In this document: in pieces, positions 1-64,000 of the stretch | Layout of the letters: each line of letters opens with the position of its first letter | Numbering within the stretch: the stretch's first letter is position 1 | DNA from: Parcubacteria group bacterium | Lineage (GTDB): Bacteria > Patescibacteriota > Patescibacteriia > Buchananbacterales > UBA6539 | DNA length: 64,000 nt | Assembly: GCA_002687175.1 (NCBI GenBank) | Contig: NYZP01000002.1 | Coordinates: forward strand, 1,171 to 65,170 | Direction of reading: 5' to 3' | Translations under genes and position numbers: made by a program | Notes under the pieces: generated by a model | What the model was told of the DNA's origin: nothing | Database searches by the model: none | The model's input: the letters and a program-made list of their open reading frames with translations, nothing else

Positions 1-435
1 GAAAAAGAACTGATTGAATTTATCAAAGAAACAATCGGTAATTTAGAGCAAAAATACAAAGAAGTATATCTTTTGAGAAATGAAGAAGTTTACAAGATAT
101 ATGATTTTGAACAAGGTAGAGGCTTCCAACCTGACTTTATTCTCTTCGTAAAAACAAAAGATAAAAAAGAAGTAAAGAACGGATTCAAAGCAGAGTTATA
201 CTATCAAATATTTATTGAGCCAAAAGGAAATGAATATATTGGAGAGGATGGAACTTTTAAAACTGGAAAAGAAGGCTGGAAGGAACAATTTTTAGAAGAA
301 ATATCTGAGAAATACGGATTTGAAAAAATCATAAAAGCGGAAAATCCAAATTATAGACTTGTTGGATTACCATTCTTTAATAAGGATCATAATTCTAACT
401 TTAAGAATGAATATGAATTAGTCGTAAATGAATAA
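1..435 (+). CDS. C-terminal fragment of a PD-(D/E)xK nuclease-domain protein, restriction-endonuclease-like. The 5' end lies outside the window.
   Basis: The reading frame is open from base 1. It contains a PD...EPK motif (FQPDFILFV...IFIEPKG) typical of the PD-(D/E)xK fold found at the C-terminus of type III Res-like enzymes. Confidence 0.5.
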   Translation, partial: EKELIEFIKETIGNLEQKYKEVYLLRNEEVYKIYDFEQGRGFQPDFILFVKTKDKKEVKNGFKAELYYQIFIEPKGNEYIGEDGTFKTGKEGWKEQFLEEISEKYGFEKIIKAENPNYRLVGLPFFNKDHNSNFKNEYELVVNE

Positions 436-446
436 GGAGTTTTAAA

Positions 447-482
447 TTTTTGGCATTCACCCCTTAACCCCCTCTGCCAAAA
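447..482. terminator. Hairpin (ttttggca...tgccaaaa) after the first CDS, with A/T runs on both sides.
   Basis: An 8-bp inverted repeat with a 19-nt loop read directly from the sequence. Confidence 0.3.
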
Positions 483-723
483 ATTCAAAACAAAAACAAA
501 TTTATACTTTTAAGATAAAGCCTATCAAAATGATATTGATTGAAAAATATTTTTTGAACTCAAGCCACGTTGCACTCTCGCTTCACTGCGTTCCGCTCGG
601 GGCGTATAACACAGTATATGCGGTTCGCTCGTTGCACTTCGCTCTCTCATATTTTGCTCCGCTCCGCTCCGCAAAACATCGCATATACTGGAACGTTGTA
701 CGAAGTTAATTATTTATAAATAT

Positions 724-1143
724 ATGTTCAAAAAATCAAGGATTAAATTAATCTTAAAAATCTTATGGCCTTTATTACCAATCATCTTATTCCCTTTAAT
801 TGTAATTATGGTTGATTTCATTATGTGGAGTGATTATGGTTACAGCGAAACCTACGAAACAATCAAAAAAATATCAAGCCCGATTCTGATTTTTTATTTT
901 CTCCTTATAATTCTATATATTCCATTTGCACCAATCTTAAATTTTTTTGATTTCACTCTCATAGAAAAAACTGGGTCAGGGCTGGCTACTGCTGGTGATA
1001 TTGTACCTCATTTAACTGCACCCGGTGCCTTAATTGTAGGGATATTTTACTCAATAACAATATATATAATCTTCTTTATTCTTAAGGCATTAATAAGAGA
1101 TATTAAGGAGCGTAGACATAATAATAAATCAACAACTGAATAA
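724..1143 (+). CDS. Hypothetical integral membrane protein of 139 aa.
   Basis: Highly hydrophobic ORF flanked by inverted repeats CGAAGTTAATTA (707-718) and TAATTAACTTCG (1141-1152). Confidence 0.5.
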   Translation: MFKKSRIKLILKILWPLLPIILFPLIVIMVDFIMWSDYGYSETYETIKKISSPILIFYFLLIILYIPFAPILNFFDFTLIEKTGSGLATAGDIVPHLTAPGALIVGIFYSITIYIIFFILKALIRDIKERRHNNKSTTE

Positions 1144-1207
1144 TTAACTTCGCATAACACCGGCTATACAGTTCGCTTCCGGTAAATAACATATTCCTTA
1201 ACTAATT

Positions 1208-1236
1208 CCGCCAATATCAATAAGGCGGGTTTTTTG
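1208..1236 (+). terminator. Rho-independent terminator.
   Basis: Stem ccgcc...ggcgg followed by a T6 run. Confidence 0.55.
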
Positions 1237-1347
1237 TTATAATTGCTAAAGAGGGATAAATAAACACTTGTGTTTATTTAGACCGAACGACGTAATTTCA
1301 ATTTAATTAAACTATTATTCTTTAAAAATATAGTTAAAAAACCAGAA

Positions 1348-1563
1348 TTGGTTTACTTGATATACGACAAAATTAAATGGAGGTTTGTCATGTTGCCTGA
1401 CGGTTCAGATCCTTGGTATACGATTCCAGCTATGCTTCTGCTTATAGGAACAGCATACCTTACTAACGGTTGGGGTATTATTCCAACCCTGCTCATTATG
1501 CTCATTGGGGCATACTACTACGAGAAACGGAGAGAACAAAAAGAAACTGACAAAAGTCAATGA
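1348..1563 (+). CDS. Small hypothetical membrane protein. An alternative start at 1390 is possible.
   Basis: ORF with two predicted TM helices, followed by the hairpin gagagcg...cgctctc at 1575-1597. Confidence 0.4.
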   Translation: MVYLIYDKIKWRFVMLPDGSDPWYTIPAMLLLIGTAYLTNGWGIIPTLLIMLIGAYYYEKRREQKETDKSQ

Positions 1564-1628
1564 AGATCTTTTGCGAGAGCGTAAAACGCGCTCTCTCCCA
1601 ATTCTGATTTTTTAACTAAAATTATGTT

Positions 1629-2516
1629 ATGAAGTATTACATTGGCCTTGATATTGGTGCTACAAAAATCGCGGCGGCCTTGGTATCAGGCAAAAAAATA
1701 ATCAAAAAAGCTAGGGTGGAAACTCAGGTTAAAAAAGGCCGGCAACGGGTTTTGAAAAATATAAACTTAGCCGTAAATACTGTTTGGTCACCAAAGGTAA
1801 AAGGCATTGGCATTGGTATTGCCGGAAAAGTTGATCGAAAAAAAGGCATATTTGTTAAAGGACCAAATTTTGACAAAAATTTTAAAAATGTTAACCTAAG
1901 AAACTATTTACAAACTGCCTTTAAAGTACCGCTAAAAATAGAAAATGACGCCAACTGTTTTGTTTTAGCCGAGGCAATTCACGGTATAGCTAAAAATTAT
2001 AATCATGTTGTGGGTCTAACCTTAGGCACTGGCGTTGGTGGCGGCATTGTGATTAATAAACAGGTTTATCACGGCAGCACCGGCTCAGCTGGTGAGTTGG
2101 GTCACATTACTATTCAAAACAGCGGCTTAAAATGTAGCTGTGGTCATCGCGGTCATTTGGAAGCTTATGCCTCGGGCAAAGCGACGTCTAATTTGTATAA
2201 AAAACTTTCCGGTCGCCGCTTGCATCCCCTGGAAATTGAGGCCAATGCCAAAAAAGGTAATAAAAAAGCCCTGACAGTTTTTAATACCATGAGCGACTCC
2301 TTGGCCGCCGGTCTAAGTAGCATCATTTATAGCTTAAATCCTGATATCATAGTATTGGGTGGTGGGCTGGCAAAGGTAAAAATTTATATTTCACCGGCAA
2401 TAAAATTGGCGAAAAAAAAATTAGTATATAGTTCGCTCAACAAAACAAAAATTGTAACCAATCCCAACAGTAGCAACATGGCAATTTTGGGTGCCACGTT
2501 ATTATTTAAAAAGTAG
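1629..2516 (+). CDS. ROK-family sugar kinase (glucokinase-like).
   Basis: N-terminal LDIGATKI ATP-binding motif and the ROK zinc motif CSCGHRGHLEAYASG. Confidence 0.8.
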   Translation: MKYYIGLDIGATKIAAALVSGKKIIKKARVETQVKKGRQRVLKNINLAVNTVWSPKVKGIGIGIAGKVDRKKGIFVKGPNFDKNFKNVNLRNYLQTAFKVPLKIENDANCFVLAEAIHGIAKNYNHVVGLTLGTGVGGGIVINKQVYHGSTGSAGELGHITIQNSGLKCSCGHRGHLEAYASGKATSNLYKKLSGRRLHPLEIEANAKKGNKKALTVFNTMSDSLAAGLSSIIYSLNPDIIVLGGGLAKVKIYISPAIKLAKKKLVYSSLNKTKIVTNPNSSNMAILGATLLFKK

Positions 2517-2527
2517 TAATACAATTC

Positions 2528-5455
2528 ATGCCAATCCCCGGACTATCAACTAAAACTAAATCTCCCCAAGACTGGAGAAAAAAAAGTCCTGTTCGTCGTC
2601 GTAAATCGTCGGGATCTTTTAGCAAAAAACCAATTTATACCGGGGGTAAGAAAAAGAAATTTAAATTACCTTCCAATATAAGTAAAGGTGTTATAACCTT
2701 AATTGGTTTAGCTATTGCCATTGGCGGAATTTTAAGTATTATTATGTTGGCCTGGATCGCTAAAGATTTACCAAATCCCAACCGAATCATTGAACGATCA
2801 GTAGCCCAAAGTACTAAAATTTTTGATAGTACTGGCGAAAGTTTACTTTACGATGTTCATGGTGCTGAGAAAAGAACAGTGGTGGAGCTGTCTGACATCC
2901 CTCAATTTGTTCAACAAGCAACATTAATAGCCGAAGATAAAAAATTCTACGAGCATGGAGGCATCAGTTTTACTGGTATTCTTAGATCCGTGATCGTTAA
3001 TTTTTTAAAGGGCGGTAAGGTACAAGGTGGTTCAACCTTAACCCAGCAGTTAGTTAAAAATGCCGTATTAACTCCCGAAAAAACTTACACTCGAAAAATC
3101 AAAGAAATTATTTTATCCTATCAAATAGAAAAAAAGTTTTCTAAAGACGAAATATTAAAACTTTACTTTAATGAAATCCCTTACGGTTCAGTGGCTTATG
3201 GTGTTGAAGCCGCAGCTCAAACCTATTTTGGCAAAGGAATCACAGAGATTACTCTAGCCGAGGCTGCAATTTTAGCATCACTACCCAAAGCGCCAACTTA
3301 CTACTCCCCTTACGGTAGCCACCAAGACGATCTTTTAGGTCGACAACAATTTATTTTAAATGGCATGGCCGATGCTGGTTATATTACTCAAGAAGATGCC
3401 GACAAGGCTGCTGAAGAAGAACTGGAGTTTAAGAAACGAACTGAAAACATTGTTGCGCCTCATTTTATAATGTATGTTCGAGAATACCTAACCGAAAAAT
3501 ATGGTGAATTGGTTGTTGAACAAGGCGGATTACAAGTTAAAACCACGCTGGATCTTTATAAGCAAGGATTGGCTGAAGAAGTAATAACTGAAATAGCTGA
3601 AACAAACGCTGAAAACTGGGACGCTAATAATGCAGCCCTAGTAGCGATTGATACTAAAACTGGACAAATTGAAGCCATGGTTGGTTCCAAAGATTATTTT
3701 GCTGATCCAGCCCCCGAAGACTGTAATCCAGGTATTGATTGCGTATTTGATCCACAGGTGAATACTTCGATACGCTTAAGACAACCCGGTTCATCATTCA
3801 AACCAATTGTTTTTACTGCCGCTTTTAAAAAAGGCTATACTCCGGAAACAGTCTTATATGACGTAAATACTGTCTTTCAAAACTATGATCTTAAGGACTA
3901 CGAGCCTAAGAACTACGACTTAGTTGAACATGGCCCGGTTACTATTAGAAAATCCCTGCAGGGTTCTTTAAATATTCCAGCGGTCAAAGCGATTTTTTTA
4001 ACCGGCGTTGATAACGTTATTGATCTGGCCGAAGATTTGGGCTATACCAGTTTAAGCAACCGAAGCCGGTTTGGTTTATCTCTGGTTTTGGGCGGCGGTG
4101 AAGTCAAACTACTGGAACACACTAATGCTTTTGCGGTGTTAGCTCGTGAGGGTGAATGGCACCCACCGGTGGCAATTTTAGAAGTTAAAGATAAAGATGG
4201 AAATATCTTAGAAGAGTACGAGAAAAAGGATAAAAAGGTTTTGAGCACCGAGTTAGCTCGGCAAATCAATAATGTTTTATCAGATAATAGCGCACGAGCC
4301 TATGTTTTTGGAGAAAACAATTACCTAACTCTTGGTGGGCGTGATGTTGCCGCTAAAACCGGAACAACCGATGATTATCGTGATGCCTGGACTATTGGCT
4401 ATACTCCTTCTTTAGCGGTTGGCGTTTGGGTCGGTAATAATAATAACGAAACCATGCGTCGCGGCGCCGCCGGTGGCGTGGTTGCCGCTCCAATTTGGAA
4501 TGGCTTTATGAGGCGTGTTCTAGGTGACACGCCATTTGAAAGCTTTAAAGGCCCCAAAGAAATCACCACTGACAAACCAGTATTAAATGGCAGTATTACC
4601 GAGGGGATTAAAGTTAAAATTGACAAAATCACTGGTAAGCTGGCCACCAGCTTAACTCCGGAGAATCAAGTTGAAGAAAAAATATTTAGACAAACTCACT
4701 CTATTTTACATTACATTAACAAAGATGACCCCCAAGGCAGTTCCGGACCAAACTTAAATAGCGAACAGTACACCCGCTGGGAAGATGCTGTTCAACTTTG
4801 GGCCGAAAAAAATAATTATGTTTCCGAAGAACCACCAACCGAATTTGATGATATTCACACCACCGCTGACCGACCAACCATTAAAATTACCTCTCCCAAT
4901 CAAAACCAAACAATCACTGACCGCAGTTTAACCGCCGAAGTTAGTGCCTCCGCTCCCCGTGGTGTCAAGCTAGTTGAGTACTACATTAACGACCGACTAT
5001 TAAAAGAAGTAGCTTCTCCGCCATTTAACTTAAATGTCTTTATTGAAGATCCAAATATCACTGCTGGCTTTTATCAATTTACCGCCATTGCTTATGATGA
5101 TATTGGTAATAATAAAAGCGTTACCATTAACCTTAATATGCAGCTACCAGCCTTACCGTCGGCATTGGTTTGGACAGTACCGACTGATAATGATTCATTA
5201 ACGGAAAGTGACTTCCCTTTGATCATAACTGCTGATTTAGGAAATCCAACAGGAATTCAAAAAATTGATCTCTACTATGAAAATTCCGAGGGTGCTGTTA
5301 ACTATATTAATACTGCCCGTCAATTCCCGGGTGATAAACTGATTGCTCAGTGGTCTACTCCACCATCAGCTGGTAGTTACTCAGTCTATGCTGAAATTAC
5401 AAATCAGGATGGTTATAGTTACGATAGCGAGAAGATTAGGGTTGAAATAAAATAA
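2528..5455 (+). CDS. mrcA: Class A penicillin-binding protein 1A (glycosyltransferase plus transpeptidase) with a C-terminal Ig-like extension.
   Basis: GT51 motifs (GGSTLTQQLVKN) and transpeptidase SSFKP and KTGTT motifs. Confidence 0.85.
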   Translation: MPIPGLSTKTKSPQDWRKKSPVRRRKSSGSFSKKPIYTGGKKKKFKLPSNISKGVITLIGLAIAIGGILSIIMLAWIAKDLPNPNRIIERSVAQSTKIFDSTGESLLYDVHGAEKRTVVELSDIPQFVQQATLIAEDKKFYEHGGISFTGILRSVIVNFLKGGKVQGGSTLTQQLVKNAVLTPEKTYTRKIKEIILSYQIEKKFSKDEILKLYFNEIPYGSVAYGVEAAAQTYFGKGITEITLAEAAILASLPKAPTYYSPYGSHQDDLLGRQQFILNGMADAGYITQEDADKAAEEELEFKKRTENIVAPHFIMYVREYLTEKYGELVVEQGGLQVKTTLDLYKQGLAEEVITEIAETNAENWDANNAALVAIDTKTGQIEAMVGSKDYFADPAPEDCNPGIDCVFDPQVNTSIRLRQPGSSFKPIVFTAAFKKGYTPETVLYDVNTVFQNYDLKDYEPKNYDLVEHGPVTIRKSLQGSLNIPAVKAIFLTGVDNVIDLAEDLGYTSLSNRSRFGLSLVLGGGEVKLLEHTNAFAVLAREGEWHPPVAILEVKDKDGNILEEYEKKDKKVLSTELARQINNVLSDNSARAYVFGENNYLTLGGRDVAAKTGTTDDYRDAWTIGYTPSLAVGVWVGNNNNETMRRGAAGGVVAAPIWNGFMRRVLGDTPFESFKGPKEITTDKPVLNGSITEGIKVKIDKITGKLATSLTPENQVEEKIFRQTHSILHYINKDDPQGSSGPNLNSEQYTRWEDAVQLWAEKNNYVSEEPPTEFDDIHTTADRPTIKITSPNQNQTITDRSLTAEVSASAPRGVKLVEYYINDRLLKEVASPPFNLNVFIEDPNITAGFYQFTAIAYDDIGNNKSVTINLNMQLPALPSALVWTVPTDNDSLTESDFPLIITADLGNPTGIQKIDLYYENSEGAVNYINTARQFPGDKLIAQWSTPPSAGSYSVYAEITNQDGYSYDSEKIRVEIK

Positions 5456-5694
5456 ACAGATTGCCCTAGCGCTTGAAAAAGGTTACAATTTATACAAGAG
5501 GAGAGGCTGAGTATTAATAAAATTAAACCTATGACAAAAACCAATACCGCAGAAAAGCAAAATAAAAATAGTGATGGAAGCTATGCTGTTTCTTCAAAAA
5601 ATAAAAATTCGGTATAGCTTTAATAATTGGGCCCTTTATAGGCCTACTATTTGTTTTTATATCTTATGACATTGCTACTTTTACCATAGCCCAG

Positions 5695-6201
5695 GTGTAT
5701 GGTCTGTCAACTGAAGCTTCCTTAAATACTCCATCCAACGAAATTGGATCCGGAGTATTAAGTATAATTAATGTGCTCTTAGGATTCATTGGTATTTTCT
5801 GTTCTATAGGAATTATTATCGGAATTCCGCTTGGTATTATTTTGCTCAACAAAAAAGTGTTGGTATCAGGAACCTTTGACGATAGATCAGGCAATGGTAA
5901 AAATTCAACTGTCCCAGAGGAAATAAAAGGTTGGAATTGGGGCGCCGCTGGCTTACACTGGATTTAGGGAGTTTGGCATGGAGTTTGGATATCGCTGCTG
6001 GTTTTTATCCCGGTGGTTAACTTGGTGATGGTTATAGTTTTGGGGATAAAAGGAAATGAATGGGCCTGGAGAGCACAAAAATGGGAAAGTGTAGAAAAAT
6101 TTCAGACTTCTCAAAACAAATGGAAACCCTGGGGTATTGTATTTTTTGTCTTAATACTGCTGAGTATAATATCAAATATTCTGTTGCCAGATACTTCATA
6201 G
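5695..6201 (+). pseudogene. DUF2628-like small membrane protein interrupted by an in-frame TAG at 5965-5967.
   Basis: The two track ORFs 5695..5967 and 6013..6201 are in the same frame. Translation through the TAG is continuous: NWGAAGLHWI*GVWHGVWISLLVFIPVVNLVMVIVLGIKGNEWAWRAQKWESVEKF, which matches the DUF2628 NWGAF...GNEWYW pattern. Confidence 0.45.
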
Positions 6202-6242
6202 ATTCAATAAAAATTTAATTAAATAATAATTTATATATTTAG

Positions 6243-6461
6243 ATCATAAAAGAGACCCACGCCAGAAGTATTTTCAAAACTATCAGCTGGCGAGTTATTG
6301 CGACCCTAACTACTACCATACTGGTTTACCTTTTTACGGGCAGTTTTAAAATCGCTCTAGGCATTGGATTTTTTGAAGCCAGCCTAAAACTTTTATTTTA
6401 TTACTTACATGAACGCGCTTGGGACAAAATTAATTGGGGAACAGCTTTAACAAAAAAATAG
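6243..6461 (+). CDS. DUF2061 family membrane protein (about 72 aa) with no ATG start. Candidate starts are ATC at 6243 and ATA at 6246.
   Basis: Translation (I)KETHARSIFKTISWRVIATLTTTILVYLFTGSFKIALGIGFFEASLKLLFYYLHERAWDKINWG matches the DUF2061 consensus (METHxRSxxKAxSWR...). An in-frame TAG sits at 6240-6242 immediately upstream. Confidence 0.5.
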   Translation: MIKETHARSIFKTISWRVIATLTTTILVYLFTGSFKIALGIGFFEASLKLLFYYLHERAWDKINWGTALTKK

Positions 6462-6691
6462 AGTTGTATTTTAAAAATTACTACTTGTTTGACAAAACAG
6501 CTAACTGTAGTATTATTGAGTAACAAAGAGCCTAAAAAACCGTGCTAACGGTTCTTTTTTAAGCTACTAAAATCTTTTTTAAATAAACTTGCAATAGTCC
6601 ATAAAATCAAAAGCCGATATTTCATCGGGGGTGTTTTTTTAAATAAAAAAAGACCCCGGGAACTAAAAGCTCCTGGGGTATAGAAAATTTC

Positions 6692-8878
6692 TTAAGATGC
6701 AACTGACCTAGTATGACTACCTGCTAGGGGTTGCCTTTTTTGTAGTTCCTCCAACTGGTCAATGACCTGGGACACAAAACTTTCAGAGCCTATGGCGTGA
6801 ACTCTAATAGCCAAAGCACGATACTCTTTGAGGGCATTCTCAACGGAATGGTTGCTCAAAATGACATGAATAAACAAGGTGTTGGCTGAGGCACTCTTAA
6901 CAGCATCAGATACCTGGCGTTTCTTGTCAGACTCAATAAACGCTACTTTCTTGGCACCAAGGCTACGAATATCCTGAAGCAGTCTGGTCTTGTGTGGAGC
7001 CACCTTCCTGCCACCGATAATCACTACCTTAGAAAAGATAGACAACGGAGGTTGCTCAACAGGCTCAATCTCAGGCTCTGCTGCTGGCGCCGGTACACCC
7101 TGAATATCCAGAATTCTGATAATACCTGCTGAATCTTTAGCTCTGACTGAAACAATCAGAGGAGAGTCAGGAGCCAGCAAGGCCTTCAAGGAATCAGGTT
7201 TAGAAAACAGGGATTGAGCAATGTTTAAGCCCATCTGTTTGCAGACATTAGCGATCTCTTGAAGTCGCAGAAGGTCTCTCCGGGAAAAAGAGTTCCAAAA
7301 CTTTTCACTGTCACTGTCACTAAAGACTGGTAGTGTCTCGCGGATTTCAGCAATCAGTACCCCTCTGGTTGATACGTACTCCTCGTCCCCTTCAGGTCCT
7401 GTTGCTTGAGTAATCCGAGCACTTTCTGCTTGTTTACTTAAGAATCTGTTATATAGATCCTCAAGACCCTTAAGGGCTTGGCAACGTACTGAGAGTTTAC
7501 CGGCACTCATTGCCTTGGTATACATTCCCTTAACGGCCCGCTTGGCATCACCCTGAAGTCTTTGCCCCAAATAACTCCAATACTGCTCGGCTTCATCCTC
7601 TATCTCCTGAGCTATCCAAAGATCCTTTTCCTTCTTGCATAAAGGTCCCAGCAGTCCACGAACAGTCTTCTGACCACGGTCATAAAACGGCAGGGGCTGC
7701 CACAACAGTCTCCCAGGATAATTACGATAGAATACCCAGGTGGTTCTCCTGACTGATTTCTTTGTGGGATAAGCATTCATTTTACTTTCCAGCTCTTCCC
7801 TAACAATCCGCGACATGGACATAGGCAGTATCTGAAGACCAAGACCAAGCGCCAAAACGACAATTCCCCAAAATACCGGTTTACCCCAGTGGCTTAACCA
7901 GACTTCTTGAGCGACCGCATCAGCTATTCTTTGCTGTTCCGGCAAACGATGGGTGTTGAAGTAGTACGAACCGTAAGCCAAAGGCCAGCTGAGCGCAATG
8001 CTATTAGCTTTTTGCTGAATCGTCGTCATCATCAGCTGTCTGGTGCTACGGGCGACGGTTGGTGTGCCTGGCCTGGTTGGCCTCAACCGTTCTGGCATTA
8101 CCCCACTTTCAAGCTGTTTATTCACTTCGGGGGAGAGTGAACGAACACCGACTCCTCGTACATCTTTTTCAACTGTCCTTTGGGCCATAGAATATAACAC
8201 CAGGCACGGACCAACCATTGACCGTAGTTCTCGAACCTGGCTCCTGGAAAAAACAAAATTATAGGACTCGTACGGTTTAGACTCAAACATAAAACCCTGG
8301 TCATCGTTTGAGCTGTAATTATCAATGGTCTTCTGAAGATTAAGAGCAGCCTGCTCCGCCTCTTGTCGCGCCGGGACTGAATTCATCAGAGCTTCATATT
8401 GCCCAACCCGCTGCTCATGACTCTTGGGCATCTGGAAAAATGAGCCCATACTCAATATGGCCGGGCTAAAACGAATGGTTGTGACAATTCGTAACATTTC
8501 ACCTTCTTGCTCAACTTCCTCGTAGTAAAAGTTGATCAAGTCTCCGGTGTAGCTTCGATCCCAATCAATCAATCCTTCAGACTCAATATTGGCCACTGGT
8601 TGAAGGATTTGGCCCAGACTCATCCTTAAAGTTTCGGCAATATGCTTTTTGCCGGAAATCATAAGGGCGTCTGTCATCTTCCTAACTTCGTCAGCTTGGT
8701 GCATAATCTCGAAAGCTGACACCTGCTGGTTCGCCAAAATGTTGATACGCTTTAGTTCAATCTCTGCTTCGATTTGCTTATTACTGGTGAAACCCTCCTG
8801 TCTAAACGAAAAAGCGATGGCCACCGAGCATGCAAGCAACACAAAAAGCAATACTTGTCTCATCTCTTCTTCTCCCAA
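6692..8878 (-). CDS. Large hypothetical membrane protein (signal peptide/TM plus an internal TM) with a DUF2325-like C-terminal domain. The island is mid-GC.
   Basis: 728-aa ORF. The probable start is the second Met (MRQVLLFVLL..., about 8863), which has a GGAGAAG RBS. The C-terminus VVIIGGRKVAPHKTRLLQDIRSLGAKKVAFIESD...FIHVILSNHSVENALKE resembles DUF2325. GC content is much higher than the flanks. Confidence 0.6.
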   Translation of the reverse strand: MGEEEMRQVLLFVLLACSVAIAFSFRQEGFTSNKQIEAEIELKRINILANQQVSAFEIMHQADEVRKMTDALMISGKKHIAETLRMSLGQILQPVANIESEGLIDWDRSYTGDLINFYYEEVEQEGEMLRIVTTIRFSPAILSMGSFFQMPKSHEQRVGQYEALMNSVPARQEAEQAALNLQKTIDNYSSNDDQGFMFESKPYESYNFVFSRSQVRELRSMVGPCLVLYSMAQRTVEKDVRGVGVRSLSPEVNKQLESGVMPERLRPTRPGTPTVARSTRQLMMTTIQQKANSIALSWPLAYGSYYFNTHRLPEQQRIADAVAQEVWLSHWGKPVFWGIVVLALGLGLQILPMSMSRIVREELESKMNAYPTKKSVRRTTWVFYRNYPGRLLWQPLPFYDRGQKTVRGLLGPLCKKEKDLWIAQEIEDEAEQYWSYLGQRLQGDAKRAVKGMYTKAMSAGKLSVRCQALKGLEDLYNRFLSKQAESARITQATGPEGDEEYVSTRGVLIAEIRETLPVFSDSDSEKFWNSFSRRDLLRLQEIANVCKQMGLNIAQSLFSKPDSLKALLAPDSPLIVSVRAKDSAGIIRILDIQGVPAPAAEPEIEPVEQPPLSIFSKVVIIGGRKVAPHKTRLLQDIRSLGAKKVAFIESDKKRQVSDAVKSASANTLFIHVILSNHSVENALKEYRALAIRVHAIGSESFVSQVIDQLEELQKRQPLAGSHTRSVAS

Positions 8879-9039
8879 TTTTTGGACCTAGTTGGTCCGT
8901 TTGTTGTCAACGATCTATTATCTATATAAAACAAGTATAGTCTAGACCATACTTGTGTATCTAATTTAATATTAAACCTTTTTTGTTTAGCTGTCTACCT
9001 GATTAATAGACTGACTAACGAAAAATTCTCAACATTTAT

Positions 9040-10200
9040 TTACTGCTTGATCGGCATGATGATATATAAATAATCAGCATCTTTTTTTGCCGGTTTTAAA
9101 ACACAGGGGCTATTGCTATCAATCAAACTAACTTCGGCCTGTTCAGTATTAATGTTTTGTAGTCCGTCAAGCAAGTAACGATAGTTAATAACAATACTGT
9201 TGCTGTCACCGGAAACTTCGCCGCTCATCCGGGATATATTTTCTCCTAGCTGATTGTTGGCCGAAGAGACAACTGTCTCTTTCTTGTCTGGTAAAAATTC
9301 TAAACTAACATCATAGATACCGCTTCTGGTAAACAAGCTGGTGGTCTTGGTGGCATTGATAAATTCAGAAACATTCAAGGTGGCGGTGGTGTTTTGTTGC
9401 TGAGGAATAATTTGTTGGTAATCTGGATACTGTCCTTCAACCAAGCGTGAAATTAATTCAATATTACCAAGGACAAATAAAATCTGATTTTCTGCTAAAT
9501 AAATTTCAACCTCATTAATATCTGAGATAGCGGCCGGATCTTTAAAACTTCCTAAAATCCGTTGGAGTTCTTGAAGGGTTCTGGTTGGGACAATTACTTT
9601 TTGGGGGACACTTGTTGATTTTTTTCCAAGGGCAACTGATTTTTCTGCCAAGCGATAGCTGTCAGTAGCTGCTAAGGTTAGCTTACCGTCAGCAAAGTTA
9701 AACAAAACTCCATTTATTTCTGGTCGTGTCTCGCTAGTAGAAACAGCAAAAATTGTTTGGCTTACGGCCTGGTGAAAATCTTGATAATCTAGGGCGTAAA
9801 CATTTTTTTTATCAATTTGAGGAATTAATGGAAAGTCGGTAGCCGGGTGCCCCTTAACCTTAGTAGAATTATTCTTGCAACTAACTCCAAGAACTTGGTC
9901 CTTGCTTTCTTTGGGGTCGCTGTTTTTAGCAATTGACAAATCAACACGTTCTTTTGGTAATAGCCCGACGTAGTCGGCCAGTAATCGTGACTGAACAGTA
10001 AAATCTCCCTCTTCCTCAACCTTGCCCCGAACAATACAGCTTACTCCAATCTCTAAATTTGTGGCTGAAAGTTTTATGGTGTTTTCTGAAGCTTGAATTA
10101 AAACATTATTTAAAATTTGTAGAGCAGTATTTTTCGAAGCGATGTGACTAACAACAAATAACCCCTGATTTAAGTTCTCTTGCGTACACGATATCTTCAT
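9040..10200 (-). CDS. dnaN: DNA polymerase III beta sliding clamp.
   Basis: Three-domain clamp architecture with N-terminal MKISCTQENL...ALQILNNVLI, positioned downstream of dnaA. Confidence 0.85.
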   Translation of the reverse strand: MKISCTQENLNQGLFVVSHIASKNTALQILNNVLIQASENTIKLSATNLEIGVSCIVRGKVEEEGDFTVQSRLLADYVGLLPKERVDLSIAKNSDPKESKDQVLGVSCKNNSTKVKGHPATDFPLIPQIDKKNVYALDYQDFHQAVSQTIFAVSTSETRPEINGVLFNFADGKLTLAATDSYRLAEKSVALGKKSTSVPQKVIVPTRTLQELQRILGSFKDPAAISDINEVEIYLAENQILFVLGNIELISRLVEGQYPDYQQIIPQQQNTTATLNVSEFINATKTTSLFTRSGIYDVSLEFLPDKKETVVSSANNQLGENISRMSGEVSGDSNSIVINYRYLLDGLQNINTEQAEVSLIDSNSPCVLKPAKKDADYLYIIMPIKQ

Positions 10201-10497
10201 AAACAGTTATTAATTATTAAGTTATATATTTAATTAATAGTATATAGTAATAGGGTGGATAAGTAGGATAACTATATAATTTACTTTAGCTAAGCAATTT
10301 TTAAGTACCTTGGTATGTTAGTCTTATGTGGACTAATCTGTCAACAAAAGCTTAATAATTTTTAGTAGTAATTTAGTGGTAACCTTGTACTCAGTTCATA
10401 CCTATTTTATCCAGCCAGTTTTGCTAAATTATTTCCCCGTATTTTGATTTCTTTTCAACACCTTTTCCAAATTATAAAAAGGTGGTTGTGGGAAACT
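10201..10497. promoter_or_regulatory. Putative oriC in the dnaA-dnaN spacer, with DnaA-box-like 9-mers and an AT-rich unwinding region.
   Basis: GTGGATAAG at 10255-10263, TTATCCAGC at 10407-10415 and TTATGTGGA near 10324, plus a very AT-rich stretch at 10201-10250. A further TTATCCCCA sits at 11946-11954 upstream of dnaA. Confidence 0.45.
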
Positions 10498-11853
10498 TTA
10501 ATTGTAAAGTCGCTCCTTAATCAACTTAACATCTTGGTTGATTTTCTCGTCTTCATCTAAAATTTTGGTAATTTTTAGATGAGCATGCATCGCGGTGGTG
10601 TGATCACGGTTTCCGATCTCTTGACCAATTGAGGGAAAAGAACTTTTTAATTCTACCCTCATTAAATACATGACAATTTGACGAGGCACCGCTAAATTCT
10701 TTTTTCGGCAGGAACCTAATAGGTCATCAATTTTAATATCAAAGAATTCAGCTACAATGTTAATTATTTGTTTAGGGGTTACTGATTTTTTACGCTGGGC
10801 CGAATAGATTGAAGACAAAATTTTTTTTACATTTTCTAAAATAGGTGCCGTACCATTTAATTGATGGTAGGCAATAATTTTATTTAAAGCACCTTCTAGC
10901 TCACGAACGTTGTTTTGCACATTAGTGGCGACATAAGCGATAGTTTCCTCATCAAGCTGGCAGTTCTTTTCCTTACATTTTGCTTTTAAAATAGCGGCCC
11001 TGGTTTCTAGATCTGGAGCAGAGATGTCAGCGATCATCCCCCACTCAAAACGTGAGATTAATCGACTTTCCATGGCTGGGATAGCCTTTGGTGCACGATC
11101 AGCAGTCATCACCACTTGTTTGTTGTTTTGGTGAAGGGCATTAAAGGTGTGAAAAAATTCTTCTTGAGTACTTTCTTTGCCTGCTAAAAATTGAACATCA
11201 TCAACTAACCAAACATCAGCTGAGCGATAAATATTTTTAAACTTATCAACTTTGTTAGTAGATATTGATTTTATGAAATCGTTGGTAAATTTTTCACAAG
11301 AGACATAAAGCACTCTTTTGTTAGGGGAACTTTCTAAGATTTTATTACCAATAGCCTGGGCTAAGTGAGTTTTACCAAGACCAACACCGCCATAAATAAA
11401 TAATGGGTTGTAAACTGCGCCTGGTTTCTCTGATATAGCTATGCTGGCAGCCTGAGCCAGCTCATTTCCTTTACCAATTACAAAATTATTAAACCCGTAG
11501 CGTTTATTAAGGCCAAATTCATTAATTCGGGGAGTTTCGGCAACAAATGTCTTGGCAATTTTCTCTTCAGCCTTTTTAATAATGATGTCGGCTTGATTTT
11601 TACCCTTAGTTTCCACCTGATAAGTAATAACCTTAACCTGATTATCAGTAATTTTCTGCAAGGCCTTGAGAATGGCGGAGTGGTACTTTTTTTCTAACCA
11701 GGCTTTAGTGAAAGTATTGGGTACACCAATGGTAATATTTTCACTATTGTAGGTATAGATAAAAGTATTTTTGAACCAAGTGGTAAAATTGGCTCGACTT
11801 AGGGTCAGCTCAAGCTCTCCTAGAGCTGCTTGCCAAATTTTTTGCTCCTCCAT
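10498..11853 (-). CDS. dnaA: Chromosomal replication initiator DnaA.
   Basis: AAA+ Walker A GVGLGKTHL and the C-terminal DnaA-box-binding HTH (RDHTTAMHA). Confidence 0.95.
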   Translation of the reverse strand: MEEQKIWQAALGELELTLSRANFTTWFKNTFIYTYNSENITIGVPNTFTKAWLEKKYHSAILKALQKITDNQVKVITYQVETKGKNQADIIIKKAEEKIAKTFVAETPRINEFGLNKRYGFNNFVIGKGNELAQAASIAISEKPGAVYNPLFIYGGVGLGKTHLAQAIGNKILESSPNKRVLYVSCEKFTNDFIKSISTNKVDKFKNIYRSADVWLVDDVQFLAGKESTQEEFFHTFNALHQNNKQVVMTADRAPKAIPAMESRLISRFEWGMIADISAPDLETRAAILKAKCKEKNCQLDEETIAYVATNVQNNVRELEGALNKIIAYHQLNGTAPILENVKKILSSIYSAQRKKSVTPKQIINIVAEFFDIKIDDLLGSCRKKNLAVPRQIVMYLMRVELKSSFPSIGQEIGNRDHTTAMHAHLKITKILDEDEKINQDVKLIKERLYN

Positions 11854-12091
11854 AAGTTTATGAGATGTTTATCGCATTGTCCCGCAAAAAGCGGGACGAT
11901 GAAGTAGTTTAAATTTAGTGACCACCCTATTATAGCACAATGAGGTTATCCCCAAAACAGCTTTTAGTTAAATAAAATGTTAATAAATTGTTGATGAAGT
12001 GTGTATAATAATTTAACCCTTTTCTATATTTTGGTCAAGACCTTTGACTAAAGGATTGAAGCCTGATATCATATATTAGTAATTGCTAATA

Positions 12092-12230
12092 TATGCCAAA
12101 AAGAACTTATCAACCAAAAAAACGTAAGCAAAAAAGAAAGCACGGCTTTATGGCGCGCTCTTCTAGCGTTGGTGGTAAAAATATTTTAAAACGCCGAAGA
12201 CAAAAGAAGCGAACTAAGTTATCAGCTTAA
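12092..12230 (+). CDS. rpmH: Ribosomal protein L34, apparently frameshifted by one extra A in a homopolymer at 12176-12181.
   Basis: Frame 0 gives [41 protein letters not shown]. The canonical L34 C-terminus ([17 protein letters not shown]) is in the +1 frame and ends at TAA 12228-12230 just before rnpA. Removing one A from the A6 run restores full-length L34. Confidence 0.6.
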
Positions 12231-12231
12231 T

Positions 12232-12573
12232 ATGTTGCCGGCTAGCAAGCGTCTAACCAAAGACAAGGATATAAAAAGAGTTAATAAAGCTGGACAGTCA
12301 TATTTTTCTCCACTTTTCAAACTAAAATACCTTGCCAATGATAAAAGTTTAAGCCGCTTTACGGTAGTGGTTTCTAATAAGGTTAGTAAGAAAGCTGTTT
12401 TGCGGAATCGTTTAAGACGACAGCTTAGAGAAATAATTAGGTTAAATTTAAAGAAAATTAAATCTGGCCATGACATTATCGTCTCTGTCAAAAGCCAATC
12501 ATTAGGCAAGACTTATCAGGATTTAGAAAATAGCCTTAACCTAGCTTTAAAAAAATCTAAATTATTAAAATGA
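12232..12573 (+). CDS. rnpA: RNase P protein component.
   Basis: Basic RNR motif region ([11 protein letters not shown]) and conserved position after rpmH. Confidence 0.85.
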
Positions 12574-12824
12574 TTAAAATATTTAATCCCGCTAAACTTC
12601 TCGTCCTTAAATTAATAAGGATTTATCAAAAGACAATGTCTTTTGACCATGGTGCCATGAGGCACTTTTTTCCTTATGGCTATTGTCGTTTTTATCCAAC
12701 CTGTTCTGAGTACGGACATCAAGCAGTCTCCAAGTACGGAGTCATTAAAGGTGGGTTAATTACTGCTTGGCGAATTTTACGGTGTAATCCTTGGAATAGC
12801 GGTGGCCACGACGAAGTATTATAA
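12570..12824 (+). CDS. yidD: Membrane protein insertion efficiency factor YidD.
   Basis: Conserved Cys-rich motif [11 protein letters not shown]...RCNPW and rnpA-yidD-yidC synteny. Confidence 0.85.
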
Positions 12825-12915
12825 TGCTAATTACAAATGTATGCGAATGCTGCGAATGGTACTAATAAACTGATTTACAATATAGTCAACATGGCGTTAA
12901 CTACTCATAAATGCT

Positions 12916-13299
12916 ATGTTGCAAAAAGTAATCTATCCTGAGTTATCCTATCAAATTATTGGCACCTGTTTTCAAGTACATAATGAGCTGGGTCGCTTTT
13001 GTAAGGAAAAGCAATATGCTGATAGATTAGAACAATTATTGAGAGCTAATCAGCTAAGGTATAGCCGAGAAATAAAAATACCATTTGAATTTAGTGAAGG
13101 ACAAGTTGGTGGTAATATAGCCGACTTCTTAATAGCTAATAAAATAATTTTAGAATGTAAAGCTAAAAAATTTGTTACTAAAGATGACTATCATCAGGTG
13201 CAAAGGTACCTGAAAGCGACAAAAATAAAATTGGGTTTAATTGTAAATTTTAGAACTGTCTATTTAAGTCCAAAGAGAGTCATTAATTATTATTTGTAG
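12916..13299 (+). CDS. GxxExxY family protein (PD-(D/E)xK superfamily).
   Basis: The family name rests on overall resemblance; no specific GxxExxY triplet was matched. It is inserted between yidD and yidC. Confidence 0.65.
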   Translation: MLQKVIYPELSYQIIGTCFQVHNELGRFCKEKQYADRLEQLLRANQLRYSREIKIPFEFSEGQVGGNIADFLIANKIILECKAKKFVTKDDYHQVQRYLKATKIKLGLIVNFRTVYLSPKRVINYYL

Positions 13300-13335
13300 T
13301 ATTCGTATAAATTCGTAAATTAGTATTATATTTTT

Positions 13336-14106
13336 ATGATTGAGCTATTTAACACATTTCTGGTAGTACCATTACTTAACCTTCTAGTATTTTTTTATAA
13401 TGTTATTCCAGGCCAAGATCTAGGAGTAGCGATTATTTTTTTAACCGTGGCCATTAAATTAGCTTTATATCCCCTGTCTCATCAATCAATCAAGTCACAA
13501 AAAGCTCTTCAGGATCTTCAGCCTAAAATGGAAGCGATAAAGAAACAGTTTAAGAATGACAAGGAAAGGCTGGCCAAAGAAATGATGGCGCTGTATAAAT
13601 CGGAAAAGGTTAATCCCCTATCTTCCTGTTTACCACTTTTAATTCAGTTACCTTTCTTGATCGCGGTGTTTCATGTATTTCGTACCGGAGTTGATTCAGC
13701 CAGCCTGGACTTACTATATTCATTCGTCGCAAATCCGGGAGAGTTAAATCCAATCGCTTTTGGTTTTTTAAATTTATCTAATCCTAATATAGTTCTGGCA
13801 GCTTTAACCGGTGGAGCTCAATTTTGGCAAACTAAGATGCTAATGTCTAAACGACAGCCAAAAGTCCCCGGGGCCAAGGATGAAGACATGATGGCAACCA
13901 TGAACAAACAGATGCTTTATTTTATGCCAATCATTACAGTAGTGATTGGGGCAACACTGCCAGCCGCCCTAATCTTATACTGGTTACTGACAACTGTTTT
14001 AACGGTGGCACAACAAAAATTGATGTTTTCCAAGAAGGGACAGAAGGAGAAAGACGATAATCAAGTAGAAATAATTGATAAACCTAATGAGAATCCTCAG
14101 CAGTGA
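13336..14106 (+). CDS. yidC: Membrane protein insertase YidC/Oxa1 (short form).
   Basis: Five-TM YidC core with a conserved Q/K-rich tail, next to yidD. Confidence 0.9.
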   Translation: MIELFNTFLVVPLLNLLVFFYNVIPGQDLGVAIIFLTVAIKLALYPLSHQSIKSQKALQDLQPKMEAIKKQFKNDKERLAKEMMALYKSEKVNPLSSCLPLLIQLPFLIAVFHVFRTGVDSASLDLLYSFVANPGELNPIAFGFLNLSNPNIVLAALTGGAQFWQTKMLMSKRQPKVPGAKDEDMMATMNKQMLYFMPIITVVIGATLPAALILYWLLTTVLTVAQQKLMFSKKGQKEKDDNQVEIIDKPNENPQQ

Positions 14107-14371
14107 ATTAATCAATTTGCCAGTGTATGCCCAAAATGGACAAAATTTGGGTAGAATAGATTCTTTTGAGGTTGACGTTGATGCTCACACCATCTTACGT
14201 TATCATATTAAAACAGGCTTGATTAAGGGCTTATGGCATGAACAGTTAGTGGTTGCTCAAAGCCAAGTTATCTCTATTTCAAAAACTAAAATGGTGGTAA
14301 AGGACGGAGTTATTAAAAAACCGGCCCTTAGTCTTAAAAAGGCGAGGTTGGCATCTCCGGCTACTAAGTAA
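14075..14371 (+). CDS. PRC-barrel domain protein.
   Basis: About 90-aa protein with PRC-barrel-like sequence (INLPVYAQNGQNLGRIDSFEVDVD). The start is uncertain. Confidence 0.45.
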   Translation: MINLMRILSSELINLPVYAQNGQNLGRIDSFEVDVDAHTILRYHIKTGLIKGLWHEQLVVAQSQVISISKTKMVVKDGVIKKPALSLKKARLASPATK

Positions 14372-14435
14372 CAGTTTACAAACAAAAAAGCCGAGACATT
14401 GAATTGTCTCGGCTTTTTCTATTCAGTTTTATGGG

Positions 14436-15200
14436 TTAAAACATTCGATTCTTGCCGACTATTACCCTTAATTTTTTAGGAACGATTTCAATTTTAACCG
14501 GAGTTTTTAGAATTTTTTGTCCATCGGTGACTACTGGCAATGAGTCTCTACTTCGTATGGAGATTTTTTTAAAAGGGATGACACTACTGTTGGCCGAAGT
14601 TGTTTTTTTAAATATTTGTGAAAAGCCAGAGGCTAGGGGTTTAATCAGAATTTCCAGTAGACCATCTTGGGGGTTGAAATAACTGCCCTGGCCTGGCGCG
14701 GCCACTAACAATGGACGGAGATTGCAAATACTAATTTCATTATGGTTCTGCGGAGTAACTTTAAATTTATCTTCACACTCGATAGTTACTTGCCCGCCAG
14801 AAACTGTTATGCTGGACAGAAAATAAGTATTATTAACTTTGCCCAAGTCAATTTTTTCAATAATTCTGGCCGCTAAAACGTTGCAGGCATCCTCTTGGGA
14901 TGGAATACCCAGTATGGTGGCTATTTTATTTTCTGCCCCGACTGGAATATAACCAACAGCGGTATTAAACTGCGCAGCCAGATTGATGATCTGACTAAAT
15001 GTTTTGTCATTGCCTACTACCACTATAGTTTTAATACCGTTTCTCACCTCTTCAGTTAATAGCTCGCCAATGTTTCTTAATGGCGACAGGCGAAATATTT
15101 TGCCACCAATACCAAGATCAGTTAATCTGGTTTCTATTTTAGCCAGAAAGCTGTTGTATTTTTTATTATTTAAAAAGGAGTCGTAAAGATGCAAGTACAT
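14436..15200 (-). CDS. Diacylglycerol/lipid kinase catalytic-domain protein (YegS/BmrU-like).
   Basis: DAGK_cat-like core (IVVVGNDKTF in place of GGDGT) and the overall fold pattern. Confidence 0.65.
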   Translation of the reverse strand: MYLHLYDSFLNNKKYNSFLAKIETRLTDLGIGGKIFRLSPLRNIGELLTEEVRNGIKTIVVVGNDKTFSQIINLAAQFNTAVGYIPVGAENKIATILGIPSQEDACNVLAARIIEKIDLGKVNNTYFLSSITVSGGQVTIECEDKFKVTPQNHNEISICNLRPLLVAAPGQGSYFNPQDGLLEILIKPLASGFSQIFKKTTSANSSVIPFKKISIRSRDSLPVVTDGQKILKTPVKIEIVPKKLRVIVGKNRMF

Positions 15201-15222
15201 AAGATTTTTATATCACTAGAGG

Positions 15223-15657
15223 CTATTTTACTTTTACGGGAGTACTAATTGGAATTTCTTTAATTTTTTGCTTAACGATTTTTTCTTTATCATCAATTTT
15301 TTCCAATTTAGTTTTTTTGTCTTCGCCAGCAATGCATTTACCATTAACGCTGGCTCCTGGCGCTATGGTTAAAGTTTTGGTTTTAATATCACCAAATACC
15401 CTGGCCGTATTAGTCAGCTCTAGACTCTCTTTTATCTTTACGTTGCCTTGGATTTCTCCAGCGACCATGGCGTTAGTCGCCGAGATCTTGGCGTATACTT
15501 TAGCGTCCTTACCGATATGTAAATTTTTCTCGGTTTTAATGCTTCCCGACACTACCCCCTCAACGATGATATCTCCATTAGCCACGAAGTTACCCTCGAC
15601 ATGTACTGAGGGACCTATCATTGTTTCGACGCTATCGCCTTCTTTTTCTTTAAACAT
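15223..15657 (-). CDS. Bactofilin family cytoskeletal protein.
   Basis: Repetitive beta-helical bactofilin pattern (VEGNFVANGDIIVEGVVSGSIKTEKNLHIGKDAKV...). Confidence 0.75.
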   Translation of the reverse strand: MFKEKEGDSVETMIGPSVHVEGNFVANGDIIVEGVVSGSIKTEKNLHIGKDAKVYAKISATNAMVAGEIQGNVKIKESLELTNTARVFGDIKTKTLTIAPGASVNGKCIAGEDKKTKLEKIDDKEKIVKQKIKEIPISTPVKVK

Positions 15658-15799
15658 AGTTTTTAGGTTATTTTTAAAATATTTGTTTATTTACTTTTCT
15701 ATTTTAGTTTCTTTTATGGTAATTGTCAAAGCCTTGATTTTTTGAGATTAATCTGCTAGACTAGATTAATCAATAAAATTAAATCACCATTAATATTCT

Positions 15800-16069
15800 A
15801 TGCCAATAAAAAAGTCAGCTTTTAAAGCCCTGACTCAATCGAATAAAAAACAGCAACTGAACAAAAAGGTTAAAAGTGACCTGTCGGCTTTGGTTAGAAA
15901 AGTTCGTAAATCAGTTGATGCCAAGGACAGTGCTAAAGCCGCAGACTGGCTAAAGCAAACGGTAAAGAAGATTGATCGAGCTGCTCAAAAAGGGATTATT
16001 AAAAAAAATACCGCTGCTCGGAAAAAATCTAGATTATCCAAGGTGGTTAATAATTTAGCAAAAAAGTAA
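15800..16069 (+). CDS. rpsT: Ribosomal protein S20.
   Basis: Basic 89-aa protein with the S20 signature KSAFKALTQSNKK...KNTAARKKSRL. Confidence 0.85.
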   Translation: MPIKKSAFKALTQSNKKQQLNKKVKSDLSALVRKVRKSVDAKDSAKAADWLKQTVKKIDRAAQKGIIKKNTAARKKSRLSKVVNNLAKK

Positions 16070-16101
16070 ACCAGTGGCAACAGGGCGTTGTCCTGCCTCC
16101 C

Positions 16102-17097
16102 CTACTGTTTTATAACAAGCAAGTCAAATAACACCTCAGGATTAGTTTGACTTGTTTTTATTTTATAATCAATGGTCATCAAGTGATGATAAATTTTTTT
16201 CAGGTCGGCGACTTGATGGTTTCTGACCTGGGCAACAGTTTTTTTAATAACAAAAGGATGTAGGCCTAATTGATAGGTTAATCTGTTGGAGACATAGCCA
16301 CTACCGTTCTCTTCAACAAAATTTTTGACTAAAAGTAGATTTTTGAACTGCCAAATAATTTTAGATAGTAGCTCGGTTGGACTGGTACCGCTCTTCAGCT
16401 GGTCAGATATCAATTTTAAGGCCAGATGTTTATTTTTTTGGCCCAAGGCTTCGGTCAATCTAAAAATATCATCATCAAGCTTAGTTTTAACTAACTGCTC
16501 AACATCCTCTACGGTAATTTGTTTGTCTGGTGAGTAGGCTATCAGTTTATTGATCTCCGAATTCATCTGCCACAAGTTATTGCCCACTAGATCAGTAAGT
16601 AGTCTGGCGGCTCGTGGTTCAATTTCTCCGCCTCGGCTTTGAATTTCATTTGCCGTAAAACGATAAACCTCGGTTTCATCAAGTAGCTTAAACTCTTGGG
16701 CAAATTTTTCTTTTTGTAGTCGAGCTAAAAGCAGACCACTGCTTTTAGTACCAGCCTTGGACCTAGCTTTTTTGGTCTTGTCATTACCCAGCCCCCCTTC
16801 CCAAAAAACAATAACAGTATCCTTTGAACCATCTTTGTCCAAGACCTCCAGGACTTCTTCCTGGATTTTTTTCTTTTTGTTTTTGGAAATTAAGTCCTCC
16901 ACTATTATTAACCGTTTTTTGGCTAAAAATGGTGGAGCGGCGACTGATGTAGCAAATTGAGCAGTATCCAGTTTTGGACCATCAAGCGTTTCAATATTTA
17001 AAGCTGACTTATCAATATCAGCAATAAATTTGCCCTTAATGGCTTTAAGTTTTTGTCGTGATCTAAAGGTATCAGGGCCGTAAAGAAAGATAATCAT
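16102..17097 (-). CDS. holA: DNA polymerase III delta subunit.
   Basis: N-terminal IIFLYGPD motif and delta-subunit length and architecture. Confidence 0.7.
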   Translation of the reverse strand: MIIFLYGPDTFRSRQKLKAIKGKFIADIDKSALNIETLDGPKLDTAQFATSVAAPPFLAKKRLIIVEDLISKNKKKKIQEEVLEVLDKDGSKDTVIVFWEGGLGNDKTKKARSKAGTKSSGLLLARLQKEKFAQEFKLLDETEVYRFTANEIQSRGGEIEPRAARLLTDLVGNNLWQMNSEINKLIAYSPDKQITVEDVEQLVKTKLDDDIFRLTEALGQKNKHLALKLISDQLKSGTSPTELLSKIIWQFKNLLLVKNFVEENGSGYVSNRLTYQLGLHPFVIKKTVAQVRNHQVADLKKIYHHLMTIDYKIKTSQTNPEVLFDLLVIKQ

Positions 17098-17184
17098 AGT
17101 AGATCTATTTTAGCAAAATTTATTATAAAATTACAGGGTAACTAATTTTGGCTAGTAATTGATTAATGGTAAAATGATTGTATT

Positions 17185-18597
17185 ATGACAGATTTAATAA
17201 AGTTATATACCGATGAGCAGGATAAACTGAAAAAATACCAGGAAAAAGATCCTGGTCTGGTAACCCCTCAAAGGAATTTTAGTTATCAAGAGATTTTAAG
17301 TTATATTGGCATTAATGTTGATTTTGGTTTTTTACCCCAGGGGTATCTTAATTTTTATCATCAAGATTTTATAGTTGAAGAGGTTGATAGTAAAGGTGAG
17401 GCAATTACCATTGAGCCAGGCAGTCTTGATTTAGTTACTGCTAAACCAGGTGATAAAACATTATATGCCCAGATGGTTAAGGTTGGCCTGTCAACCCTGG
17501 AAGCCAGAGAAAATTTAGCTCAAGCTTTAGGGGTACCCGTTAAACAGATCAATTATGGCGGAATTAAAGACAAGGTAGCTATTACCTCCCAGCAGATTTC
17601 TCTGAGGGGTATAAACCCAGAAAAAGGTGAGGAGATAGTTAAAGGACTTAAAGTTTCAGGTCTTTATTTAAAAAATTTATCCTGGGGCAAAGGTATTATC
17701 GAAAAAGGTAAAATTAGAGGTAATCGGTTTATCATTACGGTGAGAACGCCATCAACTCTTGGTCAAGGTTGGCTTGATCAAGCTCTAGATCGAGTTAAAG
17801 ACGGGTTTAATAATTTTTATTATTTGCAACGTTTTGGTTCTCCTCGGTTATTAAGCCATACCTTAGGTAAGCTGATCCTTCAGCAAGAATATGAAGCGGT
17901 GGTTAAAACTTTTTTAACAAGCACCGGAGTGCAAGATGTGCCACTGTTAAGCCGTATCAGAGAACAAGCAGTTAATGATTTTGGCAATTGGCAAAAGTTA
18001 GAAGAACTGTTCTCTGAATTACCCTATACTTTTCGTTTAGAATTAGGCTTGATCAGATATTTAGCCAAGAAGCCCGATGATTATTTAGGGGCCTTGAAAA
18101 GTATTGAGGACCAAACAACCTTATGGGTTTATGCCTATGCCAGTTATTTATTTAATCTGCATTTATCCAGCTCAGTTACTAAGGGAGAAACTTTGGTAGC
18201 AGAATTGCCCTTATTATTAAATCCTCAGCATACGGCGATCAAAACTTACGCTCAGAAATTAAGTGAGGACAATATTTTGGATCTAAAGAAATCAGCCCAG
18301 GCCTTTTTTGGTCGTGATGTTTTACATCAGAAAAATGTGTGTTTAACCAAGGTACCAGTTAAAGTTATTAATACTAAAATTATTGAAAAAGGAGTGGTCA
18401 TTGCTTTTGAGTTACCAGTTGGTGCTTATGCCACCACCTTTTTAACTCATTTATTTTCCCTTTATCGAGGATTGCCAATTCCCGAGTGGTTGGACAAGAC
18501 TAAGCATGACGGTAAAAAAATATTAAACCTTGGTTCAGTGGCACCAGTTGAAGAAGTTTTAGGAGAATACATATTTAGTCAGGACAAAGGCCAATAA
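17185..18597 (+). CDS. truD: tRNA pseudouridine(13) synthase TruD.
   Basis: TruD motif FNNFYYLQRFG (FxNYFGxQRFG) and the catalytic Asp region. Confidence 0.7.
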   Translation: MTDLIKLYTDEQDKLKKYQEKDPGLVTPQRNFSYQEILSYIGINVDFGFLPQGYLNFYHQDFIVEEVDSKGEAITIEPGSLDLVTAKPGDKTLYAQMVKVGLSTLEARENLAQALGVPVKQINYGGIKDKVAITSQQISLRGINPEKGEEIVKGLKVSGLYLKNLSWGKGIIEKGKIRGNRFIITVRTPSTLGQGWLDQALDRVKDGFNNFYYLQRFGSPRLLSHTLGKLILQQEYEAVVKTFLTSTGVQDVPLLSRIREQAVNDFGNWQKLEELFSELPYTFRLELGLIRYLAKKPDDYLGALKSIEDQTTLWVYAYASYLFNLHLSSSVTKGETLVAELPLLLNPQHTAIKTYAQKLSEDNILDLKKSAQAFFGRDVLHQKNVCLTKVPVKVINTKIIEKGVVIAFELPVGAYATTFLTHLFSLYRGLPIPEWLDKTKHDGKKILNLGSVAPVEEVLGEYIFSQDKGQ

Positions 18598-18627
18598 AAA
18601 TTTTATAATTTATTTTTTACAAAGAGA

Positions 18628-18667
18628 AGAGCCGACCTACAACATTGTTGCAAGTCGGCTCTTTTTG
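18628..18667 (+). terminator. Rho-independent terminator after truD.
   Basis: Stem agagccgac...gtcggctct followed by a T run. Confidence 0.6.
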
Positions 18668-18678
18668 TTCTTTTCGGG

Positions 18679-19368
18679 TTATTCGGTCTCGTTTTCTTCG
18701 TCTTCAGAGACCGAGGTTTCCACGGCAATTGCCTTGAGGGTTTTGTCCCTCACTACGATCGCGTTTTGAGGAGTGTCGTAACACTGCTCCTTGTCATTCC
18801 AGCTACGGCCAACCATGTTGACTGTCGCACAGCCGTCGGGGTTGTTCCAGACGTGGCAGTACTTCCATGTCGTGTTGGCCAATTCGCGGAGCGCTTCAAC
18901 CGTTTTTCGCAGCAGTTTCGGAATTTTTTCCGAAGGCTCAACTGCCCGATAGGTCAGACAAACCACGAATTTCGGTTTCGGCGAATGCGATTGGCCGGCC
19001 CGTTTGTTAGGCTGATGCCTAAACCAATGGGCGTCGGCGATGACGAAATCATTGTTGGCAAAACCGCTTCGCAGGGCCGCGACCTGGACGTTGAGGAGAT
19101 TGTCAATGACATGTTCTCCCGAGTCCACTCGCTCTTCACGCTTTCTGCTAACCTGAGCCTTCTCCGCCATTCCGTTAACCGCGGCCCAAATGGCGTGTTG
19201 GGAATCAACTTCCTTGTCGCCTTCCCTGGCCTTTTCCGGAATGCCGGCCGGGATGTGCTTGGGGTTAGTGAAGTTAAACTTCACTAGGACACGGTCGGGC
19301 GCTCCTTTGACTGCGCTAAGGCTTACCGTTCCGGTTCCTTCATCCTGCTGCATGGCTGTCGCCTCCAT
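18679..19368 (-). CDS. Hypothetical protein of 229 aa on a mid-GC island. Function unknown.
   Basis: Has its own AAGGAG RBS 9 nt before the ATG. Composition contrasts sharply with the flanks. No motif recognised. Confidence 0.55.
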   Translation of the reverse strand: MEATAMQQDEGTGTVSLSAVKGAPDRVLVKFNFTNPKHIPAGIPEKAREGDKEVDSQHAIWAAVNGMAEKAQVSRKREERVDSGEHVIDNLLNVQVAALRSGFANNDFVIADAHWFRHQPNKRAGQSHSPKPKFVVCLTYRAVEPSEKIPKLLRKTVEALRELANTTWKYCHVWNNPDGCATVNMVGRSWNDKEQCYDTPQNAIVVRDKTLKAIAVETSVSEDEENETE

Positions 19369-19431
19369 TTCAGATCTCCTTCGTTGTTTTTCAGTAATGG
19401 TTGGATTTTGAGTTTTCCGTGAACCACAGTA

Positions 19432-19486
19432 ACTAACACATTTTTAGCACAAAAATTGAATTACCTGCCAAAAATGTGTTAGTTAA
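19432..19486. promoter_or_regulatory. Perfect 15-bp inverted repeat (AACTAACACATTTTT ... AAAAATGTGTTAGTT) with a roughly 25-nt spacer, upstream of the 229-aa gene. Candidate operator.
   Basis: Read directly. The arms are exact reverse complements. Confidence 0.4.
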
Positions 19487-19647
19487 GTAAGATAAATTTT
19501 AACGAACAATACATTAGAATAGCATATTCTGGTAATTTTGTCAATCCCCCCACCTTTTAGTTAAAAGGTGGGGGACTAAAAAAATAGCTAGAATTAGCTA
19601 TTTTTAATACTTAGGCTAGAGGTATTTTTATTGGATAATTAGATTGG

Positions 19648-22419
19648 TTATTGAATTGGGTTAAGACTGCCCCAATTGTTCCCTACTTCTATATGGGTCT
19701 CTACCGGAGTTTTTAGTTTATAAACTTCTTCCATTTTAGTTTCAACAAATTTGGCTACCTTTTTAAGGTCTTGGTCAGGCACTTCAAAAACCAGTTCATC
19801 ATGCACCTGGAGAATCATTTTAGTTTTTTCTGATATTTCTGGTAAACCTTTATCTATTTCAATCATCGCTAACTTCATCAAGTCAGCGGCAGTTCCTTGA
19901 ATGGGATGATTAATGGCTGCTCGCTCGGCTCCAGCCCTAACTTGTTGAATATTAGAATTTATTTCTGGTAAATAACGACGACGACCAAAAAAAGTTTCAA
20001 CATAACCTTTTTCGGTCGCTAGATCTTTAACATCTTCTAGGTAGTCGTTAATTTTAGAGTGAACATCAAAGTAACGACTAATAAAATCTCGGGCGTCTTG
20101 ATAGCTGATGTCAGCGGTTTGGGCTAGACCATGAGGACCCTGGCCATAAATAATTCCAAAATTAATTGCCTTGGCGGCATAGCGCATTGGTTTAGTAACT
20201 TTTTCTAAAGGCACCTCATTAATTTCAGCGGCGGTACGGCTGTGAATGTCTTCACCTTTTTTAAAACTATCAATCATTCTTTTGTCATTAGCCAGCGAAG
20301 CAATTATTCGTAGTTCAATTTGTGAATAGTCAGCCGACAGCAGTTTGAATCCTTTGGGAGCAATAAAACCTTTTCTAATTTGTTGTCCCAGCTCAGTTCT
20401 GATAGGGATATTTTGTAGATTTGGGTCTGATGAAGATAACCGACCAGTGGCAGCGACGGTTTGATTAAAGCTGGTGTGGATTCGATTGTTTGAATCAACC
20501 AGCTTTGGTAGAGCATCTAGGTAAGTTGATTTTAATTTAGCCAGCTCACGAAATTTTATAATGTGATCAACAATCTTATGTTCGCCCTGGAGTTTAATGA
20601 GCTCTGAAGCAGCAGTAGAGATACCAGTCTTGGTACGGGCCAGACCCTCGGTTGGAATTTTAAGTTTATCAAATAAAACCTCCTTAAGTTGTAGCGGTGA
20701 TGCAATGTTAAATTTGGTTTTGGCCAGTTTATGAATTTTGTTTTCTAAGGCTATTATGTCCTTGCCAACCTGGATACCCATTTTGTTGAGGAAAGCTGTA
20801 TCAATGAGTACACCATTTTTTTCGGTGTTAGCCAGCGCAGTAATCAGTGGGACTTCAATTTTTTCCAGTAAGCCCAAGTTATTTTTACTTTTTAATTCCT
20901 TGGTTAAACCAGCAACTAAACGCCAGGTAAAGTCCGCGTCTTCGCAAGCATAGTCGGCTACTTTATCAAGTGGTACTTCCTTCAAAGTAATTTGGTCTTT
21001 ACCCTTACCGATAAGATCAGTAATTGGTTGCATTTCATGCCCCAGTTCAGTAAACACTAGACCATCCAGGTTATGCTGTCTACTACCCGGATTAATTAGG
21101 TAAGAAGCAATCATGGTATCAAAAGATATCCCTTTTAATTCCAGCCCTGCGCTATTTAAGACTTCCAAATCAAATTTTATATTATGACCAATTTTTTTTA
21201 TTTTCTCATCAGCTAAAATGGGGCTGATTATTTCTAGCCAGGGTTTCTGAGCCGGTTCGCCTTGGCTCGCGCTCGGCGAGACAGGTAAATAATAAGCCGT
21301 ACCATTTTGCCAACAAAAACTGAGGCCTAAAAGTTCTGAATTAAATGGATCAAGACCGGAAGTTTCTGTATCAACAGCAAAAACCTTCTGGCTTTTTAGA
21401 TCATTAACAAATTTGGTAAAGTCAGCCTCTGTCTTGATCAGTGTATATTTTTCATTTTTTACAATTTTTGATTCAGCAGGTTTAGCAGTAGAGCCAAAGT
21501 TAAAACTGTCTTGAGCTTTAGTTTTGCCAGTTTGTAAATCTTTGGGTAACTTGGCAATGAGTGTCCGAAATTCTAACTCCTGAAATAGTGGCATTACTTT
21601 ACCAATATCATACTTTTCTATTTTGGCGTCAGACAACTTAAATTTAATTGGCACATCATCAACCAAGATGACTAATTTTTTTGACATCATTGCTTCTTTT
21701 TTTTGATCCTTTAGTAAACCACGATATCGATCAGATATTTTTTCAGAGTCAATGTTTTTATAAATATTGTCCAAAGTCTTAAACTCACTAAGTAAGTTAA
21801 TTGCCCCCTTGTCACCAATACCGCGAATCCCAGGAATATTGTCTGATGGGTCGCCCCGCAAAGCCTTGTAGTCAATCATTTGTTCCGGACCCAGGCCACC
21901 ATAACGACGCTTCACCGCCGCAATATCATAGGTAATGGTGTCGGACATCCCTTGGCGCATAGTAAAAACCTCGGTGTTATTATCAACTAGCTGTAAAGCA
22001 TCCATATCACCAGTCACAATAACCGACTTTATTTTTTCAACATCTTTGTCTTTAACTAAAGTAGCAATGACGTCATCAGCTTCATAACCTTTCTTTTCAT
22101 AAATTGGTATATTAAAAACAGAAATTATCTCCTTCACTCGAGGCAGTTGATCATAAAGCTCGTCTACTTGTTCAGCTCGGTGAGCCTTATAGTCTTCAAA
22201 CTGTTTATGGCGAAACGTTGGCGCCGCCAAATCAAAAGCCACGGCCATGTAATCTGGTTTCAAATCTTTTAAAACCTTAACCATGATCATTGTAAAACCA
22301 TAGACAGCATTTACTATCTCCCCAGATTTCGTGGAAAGGGTTGGCGGAATGGCATGCCAGGCGCGATGAAGTAAAGCATTCCCGTCTATTACTATAAATT
22401 TTTCTTTATTTTTTGACAT
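19648..22419 (-). CDS. polA: DNA polymerase I (5'-3' exonuclease, 3'-5' exonuclease-like and polymerase domains).
   Basis: Polymerase motifs A, B and C (DYSQIELR, RRAAKAINFGIIYG, QVHDELVFE) and an N-terminal FEN domain. Confidence 0.95.
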   Translation of the reverse strand: MSKNKEKFIVIDGNALLHRAWHAIPPTLSTKSGEIVNAVYGFTMIMVKVLKDLKPDYMAVAFDLAAPTFRHKQFEDYKAHRAEQVDELYDQLPRVKEIISVFNIPIYEKKGYEADDVIATLVKDKDVEKIKSVIVTGDMDALQLVDNNTEVFTMRQGMSDTITYDIAAVKRRYGGLGPEQMIDYKALRGDPSDNIPGIRGIGDKGAINLLSEFKTLDNIYKNIDSEKISDRYRGLLKDQKKEAMMSKKLVILVDDVPIKFKLSDAKIEKYDIGKVMPLFQELEFRTLIAKLPKDLQTGKTKAQDSFNFGSTAKPAESKIVKNEKYTLIKTEADFTKFVNDLKSQKVFAVDTETSGLDPFNSELLGLSFCWQNGTAYYLPVSPSASQGEPAQKPWLEIISPILADEKIKKIGHNIKFDLEVLNSAGLELKGISFDTMIASYLINPGSRQHNLDGLVFTELGHEMQPITDLIGKGKDQITLKEVPLDKVADYACEDADFTWRLVAGLTKELKSKNNLGLLEKIEVPLITALANTEKNGVLIDTAFLNKMGIQVGKDIIALENKIHKLAKTKFNIASPLQLKEVLFDKLKIPTEGLARTKTGISTAASELIKLQGEHKIVDHIIKFRELAKLKSTYLDALPKLVDSNNRIHTSFNQTVAATGRLSSSDPNLQNIPIRTELGQQIRKGFIAPKGFKLLSADYSQIELRIIASLANDKRMIDSFKKGEDIHSRTAAEINEVPLEKVTKPMRYAAKAINFGIIYGQGPHGLAQTADISYQDARDFISRYFDVHSKINDYLEDVKDLATEKGYVETFFGRRRYLPEINSNIQQVRAGAERAAINHPIQGTAADLMKLAMIEIDKGLPEISEKTKMILQVHDELVFEVPDQDLKKVAKFVETKMEEVYKLKTPVETHIEVGNNWGSLNPIQ

Positions 22420-22602
22420 GGTTTAGGTTCTTAGGTTTTTAGCTCTTTAGTTTATTAATCAAATCCCTAAGAAGCTAAAAAGCTACTACCTAGCATTATA
22501 ACATTCTTCGGAGATTCAAGCCTATTTATAGGGTAGTTATAGGTATTTGACACTATAGTATGGTATAGGTATAATTAAAATACTAGTAATTTAATAGGAT
22601 TT

Positions 22603-23025
22603 ATGTCTTACCTAGGAACAATTTCATCTAGAGAATATAATGGATTAAAGCTGGCCATGCAGTTAGCTCAGACTTATTATGACCAAAAATCAATTTCTTT
22701 GGCTGATATAAGTAAATCTGAAAACATTTCTTTTAAATATTTGGAACAGTTAATTACCCCTTTTCGTCAGGCTGGCTGGATTAAAGCTCAGCGTGGACGA
22801 GGTGGTGGCTATGTTATGACCAAGGATCCTAAGACCATTTCTTTAAAGGAAATTATGAAGATGTTAAATGATGAGCCCAGGATGTTAGTTTGCCTGGAAG
22901 ATAATTATAAACATGATTGTCCATTAGATAGTGATTGTTCCTCTCAGTTAGTTTGGAAAGAAATTAAAAGTTCAATTGATAATTCATTAGAAAAAATTAC
23001 TTTGTCTAAAGTTTTAAAAAAATAA
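22603..23025 (+). CDS. Rrf2-family transcriptional regulator (IscR/SufR-like) preceding the suf operon.
   Basis: N-terminal wHTH and the Rrf2 pattern GGGYVMTKDP, placed upstream of sufC. Confidence 0.8.
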   Translation: MSYLGTISSREYNGLKLAMQLAQTYYDQKSISLADISKSENISFKYLEQLITPFRQAGWIKAQRGRGGGYVMTKDPKTISLKEIMKMLNDEPRMLVCLEDNYKHDCPLDSDCSSQLVWKEIKSSIDNSLEKITLSKVLKK

Positions 23026-23088
23026 TTCATTAAGATAATAAAGTTGGTCACTATTACGTTGGCCAGCTTAAATTAGTGGCAACAATTT

Positions 23089-23847
23089 ATGGCAAAATCA
23101 GTAAAAATAGTAAAGAAGAATTTAACCATTCAAAAGTTAAAGACCAGCATTAGCGGGAAATCAATTTTGCAAGGAGTCGATCTAGTCATTAGGCCAGGCA
23201 AGGTAGTGGCTTTGATGGGTACTAACGGTTCCGGCAAATCAACTCTGGCTCAAGTCTTAATGGGAAACCCAGAATATAAAATTGATTCTGGAAAAGTAAC
23301 CTGGCAGGGAAAAAATATATTAAAGTTAACTCCTGGAGATCGGGCCAAAATGGGACTGTTCATGTCATTTCAGTATCCTCATGAATTACCGGGAGTAAAC
23401 ATGTACGAATTTTTATCAACTTCTTATAAATCTATTTTTGGTGAAAAGATTCATCAAGCCAAATTTGAGACTGAGCTTAAAAAGGAAATGAAGACCTTAA
23501 AGTTATCAGATAAATATCTTGATCGTTCAGTTAACGATGGATTCTCTGGCGGGGAAAAGAAAAAGTCAGAAATTTTGCAGTTAAAATTGTTGCAGCCAAA
23601 AATGGCTATCTTGGACGAAACCGATTCTGGATTAGACATTGATGCTTTAAAATTAATTGCAAAAAATATTACTGCTCTGAGATCAAGCAGCCGAGGTTTT
23701 TTGGTAATTACTCATTATCAAAGATTGTTAAACTATATTAAACCTGATTATGTTCACGTAATGATGGATGGCAAGATTGTTAAAAGTGGTGGCCCAGGGC
23801 TTGCCAAAGTGTTAGAAAAAAAAGGGTACCATTGGTTAAAAAAATAG
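23089..23847 (+). CDS. sufC: Fe-S cluster assembly ATPase SufC.
   Basis: ABC ATPase with Walker A GTNGSGKST, signature LSGGEKK and the SufC-specific C-terminus. Confidence 0.9.
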   Translation: MAKSVKIVKKNLTIQKLKTSISGKSILQGVDLVIRPGKVVALMGTNGSGKSTLAQVLMGNPEYKIDSGKVTWQGKNILKLTPGDRAKMGLFMSFQYPHELPGVNMYEFLSTSYKSIFGEKIHQAKFETELKKEMKTLKLSDKYLDRSVNDGFSGGEKKKSEILQLKLLQPKMAILDETDSGLDIDALKLIAKNITALRSSSRGFLVITHYQRLLNYIKPDYVHVMMDGKIVKSGGPGLAKVLEKKGYHWLKK

Positions 23848-23859
23848 AAATTTAGATAT

Positions 23860-25257
23860 ATGCAAACAAAGACAATTAACATCAATCAAGCTAAATACAG
23901 TTTTAAAGACCCTCAAAATTATGTCTTTAAAACACCAAAGGGTTTAAATGAAAAAGTGATTAGACAGATTTCCAAACAAAAAAAAGAACCCAGCTGGATG
24001 CTAGATATTAGACTTAAAGCTTTTAAGGCATTTTTGAAAAAACCAATGCCTGAATGGGGTGGTAATTTGAAAGATATTGATTTTGATAATATTACTTATT
24101 ATATAAAACCATCAGATAAATCAGCCACCAGTTGGAATAAAGTACCCAAAAAAATTAAGAATACATTTGAACGTTTAGGAATCCCTCAAGCCGAACGTAA
24201 GTTTTTGGCCGGGGTTGGAGCTCAATATGAATCAGAGGTTATCTATCACAGTTTAAAAAAACGTTGGACTAAATTAGGTGTTATTTTTGCTGATATGTCC
24301 GAAGCCCCCAAACTTTATCCGGAGTTGGTTAAAAAGTATTTTGGTTCCTCTGTCCCCTATAATGACAATAAGTTTGCGGCTTTAAACACGGCGGCTTGGT
24401 CTGGTGGTTCATTTATTTATGTTCCAAAAGGTGTTCATGTTGAGGCGCCACTGCAAGCTTATTTCAGAATTAATGCCCCATCAATGGGACAGTTTGAGCG
24501 AACCCTTATCTTAGTTGATGAAGGAGCTTCAGTTCACTATATTGAAGGTTGCACTGCCCCAACTTATTCTAAAGATTCTTTGCACGCTGCCGTTGTAGAA
24601 TTAGTAGCAATGAAGAATTCTAAGGTTAGGTATACTACCATTCAGAATTGGTCCAGCAATGTTTACAATTTAGTGACTAAACGAGCCATTGCTCACGAAG
24701 GAGCTTTAGTAGAATGGGTTGATGGTAATCTGGGTTCAAAGCTAACTATGAAATACCCAGCAGTAATTTTGAAAGGTGAAGGATCTAAAGCTGACATACT
24801 ATCAATTGCCTTTGCCGGAGATAAACAACACCAGGATACGGGAGCCAAGGTAATTCATTTAGCTTCTAACACCACTTCTAATATTGTATCTAAATCAATT
24901 TCTAAAGATGGTGGAAGATCTTCTTATCGTGGGTTGGTTCAGGTTGCTAAACAGGCAAACAATTGTAAGGTAAAAGTAAATTGTGATGCCCTGCTAGTAG
25001 ATAAAAAATCTAGATCCGACACTTACCCGCTTATGAAAATTAATAACAAAAAAGTAACCGTTGAACATGAAGCTAGTGTTTCCAAGGTTAACGAAGAGCA
25101 GTTATTTTATCTAATGTCCCGTGGTTTATCACAGGAAGAAGCAGAAAGAATGATTGTCACCGGGTTTTTAGAAATTTTTGCCAAAGAATTACCCTTGGAG
25201 TATGCTGTTGAATTAAATAGACTTATTGAAATGGAGATGGAGGGCAGTGTTGGTTAA
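23860..25257 (+). CDS. sufB: Fe-S cluster assembly scaffold SufB.
   Basis: SufB/SufD beta-helix core and length, following sufC. Confidence 0.9.
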
Positions 25258-25262
25258 AAATT

Positions 25263-26234
25263 ATGCCTACAAAGACCAAGTCAAAGACCTTAAAATTTAC
25301 ACCACATGATCTGATACAACAGATTGAAGGGTATGAACAGCTTAAAGCCAAAGGGTTAACGGTGAACAGTTTAACCAAGGCCTCGGTTTTAGCTAAGAAA
25401 AAAATTGACAGATTTTTACCTAAGAAGCTGAAGTCTGTTTTGGTTATTGAAGTACCGGCCGAAACCGAAGCGGTTATTAAATTTACCAATCCCATTTTTT
25501 CTCTTAAAATTAATCTTTGTTTTGTGGTTGGTGCCAGAGCCAAAGTAACTATTTTTGATAATCAGCAACCAGCCCAAGATGCTAGCAATGAAGGCGGTGT
25601 ATATGCTATAGCAGACAAGGACAGTTTGGTTGACTATCTGATCGTCAACAGTAAGCAACCCAATACCCAGATGTTTTACGCTGCCTACCCCAGCCAAGGT
25701 ACTAAGTTTAACTGGTATTTAGTGGGTAAGCTTAACGGTGAAAAACATGATATTACGGTGGTAATTAATCATCTATTAGATAAGAGTTGGGGAACCATAA
25801 CTTCAGCCATTGATTTTGGTAAAAATTCAAAATCAATTGTTAAATTAATTAACAATCATCAAAGTAAAGGGAGTCAGGGTGATATTGTTTTTAAAGGCCT
25901 AGGAAAAGATAATGCTCGGGCCAGGATTGACGGCTTAATAGAAATTGGTAAAAAGGCAATTGATACCAATTCTTATTTACAAGAGGATGTTTTATTGGTT
26001 TCGCCAGGTAGTAATATTGATGCTCAACCAAATTTAGAGATTTTAAATAATGAAGTAAAGGCCTCTCATGGTGCAACTTTGGGAAGTGTTGATCCTAAGG
26101 TTTTGTTTTACTTAATGTCTCGAGGCCTTTCTGCCAGTCAAGCCGAGAAGCTTATCATCGGTGGTTTTTTAGGGAATATTACTCGTGATATTGAAAATGA
26201 GTTAGTGGCTGAACAGTTTAAAAATAGCTTGTAG
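25263..26234 (+). CDS. sufD: Fe-S cluster assembly protein SufD.
   Basis: Paralogous C-terminal region ([24 protein letters not shown]) resembling SufB, in operon position. Confidence 0.75.
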   Translation: MPTKTKSKTLKFTPHDLIQQIEGYEQLKAKGLTVNSLTKASVLAKKKIDRFLPKKLKSVLVIEVPAETEAVIKFTNPIFSLKINLCFVVGARAKVTIFDNQQPAQDASNEGGVYAIADKDSLVDYLIVNSKQPNTQMFYAAYPSQGTKFNWYLVGKLNGEKHDITVVINHLLDKSWGTITSAIDFGKNSKSIVKLINNHQSKGSQGDIVFKGLGKDNARARIDGLIEIGKKAIDTNSYLQEDVLLVSPGSNIDAQPNLEILNNEVKASHGATLGSVDPKVLFYLMSRGLSASQAEKLIIGGFLGNITRDIENELVAEQFKNSL

Positions 26235-26255
26235 CTTGTAGCTTGTAGCTTGTAG
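26224..26255. repeat. (TAGCTTG)x4 tandem heptamer overlapping the sufD stop, 15 nt upstream of the sufS ATG.
   Basis: Read directly. Places TAG in all three frames. Confidence 0.9.
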
Positions 26256-26269
26256 CTTGTAGGAATTTT

Positions 26270-27511
26270 ATGGCTAAGAAAAATATTAAAAATATCAAAA
26301 AGGATTTCCCAATTTTTAAGAATGTTAAAGTTCATGGCAAGGCATTTATTTATCTTGATTCAGGAGCCACCAGTCAGAAACCTAAAATGGTGGTTGAAGC
26401 CGAAGCCAACTGGTACAAAAAACATAACTCTAATATTCATCGGGGAGCCTACCAACTGGCTGAAGAAGCGACTGAGCTGTTTGAATCAACTAGGTCTAAA
26501 GTAGCTTCTTTCATAAAATCTAAAAGTCACGAGAATATTGTTTTTACCAAAGGGACTACTGATGGTATTAACTTAGTAGCTCAGTCGTGGGTTAAGCATA
26601 ATTTGAAACGTGGTGATACCATTTTAATTAGTGAGATGGAACATCATTCAAACATTGTACCTTGGCAACTGCTAGCCAAAGAAAAAGGCTTTAAGTTAAA
26701 GTTTTGGCCAGTGACTTCTGATGGTAAACTGGACATGACAAATATGAATAGTCTTTTTCGGGAAGTTAAATTTTTAAGCCTTATTCATGTCTCTAATGTT
26801 TTAGGGACAATTAATCCGGTGGAAGAGATTATTAAGAAAGCTCATCGTAAAAATATCAAAGTGTTGATTGATGCCGCCCAAAGTGTTCCCCACCGGCCAA
26901 TTGATGTTAGTAAGATGGATCCAGATTTTTTAGTGTTTTCATCCCACAAGATGCTGGGACCAACCGGTATTGGTGCTTTATACATTAAGCCAGCTCGCCA
27001 TAAAGAGGTTCGACCCTACCAAAGTGGCGGTGACATGATTTTAGAAGTTAAGCAGCAAGGTTCAACGTTTAAACCAGTGCCGGGAATATTTGAAGCCGGA
27101 ACACCAGCCTTAGCTCAAGTTTTTGCTTTTGGCAAAGCCATAGATTATTTAAATAGCGTGGGGATGCAAAATGTTTTACGTCACGAAAAGTCTTTGGTAC
27201 AATATGCTTATCAGAAGCTGTCAGCCATTCCGGAAGTAACTATTTATGGCCCTAAACCAGCAAATCGTTCTGGTCTGGTCAGTTTTACGGTCAAAGGCAT
27301 TCATGCTCATGACTTAGCAACGTTTTTAGACAAAGAAGGTGTTGCTATTCGAGCTGGTCACCACTGTGCCATGCCGCTGCATCATAAATTAAAAATTGAT
27401 GCTACAGCTAGAGCCAGTTTTTATATCTATAACACTAAACAAGACGTTGATAAGTTAGCTAAGGCATTACAATTAATTCTCAAACAATGGCAGAGCTCTA
27501 TAAACAAGTAG
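26270..27511 (+). CDS. sufS: Cysteine desulfurase SufS.
   Basis: Class V aminotransferase with PLP-lysine region SSHKMLGPTGIG and catalytic Cys region RAGHHCA. Confidence 0.9.
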   Translation: MAKKNIKNIKKDFPIFKNVKVHGKAFIYLDSGATSQKPKMVVEAEANWYKKHNSNIHRGAYQLAEEATELFESTRSKVASFIKSKSHENIVFTKGTTDGINLVAQSWVKHNLKRGDTILISEMEHHSNIVPWQLLAKEKGFKLKFWPVTSDGKLDMTNMNSLFREVKFLSLIHVSNVLGTINPVEEIIKKAHRKNIKVLIDAAQSVPHRPIDVSKMDPDFLVFSSHKMLGPTGIGALYIKPARHKEVRPYQSGGDMILEVKQQGSTFKPVPGIFEAGTPALAQVFAFGKAIDYLNSVGMQNVLRHEKSLVQYAYQKLSAIPEVTIYGPKPANRSGLVSFTVKGIHAHDLATFLDKEGVAIRAGHHCAMPLHHKLKIDATARASFYIYNTKQDVDKLAKALQLILKQWQSSINK

Positions 27512-27867
27512 TTTTTCGACACTACAAAAGTCCGTTGAATAAACGTAAATTGATCAAACCATCTAAGAAATTTAGAGGGGTTAATCCTTTTTGTGGTGAC
27601 AGTCTGGAAATTTTTGTTAAGTTAGATAAGAGTAAAAAGATTAAAGAAATTGGCTGGGAGGGCAAAGGCTGTACCATTTCTCAAGCCTCGGCTTCTATTT
27701 TAACTGAAATGATGAAAGGTAAATCTTTGGAGCAAATTAAAAAGATTAAAAGTGGTCAGTTTTTAAAGAATTTAAATATGAATTTATCACCATCCCGTCG
27801 CAAGTGTGCTTTACTTTCTTTGTATACCATTAAAGAACTGGACATTACTGATCAGGAAGCAGTTTAA
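27487..27867 (+). CDS. sufU: SUF-type NifU/SufU Fe-S scaffold protein.
   Basis: Conserved Cys ligands (NPFCGD, GKGCTISQAS, RRKCA). Confidence 0.8.
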   Translation: MAELYKQVVFRHYKSPLNKRKLIKPSKKFRGVNPFCGDSLEIFVKLDKSKKIKEIGWEGKGCTISQASASILTEMMKGKSLEQIKKIKSGQFLKNLNMNLSPSRRKCALLSLYTIKELDITDQEAV

Positions 27868-27912
27868 TTAAGTTTATTATAATTCAGGTTTGATTAACCT
27901 GTTTTTTATTAA

Positions 27913-27945
27913 ATAAAAAAGCGCGAGTTGATTGTTCTCAAAACG
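27913..27945 (-). terminator. Terminator for the convergent minus-strand pentapeptide/dapA-like operon.
   Basis: On the minus strand: stem cagcgcg...cgcgct followed by a T6 run. Confidence 0.5.
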
Positions 27946-27995
27946 CGCTGTGTATGTCCTGTTGGACAAGACTCTGATTAAGCGTAGAGTCTTTT

Positions 27996-28331
27996 CTATT
28001 CTTCCTCGACCGTAAAGGCCAGTGCTTTTACCATTGCTATGGCCTGGTCAGGGTTTATCCTGGTGCCCTGTACATTTGCAAAAGCTAGGTTCGCTCCCTC
28101 CAGATTTGCTCCTCTGAGATCCGCTGAAACAAGACTAACATTTCTTAGATCCGCGTCTCTTAGATCCGCGTCTCTCAGATCTGCGCCCCGCATGGATGGT
28201 ATCCACCTACGGTCTTTCTTTCTCAAACCTGCATTTCGAGCAGCGTTAAACCGCGGAACGTCCTTTCTCAGTTCGTCAGCCAATTCTTGATATCCAAGAT
28301 TAACCCAATCTACTTCTGTCGCGGTACCCAT
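27996..28331 (-). CDS. Pentapeptide-repeat protein (mid-GC island).
   Basis: Consecutive A(D/N)LxxA(D/N)L pentapeptides (GADLRDADLRDADLRNVSLVSADLRGANLEGANLAFANVQG). Confidence 0.75.
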   Translation of the reverse strand: MGTATEVDWVNLGYQELADELRKDVPRFNAARNAGLRKKDRRWIPSMRGADLRDADLRDADLRNVSLVSADLRGANLEGANLAFANVQGTRINPDQAIAMVKALAFTVEEE

Positions 28332-28380
28332 TTTTATCAGTCTCCTTTTCCGTTATTTGTTTTAGTTTTCTGAAAAGAGC

Positions 28381-29475
28381 TTAGGCGCAAAGTTCACTCC
28401 AGATACGGTGATCCATCAGACGTTTGGCAATATCCACTTCGTAGAACTCCTCAATTGGCTGAAGGATTTCCGGGCTTTCGGTCCAGACAATGTTCAAAGC
28501 ACCGCAAACCCTATCAACGGCTGACACGGACATCTTGCCAAGGGGCATTCGGAGAAACCCGGTGTCCATTCCCAGTCCGGCCATCATCGTTTGGATTGGA
28601 CAGGGGTTAGGGAATTTGTCTTCCACCATGACTTTTTGACCGTGGAATTCTACTTCTCGCTGCACACTCACCCCCACTAAACCGAACAGTGGTTTAAGCT
28701 GGCCGGCCAATTTTTGACCTGTTTGACTGTCACCAGATTGAAAGGCCGCCACCATCTTAGCCACTGCTGCTGGGGCAATGTTACTGATAACCGAGACAAC
28801 ACCGTTACCGTTGATGAGTGGGTCAGTCATCATTGATCCAGTGATTGAATCATCGCCACTCATAATGGAAAACTGTCGTCCGTCGATCATGTTTACGAAA
28901 CGTCGGGTTTCTTGCATGTTTGATAAACTACCAGTGGCTTCTTTGACTCCAATAACATTTGGCCACTGCTCTGCCAAAATTGCCAGATCAACTGGCATAA
29001 GCTGGCAGTTGGTTCGTCCCGGTATGGCATATACTACGTAGCCAACATCGGGGTAAGCGTCGGCCAATGTTCCGGCAATCGGACTGTGGTACTGGTCTCG
29101 CAGTTGTATTGAGGCTGGTTTGTTATAATAACAATCAACCAACAGTACCACATCGGCTCCGTCTCTGGCAGCCGCAGTTGCCATTTCCATGGCCTCCAAA
29201 GTTGAATTTGATCCAGCACCGGCCCAGGCTTGAATTTGCTTGGACGTAATCTCCGCGACAAGCCGGTTTAACTTGATGTGCATTCCTGGATCAACCGTTG
29301 GAGAACAAAACGTTGTCCCTAAAGACAGAACTCCAGTGACACCTTGCGCCATTTGAAACTCAACGTTTCTTTCCAGCTGCTTGCAGTCTTCTTTGCCCTC
29401 AAGATTCAGTGGACCAATCAAGGCAGTTACTGCTCCATTACAGATCATAACTATAACCTCCTGTTGAATTCTCAA
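28381..29475 (-). CDS. DapA-family lyase (4-hydroxy-tetrahydrodipicolinate synthase/NAL superfamily, mid-GC island). The likely start is the second Met at about 29448.
   Basis: DapA-like motifs GTTFCSP (vs GTTGE), CYYNKP (vs PYYN) and the Schiff-base lysine motif VIGVKEATG. AGGAGG RBS 7 nt before the ATG of MICNGA. Confidence 0.8.
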   Translation of the reverse strand: MRIQQEVIVMICNGAVTALIGPLNLEGKEDCKQLERNVEFQMAQGVTGVLSLGTTFCSPTVDPGMHIKLNRLVAEITSKQIQAWAGAGSNSTLEAMEMATAAARDGADVVLLVDCYYNKPASIQLRDQYHSPIAGTLADAYPDVGYVVYAIPGRTNCQLMPVDLAILAEQWPNVIGVKEATGSLSNMQETRRFVNMIDGRQFSIMSGDDSITGSMMTDPLINGNGVVSVISNIAPAAVAKMVAAFQSGDSQTGQKLAGQLKPLFGLVGVSVQREVEFHGQKVMVEDKFPNPCPIQTMMAGLGMDTGFLRMPLGKMSVSAVDRVCGALNIVWTESPEILQPIEEFYEVDIAKRLMDHRIWSELCA

Positions 29476-29818
29476 CGTTTTTTATTCCTGATGGAATGAT
29501 TTACCTTAGTTCAAATATGACCTTTTGTCAACCACAGTCGCTCGAGAGCGACGTGGTCAATATCCTTGTAATTTAATGAGTAAACCCGCCACCTTCTACA
29601 ATGTGACGAGGTAAACAAAAAACTGCCTGTCCAAGCAGATTATTTTGTACCAACTTAGTAAAAAGGTAATCAACCTGGACTAGAAGTCCGGTTTCCTAAC
29701 CTTTCCGTCGGAGACGAGATGCGCCTTCGGCGATTTGTTGTTAGCACAGTAATTCATATAATTAGATTATCATTACCCTAGTTTTTCGTCAATATAAATG
29801 TTAAAATATGAGTAAATT

Positions 29819-32188
29819 ATGTATTTGCACAAGATAGAAATCCAGGGATTTAAATCATTTGCCCAAAAAACTACTTTAGAATTTCCACGGCCTGGAGCAG
29901 GCTGTGCTTTAATTATAAACGGTGAAACAACCAACAAAGGCACTCAACTAAAAGACGGAACTTGTGGCATTGCCTGTGTCGTTGGCCCTAACGGTGCTGG
30001 TAAATCAAACATTGTTGATGCCATTCGCTGGGTTTTGGGTGAACAAAGTTTAAAAAGCCTCCGTGGTAAAAAAGCGGAGGATGTTATTTTTTCTGGTTCA
30101 GAGCAGAAGTCTCGTTTAGGTATGGCTCAGGTATCAATGTATATTAACAATGAAGATGGGGCGATGCCCGTTGATTATAAAGAAGTGACAATTTCTCGAA
30201 AGGTATTTCGTAATGGAGAAAGTGAATACCGAATTAACAAAAGTAAAGTCCGTTTGGCTGATGTGTTGTTGCTAGTAGCCAAATCAAACTTTGGCCAGAA
30301 AAGTTACAGTATTGTTTCTCAAGGGTCGATTGATCAAGTGATTATGGCTAACCCCCACGAACGTAAAGATTATTTCGATGAAGCTGTTGGAGTTAAACAG
30401 TTTCAGTTGCAACGTGATCAGTCTCTCAATAAATTAGAAAGTGCTTGGAATAATTTACGTCAGGTTGATGCCTTATTGACGGAAATCAAACCTCGGCTTA
30501 ATTCTTTAACTCGTCAGGTAAAACGTTTAGAAAAAAGAGAGAAGGTAGAGGCCGAGCTGAAAGATGTTCAACAAAAATATTATGGTTGGCAGTGGCAGAA
30601 ATTGAGCCAAGAGATTAAAAAATTAAAGCCCGATCTAGACGAAGGTGAGAAGAACTTGTCCGACCGAACTAAGGAACTCAAAGACTTACAAAAGCAGCTA
30701 CAGTCTTTAGAGAAAGAAGATTCTCGTAGTAAAGTATTTAATGATTTACAACAAAAATATCAAAAGGTTTTAGATCAAAGGAATAAGCTTAAAGAAGAGC
30801 AATTAATTTTACAAAACAAGATTGAGCTGGCTAAACAACGCTTAACCGAAAAAGCCGTTCCCATGGCATTACCGGAGATTGTCAGCAGCCTAAAAGATAT
30901 CGATAAGCTGGAACAAAAAATAATTAGTAGTTTAGATTCGAAAGATTTAGCTAAGCAATCTCAACTTAAAGAAGATGTTAAAGAGCTGGGTCGGTTAATT
31001 AAAGATATTCTGGATAAGTTAGAAAACCCAAAAGTTAAACAACAGGTTAAAGCTGACCTTGATAAAGATTTGGTAAATGATCTTAAAGAAGTAGAAAAAG
31101 ATTTTACAACGATTGAACATCAGTTGGATCAGGCCAGAAAGGCCGTTGATAATTTTAACCAGCAAGAAGAGCAGAAAAAGGGAAAGTTTTTTGATATCCA
31201 GCACAAAATTAACAGTAAGCAAAATCAGTACAATAAATTAGCCGGTGAAGTTTCAGAAATGCGGGTGGAGATGGCTAAGCTGGAAACTCATCAACAAGAT
31301 TTAAAGCGAGAGATTCGAGAAGAAATGAATAGTACCAGTTGGCTAGAGGGCAATAAAGCTGAAAGAGTGAATGAAGAAGAACAGCACTCAGAAATGATTA
31401 GACTAAAACGTCAGCTAGAGCTTATTGGAGGGGTTGATCCGGAAACAATAAAAGAACACAAAGAAACCAAGGAACGACATGATTTTTTGGATGAACAGGC
31501 CGAAGATCTGCGCAAGTCCATTAACTCACTGGAGAAAATTATTAACGAACTTGATGATAAAATTCAGGTTCAGTTTGATCACGCTTTTAAAAGTATTAAT
31601 AAAGAGTTCTCCAAGTTTTTCAAAATATTATTTGGCGGTGGTAAGGCTGAACTGATGTTGATTAAAGAAGAAAATAAACCAGAAGAGAAGTCTCAGCTAG
31701 TTAATGAGGGAGAAGAAGGGGTTGAAGGAGATCCTGAAACAAGTTCAGGATCAATTTTACAAACTTTAACTGAGGCTGAAGATAATTTAAGTCCTAAGAG
31801 ACTTTTAAAGAAAAAAACCGGCAAGGTTATTGCTGGCATTGATATTATTGCCACGCCTCCGGGCAAGAAGGTATCGTCAATCAGCATGCTTTCAGGTGGT
31901 GAACGGTCATTGTCTTCGATTGCTTTGATCTGTGCAGTGATTGCTAATAACCCGTCACCATTTGTTATTTTAGACGAAGTTGATGCCGCTTTAGACGAAG
32001 CCAACTCGCAGAGGTTTGCTAAGATATTAAATGAACTGGCTCATAAAACTCAATTCATTGTTATTACCCACAACCGGGCCACTATGCACCAGGCCGATAT
32101 TTTGTATGGGGTAACTATTGGCGATGATGGTATTTCTAAATTAATTGGTTTAAAACTTGAACAGGCCAAGCAGATTGTGAGGCAATAA
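29819..32188 (+). CDS. smc: Shortened SMC-like chromosome-partition ATPase.
   Basis: N-terminal Walker [12 protein letters not shown], long coiled-coil region, C-terminal signature [13 protein letters not shown] and Walker [11 protein letters not shown]. At 789 aa it is only about two-thirds of a typical SMC. Confidence 0.8.
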
Positions 32189-32230
32189 AGAATTTAATTT
32201 TATTTAATAACTAATTTCATAATTAAATAT

Positions 32231-32662
32231 ATGACTAAACAATCAAAAAGTATTCTAATTTTTCTTGCAGTTGTTTTAATAATTGTAGCAGCAGTTTATA
32301 GTTTTTATTTAGCGCCAAACCGGCAACAAGCGAATAATCAAGTTGAAACGGAAGTAATTCTAGACCCCGTCAGAATTAGTCAGGAAGTTGCTGAGGGAAG
32401 TGCGGTATTGCTAGATGTTCGTACAGCATTGGAGCTTCAGGAAGATGGTTTTGCAGTAAGCTCAACTCATTTTGATTTAGTTCGGTTGCAAAATGGTGAG
32501 TTACCAAATATTAGTAAAGAGATAAAAATTTATACTTATTGTAAAGCCGGAGGTAGAGCTGGAAAAGCTGAAATTATTTTGGAAGAAAATGGATTTATCG
32601 ATGTTGTTAACATCGGAGGCCTCGTTGATTGGATTGATAGTGGAGGACAAATTATAAAATAA
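32231..32662 (+). CDS. Rhodanese-domain sulfurtransferase with an N-terminal TM anchor.
   Basis: Rhodanese active-site loop CKAGGRAG. Confidence 0.7.
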   Translation: MTKQSKSILIFLAVVLIIVAAVYSFYLAPNRQQANNQVETEVILDPVRISQEVAEGSAVLLDVRTALELQEDGFAVSSTHFDLVRLQNGELPNISKEIKIYTYCKAGGRAGKAEIILEENGFIDVVNIGGLVDWIDSGGQIIK

Positions 32663-32716
32663 TTTATTTTACAACCTAAACTCCCCTCCCGAGAGTTTTT
32701 AGGTTATAATAAGTTA

Positions 32717-33220
32717 ATGAAAAAAGTATTGGTTATTGGTTCAAATGGATCAGGAAAATCTACCTTTGCTAACAAGCTTAGCCGGAAGATAAGACTTCCT
32801 TTAATTCATCTTGATCAGCACTACTGGAAACCGGGTTGGCAGAGAACATCTAAGGAGGAGTGGCGCACAAAAGTCACCAGATTACTTCAAAAAGATTCCT
32901 GGATCATGGATGGCAACTACCAAAGCTCGCTTGATATTAGGATACCTGCCAGTGATACAATCATTTGGCTTGATTTGAATCGCTTTGTCTGTTTATGGCG
33001 AGTCCTGAAAAGAAAATTGTTGCAAGATAGAGTTGATAAGCTAAATGGTTGCCAGGAAAGAGTTGACATTCATTTTATAAAGTGGATTTTATGGAATTAC
33101 CCCAGACACGATAAACCAGAAATTAGAAGATTAATAGCAAAACATAAACATAAACAAATCTTTGTCCTAAAGTCACAGCAGAACACTAAGAATCTGCTTG
33201 ACTCCCTTAGTAATAATTAA
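32717..33220 (+). CDS. P-loop NTPase, adenylate-kinase-like (topology modulation protein family).
   Basis: Walker A GSNGSGKST near the N-terminus in a small 167-aa protein. Confidence 0.6.
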   Translation: MKKVLVIGSNGSGKSTFANKLSRKIRLPLIHLDQHYWKPGWQRTSKEEWRTKVTRLLQKDSWIMDGNYQSSLDIRIPASDTIIWLDLNRFVCLWRVLKRKLLQDRVDKLNGCQERVDIHFIKWILWNYPRHDKPEIRRLIAKHKHKQIFVLKSQQNTKNLLDSLSNN

Positions 33221-33222
33221 CT

Positions 33223-35007
33223 ATGTCATTTAAAGATAGTCCAGTAATATTTTTAACCCGCAAGACTTGGCAATACTCCAAGGGCAACCGACGTAACGTC
33301 GTGCTGTACATGGGGCTTTTTTTGATTGCCAACAGCATAAACTTTTTTGAACCTTTACTAGTTGGCCGATTACTTAATATTATTCAAGAACAAGGTGTCA
33401 ACAGCGAGAGTTTGCCAAGCTTAATAGGTACTATTTCATTATTTCTGGCTATTACGGTGGGCTTTTGGATGTTTCATGGTCCGGCTAGAGTGATTGAACT
33501 TAAAAATGCTTTCCTCGTTCGTGCCAACTTCAAGAAATATTTGTTAGACGGGACCATGGATCTACCTACTGAATGGCACACTGATCACCATTCCGGAGAT
33601 ACTATTGATAAGGTAGAAAAAGCCACCACCGCTCTCTATGAATATGCCGGGGATACGTTTGAAGTGATAGACACCATCATTAGGCTACTGGGTTCTTACA
33701 TTGTTTTAAGCTATTTTAATCTTCATTCCAGCTACATTGTTGCCTTCATGGTAGTGTTTACGGTTATTTTAATTTTTAAGTTTGATAAGACTCTGGTTAA
33801 ACAGTACAGTGAACTTTATAAAGCGGAAAATAGAATTGCTGCCAAGATTTTTGATGTTATCAGCAACATCTCAACTGTTATTATTCTACGAATTGAAAGT
33901 TTAGTTTCCAAATCAATTTATCAAAAAGTAATGCAGCCGTTTAGACTTTATTCTAAAAACACCATCCTTAGCGAATCAAAATGGTTATTGGTGTCGGTCA
34001 GTAGTTCAGTAATGATATTTTTGGTGTTGTCATCTTATTTATATTTTAATGTCACTGCCGGTACGACAATTATGATTGGCACAGTCTACATATTATATGG
34101 CTATGTCCAGAGGGTGAACGGTATTTTCTTTAGAGTGGCTTATTTATATAATCGGATTGTTAGACAAAGGACAGCTGTTTATAATGTAGAGGAAATTAGT
34201 AGTAGATTTGAAAATAGAGCCGAACGTACGGCTGGAAATTTAAACAAACAATGGTCAGAACTGCAAATCAAAGATTTGAATTTTTCTTACCACACCAAGG
34301 AAGGTGAAGATCTTCACTTAGATAATGTTAAGTTAGGCATAAAGCGTAATAGTCACACCGCTTTGGTTGGTGAAAGTGGTAGCGGTAAAACAACCTTACT
34401 GAAAATTATTCGAGAATTATATAAAGCCAAGAATGTTAAAGTTTATCTAGATGGTCAAAAGCTTAAAGATGGTTTTAGTTCAATTAGTTCAGACATAACA
34501 TTGATTCCTCAAGATCCGGAAATTTTTACTACCACTATTTTAGAAAATATCACGGTCGGTGTTGAACACAAGTTGTCCTACGTCAAAAAATTTACTGACA
34601 TGGCTCGCTTTACCGAGGTGGCTGAAAGTTTGCCTAAAAAATTTAATTCTTCCATTGTTGAAAGAGGGGTTAATTTAAGTGGTGGTGAGAAACAGCGCCT
34701 GGCATTGGCTCGTGGACTAATGGCTGGTGATGATAAACAAATTATATTGCTCGATGAACCTACCAGTAGTGTTGATTTTGCTAATGAGTGGGAGATTTTT
34801 CAAAATATTTTTGCCGGGTTTAAAGACAAGACCATTATTGCCTCGGTTCATCGTCTTCACCTGCTCCCCCTGTTTGATCAGATCTATTATTTTAAATCCG
34901 GTAAAATAATTGCTGCTGGTAGCTTTGATGAACTTATCAAAAATTCCAAGCCGTTCATTACAGCTTGGAATAAGTATGATAAGAACAAGAATAGCTCCAG
35001 TAATTAA
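33223..35007 (+). CDS. ABC transporter with fused permease and ATPase (exporter type).
   Basis: Six-TM N-terminal half followed by Walker A GESGSGKTT, signature LSGGEKQR and Walker B ILLDEPTS. Confidence 0.85.
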   Translation: MSFKDSPVIFLTRKTWQYSKGNRRNVVLYMGLFLIANSINFFEPLLVGRLLNIIQEQGVNSESLPSLIGTISLFLAITVGFWMFHGPARVIELKNAFLVRANFKKYLLDGTMDLPTEWHTDHHSGDTIDKVEKATTALYEYAGDTFEVIDTIIRLLGSYIVLSYFNLHSSYIVAFMVVFTVILIFKFDKTLVKQYSELYKAENRIAAKIFDVISNISTVIILRIESLVSKSIYQKVMQPFRLYSKNTILSESKWLLVSVSSSVMIFLVLSSYLYFNVTAGTTIMIGTVYILYGYVQRVNGIFFRVAYLYNRIVRQRTAVYNVEEISSRFENRAERTAGNLNKQWSELQIKDLNFSYHTKEGEDLHLDNVKLGIKRNSHTALVGESGSGKTTLLKIIRELYKAKNVKVYLDGQKLKDGFSSISSDITLIPQDPEIFTTTILENITVGVEHKLSYVKKFTDMARFTEVAESLPKKFNSSIVERGVNLSGGEKQRLALARGLMAGDDKQIILLDEPTSSVDFANEWEIFQNIFAGFKDKTIIASVHRLHLLPLFDQIYYFKSGKIIAAGSFDELIKNSKPFITAWNKYDKNKNSSSN

Positions 35008-35052
35008 CCAAAGAAAAAAGCTCGATACCTTATGGTGTTCGAGCTTGTGTGA

Positions 35053-36072
35053 TCAGGCTTGAATGTATAGGCCTGTTTTTTGGTCTTCTTCAACGCCGGG
35101 AGCTTCGATGATTTCACTTTCTTCAAGAAGCCAGTCAACTGCATCTTGAGTTTTATCGTCACAGTCATTTTGACTGACGTCGGACGACAAGGTCCATCTT
35201 TTGGTGCCTACTAAGTAGATCCGCTCAGAAATTTCGGTTACTCCGATGCCGTCAGGCATATTCTCTACTATAATGTCCAGGACAACCGCTTGCCACTCTT
35301 CTTCGGTTTCGATAATAAGTGATTTTCCGCTATAACCGCTGGCACCAGAGCTATCACTTGAAGCACCATTATCGTTGGTGCTTGTACCATAATCTTCAAC
35401 AGCAAAAGGATCAACTTCGTCTTCACCGTTGTCATTCCCGTCATCAAGAGCAAGGCGTTGCCAAACGGCAGGACCCCGGCCATAACTGTCAACCAACCCT
35501 TTTCCTTTAAGCACTTGTAAGAGGCTAGAAACTCGGGAACCAATGGTGAATTGTTTACCATTTTTTGGATGGAATGAATCATCGCCAGCCAACTGCTCTA
35601 CAATTTGAGCATTGGTAATTCCACTCCCATCACTTGGCATCAAGTAGTAAACCCTGGCTTCTTTGGAGTTTGGGTTCAGCCCAATGCCGTTCAAATCAGA
35701 CTGACCGTTTTTCTCGAGCTGCAGATACTTCTCCCAGGCCTTGGCTTCAGCCCACAAGGCTTGATTTTTACCCCGGCCATTACTTTGAACATCTCCAGCC
35801 CTTTTTAATCGTTGGAGGATGTAGTGAACACCGGATTTTAGATCTTCACGATCACCACCTTGAGAATTAAAGGCTTCATCGTCAACTGCCCAGTCGAGAA
35901 TTTGAGAGGTTGTAGTTTCCTTACCTAGATTGAAAAGAAATAAGTAAAGCAGAGCAGTTCGGTAGAGTTGTTTCCCTGGTTTGAATTTGACGTAGTAGGT
36001 CAATTTCTTTTCAGAGGCCCCTTCCTGTTCAGGGGCTAATGCTTTGTCAGTAGCTCCCTTTTCAGGTTGCAT
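35053..36072 (-). CDS. Acidic protein with tandem winged-helix domains resembling Zalpha/Zbeta Z-DNA/RNA-binding domains (mid-GC island).
   Basis: Two copies of a helix-wing pattern, GVHYILQRLKRAGDVQSNGRGKNQALW and SRVSSLLQVLKGKGLVDSYGRGPAVW, compared with ADAR1 Zalpha [23 protein letters not shown]. Followed by an acidic linker and a C-terminal domain. Confidence 0.5.
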   Translation of the reverse strand: MQPEKGATDKALAPEQEGASEKKLTYYVKFKPGKQLYRTALLYLFLFNLGKETTTSQILDWAVDDEAFNSQGGDREDLKSGVHYILQRLKRAGDVQSNGRGKNQALWAEAKAWEKYLQLEKNGQSDLNGIGLNPNSKEARVYYLMPSDGSGITNAQIVEQLAGDDSFHPKNGKQFTIGSRVSSLLQVLKGKGLVDSYGRGPAVWQRLALDDGNDNGEDEVDPFAVEDYGTSTNDNGASSDSSGASGYSGKSLIIETEEEWQAVVLDIIVENMPDGIGVTEISERIYLVGTKRWTLSSDVSQNDCDDKTQDAVDWLLEESEIIEAPGVEEDQKTGLYIQA

Positions 36073-36240
36073 AGTATGTTTCTCCCTGGTTGGTTGAGGG
36101 TAAATTGTTGAAGAGCTTATTTATTAAAGAATGAACTGGTTTTAATCTAGAACAATTATTTGGTTAAGTCAATCAACATAATTACTTACTGTATTTAAAA
36201 AACCCTGACCAATGTCAGGGTAGATGTTGTAAAACTTATT

Positions 36241-36645
36241 TTAGCCTGCTGATTTATTCAATTCAGTCATTATGCAGGGACCACCGTAAACGCAGTTTAT
36301 TTTTTTTTCGGCACAAAAATCAATCGCTTCTTGATTCTCGCTCCCCTCCTGTAACCAAACATTTTCAATGGTGCTGTCTTGGGCAACTTCTTTCAAGACT
36401 TTTAATGTTTGGTCTGGTGGCACGACAAAGACTACGACATTAACTATTACTGGTACATCTAAAACACTGGCATAACAATCTTCACCCAGAATTTCTGGCG
36501 TTTTTAGATTAATTGGAAAAACCATTCTTTTGCTTTCCAGAATGGCTTTAAACACCTTATGACCGTATTTCTCATCATTATTAGTAGCACCGACCACAGC
36601 AAAGGTGTTTCCTTTATTAATCATTTCTTTGATTAATTCTTCCAT
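36241..36645 (-). CDS. CoA-binding domain protein.
   Basis: N-terminal Rossmann-like GNTFAVVGATNNDEKYGHKV typical of YccU/CoA-binding proteins. Confidence 0.65.
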   Translation of the reverse strand: MEELIKEMINKGNTFAVVGATNNDEKYGHKVFKAILESKRMVFPINLKTPEILGEDCYASVLDVPVIVNVVVFVVPPDQTLKVLKEVAQDSTIENVWLQEGSENQEAIDFCAEKKINCVYGGPCIMTELNKSAG

Positions 36646-36682
36646 ATAAATAATTTATAGTTTTTTTTATCTTTTGTCTACA

Positions 36683-37921
36683 TTAAACAGTAAATTTTCC
36701 GTCCTTATATATTACTTTTTGTTTGCCATTTTTAAGAGTGGCGGTAACAGTTCGTTTAGAGGTGGAAATTATATCAGTATGAACTGAACTGTCATTAAAG
36801 CCCAGTTTTTTCCATTGAGCTTTAGTAGTTTTAGCAATGTTACCGGAATAGGCATCATTGTAAGAAGCGCCTAAAGCAATATGAGTATTACCATATGGTC
36901 CACCAATATTTTCGTCATATAATGTCTCGGCCATGAATTTGGAAATTTTAGAGAAACGTTTATCGGTTAAAGAAAATTCACCAACCTTGTTAGCATTAGG
37001 GGTGTCAATCATATGTTTTAAAACGGCATAATTTTTTTTAGCTTTACTGTTGACTACTTTGCCATTTTTAAATTCTAGTTCAATGCCCGTGATTAAATTA
37101 CCATAACGATATAATGGTTGATCAAATTTAATCCAACCATTAGTGCCCCGCCAATCAGGCGAGGTAAAAATTTCAAAGCTAGGAATGTTGGCCCCGCGGC
37201 CACCAAGGAACCTTCTTTTTTCTCCCAATTTAATATTTAGGTCAACGTCTGGTCCTTTGACATTAATGATGTCAATATTAAGGTTGTTCAACTTGGTAAT
37301 AGTTTTTTGAATTTGAGAGGTAACAGCTTTCCATTTTTTAACTGGCGCGCCATCTCGTAAAAAACAGGCTTTAATAATCTCATTCCAATATTCATTTAAA
37401 CTCAGTCCAGCCTCTTTGGCCATTTCCGGGGTACCATACAAAGCCAAGGTCCAAGTGAATCTACCTTTGTTTTCCTTATCCCGTCGCCAGTCCATGTAGG
37501 GTTTAAAGGCTTCGCCACGTTTCATTATTTTTTTAGGATCAACGCCTTTGAGGGCTTGTTTGTCTGTTTCGGAAATTATAAAAATAGAGTGATCAACTTC
37601 ATCAATTAATCCACGAAGATATTTTTTTGGGAAAAAAGATAACTGCTGGTCATTAGCATAATAATAAAATTCACGATCATAAGGATGTTTCTTGTCCGAG
37701 TCAGGCCGAAAGTCAGTAATGGCGTGACCACCAGCTTTAAGAATGGCTCGTCGTAAAGCCATTAACATTGGCTTGGCATATTCATAAACAATAACGTATA
37801 CCGTGTCGCCAGGTTTAATCCCCTTGCCACCGTTAAGGGCAAAGTTAACCAGGACGTCAGCATAGTTGTCTAATATTTTTTGAGAGGGGGAATAATTTTT
37901 CATGAGTACATTATAGCACAA
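36683..37921 (-). CDS. M29-family aminopeptidase (AmpS/aminopeptidase T-like).
   Basis: Length and conserved blocks of thermophilic metalloprotease M29 (about 410 aa). Confidence 0.75.
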   Translation of the reverse strand: MCYNVLMKNYSPSQKILDNYADVLVNFALNGGKGIKPGDTVYVIVYEYAKPMLMALRRAILKAGGHAITDFRPDSDKKHPYDREFYYYANDQQLSFFPKKYLRGLIDEVDHSIFIISETDKQALKGVDPKKIMKRGEAFKPYMDWRRDKENKGRFTWTLALYGTPEMAKEAGLSLNEYWNEIIKACFLRDGAPVKKWKAVTSQIQKTITKLNNLNIDIINVKGPDVDLNIKLGEKRRFLGGRGANIPSFEIFTSPDWRGTNGWIKFDQPLYRYGNLITGIELEFKNGKVVNSKAKKNYAVLKHMIDTPNANKVGEFSLTDKRFSKISKFMAETLYDENIGGPYGNTHIALGASYNDAYSGNIAKTTKAQWKKLGFNDSSVHTDIISTSKRTVTATLKNGKQKVIYKDGKFTV

Positions 37922-38093
37922 CTTTTACAGTGGGTTGACTTTATTAAGTATCTATGTAATACTACCTTTACTTTAGTACCTAGTACTAATAAGGAAAAGT
38001 CGTCGCTCGCGGTTCCGGCGAACCACCTTGACTGGCGAGTCAGGTAAAATGGAACCATTATTAATTCATTAGGTATTTTTTTATTATAAAATT

Positions 38094-38603
38094 ATGCTAA
38101 AAATACGATTAGCCCGAGTGGGCAAAAAGAAAAAACCTACTTATCGATTCATTGTTTCTGAATCTGCTCGAGATCCTTTTGGTAAAGCCTTAGAAATTTT
38201 AGGTCACTATAATCCTTTTTCCAAGGTGATTGATGTAAAAAAGGACAGAATTTTACACTGGATATCTAAAGGAGCTCAAGTTTCGCCAACGGTTCATAAT
38301 TTACTTGTTGACCAAAATGTTTTAGAGGGTGATAAAATTAGAGCTTCGAAATCAAAGAAAAAGAAAAAGGGCGGTACTGAAAAATCAGACAAACCTGCTG
38401 AAGGTGAGACTAAGCCAGAAGAATCAAAGGAAGAACCTAAAAAAGAGGAAAAGCCAGAAGAAAAGAAAGAAGAAGCTCCAAAGTTTGTGGAAGCTCCTGC
38501 GGAAACTAAGGACAAGGCAAAGGAAGAAGTTAAGGAAGATAAGGCTGATTCAAAACCTGCAGAGGTTAAGAATAAAGATAAAAAAGAAGATAAAACAGAG
38601 TAG
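38094..38603 (+). CDS. rpsP: Ribosomal protein S16 with a long K/E-rich C-terminal extension.
   Basis: N-terminal MLKIRLARVGKKKKPTYRFIV is the canonical S16 sequence. The tail is low-complexity KEE repeats. Confidence 0.85.
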   Translation: MLKIRLARVGKKKKPTYRFIVSESARDPFGKALEILGHYNPFSKVIDVKKDRILHWISKGAQVSPTVHNLLVDQNVLEGDKIRASKSKKKKKGGTEKSDKPAEGETKPEESKEEPKKEEKPEEKKEEAPKFVEAPAETKDKAKEEVKEDKADSKPAEVKNKDKKEDKTE

Positions 38604-38608
38604 CAAAC

Positions 38609-38637
38609 TTGACAAATTGATTATTTGTGATATAATG
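38609..38637 (+). promoter_or_regulatory. Near-consensus sigma70-type promoter (TTGACA, 16-nt spacer, TATAAT) preceding a structured leader of about 120 nt upstream of the KH-protein gene.
   Basis: cTTGACAaattgattatttgtgaTATAATg, read directly. Confidence 0.45.
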
Positions 38638-38766
38638 TTTCTATTCCTTGAAAACAGGAATTGGTACCACACTGTTTTTCTAAGCAACCACTTGGTTGTC
38701 TGGGAAGGTCGGCAGTGCTGGTTGTACTGTAAGTAATTTACCCTAACTTTTATAAGTTGAGGTAAT

Positions 38767-39105
38767 ATGGTGGATAGATCTATGGCTGCAAAGCATGACG
38801 ATCAAGAATTTGTCGAATACCTAGTCAGAGCCATCGTTGGCAATCCTGACGACGTAAAGACAGAGAGAGCCGTTGATGAGATGGGAGTATTAATTACTCT
38901 GCATCTAAACCCAGCTGACATGGGCTATGTCATTGGCCGACAAGGTCAAACAGCTCGTGCTATTCGAACCCTACTTAAGATTGTAGGTGCTAAGAATAAC
39001 GCCCGAGTAAATTTGAAGATCCATGAACCGGAAGGTTCACAGCGACCTTCAAAACCAACTGAAACTCAAGCTGATACTTCAGTTGTTGATGATCTTAAAA
39101 TCTAA
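38767..39105 (+). CDS. KH-domain RNA-binding protein (UPF0109/YlqC-like).
   Basis: KH GxxG loop region IGRQGQTARAIRTL, located between rpsP and trmD. Confidence 0.8.
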   Translation: MVDRSMAAKHDDQEFVEYLVRAIVGNPDDVKTERAVDEMGVLITLHLNPADMGYVIGRQGQTARAIRTLLKIVGAKNNARVNLKIHEPEGSQRPSKPTETQADTSVVDDLKI

Positions 39106-39185
39106 CTTAGATTTTCAACAAAACCCCGCTACATGAGCGGGGTTTTGTTTTTGATAATTTATATGTATAATTCTTATTAGAGTAT

Positions 39186-39872
39186 ATGAAACAGTTCGAT
39201 ATTGTAACTATATTTCCAGGTATATTTTCCGCCAAGGGCGGACCCGCCTCTGGCGGGGATTCTTGTTGTTATTTTGACTATGGTATTATGCGACAGGCTA
39301 TTAAAAAGAAACTGATTAAAATTAATATTCATGATTTAAGAAAGTCTACCACTGATAAACATCATACTGTTGATGATCGACCTTATGGTGGTGGTCCCGG
39401 TATGATTTTAATGGTTGAACCTATTGTAAAGATGCTTAAGTCAATCAAGAAGAAAAAGAAAACTAGAGTTATCATGTTGGCTCCAGAGGGCAAAAAGTTT
39501 GATCAACGTCAAGCCGAACGTTTGGCCAAATATGATCAGTTGATATTATTGTGTGGGCGCTATGAAGGATTTGATGCTCGAGTAGAAAAGTATATTGATG
39601 AAAAAGTTTCCATTGGTGATTATGTTTTAGCCGGCGGTGAGTTAGCCGCGATGGTGGTAACCGAAGCCGTGGCTCGACACGTTCCCGGAGTGGTTGGTCA
39701 TGAACATGCTTTAGATGACGAGACATTTTCTCATGATTTAGATTATATTGAATATCCGCAGTACAGTCGGCCCGAGAGTTATAAAGGGCAGAAGGTGCCT
39801 AAAATTCTTTTGTCCGGCAATCATGCCGAAATTAAAAAGTGGCGTCAGAGCAAAAGGAAGAAGAGAAAGTGA
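39186..39872 (+). CDS. trmD: tRNA (guanine37-N1)-methyltransferase TrmD carrying an in-frame insertion of about 10 aa encoded by a double-hairpin repeat (39229-39264).
   Basis: SPOUT motifs (PYGGGPGM, CGRYEGFDAR). The insertion SAKGGPASGGDSCCYF sits between FPGIF and GIMRQAI. Confidence 0.9.
   Translation: MKQFDIVTIFPGIFSAKGGPASGGDSCCYFDYGIMRQAIKKKLIKINIHDLRKSTTDKHHTVDDRPYGGGPGMILMVEPIVKMLKSIKKKKKTRVIMLAPEGKKFDQRQAERLAKYDQLILLCGRYEGFDARVEKYIDEKVSIGDYVLAGGELAAMVVTEAVARHVPGVVGHEHALDDETFSHDLDYIEYPQYSRPESYKGQKVPKILLSGNHAEIKKWRQSKRKKRK
39229..39264. repeat. Double-hairpin repeat element, copy A (ccgcc-aag-ggcgg, then cccgcc-tct-ggcggg), inside trmD.
   Basis: About 80% identical to copy B at 42527-42562. 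Confidence 0.7.
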
Positions 39873-40112
39873 ACCTTCTCTATTTGTCATTCTGAGCGAA
39901 GCGAAGGATCTCTGAATAACTGACGAGGAGGATTTGTTTCTCAGATGATGATTACAGTATTCGAATGGTCAGAGATCCTTCGACTACGTCACTCTCTACG
40001 GTCGTGACTCCGCTCAGGATGACAAGGAGTGACGTACAAACCAATAAAAAAACAGCCACTAAATTCGGGGTTGTTTTTATGTACTCTCAGAAGCAACAAA
40101 CGCAATGTTCAC

Positions 40113-40142
40113 GACTTCAGTTGAGTAGACTTCAGTTGAGTA
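40113..40142. repeat. Tandem 15-mer (gacttcagttgagta)x2.
   Basis: Read directly. Confidence 0.85.
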
Positions 40143-40143
40143 G

Positions 40144-40173
40144 GAGAAGGAAGGTTTAAAGTTTCCTTCTCCG
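40144..40173 (-). terminator. Perfect 10-bp hairpin (ggagaaggaa...ttccttctcc) immediately downstream of the small minus-strand ORF.
   Basis: Read directly. Confidence 0.4.
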
Positions 40174-40174
40174 G

Positions 40175-40381
40175 TTAAAGGTTGCGGATCACGTTGTAAC
40201 CGCTGATTATTGCCCAGCGGCACAGACGATAGATACTTCTCATCACCCAAGTGATGAAATTCTCAACCTCCCGAGAGATGAATCGATTGATTCTTTGTCT
40301 CGTTTTTTCCCATCCCATGAAGGAGAGGCAAAAGTTGAGTCCGAAGACTAATACTACGATTGAAAGTACGAGCTCAAGCAT
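40175..40381 (-). CDS. Small hypothetical membrane protein (68 aa).
   Basis: Hydrophobic N-terminus and a downstream hairpin. Only ORF-based support. Confidence 0.3.
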   Translation of the reverse strand: MLELVLSIVVLVFGLNFCLSFMGWEKTRQRINRFISREVENFITWVMRSIYRLCRWAIISGYNVIRNL

Positions 40382-40553
40382 TTTATTTCCTCTCTTTTGA
40401 TTTTTCTGTTTATTTTGGTTAAATATACTATATCATATATTATAGATATTGTCAAGTATAGTAATTGTATTTTCTCTAGTATTAGCTAAAATTTTGAGCT
40501 TTTATTTAAATAATCCCCTGTTTATATAGTGTGACTAAGTAAGTGCTAAAATA

Positions 40554-40588
40554 TCTTGACACTACGGTAAAAAGGGTGTAATATATAT
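40554..40588 (+). promoter_or_regulatory. Candidate rRNA promoter (TTGACA, 17-nt spacer, TAATAT), about 370 nt upstream of the 16S gene.
   Basis: cTTGACActacggtaaaaagggtgTAATATat. Confidence 0.4.
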
Positions 40589-40949
40589 AGTAGGATAAAT
40601 ATTAATTTTGAAAACGCGTATAACCACTTCTCAATAACAATATTGCGTTATCCCAACTGAACCAGTTTGGGATGAGAAAAAACAGTGGTGTCTAAAGGAC
40701 TTTGGATCCCTCTGTTTTTTCTTCTGCTAATATTGACTTAATTTGATGAAAGCCTCGCGGTGACTCAAACTAAGCAAGAAGGAAAAGAACTTTGACAACC
40801 AAAATGTGACAAAAACCACATATATATTTTCATTAATTCCAATAAATTCAATTCATGTCCTCATGAAAATGGGGATTAAGGTGGCAACTACCTTTCTATT
40901 TATTAGTTGTAAAATTTTTTAAGAAATTTACTCTGTAAAATTCTTAAAT

Positions 40950-42431
<1,482 letters not shown>

Positions 42432-42526
42432 AGGGAGATATAAGGATGGAGAGCCGGAATTCCGCTCTTCATCACTAGTCGCCATTCTGAGCAATCAGAG
42501 TGAGGGAATTAGTGTAAATATGAATT

Positions 42527-42562
42527 GGTTTTCCGCCAGAGGCGGACCAGCCTCTGGCTGGT
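42527..42562. repeat. Double-hairpin repeat element, copy B (ccgcc-aga-ggcgg, then ccagcc-tct-ggctgg), followed by a terminator-like hairpin with a T7 run (42590-42615).
   Basis: The second stem carries compensatory changes relative to copy A (cccgcc/ggcggg versus ccagcc/ggctgg). Confidence 0.7.
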
Positions 42563-42763
42563 TGTCACATTTTGTTTGTTAAATAAAAGAACCGTCTTAA
42601 CGGCGGTTTTTTTGTTTGTTAGTATTGACAAAATTGAGATCCTGTGATAAACATAGATTGCCTTTTGTGAGGAAAGGAAAACATGGTGCGTTGCAGTACC
42701 TTTCAAGTAGATAAATCAGCTAGGCCACTTACGGCCACGCAACACCTCACAGGAGGAAGCACC

Positions 42764-43177
42764 ATGGGAAGCTTCGGCGGCTGGTTAACACCAGGAGGTG
42801 GATCATCAGGCCCTGACCCGCGAGAGCAGGTCGAGCGATCCATCAAAGAGCATGGTTGGGTTTTGGAAGCGGCTCGTGTAGCCTTTAATTCCCAAGACCC
42901 ACTCCATTGCTACTACGGTGAAGACTGCAACCCTGACGAATATCTTGGTTACGCTGAGGAATTTGTCAAAATGTTCGAACTGACAGATGTATATGTCGAT
43001 ACCATGGAAACGGTACGCGACAGACATCCAATAACTTCTCTGGACTTTGTCCGGGAAATTGTCAGACGAACATTTGGCCCTTGTCAGTTTATCAGGGGTT
43101 GGGTTTCTTCGGAAGACATTGAAAACATCGCTCAGACTTTGGTCAATGGCGGTGTTAAGATGTCAGCTGAAGGATAG
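42764..43177 (+). CDS. Hypothetical protein of 137 aa on a mid-GC island between the 16S gene and the tRNA cluster.
   Basis: Perfect AGGAGG RBS 7 nt before ATG 42764. The longer track ORF starts at 42683. TTGACA at 42626 upstream. No recognised domain. Confidence 0.5.
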   Translation: MGSFGGWLTPGGGSSGPDPREQVERSIKEHGWVLEAARVAFNSQDPLHCYYGEDCNPDEYLGYAEEFVKMFELTDVYVDTMETVRDRHPITSLDFVREIVRRTFGPCQFIRGWVSSEDIENIAQTLVNGGVKMSAEG

Positions 43178-43217
43178 GAGGATGCCTCCTCCTAACATGC
43201 AGTCGATGCCCAACCGC

Positions 43218-43265
43218 ATCTCACAACCGCTAGCGTATGTTTTTCGCCAGCGGTTATTTTTTAAA
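43218..43265 (+). terminator. Rho-independent terminator after the 137-aa gene.
   Basis: Stem aaccgctagcg...cgccagcggtt followed by a T6 run. Confidence 0.5.
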
Positions 43266-43319
43266 ATAATATTGACTAAACAGACTTTTATTGTTATATT
43301 AGTTTATGTTTAAAATTAA

Positions 43320-43396
43320 GGGCGATTAGCTCAGTTGGTTAGAGCGCGTCACTGATAATGACGAGGTCCGAGGTTCAAATCCTCGATCGCCCACCA
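43320..43396 (+). tRNA. tRNA-Ile (GAT), CCA encoded.
   Basis: Cloverleaf GGGCGAT...ATCGCCC with anticodon loop CTGATAA. Confidence 0.9.
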
Positions 43397-43452
43397 TTAT
43401 ATATTAATATGCCGAGTTAGCTCAGTGAGGTCCCAAACCTTCTGGTGAATCG

Positions 43453-43527
43453 GCCGAGTTAGCTCAGTGGTAGAGCGAAGGACTGAAAATCCTTGCGTCC
43501 CCAGTTCAATTCTGGGACTCGGCACCA
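43453..43527 (+). tRNA. tRNA-Phe (GAA), CCA encoded, embedded in a 17-bp inverted repeat.
   Basis: Cloverleaf GCCGAGT...ACTCGGC with anticodon loop CTGAAAA. Confidence 0.9.
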
Positions 43528-43624
43528 GAAGGTTTGGGATAAACTCCGGACTGAAATTATTGTATCTCAATTCAGTTCCGGGACTTGGTACAATATTTCT
43601 CTCCTAACGGAGTGAAAACATTGG

Positions 43625-43701
43625 CGGGGTGTGGCGCAGTTGGCTAGCGCGCGTCGTTTGGGACGATGAGGTCGTGGGTTCGAGTCCCACCACCCCGACC
43701 A
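43625..43701 (+). tRNA. tRNA-Pro (TGG), CCA encoded.
   Basis: Matches the E. coli tRNA-Pro architecture, with anticodon loop TTTGGGA. Confidence 0.9.
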
Positions 43702-43744
43702 TCACAACATAGCGTATTTATTATTGTTTGGACAGTATTAAAAT

Positions 43745-43772
43745 TGTCATCCCTGCGAAAGCAGGGATCCAG
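43745..43772. repeat. Left 28-bp terminal inverted repeat of the GIY-YIG cassette (tgtcatccctgcgaaagcagggatccag).
   Basis: Exact reverse complement of 44070-44097. Each arm is itself a hairpin. Confidence 0.8.
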
Positions 43773-43779
43773 AAACGCT

Positions 43780-44067
43780 ATGATGACCTATTACGTTTAT
43801 ATACTTGCCAGTAAAAGAAATGGAACGCTCTATGTTGGTGTTACTAATGACTTGGCAAGAAGGGCCTATGAGCATAGAGCAGGCTTAATTAAAGGTTTTA
43901 CAAAAAAATACGGGGTTAAGGTGCTAGTTTATTTTGAAGAGTTTGACGATATTGGTTTTGCAATTCAGAGGGAGAGAAATTTAAAAAAATGGAAACGTGA
44001 CTGGAAATTAAATCTAATTGAGAGTTCTAATCCGGACTGGGAAGATTTATACTTTGAATTAGATTAA
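43780..44067 (+). CDS. GIY-YIG nuclease family protein (UPF0213/YhbQ-like, about 95 aa).
   Basis: GIY-YIG motif YYVYILASKRNGTLYVGVTNDLARRAYEH. The start is the Met at 43780 or 43783; the upstream part of the track ORF overlaps tRNA-Pro. Confidence 0.8.
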   Translation: MMTYYVYILASKRNGTLYVGVTNDLARRAYEHRAGLIKGFTKKYGVKVLVYFEEFDDIGFAIQRERNLKKWKRDWKLNLIESSNPDWEDLYFELD

Positions 44068-44069
44068 TA

Positions 44070-44097
44070 CTGGATCCCTGCTTTCGCAGGGATGACA
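44070..44097. repeat. Right 28-bp terminal inverted repeat of the GIY-YIG cassette.
   Basis: ctggatccctgctttcgcagggatgaca, the reverse complement of the left arm. Confidence 0.8.
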
Positions 44098-44106
44098 GAA
44101 AAGTGT

Positions 44107-44181
44107 GCGGGTATAGTATAGTGGCTATTATGTCAGGTTTCCAACCTGAAGAGGCGGGTTCGATTCCCGCTACCCGCTCCA
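44107..44181 (+). tRNA. tRNA-Gly (TCC).
   Basis: Near-identical architecture to E. coli glyT, with anticodon loop TTTCCAA. Followed by a terminator at 44195-44230. Confidence 0.9.
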
Positions 44182-44280
44182 AGAGTAAATCGCCTTCAGG
44201 CCCGCTTAGTCGCGAGACTAGCGGTTTTTTGATATAATTCAATCAGCAAAAATTCTAAAAAAGAAAGTAGCAACTAAAGC

Positions 44281-45201
44281 ATGAATGATAAGATAATCTT
44301 CGTAATAGGTCATCCTAGGTCGGGCACAACTTTATTAAATAAGGTGTTGTTAGCCCATCCTAAAATTAACTTTATTACTTTTGAGTTTAACGATTTATCT
44401 TATTTTTACTTTAATCAACATTTATATGAAAAATATGGTAAAGAAAAATATTTAATGATGACTAAAGATTTTTTTAAACATCCTTGGATTCAACTATCTT
44501 TGATTCAACAACCAGTAGAAAGCATCAAGACAAGTAATATCAATACAAATAATTTTCAACAGTTCGTCCATAGTTTTTTAAATGAATTTAGACTTCCAAA
44601 AGATAACAATCTAATTGGCATAAAGATATCTGATAATATTACCAATAATGTTTCGATGATCGCTCAAATTTTTAAGGATGCTCACTGTGTTCATATTATT
44701 CGTGATCCACGGGATATTTTTCTTTCAACGAAAAAAAACTTTGGAACAGTCAGCCCTTTTTATGGAGGAAAATCTTGGGCGGAAAATGTCAGCCAGATTA
44801 TGTCACTTAAGAATGAGTTGAAGCATTATTATGAATTACGATACGAACAATTTGTGACTAATTCAAAAGAAGAGTTAGAAAAACTGTGCTCTTTTTTAGG
44901 GGTAGATTTTGATAATCAAATGTTAGAGTTTTATAAAAAAATAATTAATCCTTCTAAGTCTCATTCTCTCCTGACAAAAAAAATTGTTACTAATAATTTT
45001 AACAAATGGCAAACAAATCTTAGTGATAAAAAGTTGGAATTACTCTATGCTGGAGCCGGTGCCAAGATTTTTCAGCTTGGATATTCTGACAAAGAACATA
45101 ATAGCAGAATAAGTTTCTTGGAAAGATTAAAGGAATTTATTTTGGAGAAAAGCAGATTGTCAGTGCCGCTGGTTTTAGTCCGGCAGAGTTTGCCCAGGTA
45201 A
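44281..45201 (+). CDS. Sulfotransferase-family protein. The last 50 nt or so of the ORF run into the GC-rich pyrD remnant.
   Basis: 5'-PSB motif HPRSGTTLL and 3'-PB-like RDPRD. AT-rich until about 45150. Confidence 0.6.
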   Translation: MNDKIIFVIGHPRSGTTLLNKVLLAHPKINFITFEFNDLSYFYFNQHLYEKYGKEKYLMMTKDFFKHPWIQLSLIQQPVESIKTSNINTNNFQQFVHSFLNEFRLPKDNNLIGIKISDNITNNVSMIAQIFKDAHCVHIIRDPRDIFLSTKKNFGTVSPFYGGKSWAENVSQIMSLKNELKHYYELRYEQFVTNSKEELEKLCSFLGVDFDNQMLEFYKKIINPSKSHSLLTKKIVTNNFNKWQTNLSDKKLELLYAGAGAKIFQLGYSDKEHNSRISFLERLKEFILEKSRLSVPLVLVRQSLPR

Positions 45202-45779
45202 CGGGAGTAATTTTTAACGCCGGTGCCGACGTTGCTGAAGAGAACCTAGGCTGTCCCAACGTTTGGGATGGTGGTGCACAAAAAGGTATCGCCTCTTTTA
45301 GCCCCGTGGCGACTCACGAGATACTTGAAGCAGTCGAGAGAGAAGTTGGCGTTGATGCCAACATTTTGGTCAAGCTCTCGCCTTTTTCTAACCCGGCAGA
45401 CCTGAGCGAAGTTGCCTCAGTGCTTGGAGAGTCTAAGTTAGTCAAAGCGGTAGTTACCTGTAATACTTTTCCCAACGCTTTTGCCATTGACGGAGATGGC
45501 GATCCCTGGATTTCCCCTGGCGGTGGTTTGGCGGGAATGGCAGGACCGGCTCTTAAGCCAATTGGCATGGGTCAAGTTAAGCAGTTTCGGGCTCAGCTTC
45601 CAGAGCGTATTCAGATCGTTGGCGTTGGTGGAATTCGTTCAGGGCAGGATGTTCTTGATTATTTACGAGCCGGTGCGGACGCGGTGGCCATTGCCACCAG
45701 CTTAGTGGAGGAAGGTCCGGCGGTGTTCAGCAGAATACTTTCCGAGTATGTCGATTTGGTCGAATCGGGAGAAAATTAA
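45186..45779 (+). pseudogene. pyrD: Promoterless 3' fragment (about the C-terminal half) of dihydroorotate dehydrogenase (PyrD), mid-GC.
   Basis: Translation covers ...IFNAGADVAEENLGCPNVWDGG...GGLAGMAGPALKPIGMGQVKQFR...QIVGVGGIRSGQDVLDYLRAGADAVAIATSL. The N-terminal FMN-binding half is absent, and the fragment is out of frame with the upstream sulfotransferase ORF. Confidence 0.5.
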
Positions 45780-45831
45780 TCCGGAGGAGTTGACAGTAGT
45801 TACTGTCGTTGGCTTGATTGACTGAAAATGG

Positions 45832-46446
45832 TTGATCAAGTTTTTTTTGTCACTATTGACAAAAAAGGTTATATATGCTAAGGTGTTTAACTTTCTCAAA
45901 AGGGAATTTTTTAATACTTTATCTATGAAAACCATTAAATCACTGAGAAAAATTAGTAATCATAAACTTGAACTATTAGTGCTTTTTGCTCTGGTTTTTG
46001 AGTTTATTTTTCCTCGCTACAGTTTAGCGGTTGATCCAATTGAGCTGGATCAAAGCATTATGTTGCCCGAATTAGTCATCAAGTCTGTTATAGAGGAAAA
46101 TAGTGAGGTTTCTTTAATCGCTCCATCTAGAGAAGTTGAAATTTTAAATACTTATCACGTACCAATCACCGCTTATTCCTCAACTGTTGACCAAACTGAC
46201 AGCACTCCTTGTATTACCGCCAATGGTTTCGATTTGTGTGCGCACAATCAAGAAGATGTTATTGCTGCTAATTTTTTACCATTTGGTACTAAGGTCAGAA
46301 TTCCCGAATATTATGGTGATCGGATTTTTACTGTTCAGGACAGAATGAATGCTCGATATTACTACCGAGCTGATATCTGGATGAAGGTCAGAGCTGATGC
46401 TATCAAATGGGGCTTGATTTATACAACTATTGAAGTTGTTGACTAA
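45832..46446 (+). CDS. 3D-domain (RlpA/MltA-like double-psi beta-barrel) secreted protein. The likely start is at 45925.
   Basis: C-terminal 3D-domain pattern with conserved Asp residues (TVQDRMNARYYYRADIWM). Confidence 0.65.
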   Translation: MIKFFLSLLTKKVIYAKVFNFLKREFFNTLSMKTIKSLRKISNHKLELLVLFALVFEFIFPRYSLAVDPIELDQSIMLPELVIKSVIEENSEVSLIAPSREVEILNTYHVPITAYSSTVDQTDSTPCITANGFDLCAHNQEDVIAANFLPFGTKVRIPEYYGDRIFTVQDRMNARYYYRADIWMKVRADAIKWGLIYTTIEVVD

Positions 46447-46538
46447 ATTGAATAAAAAACATGGTGGCTTGTCGCCGAATCTTTTAGTAGAGGTTAGGTT
46501 GATTTAAAAGCCTTTTTTTGTTAGACTAATCTAGTCCT

Positions 46539-46613
<75 letters not shown>

Positions 46614-46658
46614 ATTAGCAAATGGCAAATAGCATTTTGCAAATCTGCTACAATCGAT

Positions 46659-46707
46659 TAGCCATTAGCCATTAGCCATTAGCCATTAGCCATTAGCCAT
46701 TAGCCAT
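46659..46707. repeat. (TAGCCAT)x7 tandem heptamer ending 2 nt before the infB ATG.
   Basis: Read directly. Places TAG in all frames. Confidence 0.9.
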
Positions 46708-46709
46708 TT

Positions 46710-48701
46710 ATGAATGTAACCGAATTAGCTAGACGTTTAAAGATACCCAGCAAAGAACTGCTCGAAATTTTACCAGCAGTTGGTTTTGATATTGGTCGTC
46801 GAGCAATTAAAATTGACAACCGTCAAGCTCAACGAATTGTTGAACAGTGGCCTCGTCTTTATGCTAAGTATAAAGAATCAATTGATGAAGAAAAAGAGGA
46901 AGAAATTCTTGCCGAAGAAATACCGGCCGAGCAAAAACAGGTCACAATTCCTCAAACTGTCAGAGTCAAGGATTTTGCTGATATGCTAAAGTTACCTTTG
47001 CCAAAAGTTATGGCTGAGTTGATGAAAAATGGTGTGTTGTCTTCAATGAATGAGGAAATTGATTTTGACACTGCCGCTATTGTTGGTGAAGAGCTGGGCT
47101 ATGAAATATTGTCTGGATCCTCTAAAGGTGAGGAAAATGAAAAAACTACTTCTGAAAAACTGGAAACTTTATTAACCGAAGATGACAAAGCTAAGCTAGA
47201 ATCTCGACCGCCGGTAATCGTTATAATGGGTCATGTTGACCATGGTAAGACTAAGTTACTTGATGCCATTCGAACAACTAATGTGGTGGCTGGAGAAAGT
47301 GGTGGAATCACTCAGCACATTGGAGCCTATCAGGTGAAAAAAAATAATAAGTTAATTACGTTTATTGATACTCCCGGTCATGAAGCTTTTACCACTATGC
47401 GTTCTCGGGGAGCTAGAGTTGCCGATATTGCAATATTGGTGATTGCCGCTGATGACAGTATTCAACCTCAAACAAAAGAGTCAATTAAAATTATTAAATC
47501 GGCCGGACTACCAATGATTGTGGCGATTAATAAAATAGACAAACCAGACGCTAATCCAGAAAAAGTTAAGCAGGATTTAGCCAGCCTTAATTTAACTCCC
47601 GAAGAATGGGGTGGTAGCACAATTATCGTACCAATTTCCGCTAAGGAAGGTACTGGCCTTGATGATTTATTAGAAATGGTTTTATTGGTTGCTGAGACTG
47701 AAAAAGATCAAATTTTGGCTAATCCAAATAAATCGGCAGTCGGTACTATTATTGAATCCCATGTTAATCCAGGCGAAGGGCCAGTGGCCACTATTTTAGT
47801 ACAAAGTGGTACTTTAAAAACCGGTGATCAAGTTGAAGTGGCTGGCACGTTTTATGGCCGAATTAGAGTAATGAAAGATTATAATAACAAGAATATTGAT
47901 TCAGTAGGTCCTTCAGCGCCAGTTAAAATTTTAGGACTAAAGGCTGCTCCCAGTGTTGGTGATATTTTGCAGGTAACGTCAACCGGTGGTAAAAATAAAA
48001 AAGTAAAAAAATATGAACTGCGTCAACAAGCGGTGGCCTATAGTAAGTTAGCAGAAGTCAGCGAAAATGACAGCAAAGATTTAAAACCTTTAAATATAGT
48101 TTTAAAAGCCGATGTTTTAGGTTCTCTAGAGGCGATCATTGCTTCTTTAACTAAACTGGAACATCCAGAAGTTTTTTTAAATATTGTTAGCAAGGGCTTA
48201 GGTAATATTACCGAGGGAGACATTAATCGGGCTGAGGCAAGCCAGGCAATTATTATTGGTTTTCATACCAAGCCATCTCAACAAGTTGAAAATTTAGCCA
48301 AGGAAAAAAAGGTTACGATTGAACTTTATGAGGTTATCTATAAATTAATTGAAGAAGTTAAAGCTAAACTGGAACAATTGTTATCTCCAGAAGTTATCAA
48401 AACGGAACTCGGTAAATTGAAAGTTTTGGCAGTTTTTAATAAGGCTGACAAATCAATGGTAATTGGTGGTAGCGTCACTAAAGGAAAAATTATTTCCGGA
48501 GCAAAAGTAAATGTGTTACGCGACAAAAAAATAATGGCCAAAGGGGTCGTTACCCAAGTCCAAGTTAATAAGGTTGATGTCAATGAAGCAACAGCTGGTC
48601 AAGAATGTGGCCTTAAGTATGAAGGTAAGACAGTGATTACCGAAGGTGATACCTTGGAAGTGTATCAAGAGGAAATAAAGGATAAAAAATTAGACAGCTA
48701 A
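46710..48701 (+). CDS. infB: Translation initiation factor IF-2.
   Basis: GTPase motifs GHVDHGKT, DTPGH and NKID, and IF-2 C-terminal domains. Confidence 0.95.
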   Translation: MNVTELARRLKIPSKELLEILPAVGFDIGRRAIKIDNRQAQRIVEQWPRLYAKYKESIDEEKEEEILAEEIPAEQKQVTIPQTVRVKDFADMLKLPLPKVMAELMKNGVLSSMNEEIDFDTAAIVGEELGYEILSGSSKGEENEKTTSEKLETLLTEDDKAKLESRPPVIVIMGHVDHGKTKLLDAIRTTNVVAGESGGITQHIGAYQVKKNNKLITFIDTPGHEAFTTMRSRGARVADIAILVIAADDSIQPQTKESIKIIKSAGLPMIVAINKIDKPDANPEKVKQDLASLNLTPEEWGGSTIIVPISAKEGTGLDDLLEMVLLVAETEKDQILANPNKSAVGTIIESHVNPGEGPVATILVQSGTLKTGDQVEVAGTFYGRIRVMKDYNNKNIDSVGPSAPVKILGLKAAPSVGDILQVTSTGGKNKKVKKYELRQQAVAYSKLAEVSENDSKDLKPLNIVLKADVLGSLEAIIASLTKLEHPEVFLNIVSKGLGNITEGDINRAEASQAIIIGFHTKPSQQVENLAKEKKVTIELYEVIYKLIEEVKAKLEQLLSPEVIKTELGKLKVLAVFNKADKSMVIGGSVTKGKIISGAKVNVLRDKKIMAKGVVTQVQVNKVDVNEATAGQECGLKYEGKTVITEGDTLEVYQEEIKDKKLDS

Positions 48702-48702
48702 A

Positions 48703-49044
48703 ATGTCTCATCGAATTTTACAGATTAATGAGCTAATTAGGCAAGAGCTTAATAACCTAATCTTAACTGAGATTGAATTGCCCAAGAATAGTTTAGCCAC
48801 TATTATAAAAGTTGAAACTTCTAAAGACTTGCGGCATGCCAAGGTTTGGTTAAGTATAATACCAACCAGTTACACTAAGAAAGTTTTAGATAGATTCAGG
48901 GGTAAAGCTGGACATTTACAATATCTGCTAAATAAAAAATTGACAATGAAGCCATTGCCTCGTTTAAGTTTTGATATTGATGAAACCGAAAGAAAAGCCG
49001 GAGGCATAGAAGAACTACTTGACCGAATTAGAGAAAAAGGTTAG
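48703..49044 (+). CDS. rbfA: Ribosome-binding factor A.
   Basis: KH-like RbfA fold pattern and infB-rbfA synteny. Confidence 0.85.
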   Translation: MSHRILQINELIRQELNNLILTEIELPKNSLATIIKVETSKDLRHAKVWLSIIPTSYTKKVLDRFRGKAGHLQYLLNKKLTMKPLPRLSFDIDETERKAGGIEELLDRIREKG

Positions 49045-49049
49045 GATAG

Positions 49050-50027
49050 TTGGCTATGGAAATTTCCGAAGTAAGTCAAAAAATTCATTCGCAAATAAAT
49101 AAAGCGGAACATATTTTACTAATTGCCCATCAAAATCCCGATGCTGACTGTTTGGGTAGTTTGGTGGTATTTAGTTCTTGGTTGGAATCTTTAAATAAGA
49201 ACCATACCAGATTTTGTTTACATCAACCACCACCAAATCTAACTTGGTTAGTTAATTTTGAACCTTTGGTTAATGACCCCGAATACTTGATCAAGCAGCC
49301 TTATGATTTGGTGATAGTTTTAGACTCTGGTGATTTAAAATATGCAGGTGTAGACAATATTTTACCAAAACTTAGTCCTCAGCCAAAAGTTATTAATATT
49401 GATCACCATGCCACTAACCAGAATTTTGGTGATATTAATCTAGTAAACACCCAATCAGTTTCGACGACCGAAATAGTTTACCAACTTTTTAAGACCTTAA
49501 AGATCAGGATTGATGCCAAGGTGGCCAGCGCGATGTTGGCAGGCATCATCTATGATACCTATAATTTTACCAACCCTAATACTAATCATCAATCATTGGA
49601 AACTGCTTCTCAGCTACTTTTGTCCGGTGCCCAGCTAGGCACTGTCAGTGATTCAATCCTAAAAACTAAAAGTATTGATACTTTAAAAATTTGGGGAGAA
49701 ATTTTAACACGCTTAAGTCACTGCCATAAATTTAATGTAGTCAGTACAGTTGTTACCCGTCAGGACTTAGCCGATAATTTAGCTGATAGTGAAGTAACCG
49801 AAGGAGTAGCTAATTTTTTAAATAATTTAACAGGCGTCAAGGCTGCGCTGATCTTACAAGAACAGGCAGACGGTTCTATCAAGGGTAGTTTTCGAACTAA
49901 TAATGACTTGATTGATGTCTCAAAATTAGCTAGAATATTAGGTGGTGGAGGCCACAAGAAGGCCGCCGGGTTTAAGATCAAAGGCCAGCTAAAAAAGACG
50001 AGAAGTGGAAGTTGGCAGATTGTGTAA
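49050..50027 (+). CDS. nrnA: DHH-family phosphoesterase (NrnA-like oligoribonuclease/pAp phosphatase).
   Basis: DHH motifs (HQNPDADCLGS, DHH at INIDHHATN) and a GGGH DHHA1 tail. Confidence 0.75.
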   Translation: MAMEISEVSQKIHSQINKAEHILLIAHQNPDADCLGSLVVFSSWLESLNKNHTRFCLHQPPPNLTWLVNFEPLVNDPEYLIKQPYDLVIVLDSGDLKYAGVDNILPKLSPQPKVINIDHHATNQNFGDINLVNTQSVSTTEIVYQLFKTLKIRIDAKVASAMLAGIIYDTYNFTNPNTNHQSLETASQLLLSGAQLGTVSDSILKTKSIDTLKIWGEILTRLSHCHKFNVVSTVVTRQDLADNLADSEVTEGVANFLNNLTGVKAALILQEQADGSIKGSFRTNNDLIDVSKLARILGGGGHKKAAGFKIKGQLKKTRSGSWQIV

Positions 50028-50083
50028 GTGAATATAGAATCTGGAATGTGGAATTAGGATAAAAGTCTAATCCCCTATTCCAG

Positions 50084-50104
50084 ATTCCTAATTCCTAATT
50101 CCTA
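50084..50104. repeat. (ATTCCTA)x3 tandem heptamer immediately upstream of clpP, embedded in a larger palindrome (about 50041-50096).
   Basis: Read directly. ggaattagga and tcctaattcc inverted copies. Confidence 0.8.
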
Positions 50105-50108
50105 TATT

Positions 50109-50684
50109 ATGCATTTAATACCAACAGTTATCGAAAAATCAAATTACGGTGAGCGAGCCTATGATATCTATTCTCGTCTGCTTAAGGATAGAATTATTTT
50201 TCTAGGTTCACCAATTGACGACGTGGTCGCTAATACGGTTATTGCACAGCTTTTATTTTTAGAAAGCGAAGATGCTAAAAAAGATATTAAGCTTTATGTT
50301 AACAGTCCTGGTGGTTCGGTTACTTCAGGTTTAGCAATTTATGACACTATGGAATATGTTAAACCAGATATCATGACCATCTGTATCGGAACCGCTGCTT
50401 CTATGGGCGCTGTCTTATTAGCGGCTGGAGCTAAAGGAAAAAGAATAGCTTTACCCAATGCCGAAGTAATGCTACATCAGGTAATGGGTGGAGCAGAAGG
50501 TCAAGCCACTGACGTTAAGATTAGAGCGGAACATATTTTAAAAATCAAAGACCGGTTAAATTTGATTTTAGCAAAACATACCAGTCAACCGGTTAAGAAA
50601 ATTGAGGAAGATACAGATAGAGACAATTTTATGAATACCGAGCAAGCTAAAAGTTATGGTTTGGTTGACAAAATTATCAAGTAG
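50109..50684 (+). CDS. clpP: ATP-dependent Clp protease proteolytic subunit.
   Basis: Catalytic Ser/His/Asp context ([16 protein letters not shown]) and length. Confidence 0.95.
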
Positions 50685-50960
50685 TGCTAACATTGAATAA
50701 CTTTAACAACTTTAAAATCTATGAACAGGAATAGTAGGTTTTGATCTGTAATAATAGAGAGCCGGGAATGGTGGAAGCCTGGCATTACCACAAAACTGAA
50801 ACGAGCCTGGGAGATGGTTTGGTGAACATTAATTAGCCAAACCCGGCAGCGTCCGTAATCAAGCGTTAACTATTATCGCTTTGTCATTCTGAACTTGATT
50901 CAGGATCTCATTGGACTGAGATAGTGAAAGCGAACAAAATTTACCGTTTACTTGACGGTT

Positions 50961-50990
50961 TTTTTGTTAATAAAGGTGGTACCGCGGACC
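50961..50990 (+). terminator. Rho-independent terminator closing a roughly 250-nt noncoding transcript downstream of clpP.
   Basis: Stem accgtttacttgacggt followed by a T7 run. Confidence 0.5.
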
Positions 50991-51106
50991 TCTTGATTTA
51001 TTTTGAGATAGAATCCCGTCCTTTAGACACAATATTTATTGTGTTTAGAGGGTGGGATTTTTTCGTGCCCATATTAATCGTTCTTTTAAATAAGGAGAAG
51101 AGCTTT

Positions 51107-51577
51107 ATGTTTAAAGAAAAGAAAGAAGTGATTGAATTTTGTTCATTAGTTGAGAAAGATATTCCTAAGCTATATAGCCTTATGGAACCTGAGATGCGTC
51201 AAGGGAGACTTTTGCCTAGATCAATTAAAGATATAATTGGTATTACTAAGTCTATTGGTGTTCTAAGGTACAATGGTGTAATTGCCGGAACCATTGGCCT
51301 TGTTCCTTATGGACCTTGGGCTGAAATAATTATGTGGTGGGTCAACGTTAAATATCGAGGACGAAGTTTTAGTTCTCAACTACTTCATGCAGCTATTAAC
51401 GAAGCTAAGACCAAATTATTTGAATCTGTTTTTTTATGCACGACATCAGTTCGAATAAATGATTATTTGTTACTTAATGGTTTTAGTAAGATCCATAAAG
51501 ATAATGTACCCAAGGAGAAGTGGCAGGGCTATCCTGAAGGCAGAGATGCTCAAGTATTTATTACGAGACTTCTTTAG
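51107..51577 (+). CDS. GNAT-family N-acetyltransferase.
   Basis: AAGGAG RBS before ATG 51107. Acetyl-CoA-binding motif region (WVNVKYRGRSFSSQLL). The track ORF start at 50924 is probably too far upstream because it spans the terminator. Confidence 0.7.
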   Translation: MFKEKKEVIEFCSLVEKDIPKLYSLMEPEMRQGRLLPRSIKDIIGITKSIGVLRYNGVIAGTIGLVPYGPWAEIIMWWVNVKYRGRSFSSQLLHAAINEAKTKLFESVFLCTTSVRINDYLLLNGFSKIHKDNVPKEKWQGYPEGRDAQVFITRLL

Positions 51578-51787
51578 TCTAATTTGAGGAGATTTAAAAC
51601 ACCTCCTCTTTTTCTTGACAAAAAATTTATTTGTGTTAGGATATATTTAACATTAAAAATTCAATAGTTATCATGAGTGCTACATGCTAAGGGTAATGGC
51701 CCAAGGGTAGCCGGCAACTCTCTCTAATTTATTTAGAGGTAGGAGTGCTAAATCCATCCCATTCTGGGGAAGATGACATTTAAAAAA

Positions 51788-51810
51788 GCTCTTCGTCGAA
51801 GAGTTTTTTT
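51788..51810 (+). terminator. Terminator (gctcttcgtcgaagag plus T7) ending a roughly 150-nt promoter-proximal noncoding region. A second hairpin with a T run lies at 51822-51848.
   Basis: Read directly. Confidence 0.5.
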
Positions 51811-51904
51811 GGTCTAAACGAGCCAATCTTCCCCCAAAGGTTGGCTTTTTTGGATCTTTGTTTAAACTAAGTCTTTTAACCACAACCAATAGGAGGGTTA
51901 TACT

Positions 51905-52120
51905 ATGGTGGTAGGTCCGGTAATGACGTCAGTGCAACCACTATTGAAAGAGAAACATAGACAGGCAATAGAAGCGGGGAAAATTCCTGAGGGTACCCCA
52001 TTTCGTATCAAATCTGTTCCGGCTAAGCCTAATGGAAGGAACTATCATTGCGCTGATCAAAACGGCGAAATAATTCCATGCATTGAACCAGAATGGGGCA
52101 TTCCAACTATTAGTGACTAG
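51905..52120 (+). CDS. Small hypothetical protein of 71 aa with a Cys pair.
   Basis: Strong AGGAGGG RBS 8 nt upstream and a downstream terminator at 52149-52178. Confidence 0.4.
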   Translation: MVVGPVMTSVQPLLKEKHRQAIEAGKIPEGTPFRIKSVPAKPNGRNYHCADQNGEIIPCIEPEWGIPTISD

Positions 52121-52499
52121 CCTAGAAAAGGCAGTGTCACTCAATTTCGGGGACAAGATTTCTTGTTCCCTTTTTTTATTAAAAATGGCTGTCTCTTGCC
52201 AAAAATTAATAAATATGGTAGTGTATCAATGAACATAATAATTAACTGATATAGAGAATCATTCGATAGGAGATTCACTCAGAATAGGTTTAATTAAGCA
52301 GATTATTGTACTAAAACTCATTTTTCCTAACTATTTATCACCCAGGAATATCAAATTAACTTCAGGAAAAATTAGCTTCAATTACTTGACTGATGTTTTT
52401 AACATCATCTTAAAACATTTGGGTTAATCATTTTTGGTTAGCCAATCTCCTCTACAACTTAGATCGACTTGTTCTCTATCTCTTTGGAGATAGAAACGT

Positions 52500-54026
52500 A
52501 TGCAAACAATTTATTGGCTTATAGCGCTATCCTTAGGAATAATTAGTGGGATAGCTTTTGGTTATCAATTAAGAAAAATTTGGGCGGTAAAACGTCGTGA
52601 TACCATTGAAACCAAAGTTGAATCTTTACTTAATGAAGCCAAAGCAAGACAAAAAGAAATTTTGTTACAAGCTAACGACAAGGCTTTGGCAATTTTAGAT
52701 GAGTCTAAACAAGAAGGTAAAGAAAAGCAGCAAGAGTTAGTAAGATCACAACAGCGATTAGAAAAACGTGAAGGTCTTTTTGACCAACGTATCTTAGAAT
52801 TAGAAAATAAAAAGCAAGAATTAGTAGAAAAGGCAGAAAAAGTAGAAGCAGTGAAAGGTGAAATTGTTAAAATTAAAGAAGAGCAGATGGCTAAATTAGA
52901 AAAGGTTGCTAAGTTAACTAAAGAAGAGGCTAAAAATATTCTTCTAGAAAATACTGAAAAGGATATTAAGGACGATTTAGTAGGAAGAATTAAAAAACTT
53001 AACGATCAGTCATCTCTAGAGCTGGATCGTAAGGCTAGAGAATTAATGTCTTTGGCAATTCAGCGTTGCGCCGTGTCCCACGCGGCGGAAAGTACGACTA
53101 CTACTATTGATTTACCCTCAGATGAAATGAAGGGTCGAGTCATTGGTCGTGAAGGACGAAATATTAGAACGATTGAACGTTTAACCGGGGTGGAAATTAT
53201 TGTTGATGACACCCCTAACGCTATCACCGTTTCCGGGTTCTCCCCTATTAGACGGCATGTGGCCAAAAAAGCCTTGGATAAACTAGTGTTAGACGGCAGA
53301 ATTCATCCAGCTAAAATTGAAGATGCTATCGATGAAGCTAAAAAAGAATTGGCTAATGAAATTCAAGAAGCCGGCGAAAATGCTGTGTATGAATTAGGCA
53401 TAACTGGTTTAGATCCTAAATTGGTTCAAATTATTGGTCGGTTAAAATATCGAACAAGTTATGGACAGAATATTTTACAGCATTCAATTGAAATTGCTCA
53501 CCTAAGCACTCTCTTGGCAAAAGATTTGGGGGCTGATGTTACTATCGCCAGAAAGGGTGGATTGATGCATGATATTGGTAAAGCAGTTGACCATGAAGTT
53601 CAAGGGGGACATCCGGAAATTGGGTATGATATCTTAAAGAAATTTGGCGTACAGGAAGAAGTGGCTTACATTGCCAGAGGTCACCACGAGGATAATCCAA
53701 AAACCATTGAAGCTGTTATCGTAAAAGTTGCGGACGCCATTTCTGGTGCTAGACCAGGTGCCCGTAAAGATACTTACGAGCAGTATTTACAACGTCTAGA
53801 AGACCTAGAAAAAGTGGCTAACAGTTTTGACGGTGTTGAAAAAACTTATGCCATTCAAGCTGGCCGAGAAATTAGAATCTTTGTTGTGCCAAGTGAAGTT
53901 GATGATTTAGGAGCTCATAAATTGGCTAAAGAAGTGGTTAAAAAAATAGAAGCTGAATTAAAGTATCCAGGTGAAATTAAAGCAACAGTAATCCGTGAAA
54001 CTAGGATTATTGAATACGCTCGGTAG
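52500..54026 (+). CDS. rny: Ribonuclease Y.
   Basis: N-terminal TM, coiled coil, KH domain (GRVIGREGRNIR) and HD domain (HSIEIAHLS...HDIGK). Confidence 0.9.
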   Translation: MQTIYWLIALSLGIISGIAFGYQLRKIWAVKRRDTIETKVESLLNEAKARQKEILLQANDKALAILDESKQEGKEKQQELVRSQQRLEKREGLFDQRILELENKKQELVEKAEKVEAVKGEIVKIKEEQMAKLEKVAKLTKEEAKNILLENTEKDIKDDLVGRIKKLNDQSSLELDRKARELMSLAIQRCAVSHAAESTTTTIDLPSDEMKGRVIGREGRNIRTIERLTGVEIIVDDTPNAITVSGFSPIRRHVAKKALDKLVLDGRIHPAKIEDAIDEAKKELANEIQEAGENAVYELGITGLDPKLVQIIGRLKYRTSYGQNILQHSIEIAHLSTLLAKDLGADVTIARKGGLMHDIGKAVDHEVQGGHPEIGYDILKKFGVQEEVAYIARGHHEDNPKTIEAVIVKVADAISGARPGARKDTYEQYLQRLEDLEKVANSFDGVEKTYAIQAGREIRIFVVPSEVDDLGAHKLAKEVVKKIEAELKYPGEIKATVIRETRIIEYAR

Positions 54027-54032
54027 CTAGGT

Positions 54033-54054
54033 GTTTAGGTTCTTAGGTTTTTAG
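54033..54054. repeat. 22-mer GTTTAGGTTCTTAGGTTTTTAG, identical to 22420-22442 beside the polA start.
   Basis: Read directly in both places. Confidence 0.8.
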
Positions 54055-54107
54055 GGATTACTGCGTAATCAACATAGCGTTTTTATTCATAATAACAATG
54101 AAACGCT

Positions 54108-54485
54108 ATGACAAAACTATTTTCTTATAAGGACTTAATTTATTGGCAACGATCAATGGATTTAGTAGTAGCTATTTATCAGTTAGCCAGCCATTTTCCT
54201 AAAACTGAAATTTATGGATTAGCATCTCAGATGAAACGATCATCAATTTCTATTCCCTCTAACGTTGCCGAAGGTAGAAGGAGAAGTAGCCGAAAAGAGT
54301 ACCGTCATTTTTTAAATATTGCTTATGCTTCTGGAGCAGAATTAGAGACCCAAATTGAGATAGTAAAAAGATTACCCTTTGGAAAAACTTTAAATTTTAA
54401 AATAGCTGATAGTTTGTTAGAAGAAGTAATGAAAATGTTAAATAAAACTTTTTCGACACTTGGCTCTAACAACCTAACAACCTAA
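54108..54485 (+). CDS. Four-helix-bundle protein (TIGR02436 family, often found in 23S rRNA intervening sequences).
   Basis: Conserved blocks SIPSNVAEG...EYRHFLNIAYASGAELETQ. Confidence 0.75.
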   Translation: MTKLFSYKDLIYWQRSMDLVVAIYQLASHFPKTEIYGLASQMKRSSISIPSNVAEGRRRSSRKEYRHFLNIAYASGAELETQIEIVKRLPFGKTLNFKIADSLLEEVMKMLNKTFSTLGSNNLTT

Positions 54486-54489
54486 CAAC
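54466..54489. repeat. (CTAACAAC)x3 tandem octamer overlapping the stop of the preceding gene and ending 7 nt before the ymdB-like ATG.
   Basis: Read directly. Places TAA in all frames. Confidence 0.9.
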
Positions 54490-54496
54490 CTAGACC

Positions 54497-55291
54497 ATGA
54501 AAATATTGTTTTTTGGTGACATCATCGGCAAGCTTGGTCGTAAAGCTTTCGTCAAGATACTCCCAGAACTTAAACAGGAGTATCAGCCAGATTTAGTTAT
54601 TGCTAATGTAGAAAATTTAGCCCATGGCGCTGGTGTAACAGCCAAAACGCTCAGTGAAATAGTTGAAGCCGGGGCAGATTTTTATACTTCAGGCAACCAT
54701 ATTTTCTCTAAGCCTGAAGCGGAGAGCCTGCTTAATGATCCAGCTTCAAATTTGATTAGGCCGGCTAACTATTTTGCTGATAAACCAGGAAAAGGATTCA
54801 AGGTTATCGAGGTTGGATCAAGATCACTTTTAGTGATTAATTTAATTGGTCAGGTTTTCATGAAAGATGAGGTTGATTCACCATTTGAAAAAATTGATGA
54901 GATTTTATCCGAAGTTGATCATAAAAATTTAGCTGGTATTATCGTTGATTTTCACGCTGAAGCTACCTCGGAAAAAAATGCTTTTGGTCATTATGTTGAT
55001 GGTCGGGTTAGTGCAGTTTTAGGAACACATACCCACATACCCACAGCTGATCAAAAAATATTGTCCAAAGGTACGGCCTACGTTACTGATATTGGTATGG
55101 TTGGTGAGTACGATTCAGTCATTGGAGATAAGAAGGAACCAATTATCGCCAGTTTTTTAGCTGGTGAAAAACCAAAGATTGAAGTTGCTGAAAGTGGTGA
55201 AGCCATAGTCTCGGCCATACTTTTGGAGATTGATCCTGATACCAAAAAGGCAACAGGGATTAGTCGCGTAGACAGAAAAATTAAAGTATAG
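54497..55291 (+). CDS. ymdB: YmdB-like metallophosphoesterase (TIGR00282).
   Basis: Motifs FFGDIIG, NVEN and GNH, with rny-ymdB synteny. Confidence 0.85.
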   Translation: MKILFFGDIIGKLGRKAFVKILPELKQEYQPDLVIANVENLAHGAGVTAKTLSEIVEAGADFYTSGNHIFSKPEAESLLNDPASNLIRPANYFADKPGKGFKVIEVGSRSLLVINLIGQVFMKDEVDSPFEKIDEILSEVDHKNLAGIIVDFHAEATSEKNAFGHYVDGRVSAVLGTHTHIPTADQKILSKGTAYVTDIGMVGEYDSVIGDKKEPIIASFLAGEKPKIEVAESGEAIVSAILLEIDPDTKKATGISRVDRKIKV

Positions 55292-55364
55292 TATCATAAG
55301 GTAGTAATATATTTATCAACATTTATAAATTATTAATTGAAACAAAAGAAAGGAGATAACAACA

Positions 55365-55745
55365 ATGAACAAAGCCGAGTTAATAGATGTTATTAGTGAA
55401 AAAGTAGGTATTTCTAAAAAAGAAACTGAGGACGTGTTAGATACTCTAACTAACACTATTATAAAAAAATTACAGGATGGCGAGGAAGTAACACTAACTG
55501 GTTTTGGAGCCTTTTCCGCTCGAACTCGTAAAGGTAGGGTGGGAGTTAATCCACGCAACCCTTCTGAAAAAATAGATATTCCTTCGGTGGTTGTACCTAA
55601 GTTTAAAGCTGGTAAAAATTTGAAAGAGGCTTTAAAGGGTGGTAGCTCAAATAGTAATGAGCCTGAATCAACACCTGAACCAGTAGAAAATTCTGCTCAA
55701 GAATCAGAGTCGACTACTGAAGAAGATTCTAATACTGCAGAATAG
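55365..55745 (+). CDS. hup: HU-family DNA-binding protein with an acidic C-terminal tail.
   Basis: MNKAELIDVISEK...TGFGAFSARTRKGRVGVNPRN is the canonical HU arm. Confidence 0.9.
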   Translation: MNKAELIDVISEKVGISKKETEDVLDTLTNTIIKKLQDGEEVTLTGFGAFSARTRKGRVGVNPRNPSEKIDIPSVVVPKFKAGKNLKEALKGGSSNSNEPESTPEPVENSAQESESTTEEDSNTAE

Positions 55746-55869
55746 AATAATAAGCAAACTTTTAAAACAAAAAATCTCTACCCTCGTAGGGGTTTTTTAT
55801 TTTAAGTTAAATGATTGACAAAATTAGGTCAATGTAGTAAAATGCTCTAATCTGAATAATGAATATTTT

Positions 55870-56670
55870 ATGATAAATGACAATAAATTAATTAAAACTC
55901 TTAAGTTAAGCATATTTTTAATGCTTGCTCTTCTAGTGGTTACCGGCTGCGGTCGTGGTAATGGTGATGAAATAGAGGAGGTAGCCAAGAAGCAAGTAAA
56001 AATTCAAACAATCCAAAAGCAAAATCAAGTCACTACTGATTTAACTGTTTCTGGTACTATAATTCCCAAAGAATACACTTTGATCAGAAGTTTAACGCCG
56101 GGCACTGTTGAATATGTTGTGCCAGTTGGTTCACCTGTTTCAGTTGGAGAATCTTTATTCAGAATTCGTGATGAAAATATCGAAAATAATTATTTCAATT
56201 CATTACAAAATTTTAGACAAACTGAGATTTTAGCAAATCAAAGAGTTAATCAAGCAGAGTTAGCATTAAGTAGTACTCAAGCTAGATTTGACTTAGCTCA
56301 AAGAAATTTAGAAACAGCAGTTTTACAAAGTGAACAGAATCTTATCAATGCTCAAGATTCTGCTGTCATTGAGTATAATTCTACTTATAACACTTTGAAT
56401 CAGTTCTTTATTTTTGTCAGTGCTGGTGAATTAACTAATGATGAATTTGTTTATCGTAATGTTGGAACCTCTCAACTAGAACTTAGAGGGAACACCGAAC
56501 TTGCCTATCTGTCAGCAGTAAAGTCATTTTTAAAATTATCAAATTTGGTTAATTTTACTAATATAGACCAATCACTTAATGATATCACCCAAGTTCAGCA
56601 TAAGGCTCCCCTTACGACCGTTTGCTCCCGCTCGAGGCGGGCAAGATTGGCTTTTGGTTATTCTATTTAA
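55870..56670 (+). CDS. Putative lipoprotein.
   Basis: Lipobox LLVVTGC after a signal peptide. The rest is unknown. The GC-rich 3' end contains a cccgc-tcgag-gcggg hairpin. Confidence 0.5.
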   Translation: MINDNKLIKTLKLSIFLMLALLVVTGCGRGNGDEIEEVAKKQVKIQTIQKQNQVTTDLTVSGTIIPKEYTLIRSLTPGTVEYVVPVGSPVSVGESLFRIRDENIENNYFNSLQNFRQTEILANQRVNQAELALSSTQARFDLAQRNLETAVLQSEQNLINAQDSAVIEYNSTYNTLNQFFIFVSAGELTNDEFVYRNVGTSQLELRGNTELAYLSAVKSFLKLSNLVNFTNIDQSLNDITQVQHKAPLTTVCSRSRRARLAFGYSI

Positions 56671-57646
56671 TTAAATAAGGTTCACCAAAACAAGGAATCT
56701 TGTAATTATCATAGTCCCAGACCTTGACTGCCTTGCATTTTAAATAAGAGTCAATAATATTATTGACTAGGTTTGGTGTTGCTCCAGGAAAAGAATGAAC
56801 CTCATCCTGAAAAATATTCTCTTGAAGAGTAGGTGAACCATGTAATACAACAACCGCGGCGTGTGAATTTTCAACTTTATTGTTTCTTATAATAGATTTT
56901 CCTCCAACATCAAAACCTTCATGGCCACAGTCTTGGGCTAAATTATTTTCAAATAAACCATTAGAGCCATCGATACTAAAACAGCCCCACATAGCGTGTC
57001 TAATTACACTATCTCTAATAATCATTCCTTTATCAGGTGAAGGAATGGACACTCCGTTACGAGAGTATTCTACTACTACATTTTCTAGAACCGAAGCCTT
57101 ACCAACCAAGTTAATCCCTCCCCAATCTGCATAATGAGGTTCTTTACTATCAGAAGTAAAAATTATTGGTTGTTCTTTTGTGCCTTTAGCAATTAAGGAA
57201 CCAACTACAAAAATACTTGAATGGGAGTCTGCGTATTCTTTTAGTCTAGTAGGGTCGTCATCATTAAAGCCATCAGCCTTAATTTCGATATCAAAACTTG
57301 AAGGCAAACTGTCTTGACCAGCAGCAAATGTTATAATAGTTCCTGGCTCAATCGTGAGAGTTGAAAGAATTATAACATCGCCTGTTATATAGACATCTCT
57401 TGACCAAGTTTGTTTGCCAGTAAAAGTTCCCTTAACATTGGATAAATCTTTTGCCTCTTTTTGGATAGATTTTTTTTCAATTTCCGAAAGAGTATTCCCA
57501 GTAAATTTTGCAACTTGGTTTTGATAAATTTTACTATAAATACCAGTATATACTTTTTTTGTTATAAATATAGCTACAATAATAAATATAACAATAAATA
57601 TAACAACAAAAATTATTATGAAAGGATTTTTCTTCTTTTTTTTCAT
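56663..57646 (-). CDS. Membrane-anchored right-handed parallel beta-helix repeat protein (pectin-lyase fold).
   Basis: N-terminal TM and repeated beta-helix rungs (GFDVGGKSIIRNNKVENSHAAVVVLHGSP). Confidence 0.6.
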   Translation of the reverse strand: MKKKKKNPFIIIFVVIFIVIFIIVAIFITKKVYTGIYSKIYQNQVAKFTGNTLSEIEKKSIQKEAKDLSNVKGTFTGKQTWSRDVYITGDVIILSTLTIEPGTIITFAAGQDSLPSSFDIEIKADGFNDDDPTRLKEYADSHSSIFVVGSLIAKGTKEQPIIFTSDSKEPHYADWGGINLVGKASVLENVVVEYSRNGVSIPSPDKGMIIRDSVIRHAMWGCFSIDGSNGLFENNLAQDCGHEGFDVGGKSIIRNNKVENSHAAVVVLHGSPTLQENIFQDEVHSFPGATPNLVNNIIDSYLKCKAVKVWDYDNYKIPCFGEPYLIK

Positions 57647-57695
57647 ACATTCATTTTACCAAAAAACCACCTCTAATACGAGGCGATTTTAAAAG

Positions 57696-57768
57696 TGGGC
57701 GCAGAGGGACTCGAACCCCCGACCATCTCCTTAAGAGGGAGTTGCTCTACCAACTGAGCTATGCACCC
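57696..57768 (-). tRNA. tRNA-Lys (CTT), no CCA encoded.
   Basis: The reverse complement folds as GGGTGCA...TGCGCCC with anticodon loop CTCTTAA. Confidence 0.85.
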
Positions 57769-57789
57769 CAGTAAATTATAAATGTTAAA

Positions 57790-57865
57790 TGGTGCGCCCG
57801 GCAGGAGTCGAACCTGCAACCCCTTGGTCCGAAGCCAAGTGCTCTATCCATTGAGCTACGGACGC
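57790..57865 (-). tRNA. tRNA-Arg (TCG), CCA encoded.
   Basis: The reverse complement folds as GCGTCCG...CGGGCGC with anticodon loop CTTCGGA. Confidence 0.85.
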
Positions 57866-58050
57866 ATGTAATCTATTGTAAATTTTAGTGCTCCCCACCC
57901 CACACTAAAGTGTGGTTCGGACAGGTATCCTTTGAGCCCTGCCCGACTTGCTTTGCAAGGCGGGTACGGACGCATATAATAACTTCCCTAAGATAACATA
58001 AATGTAAAAAAAAATCAATCCTACGCCTATAAGATTGATTTTTTCATTTA

Positions 58051-59091
58051 TCAGTTGATCAGTTCTGGATTAGTCATGTGGGACTGAGCAGTTTCTTTAT
58101 TAATCGTACCCTCGTTAAACATATTGATTAAATTTTGATCCATGGTAATCATCCCCTCTTCGGCACTGGTTTGAATGACAGTTTTAATCTGGGCAATTTT
58201 ATTTTCCCGAACCAAGTTAGAAATAGCTGGAATATTAAGCATCACTTCCCTGGTAGCAATTCGTCCGCCTTTGGCTTTAGGAATTAACTGCTGGGAAATA
58301 ACAGCATTTAAGGTCATTGAAACCTGGAGTCTAATTTGTTGTTGTTGATGGGAAGGAAAAATATCTATAATACGGTCAATGGTTTGAGCGGCATTATGAG
58401 TGTGCAAGGTGGCTAAAACTAAATGACCAGTTTCCGCCAAAGTAATGGTGGCAGCGATTGTTTCCAAATTTCTCATCTCACCAACCATAATGACGTTGGG
58501 ATCTTGACGTAGAACATGGATCAGAGCGCTTTGAAAGGTGATCATGTCCGTGTGTAACTGTCGCTGTTTAATAATACTTTTATTTGGTTTAAACAAAAAT
58601 TCAATTGGATCTTCCAGGGTCATAATATGGGCGGAACGGTTGGCATTAATGAAATTAACCATTGCCGCTAAAGTGGTTGATTTACCACAACCAGTTGGAC
58701 CAGTGACCAAAATCAAGCCCTGCTTCATTTCTAACAGTTTATAAGCAATCTCTGGCATTAAAATATCTTCCATCGTTGGAATATTTGAAGAAATAACACG
58801 AGCCACTAAACCGAGATGATCTTTTTCCCAATGGAGATTAACCCTAAACCGATGCCCTGATTTTATTTCATAGGAAAGGTCTAACTCTTTTTCTTTTAAA
58901 TATATTTCTTTTTGTTTATCAGTAAGAATTGGATAAATTAATTCTTCAGCAATTTTTTGGGTAATACTACCCTGACCTTTGATTGGTCCTAGCTTTCCGT
59001 CAATTCTTAAAGTAGGAGACATACCAACGATCAGATGAAGGTCAGAAGCCTTGTTGTCCACGGCAATTTTAAATAAATCGCCTAATTTCAT
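58051..59091 (-). CDS. pilT: Type IV pilus retraction ATPase PilT.
   Basis: Walker A GPTGCGKST and the PilT AIRNLIRE-like motif (ISNLVRENKIAQI). Confidence 0.9.
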   Translation of the reverse strand: MKLGDLFKIAVDNKASDLHLIVGMSPTLRIDGKLGPIKGQGSITQKIAEELIYPILTDKQKEIYLKEKELDLSYEIKSGHRFRVNLHWEKDHLGLVARVISSNIPTMEDILMPEIAYKLLEMKQGLILVTGPTGCGKSTTLAAMVNFINANRSAHIMTLEDPIEFLFKPNKSIIKQRQLHTDMITFQSALIHVLRQDPNVIMVGEMRNLETIAATITLAETGHLVLATLHTHNAAQTIDRIIDIFPSHQQQQIRLQVSMTLNAVISQQLIPKAKGGRIATREVMLNIPAISNLVRENKIAQIKTVIQTSAEEGMITMDQNLINMFNEGTINKETAQSHMTNPELIN

Positions 59092-59113
59092 AGGATTAAA
59101 TATTTAAAATAAA

Positions 59114-59806
59114 TTAATTCCATTTTTTATTTTCTAAGGCTTTGCTAGCCGCATTAACTTGAGCCTCTTGTTTGCTAGAGCCGGTACTGGTTCCGATCAA
59201 TTCTTTTTCTAAGTATACACCGACTTGAAATTTTTTGTCATGATCGGGGCCACTCTCTTTTAATACTTTGTAACTTGGAGTAATACCTAATTTTTCCTGG
59301 GAGATCTCTTGAAATTTACTTTTGGGATCAAGGTACAATTCATTTGATAAGATGTGGGGTAGCTCCGGAATTAGATTTTCGTTAATAAATTTACTAGCTT
59401 GTTTGTAACCGCCATCAAGATGAATAGCACCAATTAAAGCTTCATAAGTATTTGCTAAAATATAATTTCTAGCCTTACCATTGGTATCCTTAGCTTCCCC
59501 CTTACTTAAATACAAATAATCCTCCAAATTAATTTTTCTGGCTAGTTTAGCCAACATTTGACTGTTTACAATACTGGCACGCCAGTTAGTAAGTTCACCT
59601 TCAGGATTAGGATAGTTTGAATAAAGATGCTCGGTGGTAACAAGTTCCAGAACAGCATCACCTAAAAATTCTAGCCGTTCATTATGACCTAACTTAAAAC
59701 CAGAGTTTTCGTTAATATAGGAACGATGGACAAAGGCTTGTTTAAGTAGATCTTTATTTTTAAAATTAACTTTTAGCTTTTTTTCAAGTTTAGAAAAATC
59801 CTTCAT
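59114..59806 (-). CDS. rnc: Ribonuclease III.
   Basis: RNase III signature ERLEFLGDAVL and a C-terminal dsRBD. The start is taken at MKDFSK (59806) because the longer track ORF extends through the upstream heptamer repeat. Confidence 0.85.
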   Translation of the reverse strand: MKDFSKLEKKLKVNFKNKDLLKQAFVHRSYINENSGFKLGHNERLEFLGDAVLELVTTEHLYSNYPNPEGELTNWRASIVNSQMLAKLARKINLEDYLYLSKGEAKDTNGKARNYILANTYEALIGAIHLDGGYKQASKFINENLIPELPHILSNELYLDPKSKFQEISQEKLGITPSYKVLKESGPDHDKKFQVGVYLEKELIGTSTGSSKQEAQVNAASKALENKKWN

Positions 59807-59824
59807 GGTAGAGATTATAGCTGG

Positions 59825-59838
59825 TAGCTCGTAGCTTG
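59825..59838. repeat. TAGCTCG-TAGCTTG heptamer pair upstream of rnc (opposite orientation relative to the gene compared with the sufS copy).
   Basis: Read directly. Confidence 0.6.
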
Positions 59839-59893
59839 TAAGTTTTATCCTTACCAGCAACCAGCTTCAAGCTAGGTTATGTTAGTTAGAGTT

Positions 59894-60343
59894 TTACTTT
59901 TGAGTTTTATTCTGACTTGGTTCAGCGTCTTTGGTAATATCTTTATAGATAGTTCCTAAGACACCGTTAACAAATTTTCCTGATGACTCACCACCAAAGG
60001 TTTTGGCCAGCTCAATCGCTTCATTGATGGCTACTTTTTCTGGTATCTCATCATCATATTTCATTTCTTGAATGCCAATTCGTAAGACGTTTCGATCAAC
60101 CATAGTAATTTGTTCAATTGGCCACTCTGGAGCAAACTTGGTAATCAAGTCGTCAATTTCTTCCTTATTTTTTATGACACCTTTAACTAAGTTTTCAATA
60201 AATCCTTTATCGTCAAACTGTGGAGCAAATTCGTTTAAGTTACGTTGAATTGAAAAATCTAATTTGCTTGCATCTTTTTCGTTAAAATCCCATTGATAAA
60301 GTGTTTGCAAAGCGATGGTCCTGGCTAAATGGCGATTTGACAT
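59894..60343 (-). CDS. nusB: Transcription antitermination factor NusB.
   Basis: NusB fold pattern ([17 protein letters not shown]). Confidence 0.85.
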
Positions 60344-60348
60344 AAAAA

Positions 60349-60549
60349 TTATTTACCCTCTTTCTTCTTTTTAATTTTAGGTTTTATAATTTCTTTGCCT
60401 TTGTAACTACCGCAAAATGAACAGACCTGGTGTGGCAAAGTTGCTTTTCCACATTTGGCACACTTAATTAGCTTGACTTTAGTTAAGGATTGATGTGAAC
60501 GTCCTCTTTTAGTTTTAGCACTACTTTTTCGTTTTTTGGAAACGGACAT
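60349..60549 (-). CDS. rpmF: Ribosomal protein L32.
   Basis: [19 protein letters not shown] and zinc-ribbon CxxC...CxxC. Confidence 0.85.
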
Positions 60550-60592
60550 ATTAGTTACATTGTACGTTAAATTTTTAGTTAAATCAATTGAA

Positions 60593-63202
60593 TTAAATGA
60601 ATGTAGTTGAGGCTACTTTATCACCACTTTCTTTAAACTTCATTAGTCTAACCCCTTGGGTAGCTCGGCCTAGAATATTAACTGATTTAAGGGGTAATCG
60701 AATAACTTGTCCTTTAGCCGAAATAATAATCATATCTTCGTCAACGGCTTGGGAATTGACAACAGTAGCGGCAACTATATTACCAGTTTTTGAGGTAATT
60801 TTAGCTGTTTTAATGCCAGAACCACCACGTCCCTGGGTTTTATAGTTGGTTAGCGCACTACGCTTACCATAGCCGTTAGCCATAATGGTTAAAAGTTGAG
60901 CTACTTTAACCAGAGTAGAATCAACGACCTCCATACTGACTACCCGGTCGTCTCCTTTCAAACGGATACCTCTAACCCCAGAAGCTGCTCGGCCCATTGG
61001 TCTAACTTGACTTTCTTTAAATCTAATAGCTTGACCGTGGGAGGAAACTAAAATAATTTCATCTTTACCAGTAGACGGTTTAACCCATTCTAGCTCGTCA
61101 TTTTTGCGTAAGCGAATGGCAATTAATCCAGATCGACGAATATTATCAAAGTCAGTTAAATCAACTTTTTTAATGTTTCCTTTGGTGGTAACCATCATTA
61201 AAAATTTGTAGTCACCCAGCTCACTTAGTGGTAAAGCCGCTGAAATTTTTTCTTCTGGCGCTAACTGTAAGAAATTAACAATCGCTTGTCCCTTGGCAGT
61301 TCGGGAACCTTTAGGAATATCATAAGCCTTAAGTTGAAAAACTCGTCCCTTGGTGGTGAAAAATAAAATGTCAGAATGGGTGGTGGTGGTGAAAAAATGT
61401 TCGACCACGTCTTCTTCTTTGGTAGTTAAGCCAACTACTCCTTTGCCTCCCCGACTCTGAGTTTTGAAAGTCTCTGGCGGTAGTCGTTTAATGTAGCCAT
61501 CCTTCGTTACCGTAACAATAGTGTCTTCATCAGGAATAAGATCTTCAACTGAAAAACTTTTTGCACCATGGGCCACAATTTGTGTTCTTCTTTCATTAGA
61601 GAATTTATCTTTAATTTCCGTTAGTTCTTTTTTAATAATGGAAAGAATTTTTTTGGAAGATTTTAAAATTGCTTCTAAGTCTTTGATCAACGCTAATTTT
61701 TCCTTAAGCTCTTGCTCAATTTTCATTCTTTCTAAGTTAGCCAGTTGTTGTAATCGCATTTCTAAAATGGCAACAGCTTGACGATCTGACAGTTTGAATT
61801 TTTTGATTAAATTAACTTTAGCAATTTCCTTATCCTTAGAAGCCTTAATAGTTTTAATGATGGCATCGATTTTAGCCAGCGCCATTTTTAATCCTTGTAG
61901 GATGTGGGCTCGATTTTTGGCCTTGGTTAAATCAAATTGGGTTCTGGCCCGAACTACAACCTGTCGATGTTTAATGTATTCTTCTAAAATCATTTTCAAG
62001 GTTAGCACTCTTGGCTGAATGCCATCGATTAAGGCTAACATGTTTGAATGGAAAGTTGTTTGAAGATCAGTTAATTTAAATAAACTGTTTAAAATCTTTT
62101 TAGGATAAGCATCCTTTTTTAATTCAATGGCAATGCGGACACCTTCTTTTGAAGACTCATCTCGTAAATCTTTAATGCCATCCAGTTTCTTATCTTTAAC
62201 TAACTCGGCAATTTTTTCAACCACAGAAGCTTTGTTAACTTGATATGGTACTTCCGAAACGATAATTTTAAAAGTGCCACTTTTGGTTTCAATTATTTCG
62301 GTTTTAGCTCTAGTGACAACACCACCCTTACCAGTGGCATACATTTGTTTAATTTCTTTAACATCATAAATAATTCCACCGGTTGGAAAATCGGGTCCTT
62401 TAATTAATTCAAACAAATCGTCAATGGTAGCGTCTGGATTATCAATTAAATGAATTGTACCATCAACAATTTCTCCAAGGTTATGGGGGGCAATGCTGGT
62501 GGCCATACCAACCGCAATACCCATGGTGCCATTAATTAAGAGGTTGGGCAGTTTTGCCGGTAAGACAGTAGGTTCCTTATGACTACCATCATAATTTGGT
62601 ATAAAATCAACAGTCTCTTTTTCAATATCAGTTAAAAGTTCTTCGGAAACGTGGGCTAATTTAGCCTCAGTATAACGCATGGCAGCTGCTCGATCACCAT
62701 CCATTGAACCAAAGTTTCCTTGCCCTTTAACCAACGGATAACGCAAAGAAAAGTCCTGGGCCATTCGAACCATTGAGTCATATACTGCCACATCACCGTG
62801 AGGGTGGTATTTACCTAGCACTTCACCAACTACCGTGGCCGATTTTCTAAATTTAGCTGAAGGCCTTAAGCCTAAATTCCACATGGCATACAAAATTCGA
62901 CGGTGGACTGGTTTTAGACCATCGCGAACATCTGGCAAGGCTCGGGCAACAATTACTGACATCGCATAGTCAAGATAAGATTCTTTCATCTCCTCGACGA
63001 TTGGGCGCTTTACCAATTTACCAACTCCTTCTCTAGAGGACTCAGTAATTTCTGGTTTTACTGGAGGTTTAATCCCAGCTGAATCAGTATTCTTAAATTC
63101 GTCTTTTGCCTTACCTTCAGACTTACCTTTGTTCGTAGCCTTATTTTTTGAGCTAGATTTTTTAGGCTTAGAGGAATTTGATTTTTTTATCTTTTTTGCC
63201 AT
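60593..63202 (-). CDS. gyrA: DNA gyrase subunit A with a basic N-terminal extension.
   Basis: Catalytic Tyr region ([10 protein letters not shown]), QRDR context and C-terminal beta-pinwheel repeats. Confidence 0.95.
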
Positions 63203-63205
63203 AGT

Positions 63206-63577
63206 TTAGTTAGATTTTTTTTCCAAAAGTTTTTCTTTAAGTAGTTCTATTTCTGCTTCAGAAATTTCAGTCGATGGTTCAGCGGTATCTGCTTCTAATT
63301 CAATTTGCTCAACGGTGTCTTTTATTGTTTGGATGCCAGTTCTAGTGGAATCAATTAATTGATTTAAATCTTGTTGAATAAGTTGTAGGTCTTCGTTGCT
63401 ACTGTCAGTTTGTTCGACATTTGATTTCAATGATACTTTTAATGATAAAAGCCAAAGTGAAATTATTGTTACCATTAAAACTATTAAAGTTACTTTAAAA
63501 ATTATTTTACGCGTACTTTCCGGAAGCTTCTCAATAGTTGATTTATTCTGATTTTTGTCTGGAGGTTCGGCCGACAT
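63206..63577 (-). CDS. Hypothetical membrane-anchored coiled-coil protein.
   Basis: One TM helix and acidic coiled-coil segments. ORF-level support only. Confidence 0.4.
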   Translation of the reverse strand: MSAEPPDKNQNKSTIEKLPESTRKIIFKVTLIVLMVTIISLWLLSLKVSLKSNVEQTDSSNEDLQLIQQDLNQLIDSTRTGIQTIKDTVEQIELEADTAEPSTEISEAEIELLKEKLLEKKSN

Positions 63578-63581
63578 AAAT

Positions 63582-64000
63582 TTATGGTTGCATAATCACC
63601 ACTTTTAATTCGCCACTAGGTAAATCTTTTTTTGTAATTTTAAATTTATTCAGCTCCTCGGTTGGGCAGGCACCAAATTCTTTACAAAACGTGCTAACTG
63701 GATCAATTTTTTTTGGTATCTTTAAACCTTTCAAATTGTAATGCATTGGAATAACTATTCGTGGCTCTAATTGAGCAATAATTTCAGTCGCTTGTTTGGC
63801 ATTAATGGTGTAAGTTCCACCAACTGGAATCATTAAAATGTCAGTACCTTCTAATTTTCCTGTCTGGCCATTAGCTAGAACATGACCCAAGTCTCCTAAA
63901 TGTGTGATACTGACACCATCAATATCAATCCGATAGATAATGTTAGGACCTCTTTCAGCACCTTCTTTATTATCATGCCATGATGGAATTCCTTGAATAA
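63582..64000 (-). CDS. MBL-fold metallo-hydrolase. The N-terminus lies beyond the window end.
   Basis: The frame continues past 63890 through ...WHDNKEGAERGPNIIYRIDIDGVSITHLGDLGHV, the beta-lactamase-fold HxHxDH region. Confidence 0.6.
   Translation of the reverse strand, partial: IQGIPSWHDNKEGAERGPNIIYRIDIDGVSITHLGDLGHVLANGQTGKLEGTDILMIPVGGTYTINAKQATEIIAQLEPRIVIPMHYNLKGLKIPKKIDPVSTFCKEFGACPTEELNKFKITKKDLPSGELKVVIMQP

What the first reader, a model, noticed from the sequence alone, without database searches (positions are those of the whole stretch)
6692..45779. Six mid-GC (about 45-55% GC) coding islands embedded in an AT-rich, CPR-like core-gene backbone.
These ORFs are compositionally distinct from the surrounding housekeeping genes:
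- 6692-8878, a 728-aa membrane protein;
- 18679-19368, a 229-aa unknown protein;
- 27996-29475, the pentapeptide plus DapA-like pair;
- 35053-36072, the tandem winged-helix protein;
- 42764-43177, a 137-aa unknown protein;
- 45186-45779, a pyrD fragment.
The transitions are abrupt, within tens of bases, for example near 18670, 19430, 27950, 29760 and 45150. Each complete gene carries its own Shine-Dalgarno. At least one gene, pyrD, is a dead fragment. This pattern fits repeated horizontal acquisition, or alternatively assembly chimerism. None of these proteins is a standard housekeeping function for a reduced genome. Whether they act together is unknown.
Basis: partly seen in the sequence, partly recalled or inferred. 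Interest (0 to 1): 0.8.

Follow-up and report, generated by a model that had tools for sequence, protein, structure and literature searches.

The report
GC-rich accessory genes in CPR chromosome
Six genes or gene pairs in this AT-rich marine Candidatus Buchananbacteria (CPR) chromosome really are much GC-richer than their neighbours, but they are unrelated accessory genes in gaps between core genes, half of them long-standing residents of the lineage, not an assembly error or one imported system.

Summary
All seven island ORFs exceed all 53 backbone ORFs in GC (0.45-0.54 vs mean 0.36) and in GC3. Assembly chimerism is rejected: independent assemblies from several projects reproduce every junction at 99.9-100% identity.

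Recent foreign acquisition holds for only some islands.
- **Native to the lineage:** the DHDPS-family gene, the 229-aa gene and the pyrD remnant. Their homologs lie at the same positions in other Buchananbacteria or CPR genomes and are GC-rich there too. The pyrD piece is a native gene cut at residue 97 by an AT-rich sulfotransferase segment.
- **Lineage-specific:** island 1 (723 aa) and island 4 (339 aa) are ORFans inserted where relatives have adjacent core genes. No relatives were seen for ORF137 or the pentapeptide gene, which were searched less deeply.

No integrase, flanking repeats, phage or defence signatures were found, and nothing links the six.

Side finding: the 229-aa gene follows a conserved promoter and a covarying 25-bp leader hairpin. 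Nine Buchananbacteria genomes have this leader downstream of polA, ahead of unrelated GC-rich genes.

Best reading: ordinary flexible-genome slots fed mainly by gene flow within CPR. Why long-resident genes stay GC-rich is unresolved.

The parts
6692..8863 (-). Island 1: 723-aa ORFan with predicted N-terminal and internal hydrophobic segments. It is part of a 3.6-kb insertion (5456-9039) between the convergent PBP1 and dnaN genes. GC 0.47.
   Evidence: GC and GC3 z = 3.6 and 3.5. Only its own sequence was found among 5.8 billion clusters. No Pfam, PADLOC, PHROG, NCBIfam or PDB match. dnaN and PBP1 are 60-77 nt apart in L015 and L016. The same context appears in L093 and L094.
18679..19368 (-). 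Island 2: 229-aa protein of a small clade-specific family. It is the GC-richest island (GC 0.54, GC3 0.63).
   Evidence: Homologs lie just downstream of polA in L009 (60% identity, GC 0.60 vs polA 0.41) and L007 (33% identity, GC +0.11). The codon-position GC pattern indicates coding sequence. There is no family or structure match.
19423..19544 (-). Expression site of island 2: promoter TTGACAAAA-N11-TATGCTAT (19544-19519), box TATTGTTCGTTAAAAT (19511-19496) and a leader hairpin with a 20-bp stem (19485-19430). This stretch is AT-rich.
   Evidence: It aligns with the L009 and L007 leaders. Fold z = -4.5. The eight-genome consensus is a 25-bp helix with 21 compensatory pairs, and 0 of 500 shuffles reach the observed values. 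The covariance model scores 72 bits here and 44 bits on the untrained L012. It is not in Rfam.
27996..28331 (-). Island 3a: 111-aa pentapeptide-repeat protein, 49 nt downstream of the DHDPS gene and probably co-transcribed with it.
   Evidence: Pfam PF00805, E = 9e-18. No counterpart was found in relatives' loci. GC 0.49.
28381..29475 (-). Island 3b: DHDPS-fold (DapA-like) aldolase, probably starting at ATG 29448. It is a clade-conserved resident of the smc|polA slot.
   Evidence: Pfam PF00701, E = 1e-47. It scores 163 bits against the dapA equivalog model, whose cutoff is 206. Homologs of 42-49% identity sit in the same slot in L007, L013, L014, L016, L017 and L019, with GC excess +0.05 to +0.16. 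These copies cluster in the NJ tree.
35053..36072 (-). Island 4: 339-aa acidic ORFan with an internal repeat. It is a mild GC outlier (0.45) inside a 5.7-kb lineage-specific block (32231-37921) that otherwise has backbone GC.
   Evidence: z = 3.1 for GC and 2.0 for GC3. An exhaustive HMMER search found only itself and two weak repeat hits. smc and rpsP are adjacent in relatives.
42764..43177 (+). Island 5: 137-aa protein with no detected relatives, with its own promoter, Shine-Dalgarno and terminator. It lies in the spacer between the 16S rRNA (40951-42429) and tRNA-Ile (43320).
   Evidence: No family, viral or PDB match. The context is reproduced in NCBI contig DJKP01000073.1.
45144..45779 (+). 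Island 6: C-terminal remnant (residues 97 to the end) of a native CPR-type dihydroorotate dehydrogenase. It has no Shine-Dalgarno or start codon of its own.
   Evidence: Pfam DHO_dh profile positions 119-286 of 291. It is 70% identical over 205 residues, with no gaps, to intact P0002, starting at P0002 residue 97. The best named hits are CPR. In L086 pyrD is followed by a 206-aa gene that is 58% identical to window 45832-46446.
44281..45201 (+). AT-rich (GC 0.30) sulfotransferase gene. Its last ~17 codons read out of frame into the pyrD remnant. It is part of the AT-rich segment 43715-45151 that replaced the 5' part of pyrD.
   Evidence: Pfam PF13469, E = 2e-26. Frame analysis. Segmentation.

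Best explanation
The six islands are not one system. They are independent accessory transcription units, each with its own promoter, Shine-Dalgarno and terminator. They occupy the gaps between conserved core genes near the replication origin of an AT-rich marine Buchananbacteria chromosome.

**Shown:**
- The core order PBP1-dnaN-dnaA-...-holA-[slot]-polA-[slot]-smc-rpsP is conserved across the clade.
- The slots are where gene content differs between genomes.
- Three islands (DHDPS-like, the 229-aa gene, pyrD) belong to families resident in this lineage or in CPR.
- Islands 1 and 4 are lineage-specific ORFan insertions.

**Inferred:** the GC excess arises because slot genes turn over through gene flow within the CPR gene pool, whose genomes span about 28-60% GC. 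Turnover would occur by recombination through conserved flanks and by insertion into terminator gaps. An AT-rich recipient then carries genes that have not equilibrated, or have only partly equilibrated, with its own mutational bias. The islands imply several different source compositions (about 44-56% GC), so they record separate events rather than one donor.

The pyrD island is the reverse case: a GC-richer native gene was truncated by an AT-rich newcomer.
For: - Real and reproducible.
- Synteny map with variable slots. dnaN-PBP1 spacing.
- Unrelated CDS families follow a homologous leader in the same slot.
- Homologs are from the same lineage.
- An imported recombination tract lies at the edge of a slot: 15 mostly third-position differences within 73 bp at the smc 3' end, in an assembly that is otherwise identical.
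- AT-rich outlier ORFs also exist, so the heterogeneity runs both ways.
- Islands fit the host's synonymous-codon model worse than backbone genes do. Island 2 fits the 56% GC clade member L019 best.
- Implied source GC differs between islands.
- Elsewhere the DHDPS family tracks host GC (slope 0.92), so the protein family itself does not force high GC.
- Published survey: islands and transferred genes are common in Patescibacteria, and about 83% of predicted transfers occur within the phylum (PMC12455944).
Against: - No donor was found. The closest DHDPS copy in the species representatives and JGI metagenomes is 49% identical.
- DHDPS copies and the 408-466-aa slot family are all deeply diverged from one another, with no unusually close pair.
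- If these genes were inherited vertically since the clade ancestor, their synonymous sites should have equilibrated. Yet GC3 stays 0.10-0.32 above the host.
- The GC-rich tracts stop at the CDS and terminator, while the conserved promoter and leader are AT-rich. That is not what simple flank-mediated replacement predicts.
- There are no mobility genes, target duplications or phage relatives.
Confidence: 0.5

Rival explanations
1. In-situ maintenance. The GC-rich genes are long-term vertical residents. Their coding sequences are held GC-rich by a gene-specific or site-specific force. This could be selection, for example for mRNA stability together with the 5' leader hairpin, or GC-biased gene conversion at recombination-prone slots.
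For: - The DHDPS gene is syntenic, clusters as one clade group, and is GC-elevated in every AT-rich member but not in the 56% GC member.
- Every CDS that follows the polA-downstream leader is GC-rich whatever its family: GC 0.525-0.60 where hosts are 0.36-0.46, and 0.61 in the 56% GC genome L019.
- GC richness is confined to the CDS and terminator, while the orthologous promoter and leader are AT-rich.
- No close donor-recipient pairs were seen.
Against: - No established mechanism produces GC3 shifts of 0.15-0.4 in single bacterial genes.
- Ribosomal and translation genes here have the lowest GC3, so this is not expression-linked codon bias.
- polA, which lies between the two slots, has backbone GC, so a purely positional effect is unlikely.
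- The islands differ from one another in GC.
- The non-functional pyrD remnant is still GC-rich.
Confidence: 0.25
2. Recent cross-phylum transfer. The islands were imported from non-CPR organisms of about 45-55% GC, possibly the symbiont's host.
For: - Islands 1 and 4 are lineage-specific insertions with mid-GC composition and non-host codon usage.
- ORF137 and the pentapeptide gene have the same composition and no relatives were seen, though they were searched less deeply.
- Pentapeptide proteins are widespread outside CPR.
- Two of the named pyrD hits are labelled Dehalococcoidia.
Against: - Three islands have same-lineage, syntenic homologs.
- Islands 1 and 4 have no homologs in any phylum among billions of proteins, so no donor phylum can be named.
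- All signals (promoter, Shine-Dalgarno, terminator) are host-type.
Confidence: 0.12
3. Assembly or binning chimera. GC-rich pieces from other organisms were joined into an AT-rich contig.
For: Abrupt compositional junctions. The source is a metagenome assembly.
Against: - The same junctions at 99.9-100% identity come from different assemblers, samples and projects.
- Related genomes show the same architecture, with GC-rich genes in the same slots.
- The junctions fall at gene boundaries with intact host-type signals.
Confidence: 0.01
4. The six islands form one functional module or regulon.
For: Shared compositional oddity. All are non-housekeeping genes.
Against: - They are dispersed over 39 kb in separate transcription units.
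- The leader motif model hits only island 2 in the window.
- The islands differ in phyletic pattern: clade-wide, species-specific, or remnant.
- One is a dead fragment.
- No defence-system match was found.
Confidence: 0.03

Closest known systems
Flexible genomic islands of streamlined marine bacteria (replacement and additive islands between conserved core genes, as described for SAR11, Prochlorococcus and Alteromonas; from my own knowledge)
   Same: Variable gene content sits at fixed positions between conserved core genes. Unrelated genes occupy the same locus in different genomes. There are no integrases or repeats, and exchange is inferred to go through homologous flanks. One island lies next to rRNA and tRNA genes.
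   Different: Here the variation is between species or genera, not strains: the islands are fixed in all sampled assemblies of this species. The occupants are consistently GC-richer than the host. One slot carries a conserved promoter and a structured leader.
Genomic islands and individually transferred genes in Patescibacteria (PMC12455944)
   Same: The same superphylum. Islands are detected by composition, most inferred donors are other Patescibacteria, and the cargo is metabolic and unknown-function genes.
   Different: That study did not report persistent GC excess of syntenic clade-resident genes, or a conserved leader in front of exchangeable genes. No donor-recipient pair could be identified here.
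Classical horizontally acquired genomic islands undergoing amelioration (Lawrence and Ochman model; from my own knowledge)
   Same: Deviant GC and codon usage. For the pyrD remnant and the pentapeptide gene, GC3 is closer to the host than GC1 and GC2 are.
   Different: No integrase, no tRNA-borne attachment site, no direct repeats, and single genes rather than large blocks. Three islands have same-lineage syntenic homologs, which the model would expect to be fully ameliorated.
Integron gene cassettes
   Same: One fixed promoter drives interchangeable, unrelated CDSs. An imperfect inverted repeat able to form a hairpin is associated with the cassette, and some copies end in CTAAC...GTTAG.
   Different: No integrase is nearby. 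The hairpin lies upstream of the CDS in the transcribed leader, not downstream as attC does. The CTAAC/GTTAG ends are absent from most genomes. G-U pairs and the sense-strand score indicate an RNA element. There is one CDS, not an array.
5' UTR stem-loops that stabilise mRNA or serve as RNase III sites (for example ompA, ermC and pnp leaders; from my own knowledge)
   Same: A long, near-perfect hairpin lies close to the predicted transcript 5' end, between a strong promoter and the Shine-Dalgarno.
   Different: Function is untested here. At 20-35 bp the stem is unusually long, and the element is conserved at one chromosomal position across a CPR clade.

Membership tests
Classical mobile genomic island | Compositional deviation from the host genome | tested here: met
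   GC z = 3.1-6.2 and GC3 z = 2.0-7.0. Poor fit to the host codon model.
Classical mobile genomic island | Integrase, transposase or other mobility gene inside or beside the island | tested here: not met
   Pfam scans of the island proteins and most flanking genes show none. The only nuclease-like gene is a small GIY-YIG ORF near islands 5 and 6.
Classical mobile genomic island | Flanking direct repeats or a tRNA-borne attachment site | tested here: not met
   No bracketing repeats at islands 1-4. Islands 5 and 6 lie in a tRNA cluster, but no duplicated tRNA 3' end brackets them.
Classical mobile genomic island | Absent from related genomes at that position | tested here: inconclusive
   Met for island 1 and for the block holding island 4. 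Not met for the DHDPS gene, the 229-aa gene and pyrD, which are syntenic in relatives.
Assembly chimera | Junctions not reproducible in independent data | tested here: not met
   Six or more independent contigs are collinear at 99.9-100% identity.
Replacement-type flexible genomic island | Same locus between conserved core genes holds unrelated genes in different genomes | tested here: met
   The holA|polA slot holds the 229-aa family, a 400-466-aa family and singletons. hhalign gives 0.2% probability that the 229-aa and 408-466-aa families are related.
Replacement-type flexible genomic island | Variation among strains of one species | tested here: not met
   All contigs carrying the identical polA have the same neighbours. 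Only a few samples were available.
Integron cassette | Tyrosine-recombinase IntI with attI, and attC downstream of each cassette | tested here: not met
   No recombinase is among the scanned neighbours. The hairpin is upstream of the CDS and behaves as sense-strand RNA.
DapA (4-hydroxy-tetrahydrodipicolinate synthase) | Score above the curated equivalog cutoff | tested here: not met
   TIGR00674: 163 bits against a cutoff of 206.
DapA (4-hydroxy-tetrahydrodipicolinate synthase) | Schiff-base lysine in the KEA(T/S)G motif and the conserved Tyr, Thr and Arg residues | tested here: inconclusive
   K178, Y149, T54/T55, Y116/Y117 and R154 are invariant in the clade alignment. Their equivalence to E. 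coli K161, Y133, T44/T45, Y106/Y107 and R138 rests on my memory. The window copy alone reads GTTFC where the clade has GTTGE.
Dihydroorotate dehydrogenase (PyrD) | Complete DHO_dh domain including the N-terminal FMN and substrate-binding half | tested here: not met
   Only profile positions 119-286 of 291 are present. Homology starts at residue 97 of the intact relative.
Known cis-regulatory RNA (Rfam) | Match at or above a family's gathering score for the island-2 leader | tested here: not met
   The best match is 33 bits against a gathering score of 80. The whole-window gathering scan lists nothing there.

The most novel reading that the evidence does not exclude
Buchananbacteria keep a dedicated expression site just downstream of polA: a strong promoter, a conserved box and a covarying 20-35-bp leader hairpin. 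Unrelated genes are swapped in behind it. Their coding sequences, like that of the neighbouring DHDPS gene, are actively held 10-20 GC points above the AT-rich genome by selection on the transcript or by biased gene conversion. That would be a gene-specific compositional constraint not described for CPR, and the leader would be a new cis-regulatory RNA class.
Probability: 0.2. Interest if true: 0.6.

Novelty: new member of a known kind. Interest (0 to 1): 0.35.

Why it matters
The finding is not an artefact, and this MAG region can be trusted. Near the origin of a reduced CPR chromosome, gene content changes only in a few gaps between conserved core genes.

It also gives a caution. Composition-based calls of foreign DNA in AT-rich CPR genomes will flag genes that are in fact long-standing, syntenic members of the lineage.

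The persistent GC excess of such genes, and the conserved structured leader in front of exchangeable genes, are testable leads on gene flow, amelioration and gene regulation in organisms that cannot yet be grown.

Tried and rejected
- **Joined query.** A query made by joining three island proteins returned nothing, not even the proteins themselves, because the word-candidate list saturated. One of three searches was wasted.
- **Congruence test.** Comparing DHDPS with polA and smc divergence has no power. The clade is star-like: all pairs are 67-73% identical, and even polA against smc is uncorrelated.
- **Phage origin.** Four viral-contig scans and PHROGs gave nothing beyond generic pentapeptide hits.
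- **Defence system.** PADLOC gave one weak, insignificant hit.
- **Structured RNA instead of protein.** Rejected for the 229-aa region by its codon-position GC periodicity and by protein-level conservation.
- **rRNA fragment or ncRNA in the 16S-tRNA spacer.** Rfam finds nothing there.
- **Riboswitch upstream of the DHDPS gene.** No Rfam match, and fold z is only -1.8.
- **Structure prediction of the 229-aa protein.** pLDDT was 40, which is unusable, so no fold search was run.
- **PDB sequence searches of the four unknown proteins.** Nothing found.
- **Single-protein metagenome scan for DHDPS.** Nothing found. The alignment-based rescan worked.
- **Intrinsic high GC of the DHDPS family.** Rejected, because the family tracks host GC elsewhere.
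- **Shared leader linking all the islands.** Rejected by the covariance-model search.

Full report

Yes. The window is 38% GC. Fifty-three backbone ORFs average GC 0.362 (sd 0.029, max 0.434) and GC3 0.305 (max 0.386). The seven island ORFs have GC 0.453-0.543 and GC3 0.400-0.630. Each one lies above every backbone ORF on both measures.

A two-state segmentation that knows nothing about genes recovers four of the six islands to within tens of bases. It also calls 40968-43714. That block is the 16S rRNA (40951-42429), the ORF137 island and four tRNAs. The 35053-36072 gene is the mildest outlier (z about 3) and is missed at that stringency.

Junctions are sharpest at island 2 and the pyrD piece. 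Each complete gene has a Shine-Dalgarno and a terminator. The pyrD piece has neither a start codon nor a Shine-Dalgarno.

**2. Is it an assembly artefact?**

No. Exact-protein look-ups returned contigs from Tara Oceans scaffolds, a MEGAHIT marine assembly, a SPAdes assembly, Logan, JGI and an NCBI MAG (GCA_002434675.1). These are collinear with the window at 99.9-100% identity across the junctions of all six islands.

**3. What is the backbone?**

It is a replication-origin region: PBP1, dnaN, dnaA, rnpA, yidC, holA, truD, polA, a suf operon, smc, rpsP, trmD, the 16S rRNA and infB.

The nearest species representatives by PolA (66-71% identity) are Candidatus Buchananbacteria (Patescibacteria, CPR). 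Their loci have median ORF GC from about 0.36 to 0.58.

Their shared core order is PBP1-dnaN-dnaA-...-holA-[slot]-polA-[slot]-smc-rpsP.

**4. The islands one by one**

**Island 1** (723 aa from ATG 8863). In relatives dnaN and PBP1 are convergent neighbours 60-77 nt apart. The window has 3.6 kb there. The protein matches only itself among 5.8 billion clusters. It has no family, phage, defence or PDB match.

**Island 2** (229 aa). Homologs lie immediately downstream of polA in L009 (60% identity) and L007 (33%). Both are GC-rich relative to their hosts.

**Island 3.**
- The DHDPS-fold gene has homologs of 42-49% identity in six Buchananbacteria species representatives, always between smc and polA. 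Their GC exceeds the host by +0.05 to +0.16. The excess is about 0 in the 56% GC member.
- In a rough NJ tree these copies group together, apart from 80 metagenomic relatives.
- The gene scores below the dapA equivalog cutoff, although the catalytic-type residues are conserved in the clade alignment.
- The pentapeptide gene downstream has no counterpart in relatives.

**Island 4** (339 aa). This is an ORFan. It lies inside a 5.7-kb block (rhodanese, a P-loop protein, an ABC transporter, a CoA-binding protein, an M29 peptidase) that is absent from between smc and rpsP in relatives. The rest of that block has backbone GC.

**Island 5** (137 aa). No relatives were detected. It has its own promoter, Shine-Dalgarno and terminator, and lies between the 16S rRNA and tRNA-Ile. 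It was searched less deeply than islands 1 and 4.

**Island 6** (pyrD remnant).
- Its named best hits are almost all CPR.
- The closest intact gene (P0002, 70% identity) sits on L086 and is followed by a 206-aa gene that is 58% identical to the window's next gene. So pyrD followed by this gene is an ancestral arrangement.
- Homology begins at residue 97 of the intact protein and runs 205 residues without gap or stop.
- Upstream, an AT-rich sulfotransferase gene reads out of frame into it.
- The native gene was therefore truncated, probably recently, by the AT-rich segment.

**5. Is there anything mobile?**

No integrase or transposase was found. No bracketing repeats flank islands 1-4. There are no close viral relatives and no defence-system signature.

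**6. The compositional puzzle**

Across 41 metagenomic loci of the wider DHDPS family, gene GC tracks host GC (slope 0.92, mean excess +0.017). The protein family therefore does not impose high GC.

Within Buchananbacteria, however, the syntenic copies remain GC-rich in AT-rich hosts. The genes in the slot downstream of polA do the same: GC 0.51-0.60 where the host median is 0.36-0.46, and 0.58-0.61 in the two GC-richer genomes L006 and L019.

The clade is star-like, so tree congruence could not be tested. No pair of copies is unusually similar.

Islands fit the host's synonymous-codon model worse than backbone genes do: -1.63 to -1.96 against -1.42 to -1.55 bits per codon. Only island 2 fits another sampled genome better, the 56% GC member L019.

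Codon-position GC implies different source compositions for different islands, about 44-56% (using regression lines recalled from Lawrence and Ochman).

**7. A conserved expression site**

Upstream of island 2 lie these elements:
- the polA terminator
- a near-consensus promoter
- a TATTGTTCGTTAAAAT box
- a leader hairpin with a 20-bp stem

The same arrangement occurs downstream of polA in L007, L008, L009, L013, L016, L017 and L019.

The consensus is a 25-bp helix. Twenty-one pairs keep pairing through changes on both sides. Pairing is 86.7%, against 38-51% when the partner is slid, and 0 of 500 shuffles reach the observed values.

A covariance model finds an untrained ninth instance in L012. 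In the window it finds only this copy, and the sense strand scores far higher than the antisense. The element is not in Rfam.

The CDSs behind it belong to at least three unrelated groups, and all are GC-rich. The promoter and leader are AT-rich. This shows that gene replacement does happen at this site. It also shows that GC richness is confined to the coding part.

**8. Evidence of recombination**

The only differences between the window and one Tara assembly are 15 substitutions within 73 bp at the 3' end of smc, mostly at third codon positions. This looks like an imported tract from a diverged relative at the edge of a variable slot.

**9. Interpretation**

The islands are a heterogeneous set of accessory genes in flexible slots of a CPR chromosome. 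A published survey of Patescibacteria describes this kind of pattern: islands are common and most inferred transfers are within the phylum (PMC12455944).

- I favour gene flow within the CPR pool, with incomplete equilibration, as the cause of the GC contrast (confidence about 0.5).
- The main rival is active in-situ maintenance of GC in these coding sequences (about 0.25). The clade-wide, syntenic GC excess and the CDS-limited boundaries support it.
- Recent cross-phylum import remains possible for the islands with no detected relatives, but it cannot be shown (about 0.12).
- Chimerism and a single functional system are rejected.

**10. Verdict**

This is a known kind of feature, with two modestly novel leads: persistent GC excess in resident genes, and a conserved structured leader ahead of exchangeable genes. 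Interest is moderate to low.

Noticed in passing
window 19423-19544 (- strand); also L007 13970-14066, L009 3165-3278, L008 13791-13882, L013 5823-5916, L016 12800-12923, L017 14521-14605, L019 8212-8287, L012 12075-12165: A conserved promoter, a GYTCTTT box and a covarying long leader hairpin lie downstream of polA in nine Buchananbacteria genomes, ahead of unrelated GC-rich genes. The element is not in Rfam. It is a candidate new cis-regulatory RNA, perhaps an mRNA stabiliser or an RNase III site.
   Followed up: yes
window 32110-32182 (3' end of smc), compared with locus L005: All 15 differences between the window and an otherwise identical 16.8-kb Tara assembly fall within 73 bp, mostly at third codon positions. 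This looks like a recombination tract imported from a diverged relative, at the border of a variable slot.
   Followed up: partly
window 43745-44097: A small GIY-YIG nuclease ORF (43780-44067) is bracketed by a perfect 28-nt inverted repeat (43745-43772 and 44070-44097). Each arm contains its own small hairpin. It lies between tRNA-Pro and tRNA-Gly and may be a mobile mini-element.
   Followed up: no
window 73-435, 724-1143, 12916-13299, 44281-45201: AT-rich outlier ORFs (GC 0.29-0.31, z -2.0 to -2.6). They include a PDDEXK_3 protein near the origin and the sulfotransferase that truncates pyrD. Compositional heterogeneity therefore runs in both directions.
   Followed up: partly
window 40951-44181: The 16S rRNA is not followed by a 23S gene within the window. 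It is followed by a protein gene (ORF137) and then tRNA-Ile, tRNA-Phe, tRNA-Pro and tRNA-Gly, so the rRNA genes appear to be unlinked.
   Followed up: partly
window 29600-29770 (- strand): The 343-nt region upstream of the DHDPS gene holds a promoter, a stretch of about 140 nt that is moderately structured, and a terminator-like hairpin (29638-29623), followed by a second promoter. It has no Rfam match and fold z is -1.8. It could be a small RNA or an attenuator.
   Followed up: partly
window 22603-27867 and 32231-37921: Compared with relatives, a suf operon (rrf2-sufCBDS-nifU) lies between polA and the DHDPS gene, and a 5.7-kb block lies between smc and rpsP. Apart from island 4, both have backbone GC. 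They are rearrangements or older insertions.
   Followed up: partly
window 28381-29475, protein residues 53-58: The window's DHDPS-like protein reads GTTFCS where all six clade homologs have GTTGES. It may have diverged in function.
   Followed up: no
window 50712-51026: A T-box leader (127 bits, above the gathering score) lies upstream of genes at about 50.9-54 kb. The listed GTG start of ORF 50924-51577 overlaps it and is probably mis-called.
   Followed up: no
L087/L089 10001-12664 and L090 10001-12541: Other CPR genomes carry pyrD together with pyrE and pyrF as a partial pyrimidine module. pyrE and pyrF, and in L090 pyrD too, are GC-richer than their neighbours (0.51-0.61 vs 0.43-0.52).
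   Followed up: partly

Follow-up and report, generated by a model that had tools for sequence, protein, structure and literature searches.

Intergenic heptamer and octamer arrays, mostly arms of imperfect palindromes, in a Buchananbacteria-like Patescibacterium

Six arrays and their partner arms

The host is a Buchananbacteria-like Patescibacterium with a reduced genome and very short spacers, sampled here by one 64 kb stretch of DNA, hereafter the window. All six tandem 7- or 8-nt repeat arrays reported in a preliminary description, beside polA, sufS, infB, clpP, ymdB and rnc, were confirmed in the window sequence. Their positions had been given correctly, but copies had been under-counted (e.g., 5.4 rather than 4 for TAGCTTG). 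The partner arms of 5 of the 6 arrays, and a copy of the polA unit that follows the rny stop and does not precede a start, had been overlooked. The features are as follows:

22421–22492, minus strand: polA palindrome in a divergent spacer; arms 22421–22450 and 22461–22492, of TTAGSTTN / NAASCTAA units
26225–26262, plus strand: solo perfect (TAGCTTG) array of 5.4 copies, filling the sufD-sufS spacer
46611–46645, plus strand: infB distal arm, imperfect (GCAAATN) in 4 copies, starting at the 3′ end of tRNA-Cys (46539–46612)
46657–46708, plus strand: infB proximal arm, perfect (ATTAGCC) in 7.4 copies, ending 1 nt before the infB ATG (46710)
50030–50057, plus strand: clpP distal arm of GAAT(N3) heptamers, starting 2 nt past the stop of an nrnA-like DHH gene
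50067–50104, plus strand: clpP proximal arm, including perfect (ATTCCTA) in 3.0 copies at 50084–50104
54027–54055, plus strand: left arm, (TTAGGTTN) in 2.6 copies, directly after the rny stop
54108–54485, plus strand: gene for a four-helix-bundle / 23S rRNA-intervening-sequence protein (PF05635), in the “loop” between the left and right arms
54466–54493, plus strand: right arm, perfect (CTAACAAC) in 3.4 copies (array 54466–54492), 4 nt before the ymdB ATG (54497)
59812–59874, minus strand: rnc palindrome; arms 59812–59840 (TAGCTSG units) and 59852–59874

As first described, the arrays are genuine and intergenic, and they are not random: 5 perfect arrays of period 7 or 8 with at least 2.5 copies were observed, against a mean of 0.03 and a maximum of 1 in 200 Markov simulations. 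A complementary partner arm lies near 5 of the 6 (P ≤ 0.003 each); these arrays are therefore halves of imperfect palindromes whose second arm consists of complementary units. The palindromes fill short stop-to-start spacers, from the end of one gene (a protein gene or a tRNA) to the start of the next; a small gene is enclosed by one of them in the window, and a tRNA is enclosed in this way in related genomes.

The five palindromes differ in detail: (i) at polA, 19 nt are 84% complementary (P = 0.003; fold −19.7 sense, −21.9 antisense), and an imperfect array of TTAGGTTC (2.5 copies, 22423–22442) lies 3 nt from the ATG (22419, minus strand); (ii) at infB, 28 nt are 71% complementary (partner-arm P = 0.003), the loop holds a TACAAT box (46649–46654), and the sense RNA folds weakly (z −0.66); (iii) at nrnA-clpP, 28 nt are 79% complementary (P < 0.004; fold −26.4 kcal/mol, z −4.1), and the (ATTCCTA) array ends 4 nt upstream of the clpP ATG (50109); (iv) at rny-ymdB, the arms (28 nt, 86% complementary; 18/20 complementary in the arm test, P < 0.004) lie 411 nt apart, and the right one contains the stop of the enclosed four-helix-bundle gene; and (v) at rnc, 22 nt are 77% complementary (P < 0.004; fold −24.1, z −3.3 sense), and an imperfect TAGCTSG array (3.3 copies, 59818–59840) lies 11 nt from the ATG (59806). 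Sense-direction folds have z-scores from −2.1 to −4.1 for clpP, rnc and polA; one set of hairpin z-scores rests on mononucleotide shuffles.

The sufS array alone is solo: no complementary arm was found for it (P = 0.99), and its fold is not significant. The last codons of sufD fall in its first unit, the TAG stop of that gene (26232–26234) lies inside the array, and the array ends 7 nt before the sufS ATG (26270). In four relatives, the sufD-sufS junction measures 2–18 nt and carries no array.

The units differ between sites, and nearly every site has its own. The core TAGCT/TAGGT recurs at 3–4 window sites, and 22 nt (GTTTAGGTTCTTAGGTTTTTAG) are identical at polA (22421–22442) and in the arm after the rny stop (54033–54054). 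The common core and the duplicated stretch make up a partial sequence family, so that the proposal of a single element family stands in part. The TTAGSTTN family occupies 3 sites of the window (64 kb of this genome) and recurs in relatives at loci L007, L010 and L137–L139; the other palindromes are unrelated in sequence.

Two further properties had been ascribed to the arrays. Stops in all three gene-sense frames ahead of the next gene are found in 4 of the 6, but the clpP array closes only 2 frames and the rnc array none; the idea of a stop-codon insulator thus fails at rnc and is incomplete at clpP. The flanked genes do lack a classical Shine-Dalgarno site, yet this is a genome- and clade-wide trait of about 80% of genes, and the 3′ end of the 16S rRNA carries the canonical anti-Shine-Dalgarno sequence.

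Placement, strand and promoters

In the 817 kb sampled from relatives, whose loci were gathered around infB and clpP so that orthologous spacers are counted more than once, arrays occur at 4.4 (period 7) and 3.8 (period 8) per 100 kb compared with 1.4 and 0.36 in non-CPR loci, an enrichment of 3–10 times over other bacteria. Over 74 clade loci, spacers carry 0.19–0.33 arrays per kb and coding sequence 0.013, a difference of ~15–25 times. Period 7 or 8 accounts for 36 of 48 spacer arrays (5 nt, 2; 6 nt, 1; 7 nt, 22; 8 nt, 14; 9 nt, 4; 10 nt, 1). Hairpins with periodic arms make up 43 of 235 in the clade and 12 of 229 in the outgroup.

All six window arrays end 1–11 nt from an ATG, and a special placement at start codons had been proposed for them. 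Across the clade, such a preference is not supported: of the co-directional spacers, 15 have the array closer to the start and 14 have it closer to the end of the preceding gene. Since a palindrome fills the whole short spacer, one of its arms necessarily abuts the start codon. Across 110 structured co-directional spacers, whole hairpins begin at a median distance of 4.5 nt from the stop and end a median of 11.5 nt short of the start.

These counts bear on the reading that the G-poor ATG-proximal array is a single-stranded leader element. It would either offer a binding platform to S1, Csp or a similar RNA-binding protein or serve as an unstructured landing pad, and so drive or tune SD-independent initiation, with the upstream arm as an optional anti-leader. 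In 5 of 6 cases, the ATG-proximal arm contains 0–17% G, and the purine-rich arm is 5′ in 26 periodic hairpins and 3′ in 11. At several genes, arrays of the NAASCTAA family end 2–3 nt before the ATG, some of them without a detectable partner arm (L007 infB, L137–L139 clpP, L015 infB), and in L139 a canonical TTGACA-17-TATACT promoter is followed by such an array as the leader. A precedent exists in Beggiatoaceae, Bacteroidetes and Cyanobacteria (PMC4679880). We nevertheless regard this reading as unlikely: beyond the even split between starts and stops, proximal and distal arms do not differ significantly in how perfect they are (7 vs 4 in favor of the ATG-proximal arm), the “TAG” orientation is found at sufS and infB and the “CTA” orientation in the remaining arrays, and arrays also flank tRNAs and follow stop codons. 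The units moreover vary from site to site, so that no single binding protein fits.

The strand comparison is also informative. In a strand-symmetric test, structured periodic spacers had no stability advantage in the sense direction (8 sense-better vs 11 antisense-better, n = 19), whereas ordinary structured spacers of the same loci did (68 vs 26). The lack of a sense-strand advantage, although n is small, argues against selection on the sense RNA, and the missing G·U signature fits the earlier suggestion of a DNA-level element.

The periodic hairpins differ from Rho-independent terminators, which have a G+C-rich stem, a U-tract and a more stable sense strand: their mean G+C is 0.25, 16% have a T-rich tail, and the periodic spacers give the 8 vs 11 count above. 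Canonical terminators exist elsewhere in the window.

A DNA-level element might be an array of protein-binding sites or a promoter architecture, with regulators or nucleoid proteins bound to the units, cf. the heptad operators of SARP and CtsR. Tandem TTTTGAT heptads are reported to recruit regulators at the Vibrio cholerae ctxAB promoter (bioRxiv 10.1101/2021.05.14.444153). At rnc, a promoter-like CTTACA-17-TATAAT overlaps the ATG-proximal arm, and of the six arrays this one alone is flanked by a −35-like hexamer and a perfect −10 hexamer; the spacing TATAAT-N7-ATG suggests a leaderless mRNA. TATAAT/TACAAT boxes sit in several loops, the clpP arms combine conserved 4-nt cores with variable 3-nt spacers, and the missing RNA strand signature points the same way. 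Yet promoter-like matches in array regions are no commoner than in shuffles, contiguous 7–8-bp sites would face different sides of B-DNA, and most arrays lie within apparent operons (e.g., sufD-sufS and nrnA-clpP). Units that differ at nearly every site would also require many regulators, though the genome has very few. We therefore hold such a binding role to be improbable.

Turnover between species and stability between strains

The arrays are stable between strains and turn over between species. Four independent assemblies of the species agree in every copy number (99.9–100% identity, no gaps), and indels of 7 nt, 8 nt or a multiple of either are absent from 289 kb of near-identical strain-pair alignments (consensus assemblies, 96–100% identity), which covered array-bearing spacers too. 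Phase-variable contingency loci, in which slipped-strand copy changes switch the downstream genes, had also been proposed; perfect multi-copy arrays near gene starts and copy numbers that differ between species agree with this. The invariance between strains leaves the proposal unsupported; infB, clpP, polA, sufS and rnc are all housekeeping genes, and the arrays lie outside ORFs, so that a copy change leaves the frame unaffected. We consider this proposal very improbable, and the arrays are probably neither a switch nor a dedicated start-codon signal.

Between species, hairpins of the orthologous nrnA-clpP and rny-ymdB spacers can be built of other units on both sides (L006, L007, L086, L089, L095, L112 and L154), and one and the same junction may bear hairpins that are unrelated in sequence. 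Some orthologous spacers at these two junctions are empty and 18–27 nt long (2–30 nt for all array-free orthologous spacers). Many relatives have no hairpin at these junctions at all, so the elements are dispensable. Around rnc, the location of the array shifts between species.

Arms homologous to those of the window nrnA-clpP spacer were found in L009, L010 and L093, and their GAAT/ATTC cores have 79% column identity across the four species, although InfB is only 66–68% identical to that of the window; closer InfB relatives have other units in the clpP spacer. Arms bracketing the four-helix-bundle gene have the same arrangement in the window, L007 and L010, and the L006 site is a plain hairpin from which the gene is absent. 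Between the window and L010, these arms change from TTAGGTT/AACCTAA to TTAGCTT/AAGCTAA, a change on both arms. Stems also bracket tRNAs: a perfect 17-bp stem encloses tRNA-Phe in the window, heptamer arms enclose tRNA-Lys in L007, and among 75 clade tRNAs, 7 have bracketing stems with z < −3.

It is conceivable, but in our view doubtful, that the elements are neutral by-products, i.e., functionless junk produced where polymerase slippage and quasi-palindrome template switching inflate the tiny A/T-rich spacers of a lineage whose repair is reduced. Species-specific presence at orthologous junctions, dispensability, the shifting location at rnc and the missing G·U sense bias all agree with this, and so does the uptake of a neighbouring gene’s own stop and last codons into an array; a general polymerase-slippage hypothesis for heptamers has been put forward (PMC4692102). 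The conserved clpP cores, the arms around the four-helix-bundle gene, conserved across three species and altered on both sides, the recurrence of hairpins with unrelated sequences at one junction and the stability between strains speak against it.

A proposed slippage-grown palindrome and its known counterparts

We favor, with a probability of roughly 0.5, the reading that the arrays are intergenic repeats that grew by slippage, belong to the known heptamer class (STRR, TAACTGA, GGGAATC) and are organized as REP-like stem-loops. An array would expand on the spot, through replication slippage, out of a seed at a gene boundary; at sufD-sufS, the putative seed TAGCTTGTAG includes the sufD stop. 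Complementarity of the arms may be kept by selection for pairing, by intrastrand template switching, or by both. Within the polycistronic RNA, the palindromes would form A/U-rich stem-loops of 20–30 bp, or long-range stems, that by analogy with REP elements or rRNA/IVS processing stems might act as punctuation for RNA processing and stability. These stems may also sequester the G-poor leader of the downstream gene. We count the non-randomness of the arrays, the partner arms, the folds, the enrichment in the lineage and in spacers, the excess of periodic hairpins and their position between stop and start, the same or other units in orthologous spacers, the change on both arms, the array-free sufD-sufS junctions, the tRNA stems, the presence of rnc and the earlier heptamer literature for slippage-grown stem-loops. 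Against them we count the null sense-strand test, the weak infB fold, the solo sufS array, the hairpin-free relatives, the repeated counting of orthologous spacers and the mononucleotide shuffles.

The STRR heptamers of cyanobacteria belong to the class of intergenic heptameric simple sequence repeats (SSRs). Other members are GGGAATC in Xanthomonas and GGGGA(T/C)T and TTTTGAA/TTCAAAA in Nostoc (PMC4692102; bioRxiv 10.1101/2022.06.06.494920); the over-representation of heptamers has been described and polymerase slippage proposed to explain it, and in Xanthomonas some heptamer arrays are inverted (PMC4692102). Our arrays resemble this class in that (i) the 7-nt units are head-to-tail and strongly intergenic, with period 7 favored over neighboring periods; (ii) related species differ in the length and sequence of the repeats in a given spacer; (iii) some inverted pairs could form stem-loops, and some lie near start codons or promoters; and (iv) polymerase slippage is the proposed origin. 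They differ in that no single unit dominates here, 8-mers equal 7-mers in frequency, the inverted two-arm layout is the rule (5 of 6) where it is the exception there, and they occur in a Patescibacterium whose genome is reduced and whose spacers are very short.

The direct repeats of TAACTGA in marine Beggiatoaceae, some Cyanobacteria and Bacteroidetes, for which a translational role has been suggested, are another precedent (MacGregor 2015, PMC4679880). Both sets consist of tandem heptamers that end a few nt from starts and often overlap the upstream stop, with three-frame stops and downstream genes, housekeeping genes included, that lack an SD. Tandem TAACTGA is absent from the window and from all 171 loci. 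Moreover, the TAACTGA repeats are predicted to be unstructured, are almost never inverted and are strongly forward towards starts, whereas the window arrays are mostly palindrome arms, and start- and stop-proximal arrays are equally common in this clade.

Contingency SSRs of Haemophilus and Neisseria (PMC2651432) are likewise perfect tandem repeats close to where genes begin. Their units are mostly of 1–5 nt, they are situated in promoter spacers or ORFs of genes that are variable or encode surface products, and they are hypervariable between strains. The arrays here differ in having 7–8-nt units, in lying outside the ORFs of housekeeping genes and in being invariant between strains.

REP/BIME elements of enterobacteria are extragenic palindromes, one conserved family mobilized by RAYT transposases and devoid of tandem sub-repeats, and are thought to affect mRNA stability and processing. 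Like them, our elements are imperfect palindromes in spacers just after stops (median gap 4.5 nt), dispensable, patchy between relatives and without a U-tract; unlike them, the arms are periodic and mostly locus-specific. No transposase was found among the 10 window ORFs scanned.

RNase III processing stems flank rRNA and the 23S intervening sequences that carry PF05635 genes. Here too, a long duplex of ~20 bp or more brackets a discrete RNA (the PF05635 gene; tRNAs in the window and L007), and an rnc gene is present in the window. The context, by contrast, is an mRNA operon and not rRNA, and most of the palindromes are short-looped and bracket nothing. Intergenic heptamer repeats are thus already known in other bacteria, and the palindrome-arm variant in Patescibacteria is new.

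Arrays and complementary arms in the window

All six tandem arrays of 7- or 8-nt units named in the preliminary description exist in the window (38% G+C), and the names it gave to the flanking genes (sufD/sufS, infB, clpP, ymdB, polA, and rnc) were borne out. The arrays are non-random, with 5 perfect period-7/8 arrays observed in the window and 0.03 expected from first-order Markov simulations. The copy numbers first reported were too low for three arrays, and a further copy of the 22-nt GTTTAGGTTCTTAGGTTTTTAG, which lies upstream of polA, had been overlooked; the identical second copy is located at 54033–54054, directly 3' of the rny stop codon. The gaps from the six array ends to the start codons are 1–11 nt. 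Read in gene sense, four of the six arrays carry stops in all three frames, as had been claimed for each of them, whereas the clpP array has stops in two frames and the rnc array in none.

Arrays of the window and their palindromes
22423–22442, polA: TTAGGTTC x2.5, imperfect; palindrome 22422–22450 with 22461–22485, 84% complementary
26225–26262, sufD/sufS: (TAGCTTG) x5.4, perfect
46657–46708, infB: (ATTAGCC) x7.4, perfect; palindrome 46618–46645 with 46656–46683, 71% complementary, weak
50084–50104, clpP: (ATTCCTA) x3, perfect; palindrome 50030–50057 with 50067–50094, 79% complementary
54466–54492, ymdB: (CTAACAAC) x3.4, perfect; rny–ymdB palindrome 54027–54054 with 54466–54493, 28 nt, 86% complementary, a whole gene between the arms
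59818–59840, rnc: TAGCTSG x3.3, imperfect; palindrome 59812–59833 with 59852–59873, 77% complementary

The main feature missed at first is a complementary partner arm, which was found for five of the six arrays at a distance of at most about 120 nt, with one exception at 411 nt; each partner is itself composed of complementary units. The complementarity of the arms exceeded that of shuffled flanks at each of the five sites (P≤0.003); a partner sought for the sufS array was not found (P=0.99 against shuffled flanks). Folded as sense-strand RNA, the palindromes of clpP, rnc, and polA scored z values of -4.1, -3.3, and -2.1 relative to shuffles, and the infB palindrome folded no better than shuffles (z -0.66). 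An Rfam scan of the window at the gathering threshold matched 16S rRNA, tRNAs, and a T-box only, and none of the arrays. The T-box leader is full-length (126.7 bits, 50712–51026) and lies downstream of clpP; the ORF after it (51107–51577) is a GNAT acetyltransferase according to the annotation of a matching contig, an unusual T-box cargo.

Two repeats lie inside genes. A perfect octamer array, (CACATACC) x2.5 at 55026–55045 within the ymdB CDS, is the sole perfect complex-unit 7/8-mer array inside a gene in the window. A pentapeptide-repeat protein gene (27996–28331, minus strand) holds the second, an ordinary coding tandem repeat of a 15-nt unit (x2.9, 28143–28185).

Orthologous spacers in relatives and strains

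The nearest public-genome relatives in an InfB-anchored genome scan bear the name Candidatus Buchananbacteria or 'Patescibacteria group'. Combined with a ClpP-anchored metagenome scan, this gave a clade set of 74 non-redundant loci (817 kb; L-numbers below denote loci from relatives), which was compared with an outgroup of 67 loci of other bacteria (1.10 Mb). The gene order infB-rbfA-nrnA-clpP...rny-ymdB-HU is kept across the relatives. Per 100 kb, the clade has 4.4 period-7 and 3.8 period-8 arrays versus 1.4 and 0.36 in the outgroup, and periods 6 and 9 show no clade enrichment over the outgroup. Arrays in clade spacers comprise 22 of period 7, 14 of period 8, and 1–4 each of periods 5, 6, 9, and 10, and complex-unit arrays are 15–25 times denser in spacers than in CDS. 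Hairpins with arms periodic at lag 7 or 8 make up 43 of 235 in the clade versus 12 of 229 in the outgroup.

The nrnA–clpP spacer occurs in three states: (i) the window, L009, L010, and L093 have a GAAT(N3)/(N3)ATTC palindrome in common, with 79% column identity; (ii) L006, L007, L086, L089, L095, L112, L154, and others have palindromes in which both arms consist of quite different units; and (iii) in other relatives the spacer is 18–27 nt long and hairpin-free. The sufD–sufS junction spans 2–18 nt in four relatives versus 35 nt in the window, nearly all of it array, and the first unit of the array encodes the final codons of sufD along with its stop (seed TAGCTTGTAG). On comparison of these sequences, the sufD–sufS case shows apparent growth of an array in place.

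The arms of the rny–ymdB palindrome lie on either side of a complete gene, whose product is a four-helix-bundle protein, also known as '23S rRNA intervening sequence' protein (PF05635, TIGR02436; its similarity to Avd is weak).

Four-helix-bundle gene and inverted repeat between rny and ymdB
Window, 54027–54493: arms TTAGGTTN and NAACCTAA
L007, 16700–17171: arms TTAGCTTN and NAAGCTAA
L010, 17938–18436: arms TTAGCTTN and NAAGCTAA

Between the window and L007/L010 the change affects both arms, and in L006 the spacer holds a plain 8-mer palindrome and no gene. We rejected an origin of the palindromes from this gene, since it occurs at one orthologous site only, in 3 of the 74 loci. A small conserved hairpin (caacatagcg...cgct) lies immediately ahead of its ATG. 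Relatives of this gene are enclosed likewise in 23S rRNA intervening sequences, and its position inside a long-range inverted repeat mirrors that setting. Directly upstream of the suf operon of one relative lies a diversity-generating retroelement (bAvd and reverse transcriptase; L171, 74–1473).

The species of the window is also present in four other assemblies, including MAG GCA_002434675.1, which align to it without gaps at 99.9–100% identity across the sufS, infB, clpP, and ymdB arrays. No indels of 7 or 8 nt or their multiples were found, inside or outside arrays, in 289 kb of pairwise alignments of near-identical strains from different samples, a comparison of consensus assemblies in which rare variants could be missed. 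The arrays are not hypervariable, and with the same copy number in all four assemblies the earlier suggestion of phase variation is unsupported. Between species, copy number does differ.

Start codons and transcripts

The special adjacency to start codons that was initially proposed is not a general rule. Of the 29 complex-unit arrays in co-directional spacers, 15 are start-proximal and 14 lie towards the end of the preceding gene, tRNA genes being included as features. Across 110 structured co-directional spacers, the distance from the upstream stop to the main hairpin has a median of 4.5 nt and that from the hairpin to the next start a median of 11.5 nt; the hairpin is nearer the stop in 73 and nearer the start in 34. 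On the simplest reading, the elements fill very short spacers, and one element end therefore necessarily lies at the start codon. With spacers this short, a start-adjacent repeat should not be annotated as a start-codon signal. The ATG-proximal arm is more perfect than the distal one in the window; clade-wide the split is 7 versus 4, which is not significant. Part of the original proposal keeps some support from arrays of the NAASCTAA family, which end 2–3 nt before the ATG at several different genes, in some cases with the partner arm missing; in the relative L139 such an array forms a leader downstream of a canonical promoter.

The lack of Shine-Dalgarno (SD) sites had been described as a trait of the six genes. 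The 16S rRNA 3' end in the window carries a canonical anti-SD, and yet, in the window and relatives alike, an SD-like motif is found at only about 20% of genes; SD absence is therefore a property of the genome. Start codons are preceded mainly by T at -1 and A at -4 to -6. A CTAA start context as the seed of the arrays was rejected, CTAA being found upstream of only 6–12% of genes. Upstream of rnc (59114–59806, minus strand), at 59807–59842, is a promoter-like CTTACA-17-TATAAT whose TATAAT ends 7 nt from the ATG, and TAnAAT lies 6–9 nt ahead of the ATG at several other genes (e.g., 32717 and 56663); these boxes suggest that leaderless or very short-leader mRNAs may occur in this genome. A hairpin abutting the start of rny (ttctctatct...ggagatagaaa, 52470–52499), conserved in the window and eight relatives (L006–L013), may be an autoregulatory leader.

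Whether the palindromes act as RNA or as DNA was assessed from folding. Against mononucleotide shuffles, structure in clade spacers has a mean z of -2.2 to -3.6 in co-directional and convergent spacers versus -0.7 in divergent ones, where it is nearly absent; such a distribution is the usual pattern of 3'-end or intercistronic structures. The periodic palindromes are unlike ordinary terminators, with a mean G+C of 0.25 and a T-tail in 16%. Picking hairpins from sense-strand folds biases the G·U test, and with strand-symmetric selection the sense strand was the stabler in 8 and the antisense strand in 11 of 19 periodic palindromes, compared with 68 versus 26 for ordinary structured spacers of the same loci. 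This absent sense-strand advantage, in a small sample, weakens the reading of selection on the sense RNA. Stems that bracket tRNAs and a gene, together with the RNase III and RNase Y genes encoded in the window, point towards RNA roles.

Three other features were considered. TATAAT-like boxes occur in some loops, and a promoter in the loop was rejected because promoter-like matches are no commoner than in shuffles. A restriction to co-directional spacers (41 co-directional, 2 divergent, 0 convergent; 19:1:1 with stricter criteria) is suggestive, the counts being confounded because the loci are anchored on infB and clpP. The purine-rich arm of periodic palindromes is 5' in 26 and 3' in 11 clade-wide, an unexplained polarity that is identical on either strand and thus uninformative on transcription direction.

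Paired flanks also surround tRNAs. In L007, arms of (GTTAACT)n and (TTAACAG)n lie on the two sides of tRNA-Lys, and pairing flanks with z<-3 were found at 7 of 75 clade tRNAs.

tRNA with pairing flanks in the window
43453–43527: tRNA-Phe; perfect 17-bp stem, 43431–43447 with 43523–43539; fold -57.5 kcal/mol, z -5.6

Just upstream of this tRNA-Phe, part of its own 5' end is duplicated (43411–43430). Two tRNA-Arg genes (L134, 16145–16290; L130, 17873–17990) have heptamer arrays upstream and, downstream, a duplicate of part of the tRNA's 3' end, possibly an integration scar. Around the tRNA-Phe of the window (40951–44250), the 16S rRNA gene has no 23S gene after it; an ORF, tRNA-Ile, tRNA-Phe, tRNA-Pro, a GIY-YIG ORF, and tRNA-Gly come next.

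Interpretation and known repeat systems

The best-supported interpretation is that the elements are intergenic 7–8-mer repeats that grew by slippage and are arranged as REP-like palindromes between neighbouring genes. Their palindromic structure and their turnover between species are observed directly; any part they play in processing or stabilising RNA, or in coupling translation, is inferred. Spacer geometry largely accounts for the apparent start-codon signal. A broader reading, which we regard as unlikely, is that the palindromes would serve as genome-wide punctuation replacing the missing SD sites and terminators. Either RNase III would cut the stems or the upstream ribosome, on terminating, would open them; the G-poor repeat leader thus freed would couple or meter translation of the next gene, and tRNAs and small genes would be excised from long transcripts by the same logic. 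Because periodic arms could pair in several registers, stem length would then be tunable by slippage over evolutionary time. With its tiny spacers and rare SD sites, the clade is a clean system for deciding among slippage debris, RNA-processing stems, and translation leaders.

Observations of intergenic heptamer repeats in cyanobacteria, Xanthomonas, and Beggiatoaceae go back decades, and to our knowledge neither the function nor the origin of the repeats was ever established. Heptameric SSRs are over-represented in many bacterial genomes, chiefly intergenic in Nostoc and Xanthomonas; some form inverted pairs, and polymerase slippage was hypothesised to underlie the 7-nt preference (PMC4692102). 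In Beggiatoaceae, Cyanobacteria, and Bacteroidetes, TAACTGA repeats end a few nucleotides ahead of starts, overlap upstream stops, and place stops in every frame before genes without SD, and their proposed translational role was never tested (PMC4679880). Nostoc TTTTGAA/TTCAAAA repeats near starts alter reporter expression (bioRxiv 10.1101/2022.06.06.494920). We found no report of such repeats in Patescibacteria (Candidate Phyla Radiation, CPR), to which intergenic heptamer repeats are now extended, and TAACTGA itself is absent here. The arrays described here resemble the known repeats in period, intergenic location, and turnover between species. Three features set them apart: each locus has units of its own, 8-mers equal 7-mers in frequency, and the two-arm palindromic layout is the rule. 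The result is a distinct architecture of locus-specific units that fill stop-to-start spacers as complementary arms.

What the first reader, a model, noticed from the sequence alone, without database searches (positions are those of the whole stretch)
27913..29760. Foreign-looking two-gene operon of a DapA-family lyase and a pentapeptide-repeat protein, with a long structured 5' leader.
The DapA-like protein retains the Schiff-base lysine (VKEATG) and the YYN triad region but has GTTFC in place of GTTGE. CPR-type genomes normally lack lysine biosynthesis, so the gene may act on another 2-keto-3-deoxy substrate, NAL/KDG-aldolase-like. The co-transcribed pentapeptide-repeat protein (Qnr/MfpA-like fold) is an odd partner. 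The minus-strand leader runs about 280 nt (29476-29760). It contains a TTGACA promoter-like hexamer and a stem-loop plus U-run (ctgcttggacaggcag-TTTTTT) that could be an attenuator.
Basis: partly seen in the sequence, partly recalled or inferred. Interest (0 to 1): 0.55.

Follow-up and report, generated by a model that had tools for sequence, protein, structure and literature searches.

The report
Lysine-codon leader attenuator before dapA
The gene pair is not foreign: the enzyme gene is this bacterial group's own lysine-pathway gene dapA in its usual place, and its "leader" is a conserved on/off RNA switch containing a tiny lysine-rich reading frame, which looks like a lysine-sensing attenuator of a kind I found no description of for lysine genes or for these ultra-small bacteria.

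Summary

**Not supported: a foreign NAL/KDG-type aldolase.**
- The gene belongs to a widespread ~350-aa "long-form" DapA clade.
- In other lineages this clade sits next to dapB, dapF and lysA, and behind lysine riboswitches (12 of 38 loci scanned).
- In Patescibacteria it occupies a conserved SMC<->dapA->polA position.
- It is 6-22 GC points richer than its neighbours in all 10 Patescibacteria loci, so the GC excess is a trait of the gene.
- GTTFC is real and unique: all 119 relatives have GTTGE.

**PRP gene.** The 111-aa pentapeptide-repeat gene is a species-specific orphan with about nine repeats. It is not Qnr-like.

**Supported and extended: the attenuator idea.** The leader is conserved in three distant Patescibacteria species, always upstream of dapA. 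It contains:
- a sigma-70 promoter;
- an ATG exactly 6 nt after the -10 element, suggesting a leaderless transcript;
- an 18-25-codon Lys-rich ORF (NKKVKK, or K..KVRK in the window);
- an anti-antiterminator (P1/P2);
- a 13-14-bp antiterminator;
- an intrinsic terminator.

Rfam has no match. The best reading is a ribosome-mediated, Lys-tRNA-sensing attenuator (confidence ~0.5).

The parts
29764..29792 (-). Leader promoter: TTGACG, 17-nt spacer with TGn, TAATCT
   Evidence: It aligns with TTGACA-N17-TAAATT of L016 and TTGACA-N16-TAAGCT of L101. In L016 this promoter is orthologous to the dapA promoter of L098, which lacks the element. The generic promoter scan did not call it.
29680..29757 (-). 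Leader ORF, 25 codons plus TAG: MNYCANNKSPKAHLVSDGKVRKPDF. Lys codons are at 29736-29734, 29727-29725, 29703-29701 and 29694-29692. The ATG starts 6 nt after the -10, so the transcript is predicted to be leaderless.
   Evidence: Homologous ORFs are MKKCAENKKVKKPDPLSR (L016) and MNYSSDNKKVKKSDLKSR (L101). The ATG is 6 nt after the -10 in all three. The 30-nt indel is in frame. Differences fall at codon positions 1/2/3 as 9/6/22. Lys enrichment gives P = 0.036, 1.4e-4 and 4e-3.
29704..29733 (-). 30-nt in-frame insertion, specific to the window, that forms two small hairpins and splits the Lys-codon run
   Evidence: It is absent from L016 and L101 and forms hairpins in the MFE fold.
29647..29747 (-). 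P1 closing helix (GUGCUAAC 29747-29740 with GUUGGUAC 29654-29647). Together with P2 it forms the anti-antiterminator.
   Evidence: It is kept in all three species with different sequences. Two of the six pairs show compensatory changes.
29662..29704 (-). P2 hairpin (5' strand 29704-29685 lies inside the ORF; 3' strand 29681-29662). The stop codon sits at its loop/3' strand junction.
   Evidence: The lower and upper stems are 92-100% paired in three species. There is one compensatory G-C to A-U pair, and the bulged A is conserved.
29629..29680 (-). Antiterminator: region 2 (GUCCAGGUUGAUUA, 29680-29667) pairs with region 3 (UAAUCUGCUUGGAC, 29642-29629)
   Evidence: The window has 13 bp with one U-U mismatch (-15.2 kcal/mol). 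L016 has 13 contiguous bp and L101 has 14. Across species 97% of cells are paired, against 18-44% when the partner is slid. Shuffles reach the observed duplex energy in 4 of 2000 (window) and 0 of 2000 (L016).
29617..29638 (-). Intrinsic terminator CUGCUU-GGAC-AGGCAG plus U6
   Evidence: Found by the terminator scan. It is conserved with one-sided changes that keep pairing. It is weaker here (-5.7 kcal/mol) than in L016 (-12.0) or L101 (-12.8).
29532..29556 (-). Strong hairpin / DNA palindrome CCACGTCGCTC-TC-GAGCGACTGTGG abutting the second -35 element; role unknown
   Evidence: Seen in the MFE and centroid folds. It is not conserved in L016 or L101.
29503..29531 (-).
   Evidence: Read from the sequence. 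L099's dapA promoter uses the same -10, TAAGGT. The counterpart is weaker in L101 and there is no good one in L016. The consensus scan did not call it.
28381..29448 (-). dapA, long-form 4-hydroxy-tetrahydrodipicolinate synthase homologue (355 aa), with GTTFC in place of GTTGE
27996..28331 (-). Orphan pentapeptide-repeat protein (111 aa, about 9 repeats) with a 15-nt tandem repeat x2.9 at 28143-28185
27914..27995 (-). Structured 3' UTR: three hairpins, the last (27949-27920) followed by U6, forming the operon terminator
   Evidence: The fold has z = -7.1.

Best explanation
**The locus.** 27914-29792(-) is this organism's native dapA transcription unit. A species-specific small PRP gene is appended to it, and a transcription attenuator precedes it.

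**The leader.** Transcription starts from TTGACG-N17-TAATCT, at or next to the A of an AUG (predicted leaderless). A 25-codon Lys-rich leader ORF is translated while RNA polymerase moves on. Steps marked (inferred) below are not shown by any result.

**Lys-tRNA plentiful (inferred).**
1. The ribosome runs to the UAG at the start of region 2 and covers region 2.
2. Alternatively, with no ribosome present, P1/P2 sequester region 2.
3. In either case the 3:4 terminator forms and transcription stops at 29617.

**Lys-tRNA scarce (inferred).**
1. The ribosome stalls on the K-V-R/K-K codons, which lie in the 5' strand of P2.
2. Region 2 is then free to pair with the 5' half of the terminator in a 13-bp antiterminator.
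3. Polymerase reads through into dapA and the PRP gene.

**Shown.**
- Conservation of the element.
- The three alternative helices and their geometry.
- A coding-like substitution pattern in the leader ORF.
- Membership of the DapA clade and that clade's link to the lysine pathway.

**Inferred.**
- The transcription start site.
- Translation of the ORF.
- Lysine as the signal.
- Read-through into dapA.

**The window's copy looks partly eroded.** The Lys run is split by a 30-nt insertion, one K has become R, the antiterminator has a U-U mismatch, the terminator is weak, and a promoter-like site lies downstream of the terminator.
For: **The element is conserved upstream of dapA**
1. It occurs in three species whose DapA proteins are only about 48-50% identical, always upstream of dapA on the dapA strand. 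Covariance-model scores are 223, 185 and 95 bits.
2. The L016 promoter in front of the element is orthologous to the promoter that directly drives dapA in sister locus L098. The element therefore lies within the dapA leader.

**The three alternative helices**
3. The P1/P2/terminator structure is 96% paired with 3 compensatory pairs.
4. The antiterminator is 97% paired, against 18-44% when the partner is slid. Shuffles reach its duplex energy in 4 of 2000 (window) and 0 of 2000 (L016).
5. Constraint folding selects the antiterminator when the RNA 5' of region 2 is blocked. It selects the terminator when region 2 is blocked. This holds in all three sequences.

**Signs that the ORF is translated and Lys-related**
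6. The ATG is exactly 6 nt after the -10 in all three. The indel is in frame. Differences at codon positions 1/2/3 are 9/6/22. N and Y are kept through synonymous changes. Lys counts are 4/24, 6/17 and 5/17.
7. The stop codon lies at or inside region 2 in all three.

**The regulated gene fits a lysine signal**
8. The same gene family is lysine-regulated elsewhere: Rfam Lysine riboswitches lie directly upstream in 12 of 38 loci.
9. dapB is within 3.5 kb in 16 loci, and lysA and dapF are adjacent in some.

**Precedents for leaderless leader-peptide attenuators**
10. S. meliloti trpL (PMC10117765) and mycobacterial poly-Cys sORFs (bioRxiv 10.1101/834739).
Against: - Only three sequences are known, and they are related by descent, so the statistics are weak.
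- The antiterminator shows no double compensatory change.
- There is no Shine-Dalgarno sequence, so translation depends on a predicted leaderless start.
- The window peptide has only two Lys plus one Arg at the critical site. Lys-rich ORFs are also fairly likely in AT-rich DNA (P = 0.036 for the window).
- 115-170 nt separate the terminator from the dapA start codon. In the window this stretch holds a good promoter-like site (TTGACA-N17-TAAGGT) that could make dapA independent of the leader.
- Six other species with the same synteny lack the element (L001, L007, L014, L097, L098, L099).
- No dapB or dapF was found in the 64-kb window, so a complete lysine pathway in this organism is unproven.
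- The window's DapA lacks the GxxGE motif.
Confidence: 0.5

Rival explanations
1. The element is a translation-independent attenuator. In this reading a new riboswitch, or a target of an RNA-binding protein or tRNA, has P1/P2 as its sensor. When the ligand is bound, P1/P2 is stabilised and the terminator can form.
For: The same three alternative helices would serve such a switch. P1 closes a multi-stem domain with conserved internal-loop nucleotides (UARRAA / WGAUUA). Lysine riboswitches control the same gene family elsewhere.
Against: There is no Rfam hit at E<=10. The conserved unpaired nucleotides are explained by the N-K-K-V-K-K codons and by antiterminator pairing. Third-codon-position bias (22 of 37 differences), the fixed -10-to-ATG spacing, the in-frame 30-nt indel and the placement of the stop codon are not expected for a non-coding aptamer. 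The core is very small, and the window tolerates a 30-nt insertion in it.
Confidence: 0.15
2. The upstream unit is an independent small gene with its own promoter and terminator, encoding either an 18-25-aa protein or an sRNA. It is merely linked to dapA, which is transcribed from the TTGACA-N17-TAAGGT promoter downstream of the terminator.
For: There is a promoter-like site downstream of the terminator in the window, and a weaker one in L101. The ORF shows a coding-like substitution pattern. A long spacer separates the terminator from dapA.
Against: A free-standing small gene does not need a conserved 13-14-bp helix that destroys its own terminator, nor pairing of its coding region with its 3' UTR. 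L016 has no convincing second promoter, and its upstream promoter is the orthologue of L098's dapA promoter. The covariance model found the element nowhere else in about 700 kb of held sequence.
Confidence: 0.15
3. The operon was recently acquired from elsewhere, and its DapA-family enzyme acts on another 2-keto-3-deoxy substrate (NAL/KDG-aldolase-like) together with a Qnr/MfpA-like PRP.
For: GC is 0.49 against 0.38 for the window. The GxxGE carboxylate-binding motif is broken (GTTFC), uniquely among 120 family members. The protein scores below the TIGR00674 cut-off, at 163 against 206 bits. No dapB or dapF is present in the window. The PRP is specific to this species.
Against: SMC-dapA-polA synteny is conserved. 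The high GC is a property of dapA in all 10 Patescibacteria loci. 76 of 80 family-conserved columns are intact, including the Schiff-base Lys, the Tyr/Thr triad and the DHDPS-specific Arg. nanA scores 52 bits against a cut-off of 382, and KDG aldolase 32 against 390. All of the top 50 structural neighbours are DHDPS. The PRP has about 9 repeats and scores 17-27 bits against Qnr/MfpA cut-offs of 240-360.
Confidence: 0.07

Closest known systems
Ribosome-mediated (leader-peptide) attenuators of amino-acid operons: trpL, hisL, leuL, thrL, pheL. The closest are the leaderless trpL/rnTrpL of Sinorhizobium meliloti and the leaderless poly-Cys sORF attenuators of mycobacteria.
   Same: It has a short ORF carrying codons of the pathway's end product. 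It has 1:2 / 2:3 / 3:4 alternative helices ending in an intrinsic terminator. The stop codon is next to region 2. It lies upstream of a biosynthetic gene. The ORF is leaderless, starting at the 5' AUG, as in S. meliloti trpL (PMC10117765) and mycobacteria (10.1101/834739).
   Different: The regulatory codons are lysine. I found no described lysine-codon attenuator for a lysine-biosynthesis gene in the paper library, and none is in Rfam 15. The host is Patescibacteria (CPR). The spacer between terminator and gene is long, with a possible second promoter. No experimental support exists.
Lysine riboswitch (L-box, Rfam RF00168)
   Same: It occupies the same position (the 5' leader of dapA) and has the same presumed logic of shutting off when lysine is sufficient. 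It controls members of the same long-form dapA clade in Desulfobacterota and relatives.
   Different: There is no sequence or structure match. The element is about 135 nt with a coding ORF, rather than a 180-nt five-helix aptamer.
DapA / DHDPS (4-hydroxy-tetrahydrodipicolinate synthase, EC 4.3.3.7; PF00701, TIGR00674)
   Same: It shares the TIM-barrel fold, the Schiff-base Lys (VKEATG), Tyr (YAIPGRT), YYN, Thr-Thr and the substrate Arg. Clade members have lysine-pathway genomic context.
   Different: The long-form clade has an 18-20-residue beta-hairpin insertion (model residues 269-288) and a C-terminal extension of about 40 aa. No solved structure of this form appears among the PDB matches, whose chains are 289-330 aa. 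The window protein alone has GTTFC instead of GTTGE. It scores below the equivalog cut-off.
Qnr / MfpA pentapeptide-repeat proteins
   Same: It contains A(D/N)LXX pentapeptide repeats (PF00805).
   Different: It has only about 9 repeats (roughly two coils) in 111 aa, against about 200 aa for Qnr/MfpA. It scores far below all Qnr/MfpA cut-offs. Its N- and C-terminal parts have no homologues. It has no gyrase or topoisomerase context.

Membership tests
DapA / DHDPS | PF00701 domain over the whole length and a DHDPS-type fold | tested here: met
   Pfam scores 1e-47 over residues 13-319. The AF2 model has pLDDT 92. All of the top 50 PDB neighbours are DHDPS, with target-normalised TM 0.89-0.95.
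DapA / DHDPS | Catalytic set: Schiff-base Lys (KEATG), Tyr133 (Y-x-x-P-x-R-T), Tyr107 (YYN), Thr44/45, and Arg138 for aspartate semialdehyde | tested here: met
   All are aligned and present, and invariant across 23 clade members.
DapA / DHDPS | GxxGE alpha-keto-acid carboxylate-binding motif, conserved in all NAL/DHDPS enzymes (PMC5380162) | tested here: not met
   The window has GTTFC, while all 119 other clade members have GTTGE (GTTGES in 118, GTTGET in P0019). The sequence is verified in five independent assemblies.
DapA / DHDPS | NCBIfam TIGR00674 equivalog cut-off | tested here: not met
   It scores 163.4 bits against a cut-off of 206.15. It is still the best-scoring family by 50 bits.
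DapA / DHDPS | Genomic or regulatory link to lysine/DAP synthesis | tested here: inconclusive
   The clade meets this: dapB is within 3.5 kb in 16 loci, lysA and dapF are adjacent in some, and Lysine riboswitches occur in 12 of 38 loci. For this organism, no dapB or dapF is present in the 64-kb window and the rest of the genome is not available. The Lys-rich leader is indirect support.
DapA / DHDPS | Condensation of pyruvate and L-aspartate semialdehyde | not testable with these tools
   An enzyme assay or complementation is needed.
NAL / KDG-aldolase branch of the superfamily | Match to nanA, KdgD or archaeal KDG-aldolase models, or closest structures from these branches | tested here: not met
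   nanA scores 52 bits against 382, KdgD 48 against 374, and KDG aldolase 32 against 390. None of the top 50 structural hits is a non-DHDPS enzyme.
Leader-peptide transcription attenuator | Short upstream ORF enriched in codons of the cognate amino acid | tested here: met
   Lys counts are 4/24, 6/17 and 5/17, with NKKVKK in two species and K..KVRK in the window. Binomial P values are 0.036, 1.4e-4 and 4e-3.
Leader-peptide transcription attenuator | Intrinsic terminator, plus an overlapping antiterminator, plus an anti-antiterminator that includes ORF sequence | tested here: met
Leader-peptide transcription attenuator | The ORF is actually translated | tested here: inconclusive
   Codon-position bias is 9/6/22, the indel is in frame and the -10-to-ATG spacing is fixed. 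There is no SD sequence and no expression data.
Leader-peptide transcription attenuator | Read-through responds to the charged-tRNA level | not testable with these tools
   Needs in vivo or in vitro coupled transcription-translation.
Lysine riboswitch RF00168 | Match to the covariance model | tested here: not met
   No hit in 27000-30500 at E<=10. The same model scores 87-105 bits in 12 other dapA leaders.
Qnr / MfpA-type PRP | Family HMM above its cut-off, and about 8-9 coils of repeats | tested here: not met
   MfpA scores 26.5 bits against 360 and Qnr 17.5 against 240. There are about 9 repeats only. The structure model is unusable, with pLDDT 43.

The most novel reading that the evidence does not exclude
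The leader is the first lysine-specific, ribosome-mediated, leaderless attenuator, and the first sign that CPR bacteria use coupled transcription-translation to sense tRNA charging. In this particular species the system may be escaping lysine control while the enzyme changes function. The signs are: loss of the superfamily-wide GxxGE motif together with T12G and K286Q, a split Lys-codon run, a mismatched antiterminator, a weakened terminator, a promoter-like site downstream of the terminator, and a newly added PRP partner.
Probability: 0.15. Interest if true: 0.75.

Novelty: new variant of a known kind. Interest (0 to 1): 0.62.

Why it matters
**Lysine regulation.** Lysine biosynthesis genes are known to be controlled by L-box riboswitches and protein regulators. 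I found no leader-peptide attenuator reading lysine codons for a lysine-biosynthesis gene in Rfam 15 or in the paper library searched. If this one is real, it would add lysine to the amino acids known to be sensed by classical attenuation.

**CPR biology.** It would also be a regulatory RNA mechanism in Patescibacteria. These organisms are uncultivated and have minimal genomes, and I know of no regulatory RNA described for them. It would imply coupled transcription-translation, leaderless initiation, and that at least some of them make diaminopimelate or lysine on demand rather than only scavenging it.

**A convergent solution.** The same gene family is controlled by a lysine riboswitch in Desulfobacterota and by this element in Patescibacteria. 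That would be two different solutions to one regulatory problem.

**The enzyme.** The long-form DapA clade is widespread, has no solved structure of this form, and scores below NCBI's equivalog cut-off. The GTTFC variant is a natural test of how essential the GxxGE motif is.

Tried and rejected
1. **Rfam on the leader.** A scan at E<=10 gave nothing in the leader.
2. **Strain variation for covariation.** Five other assemblies of the locus are 100% identical, so they carry no information. The L016 copies are also identical.
3. **Metagenome pattern scan.** GGTTANNAANCCGG...AGGTNGATTACC re-found only the L016 contig.
4. **Viral-contig pattern scan.** It gave two hits, both chance matches inside coding sequence and not recognised by the covariance model.
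5. **Covariance-model search of held sequence.** Model R1 found no further copies in about 700 kb of held loci or elsewhere in the window.
6. **Analogous designs at other loci.** A search for a Lys-rich sORF plus terminator upstream of dapA in the other loci returned only L016.
7. **Fragment homology search for other GTTFC proteins.** It found no candidates and did not even recover the protein itself, so it is uninformative.
8. **AF2 model of the PRP.** Built from a single sequence, it is unusable at pLDDT 43.
9. **PADLOC.** No hit for either protein.
10. **HMM search for dapB and dapF in the window.** Nothing found. Ten further window ORFs of suitable size are all housekeeping genes.
11. **SRP RNA, 6S RNA or a known riboswitch.** I considered these for the conserved RNA and rejected them: there is no Rfam match, no GNAR tetraloop, and the coding signature points elsewhere.
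Full report
**1. Observation**

- The minus strand of 27913-29795 carries two ORFs.
  - A DapA-family protein runs 28381-29475 from a TTG. ATG 29448 is preferred as the start. It has AGGAGG 8 nt upstream and matches the 355-aa NCBI model P0001, named [quoted passage not shown].
  - A 111-aa pentapeptide-repeat protein (PRP) lies 49 nt downstream, at 27996-28331.
- Pfam gives DHDPS at 1e-47 and Pentapeptide at 8.8e-18.
- GC is 0.49 for both genes against 0.38 for the window.
- The stem-loop plus U-run at 29638-29617 is the only minus-strand terminator-like site in the region.
- TTGACA is at 29531-29526.
- The leader folds better than shuffles (z = -3.0).
- Five independent assemblies from different samples carry the locus at 100% identity. 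The sequence, including GTTFC, is therefore not an assembly artefact.
- The 3' end is a strongly structured terminator region (z = -7.1).

**2. The enzyme gene is native, not foreign**

The closest relative in 5.8 billion proteins is only 54% identical. Even so, synteny is conserved.
- In Patescibacteria loci L001 (P0002, 54%), L007 (P0072, 44%), L014, L016 and L097, the gene is divergent from SMC.
- In most of these loci polA, holA and rpsT follow.
- The window shows the same order in reverse: holA 16102-17097, polA 19648-22419, then dapA and SMC 29819-32188.
- The Rrf2-sufCBDSU operon and the PRP gene are intercalated between polA and dapA.

dapA is 6-22 GC points above its surroundings in all 10 Patescibacteria loci measured. 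The "foreign" composition is a property of the gene in this clade.

**3. It is a long-form DapA**

- The relatives form a widespread clade of about 345-370 aa. It occurs in Patescibacteria, Armatimonadota, Planctomycetota, Desulfobacterota, Latescibacterota, Bathyarchaeia, Altiarchaeota, Methanocella and others.
- The clade shares an insertion before the NPxxxK motif and a C-terminal extension of about 40 aa.
- In the AF2 model (pLDDT 92) the insertion is a beta-hairpin at residues 269-288.
- All of the top 50 PDB structural neighbours are DHDPS, with target-normalised TM 0.89-0.95. All 60 listed PDB sequence hits are DHDPS.

Genomic context ties the clade to lysine synthesis.
- dapB lies within 3.5 kb in 16 loci. 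One of these is a Saccharibacteria locus where it is directly downstream; there TIGR00036 scores 146 bits against a cut-off of 122.
- lysA-dapF lies upstream in L041, and dapF is adjacent in others.
- An Rfam Lysine riboswitch (87-105 bits) lies immediately upstream of the gene in 12 of 38 loci scanned.

The nanA, KdgD and KDG-aldolase models score far below their cut-offs.

**4. What remains odd about the enzyme**

- Against 80 columns conserved in at least 93% of 120 clade members, the window protein departs at four: T12G, G47F, E48C and K286Q.
- That count is not unusual, since others depart at up to 7 columns.
- G47F/E48C destroy the GxxGE motif, which the literature describes as the alpha-keto-acid carboxylate-binding motif conserved in all NAL and DHDPS enzymes (PMC5380162).
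- The Schiff-base Lys, both Tyr, Thr-Thr and the DHDPS-specific Arg are intact.
- The protein scores 163 bits on TIGR00674, against a cut-off of 206.
- No dapB or dapF is present in the 64-kb window.
- Whether the enzyme is active as DapA cannot be decided here.

**5. The PRP**

- It has about nine A(D/N)LXX repeats between unique N- and C-terminal segments.
- Homologues match only through the repeats.
- A 15-nt tandem repeat x2.9 shows recent internal duplication.
- It scores 17-27 bits against Qnr and MfpA cut-offs of 240-360.
- It never neighbours dapA in any other species.
- It has no PADLOC hit, and the single-sequence model is unusable.
- It is best described as a species-specific orphan, appended to the dapA unit, of unknown role.

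**6. The leader is the real finding**

Comparing SMC-dapA intergenic regions showed that the window's leader aligns with that of Buchananbacteria locus L016 (DapA 48% identical). A covariance model built from the two then found a third copy upstream of dapA in L101 (P0006), at 95 bits and E = 4e-16.

All three copies share the following, in 5'-to-3' order.
- (a) A promoter, TTGAC(G/A)-N16/17-TA(A/T)nnT, with an upstream TGn.
- (b) An ATG exactly 6 nt after the -10, which is where transcription should start.
- (c) A short ORF:
  - window: MNYCANNK-SPKAHLVSDG-KVRKPDF
  - L016: MKKCAENKKVKKPDPLSR
  - L101: MNYSSDNKKVKKSDLKSR
- (d) A closing helix, P1.
- (e) A hairpin, P2, whose 5' strand is the K-V-K/R-K-P/S-D coding segment.
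- (f) The stop codon, at or inside the 3' strand of P2.
- (g) A terminator, CUGC(U/C)U-GGAC-(A/G)GGCAG plus U6-7.

Evidence for alternative structures:
- The 3' strand of P2 (GUCYAGGUWGAUU) is complementary to the 5' half of the terminator and its upstream flank.
- This gives 13 bp with one mismatch in the window, 13 bp in L016 and 14 bp in L101.
- Shuffles of the upstream sequence reach that duplex energy in 4 of 2000 (window) and 0 of 2000 (L016).
- On the model-based alignment, the P1/P2/terminator structure is 96% paired with three compensatory pairs.
- The antiterminator is 97% paired, against 18-44% when slid, but shows no double changes.
- Constraint folding reproduces the classical logic in all three. 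Blocking the RNA 5' of region 2 (a ribosome stalled on the Lys codons) yields the antiterminator. Blocking through region 2 (a ribosome at the stop codon) yields the terminator.

Evidence that the ORF is coding:
- Pairwise differences fall at codon positions 1/2/3 as 9/6/22.
- N2 and Y3 are kept between the window and L101 through synonymous changes in an unpaired segment.
- The window's 30-nt insertion is in frame.
- Lys is enriched, with binomial P values of 0.036, 1.4e-4 and 4e-3.

Evidence that the element is part of the dapA leader:
- In L016 the promoter in front of the element is the orthologue of the promoter that directly precedes dapA in sister locus L098, which lacks the element.

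**7. Mechanism proposed**

This is ribosome-mediated attenuation that reads lysine codons on a leaderless leader ORF.
- With enough Lys-tRNA, or with no translation, region 2 is covered or sequestered, and the terminator forms.
- With scarce Lys-tRNA, the ribosome stalls in region 1. Region 2 pairs with region 3, and polymerase reads into dapA and the PRP gene.

The architecture and its conservation are shown. The start site, translation, the lysine signal and read-through are inferred.

Precedents for leaderless leader-peptide attenuators exist: S. meliloti trpL (PMC10117765) and mycobacterial poly-Cys sORFs (bioRxiv 10.1101/834739). I found no lysine-codon attenuator described for a lysine-biosynthesis gene in the library. 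Rfam 15 has no matching family.

**8. Caveats and rivals**

- Three related sequences give weak statistics.
- Six species with the same synteny lack the element.
- The terminator lies 115-170 nt from the dapA start codon.
- A translation-independent switch and an independent small gene therefore remain possible, at about 0.15 each.
- The window's copy looks degraded compared with the other two:
  - split Lys run and one K changed to R;
  - a U-U mismatch in the antiterminator;
  - a terminator of -5.7 against about -12 kcal/mol;
  - the bypass promoter.
- Together with the GxxGE loss and the added PRP, this leaves open that this species is uncoupling the gene from lysine control.

**9. Verdict**

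- The enzyme and its location are ordinary, apart from the unique GTTFC.
- The PRP is an uninformative orphan.
- The leader is a conserved, previously uncatalogued attenuator. It is most likely a lysine-codon leader-peptide attenuator, which would be a new variant of a known mechanism in a lineage where I know of no described regulatory RNA.

Noticed in passing
window 50712-51026 (+), ORF to 51577: A T-box leader (Rfam 126.7 bits, gathering score 93) sits directly upstream of an ORF whose only Pfam hit is a GNAT acetyltransferase, just after clpP. A T-box in front of a GNAT rather than an aminoacyl-tRNA synthetase or an amino-acid gene is unusual, and so is a T-box in a Parcubacteria genome. 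The specifier codon was not read.
   Followed up: partly
L016:3090-3255 and L098:460-580: A long inverted repeat, CTTG(C/T)CCCGCACCAAGCC ... GG(A/G)C(T)TTGGTGCG(CGG)G, flanks about 110-150 nt just upstream of the dapA promoter. It is conserved between two Buchananbacteria-like species. Its function is unknown.
   Followed up: no
window 29532-29556 (-): A near-perfect palindrome/hairpin, CCACGTCGCTC-TC-GAGCGACTGTGG, lies immediately upstream of the second -35 element. It could be an operator or an RNA hairpin. It is not conserved in the other two species.
   Followed up: partly
loci L014-L093 (long-form DapA clade): A widespread DapA clade of about 350 aa has a beta-hairpin insertion and a C-terminal extension of about 40 aa. 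The window member scores below the TIGR00674 equivalog cut-off. No solved structure of this form appears among the PDB hits. In Latescibacterota a GTP-type PEP carboxykinase-like gene lies between dapA and dapB (L058, L086, L093).
   Followed up: partly
L001:5810-5900: The SMC-dapA intergenic region of this relative is filled with imperfect tandem copies of GCAAGT(T/A)(A/G)G... that form a long hairpin. This differs from the window's leader.
   Followed up: no
window 22603-27867 (+): A complete Rrf2-regulator-sufC-sufB-sufD-sufS-sufU operon is inserted between polA and dapA, relative to the gene order in related Patescibacteria.
   Followed up: partly
window 9040-11853 (-): dnaN and dnaA lie here, so the window probably includes the chromosomal origin region. 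A 16S rRNA gene is at 40951-42429, followed by a tRNA cluster.
   Followed up: no
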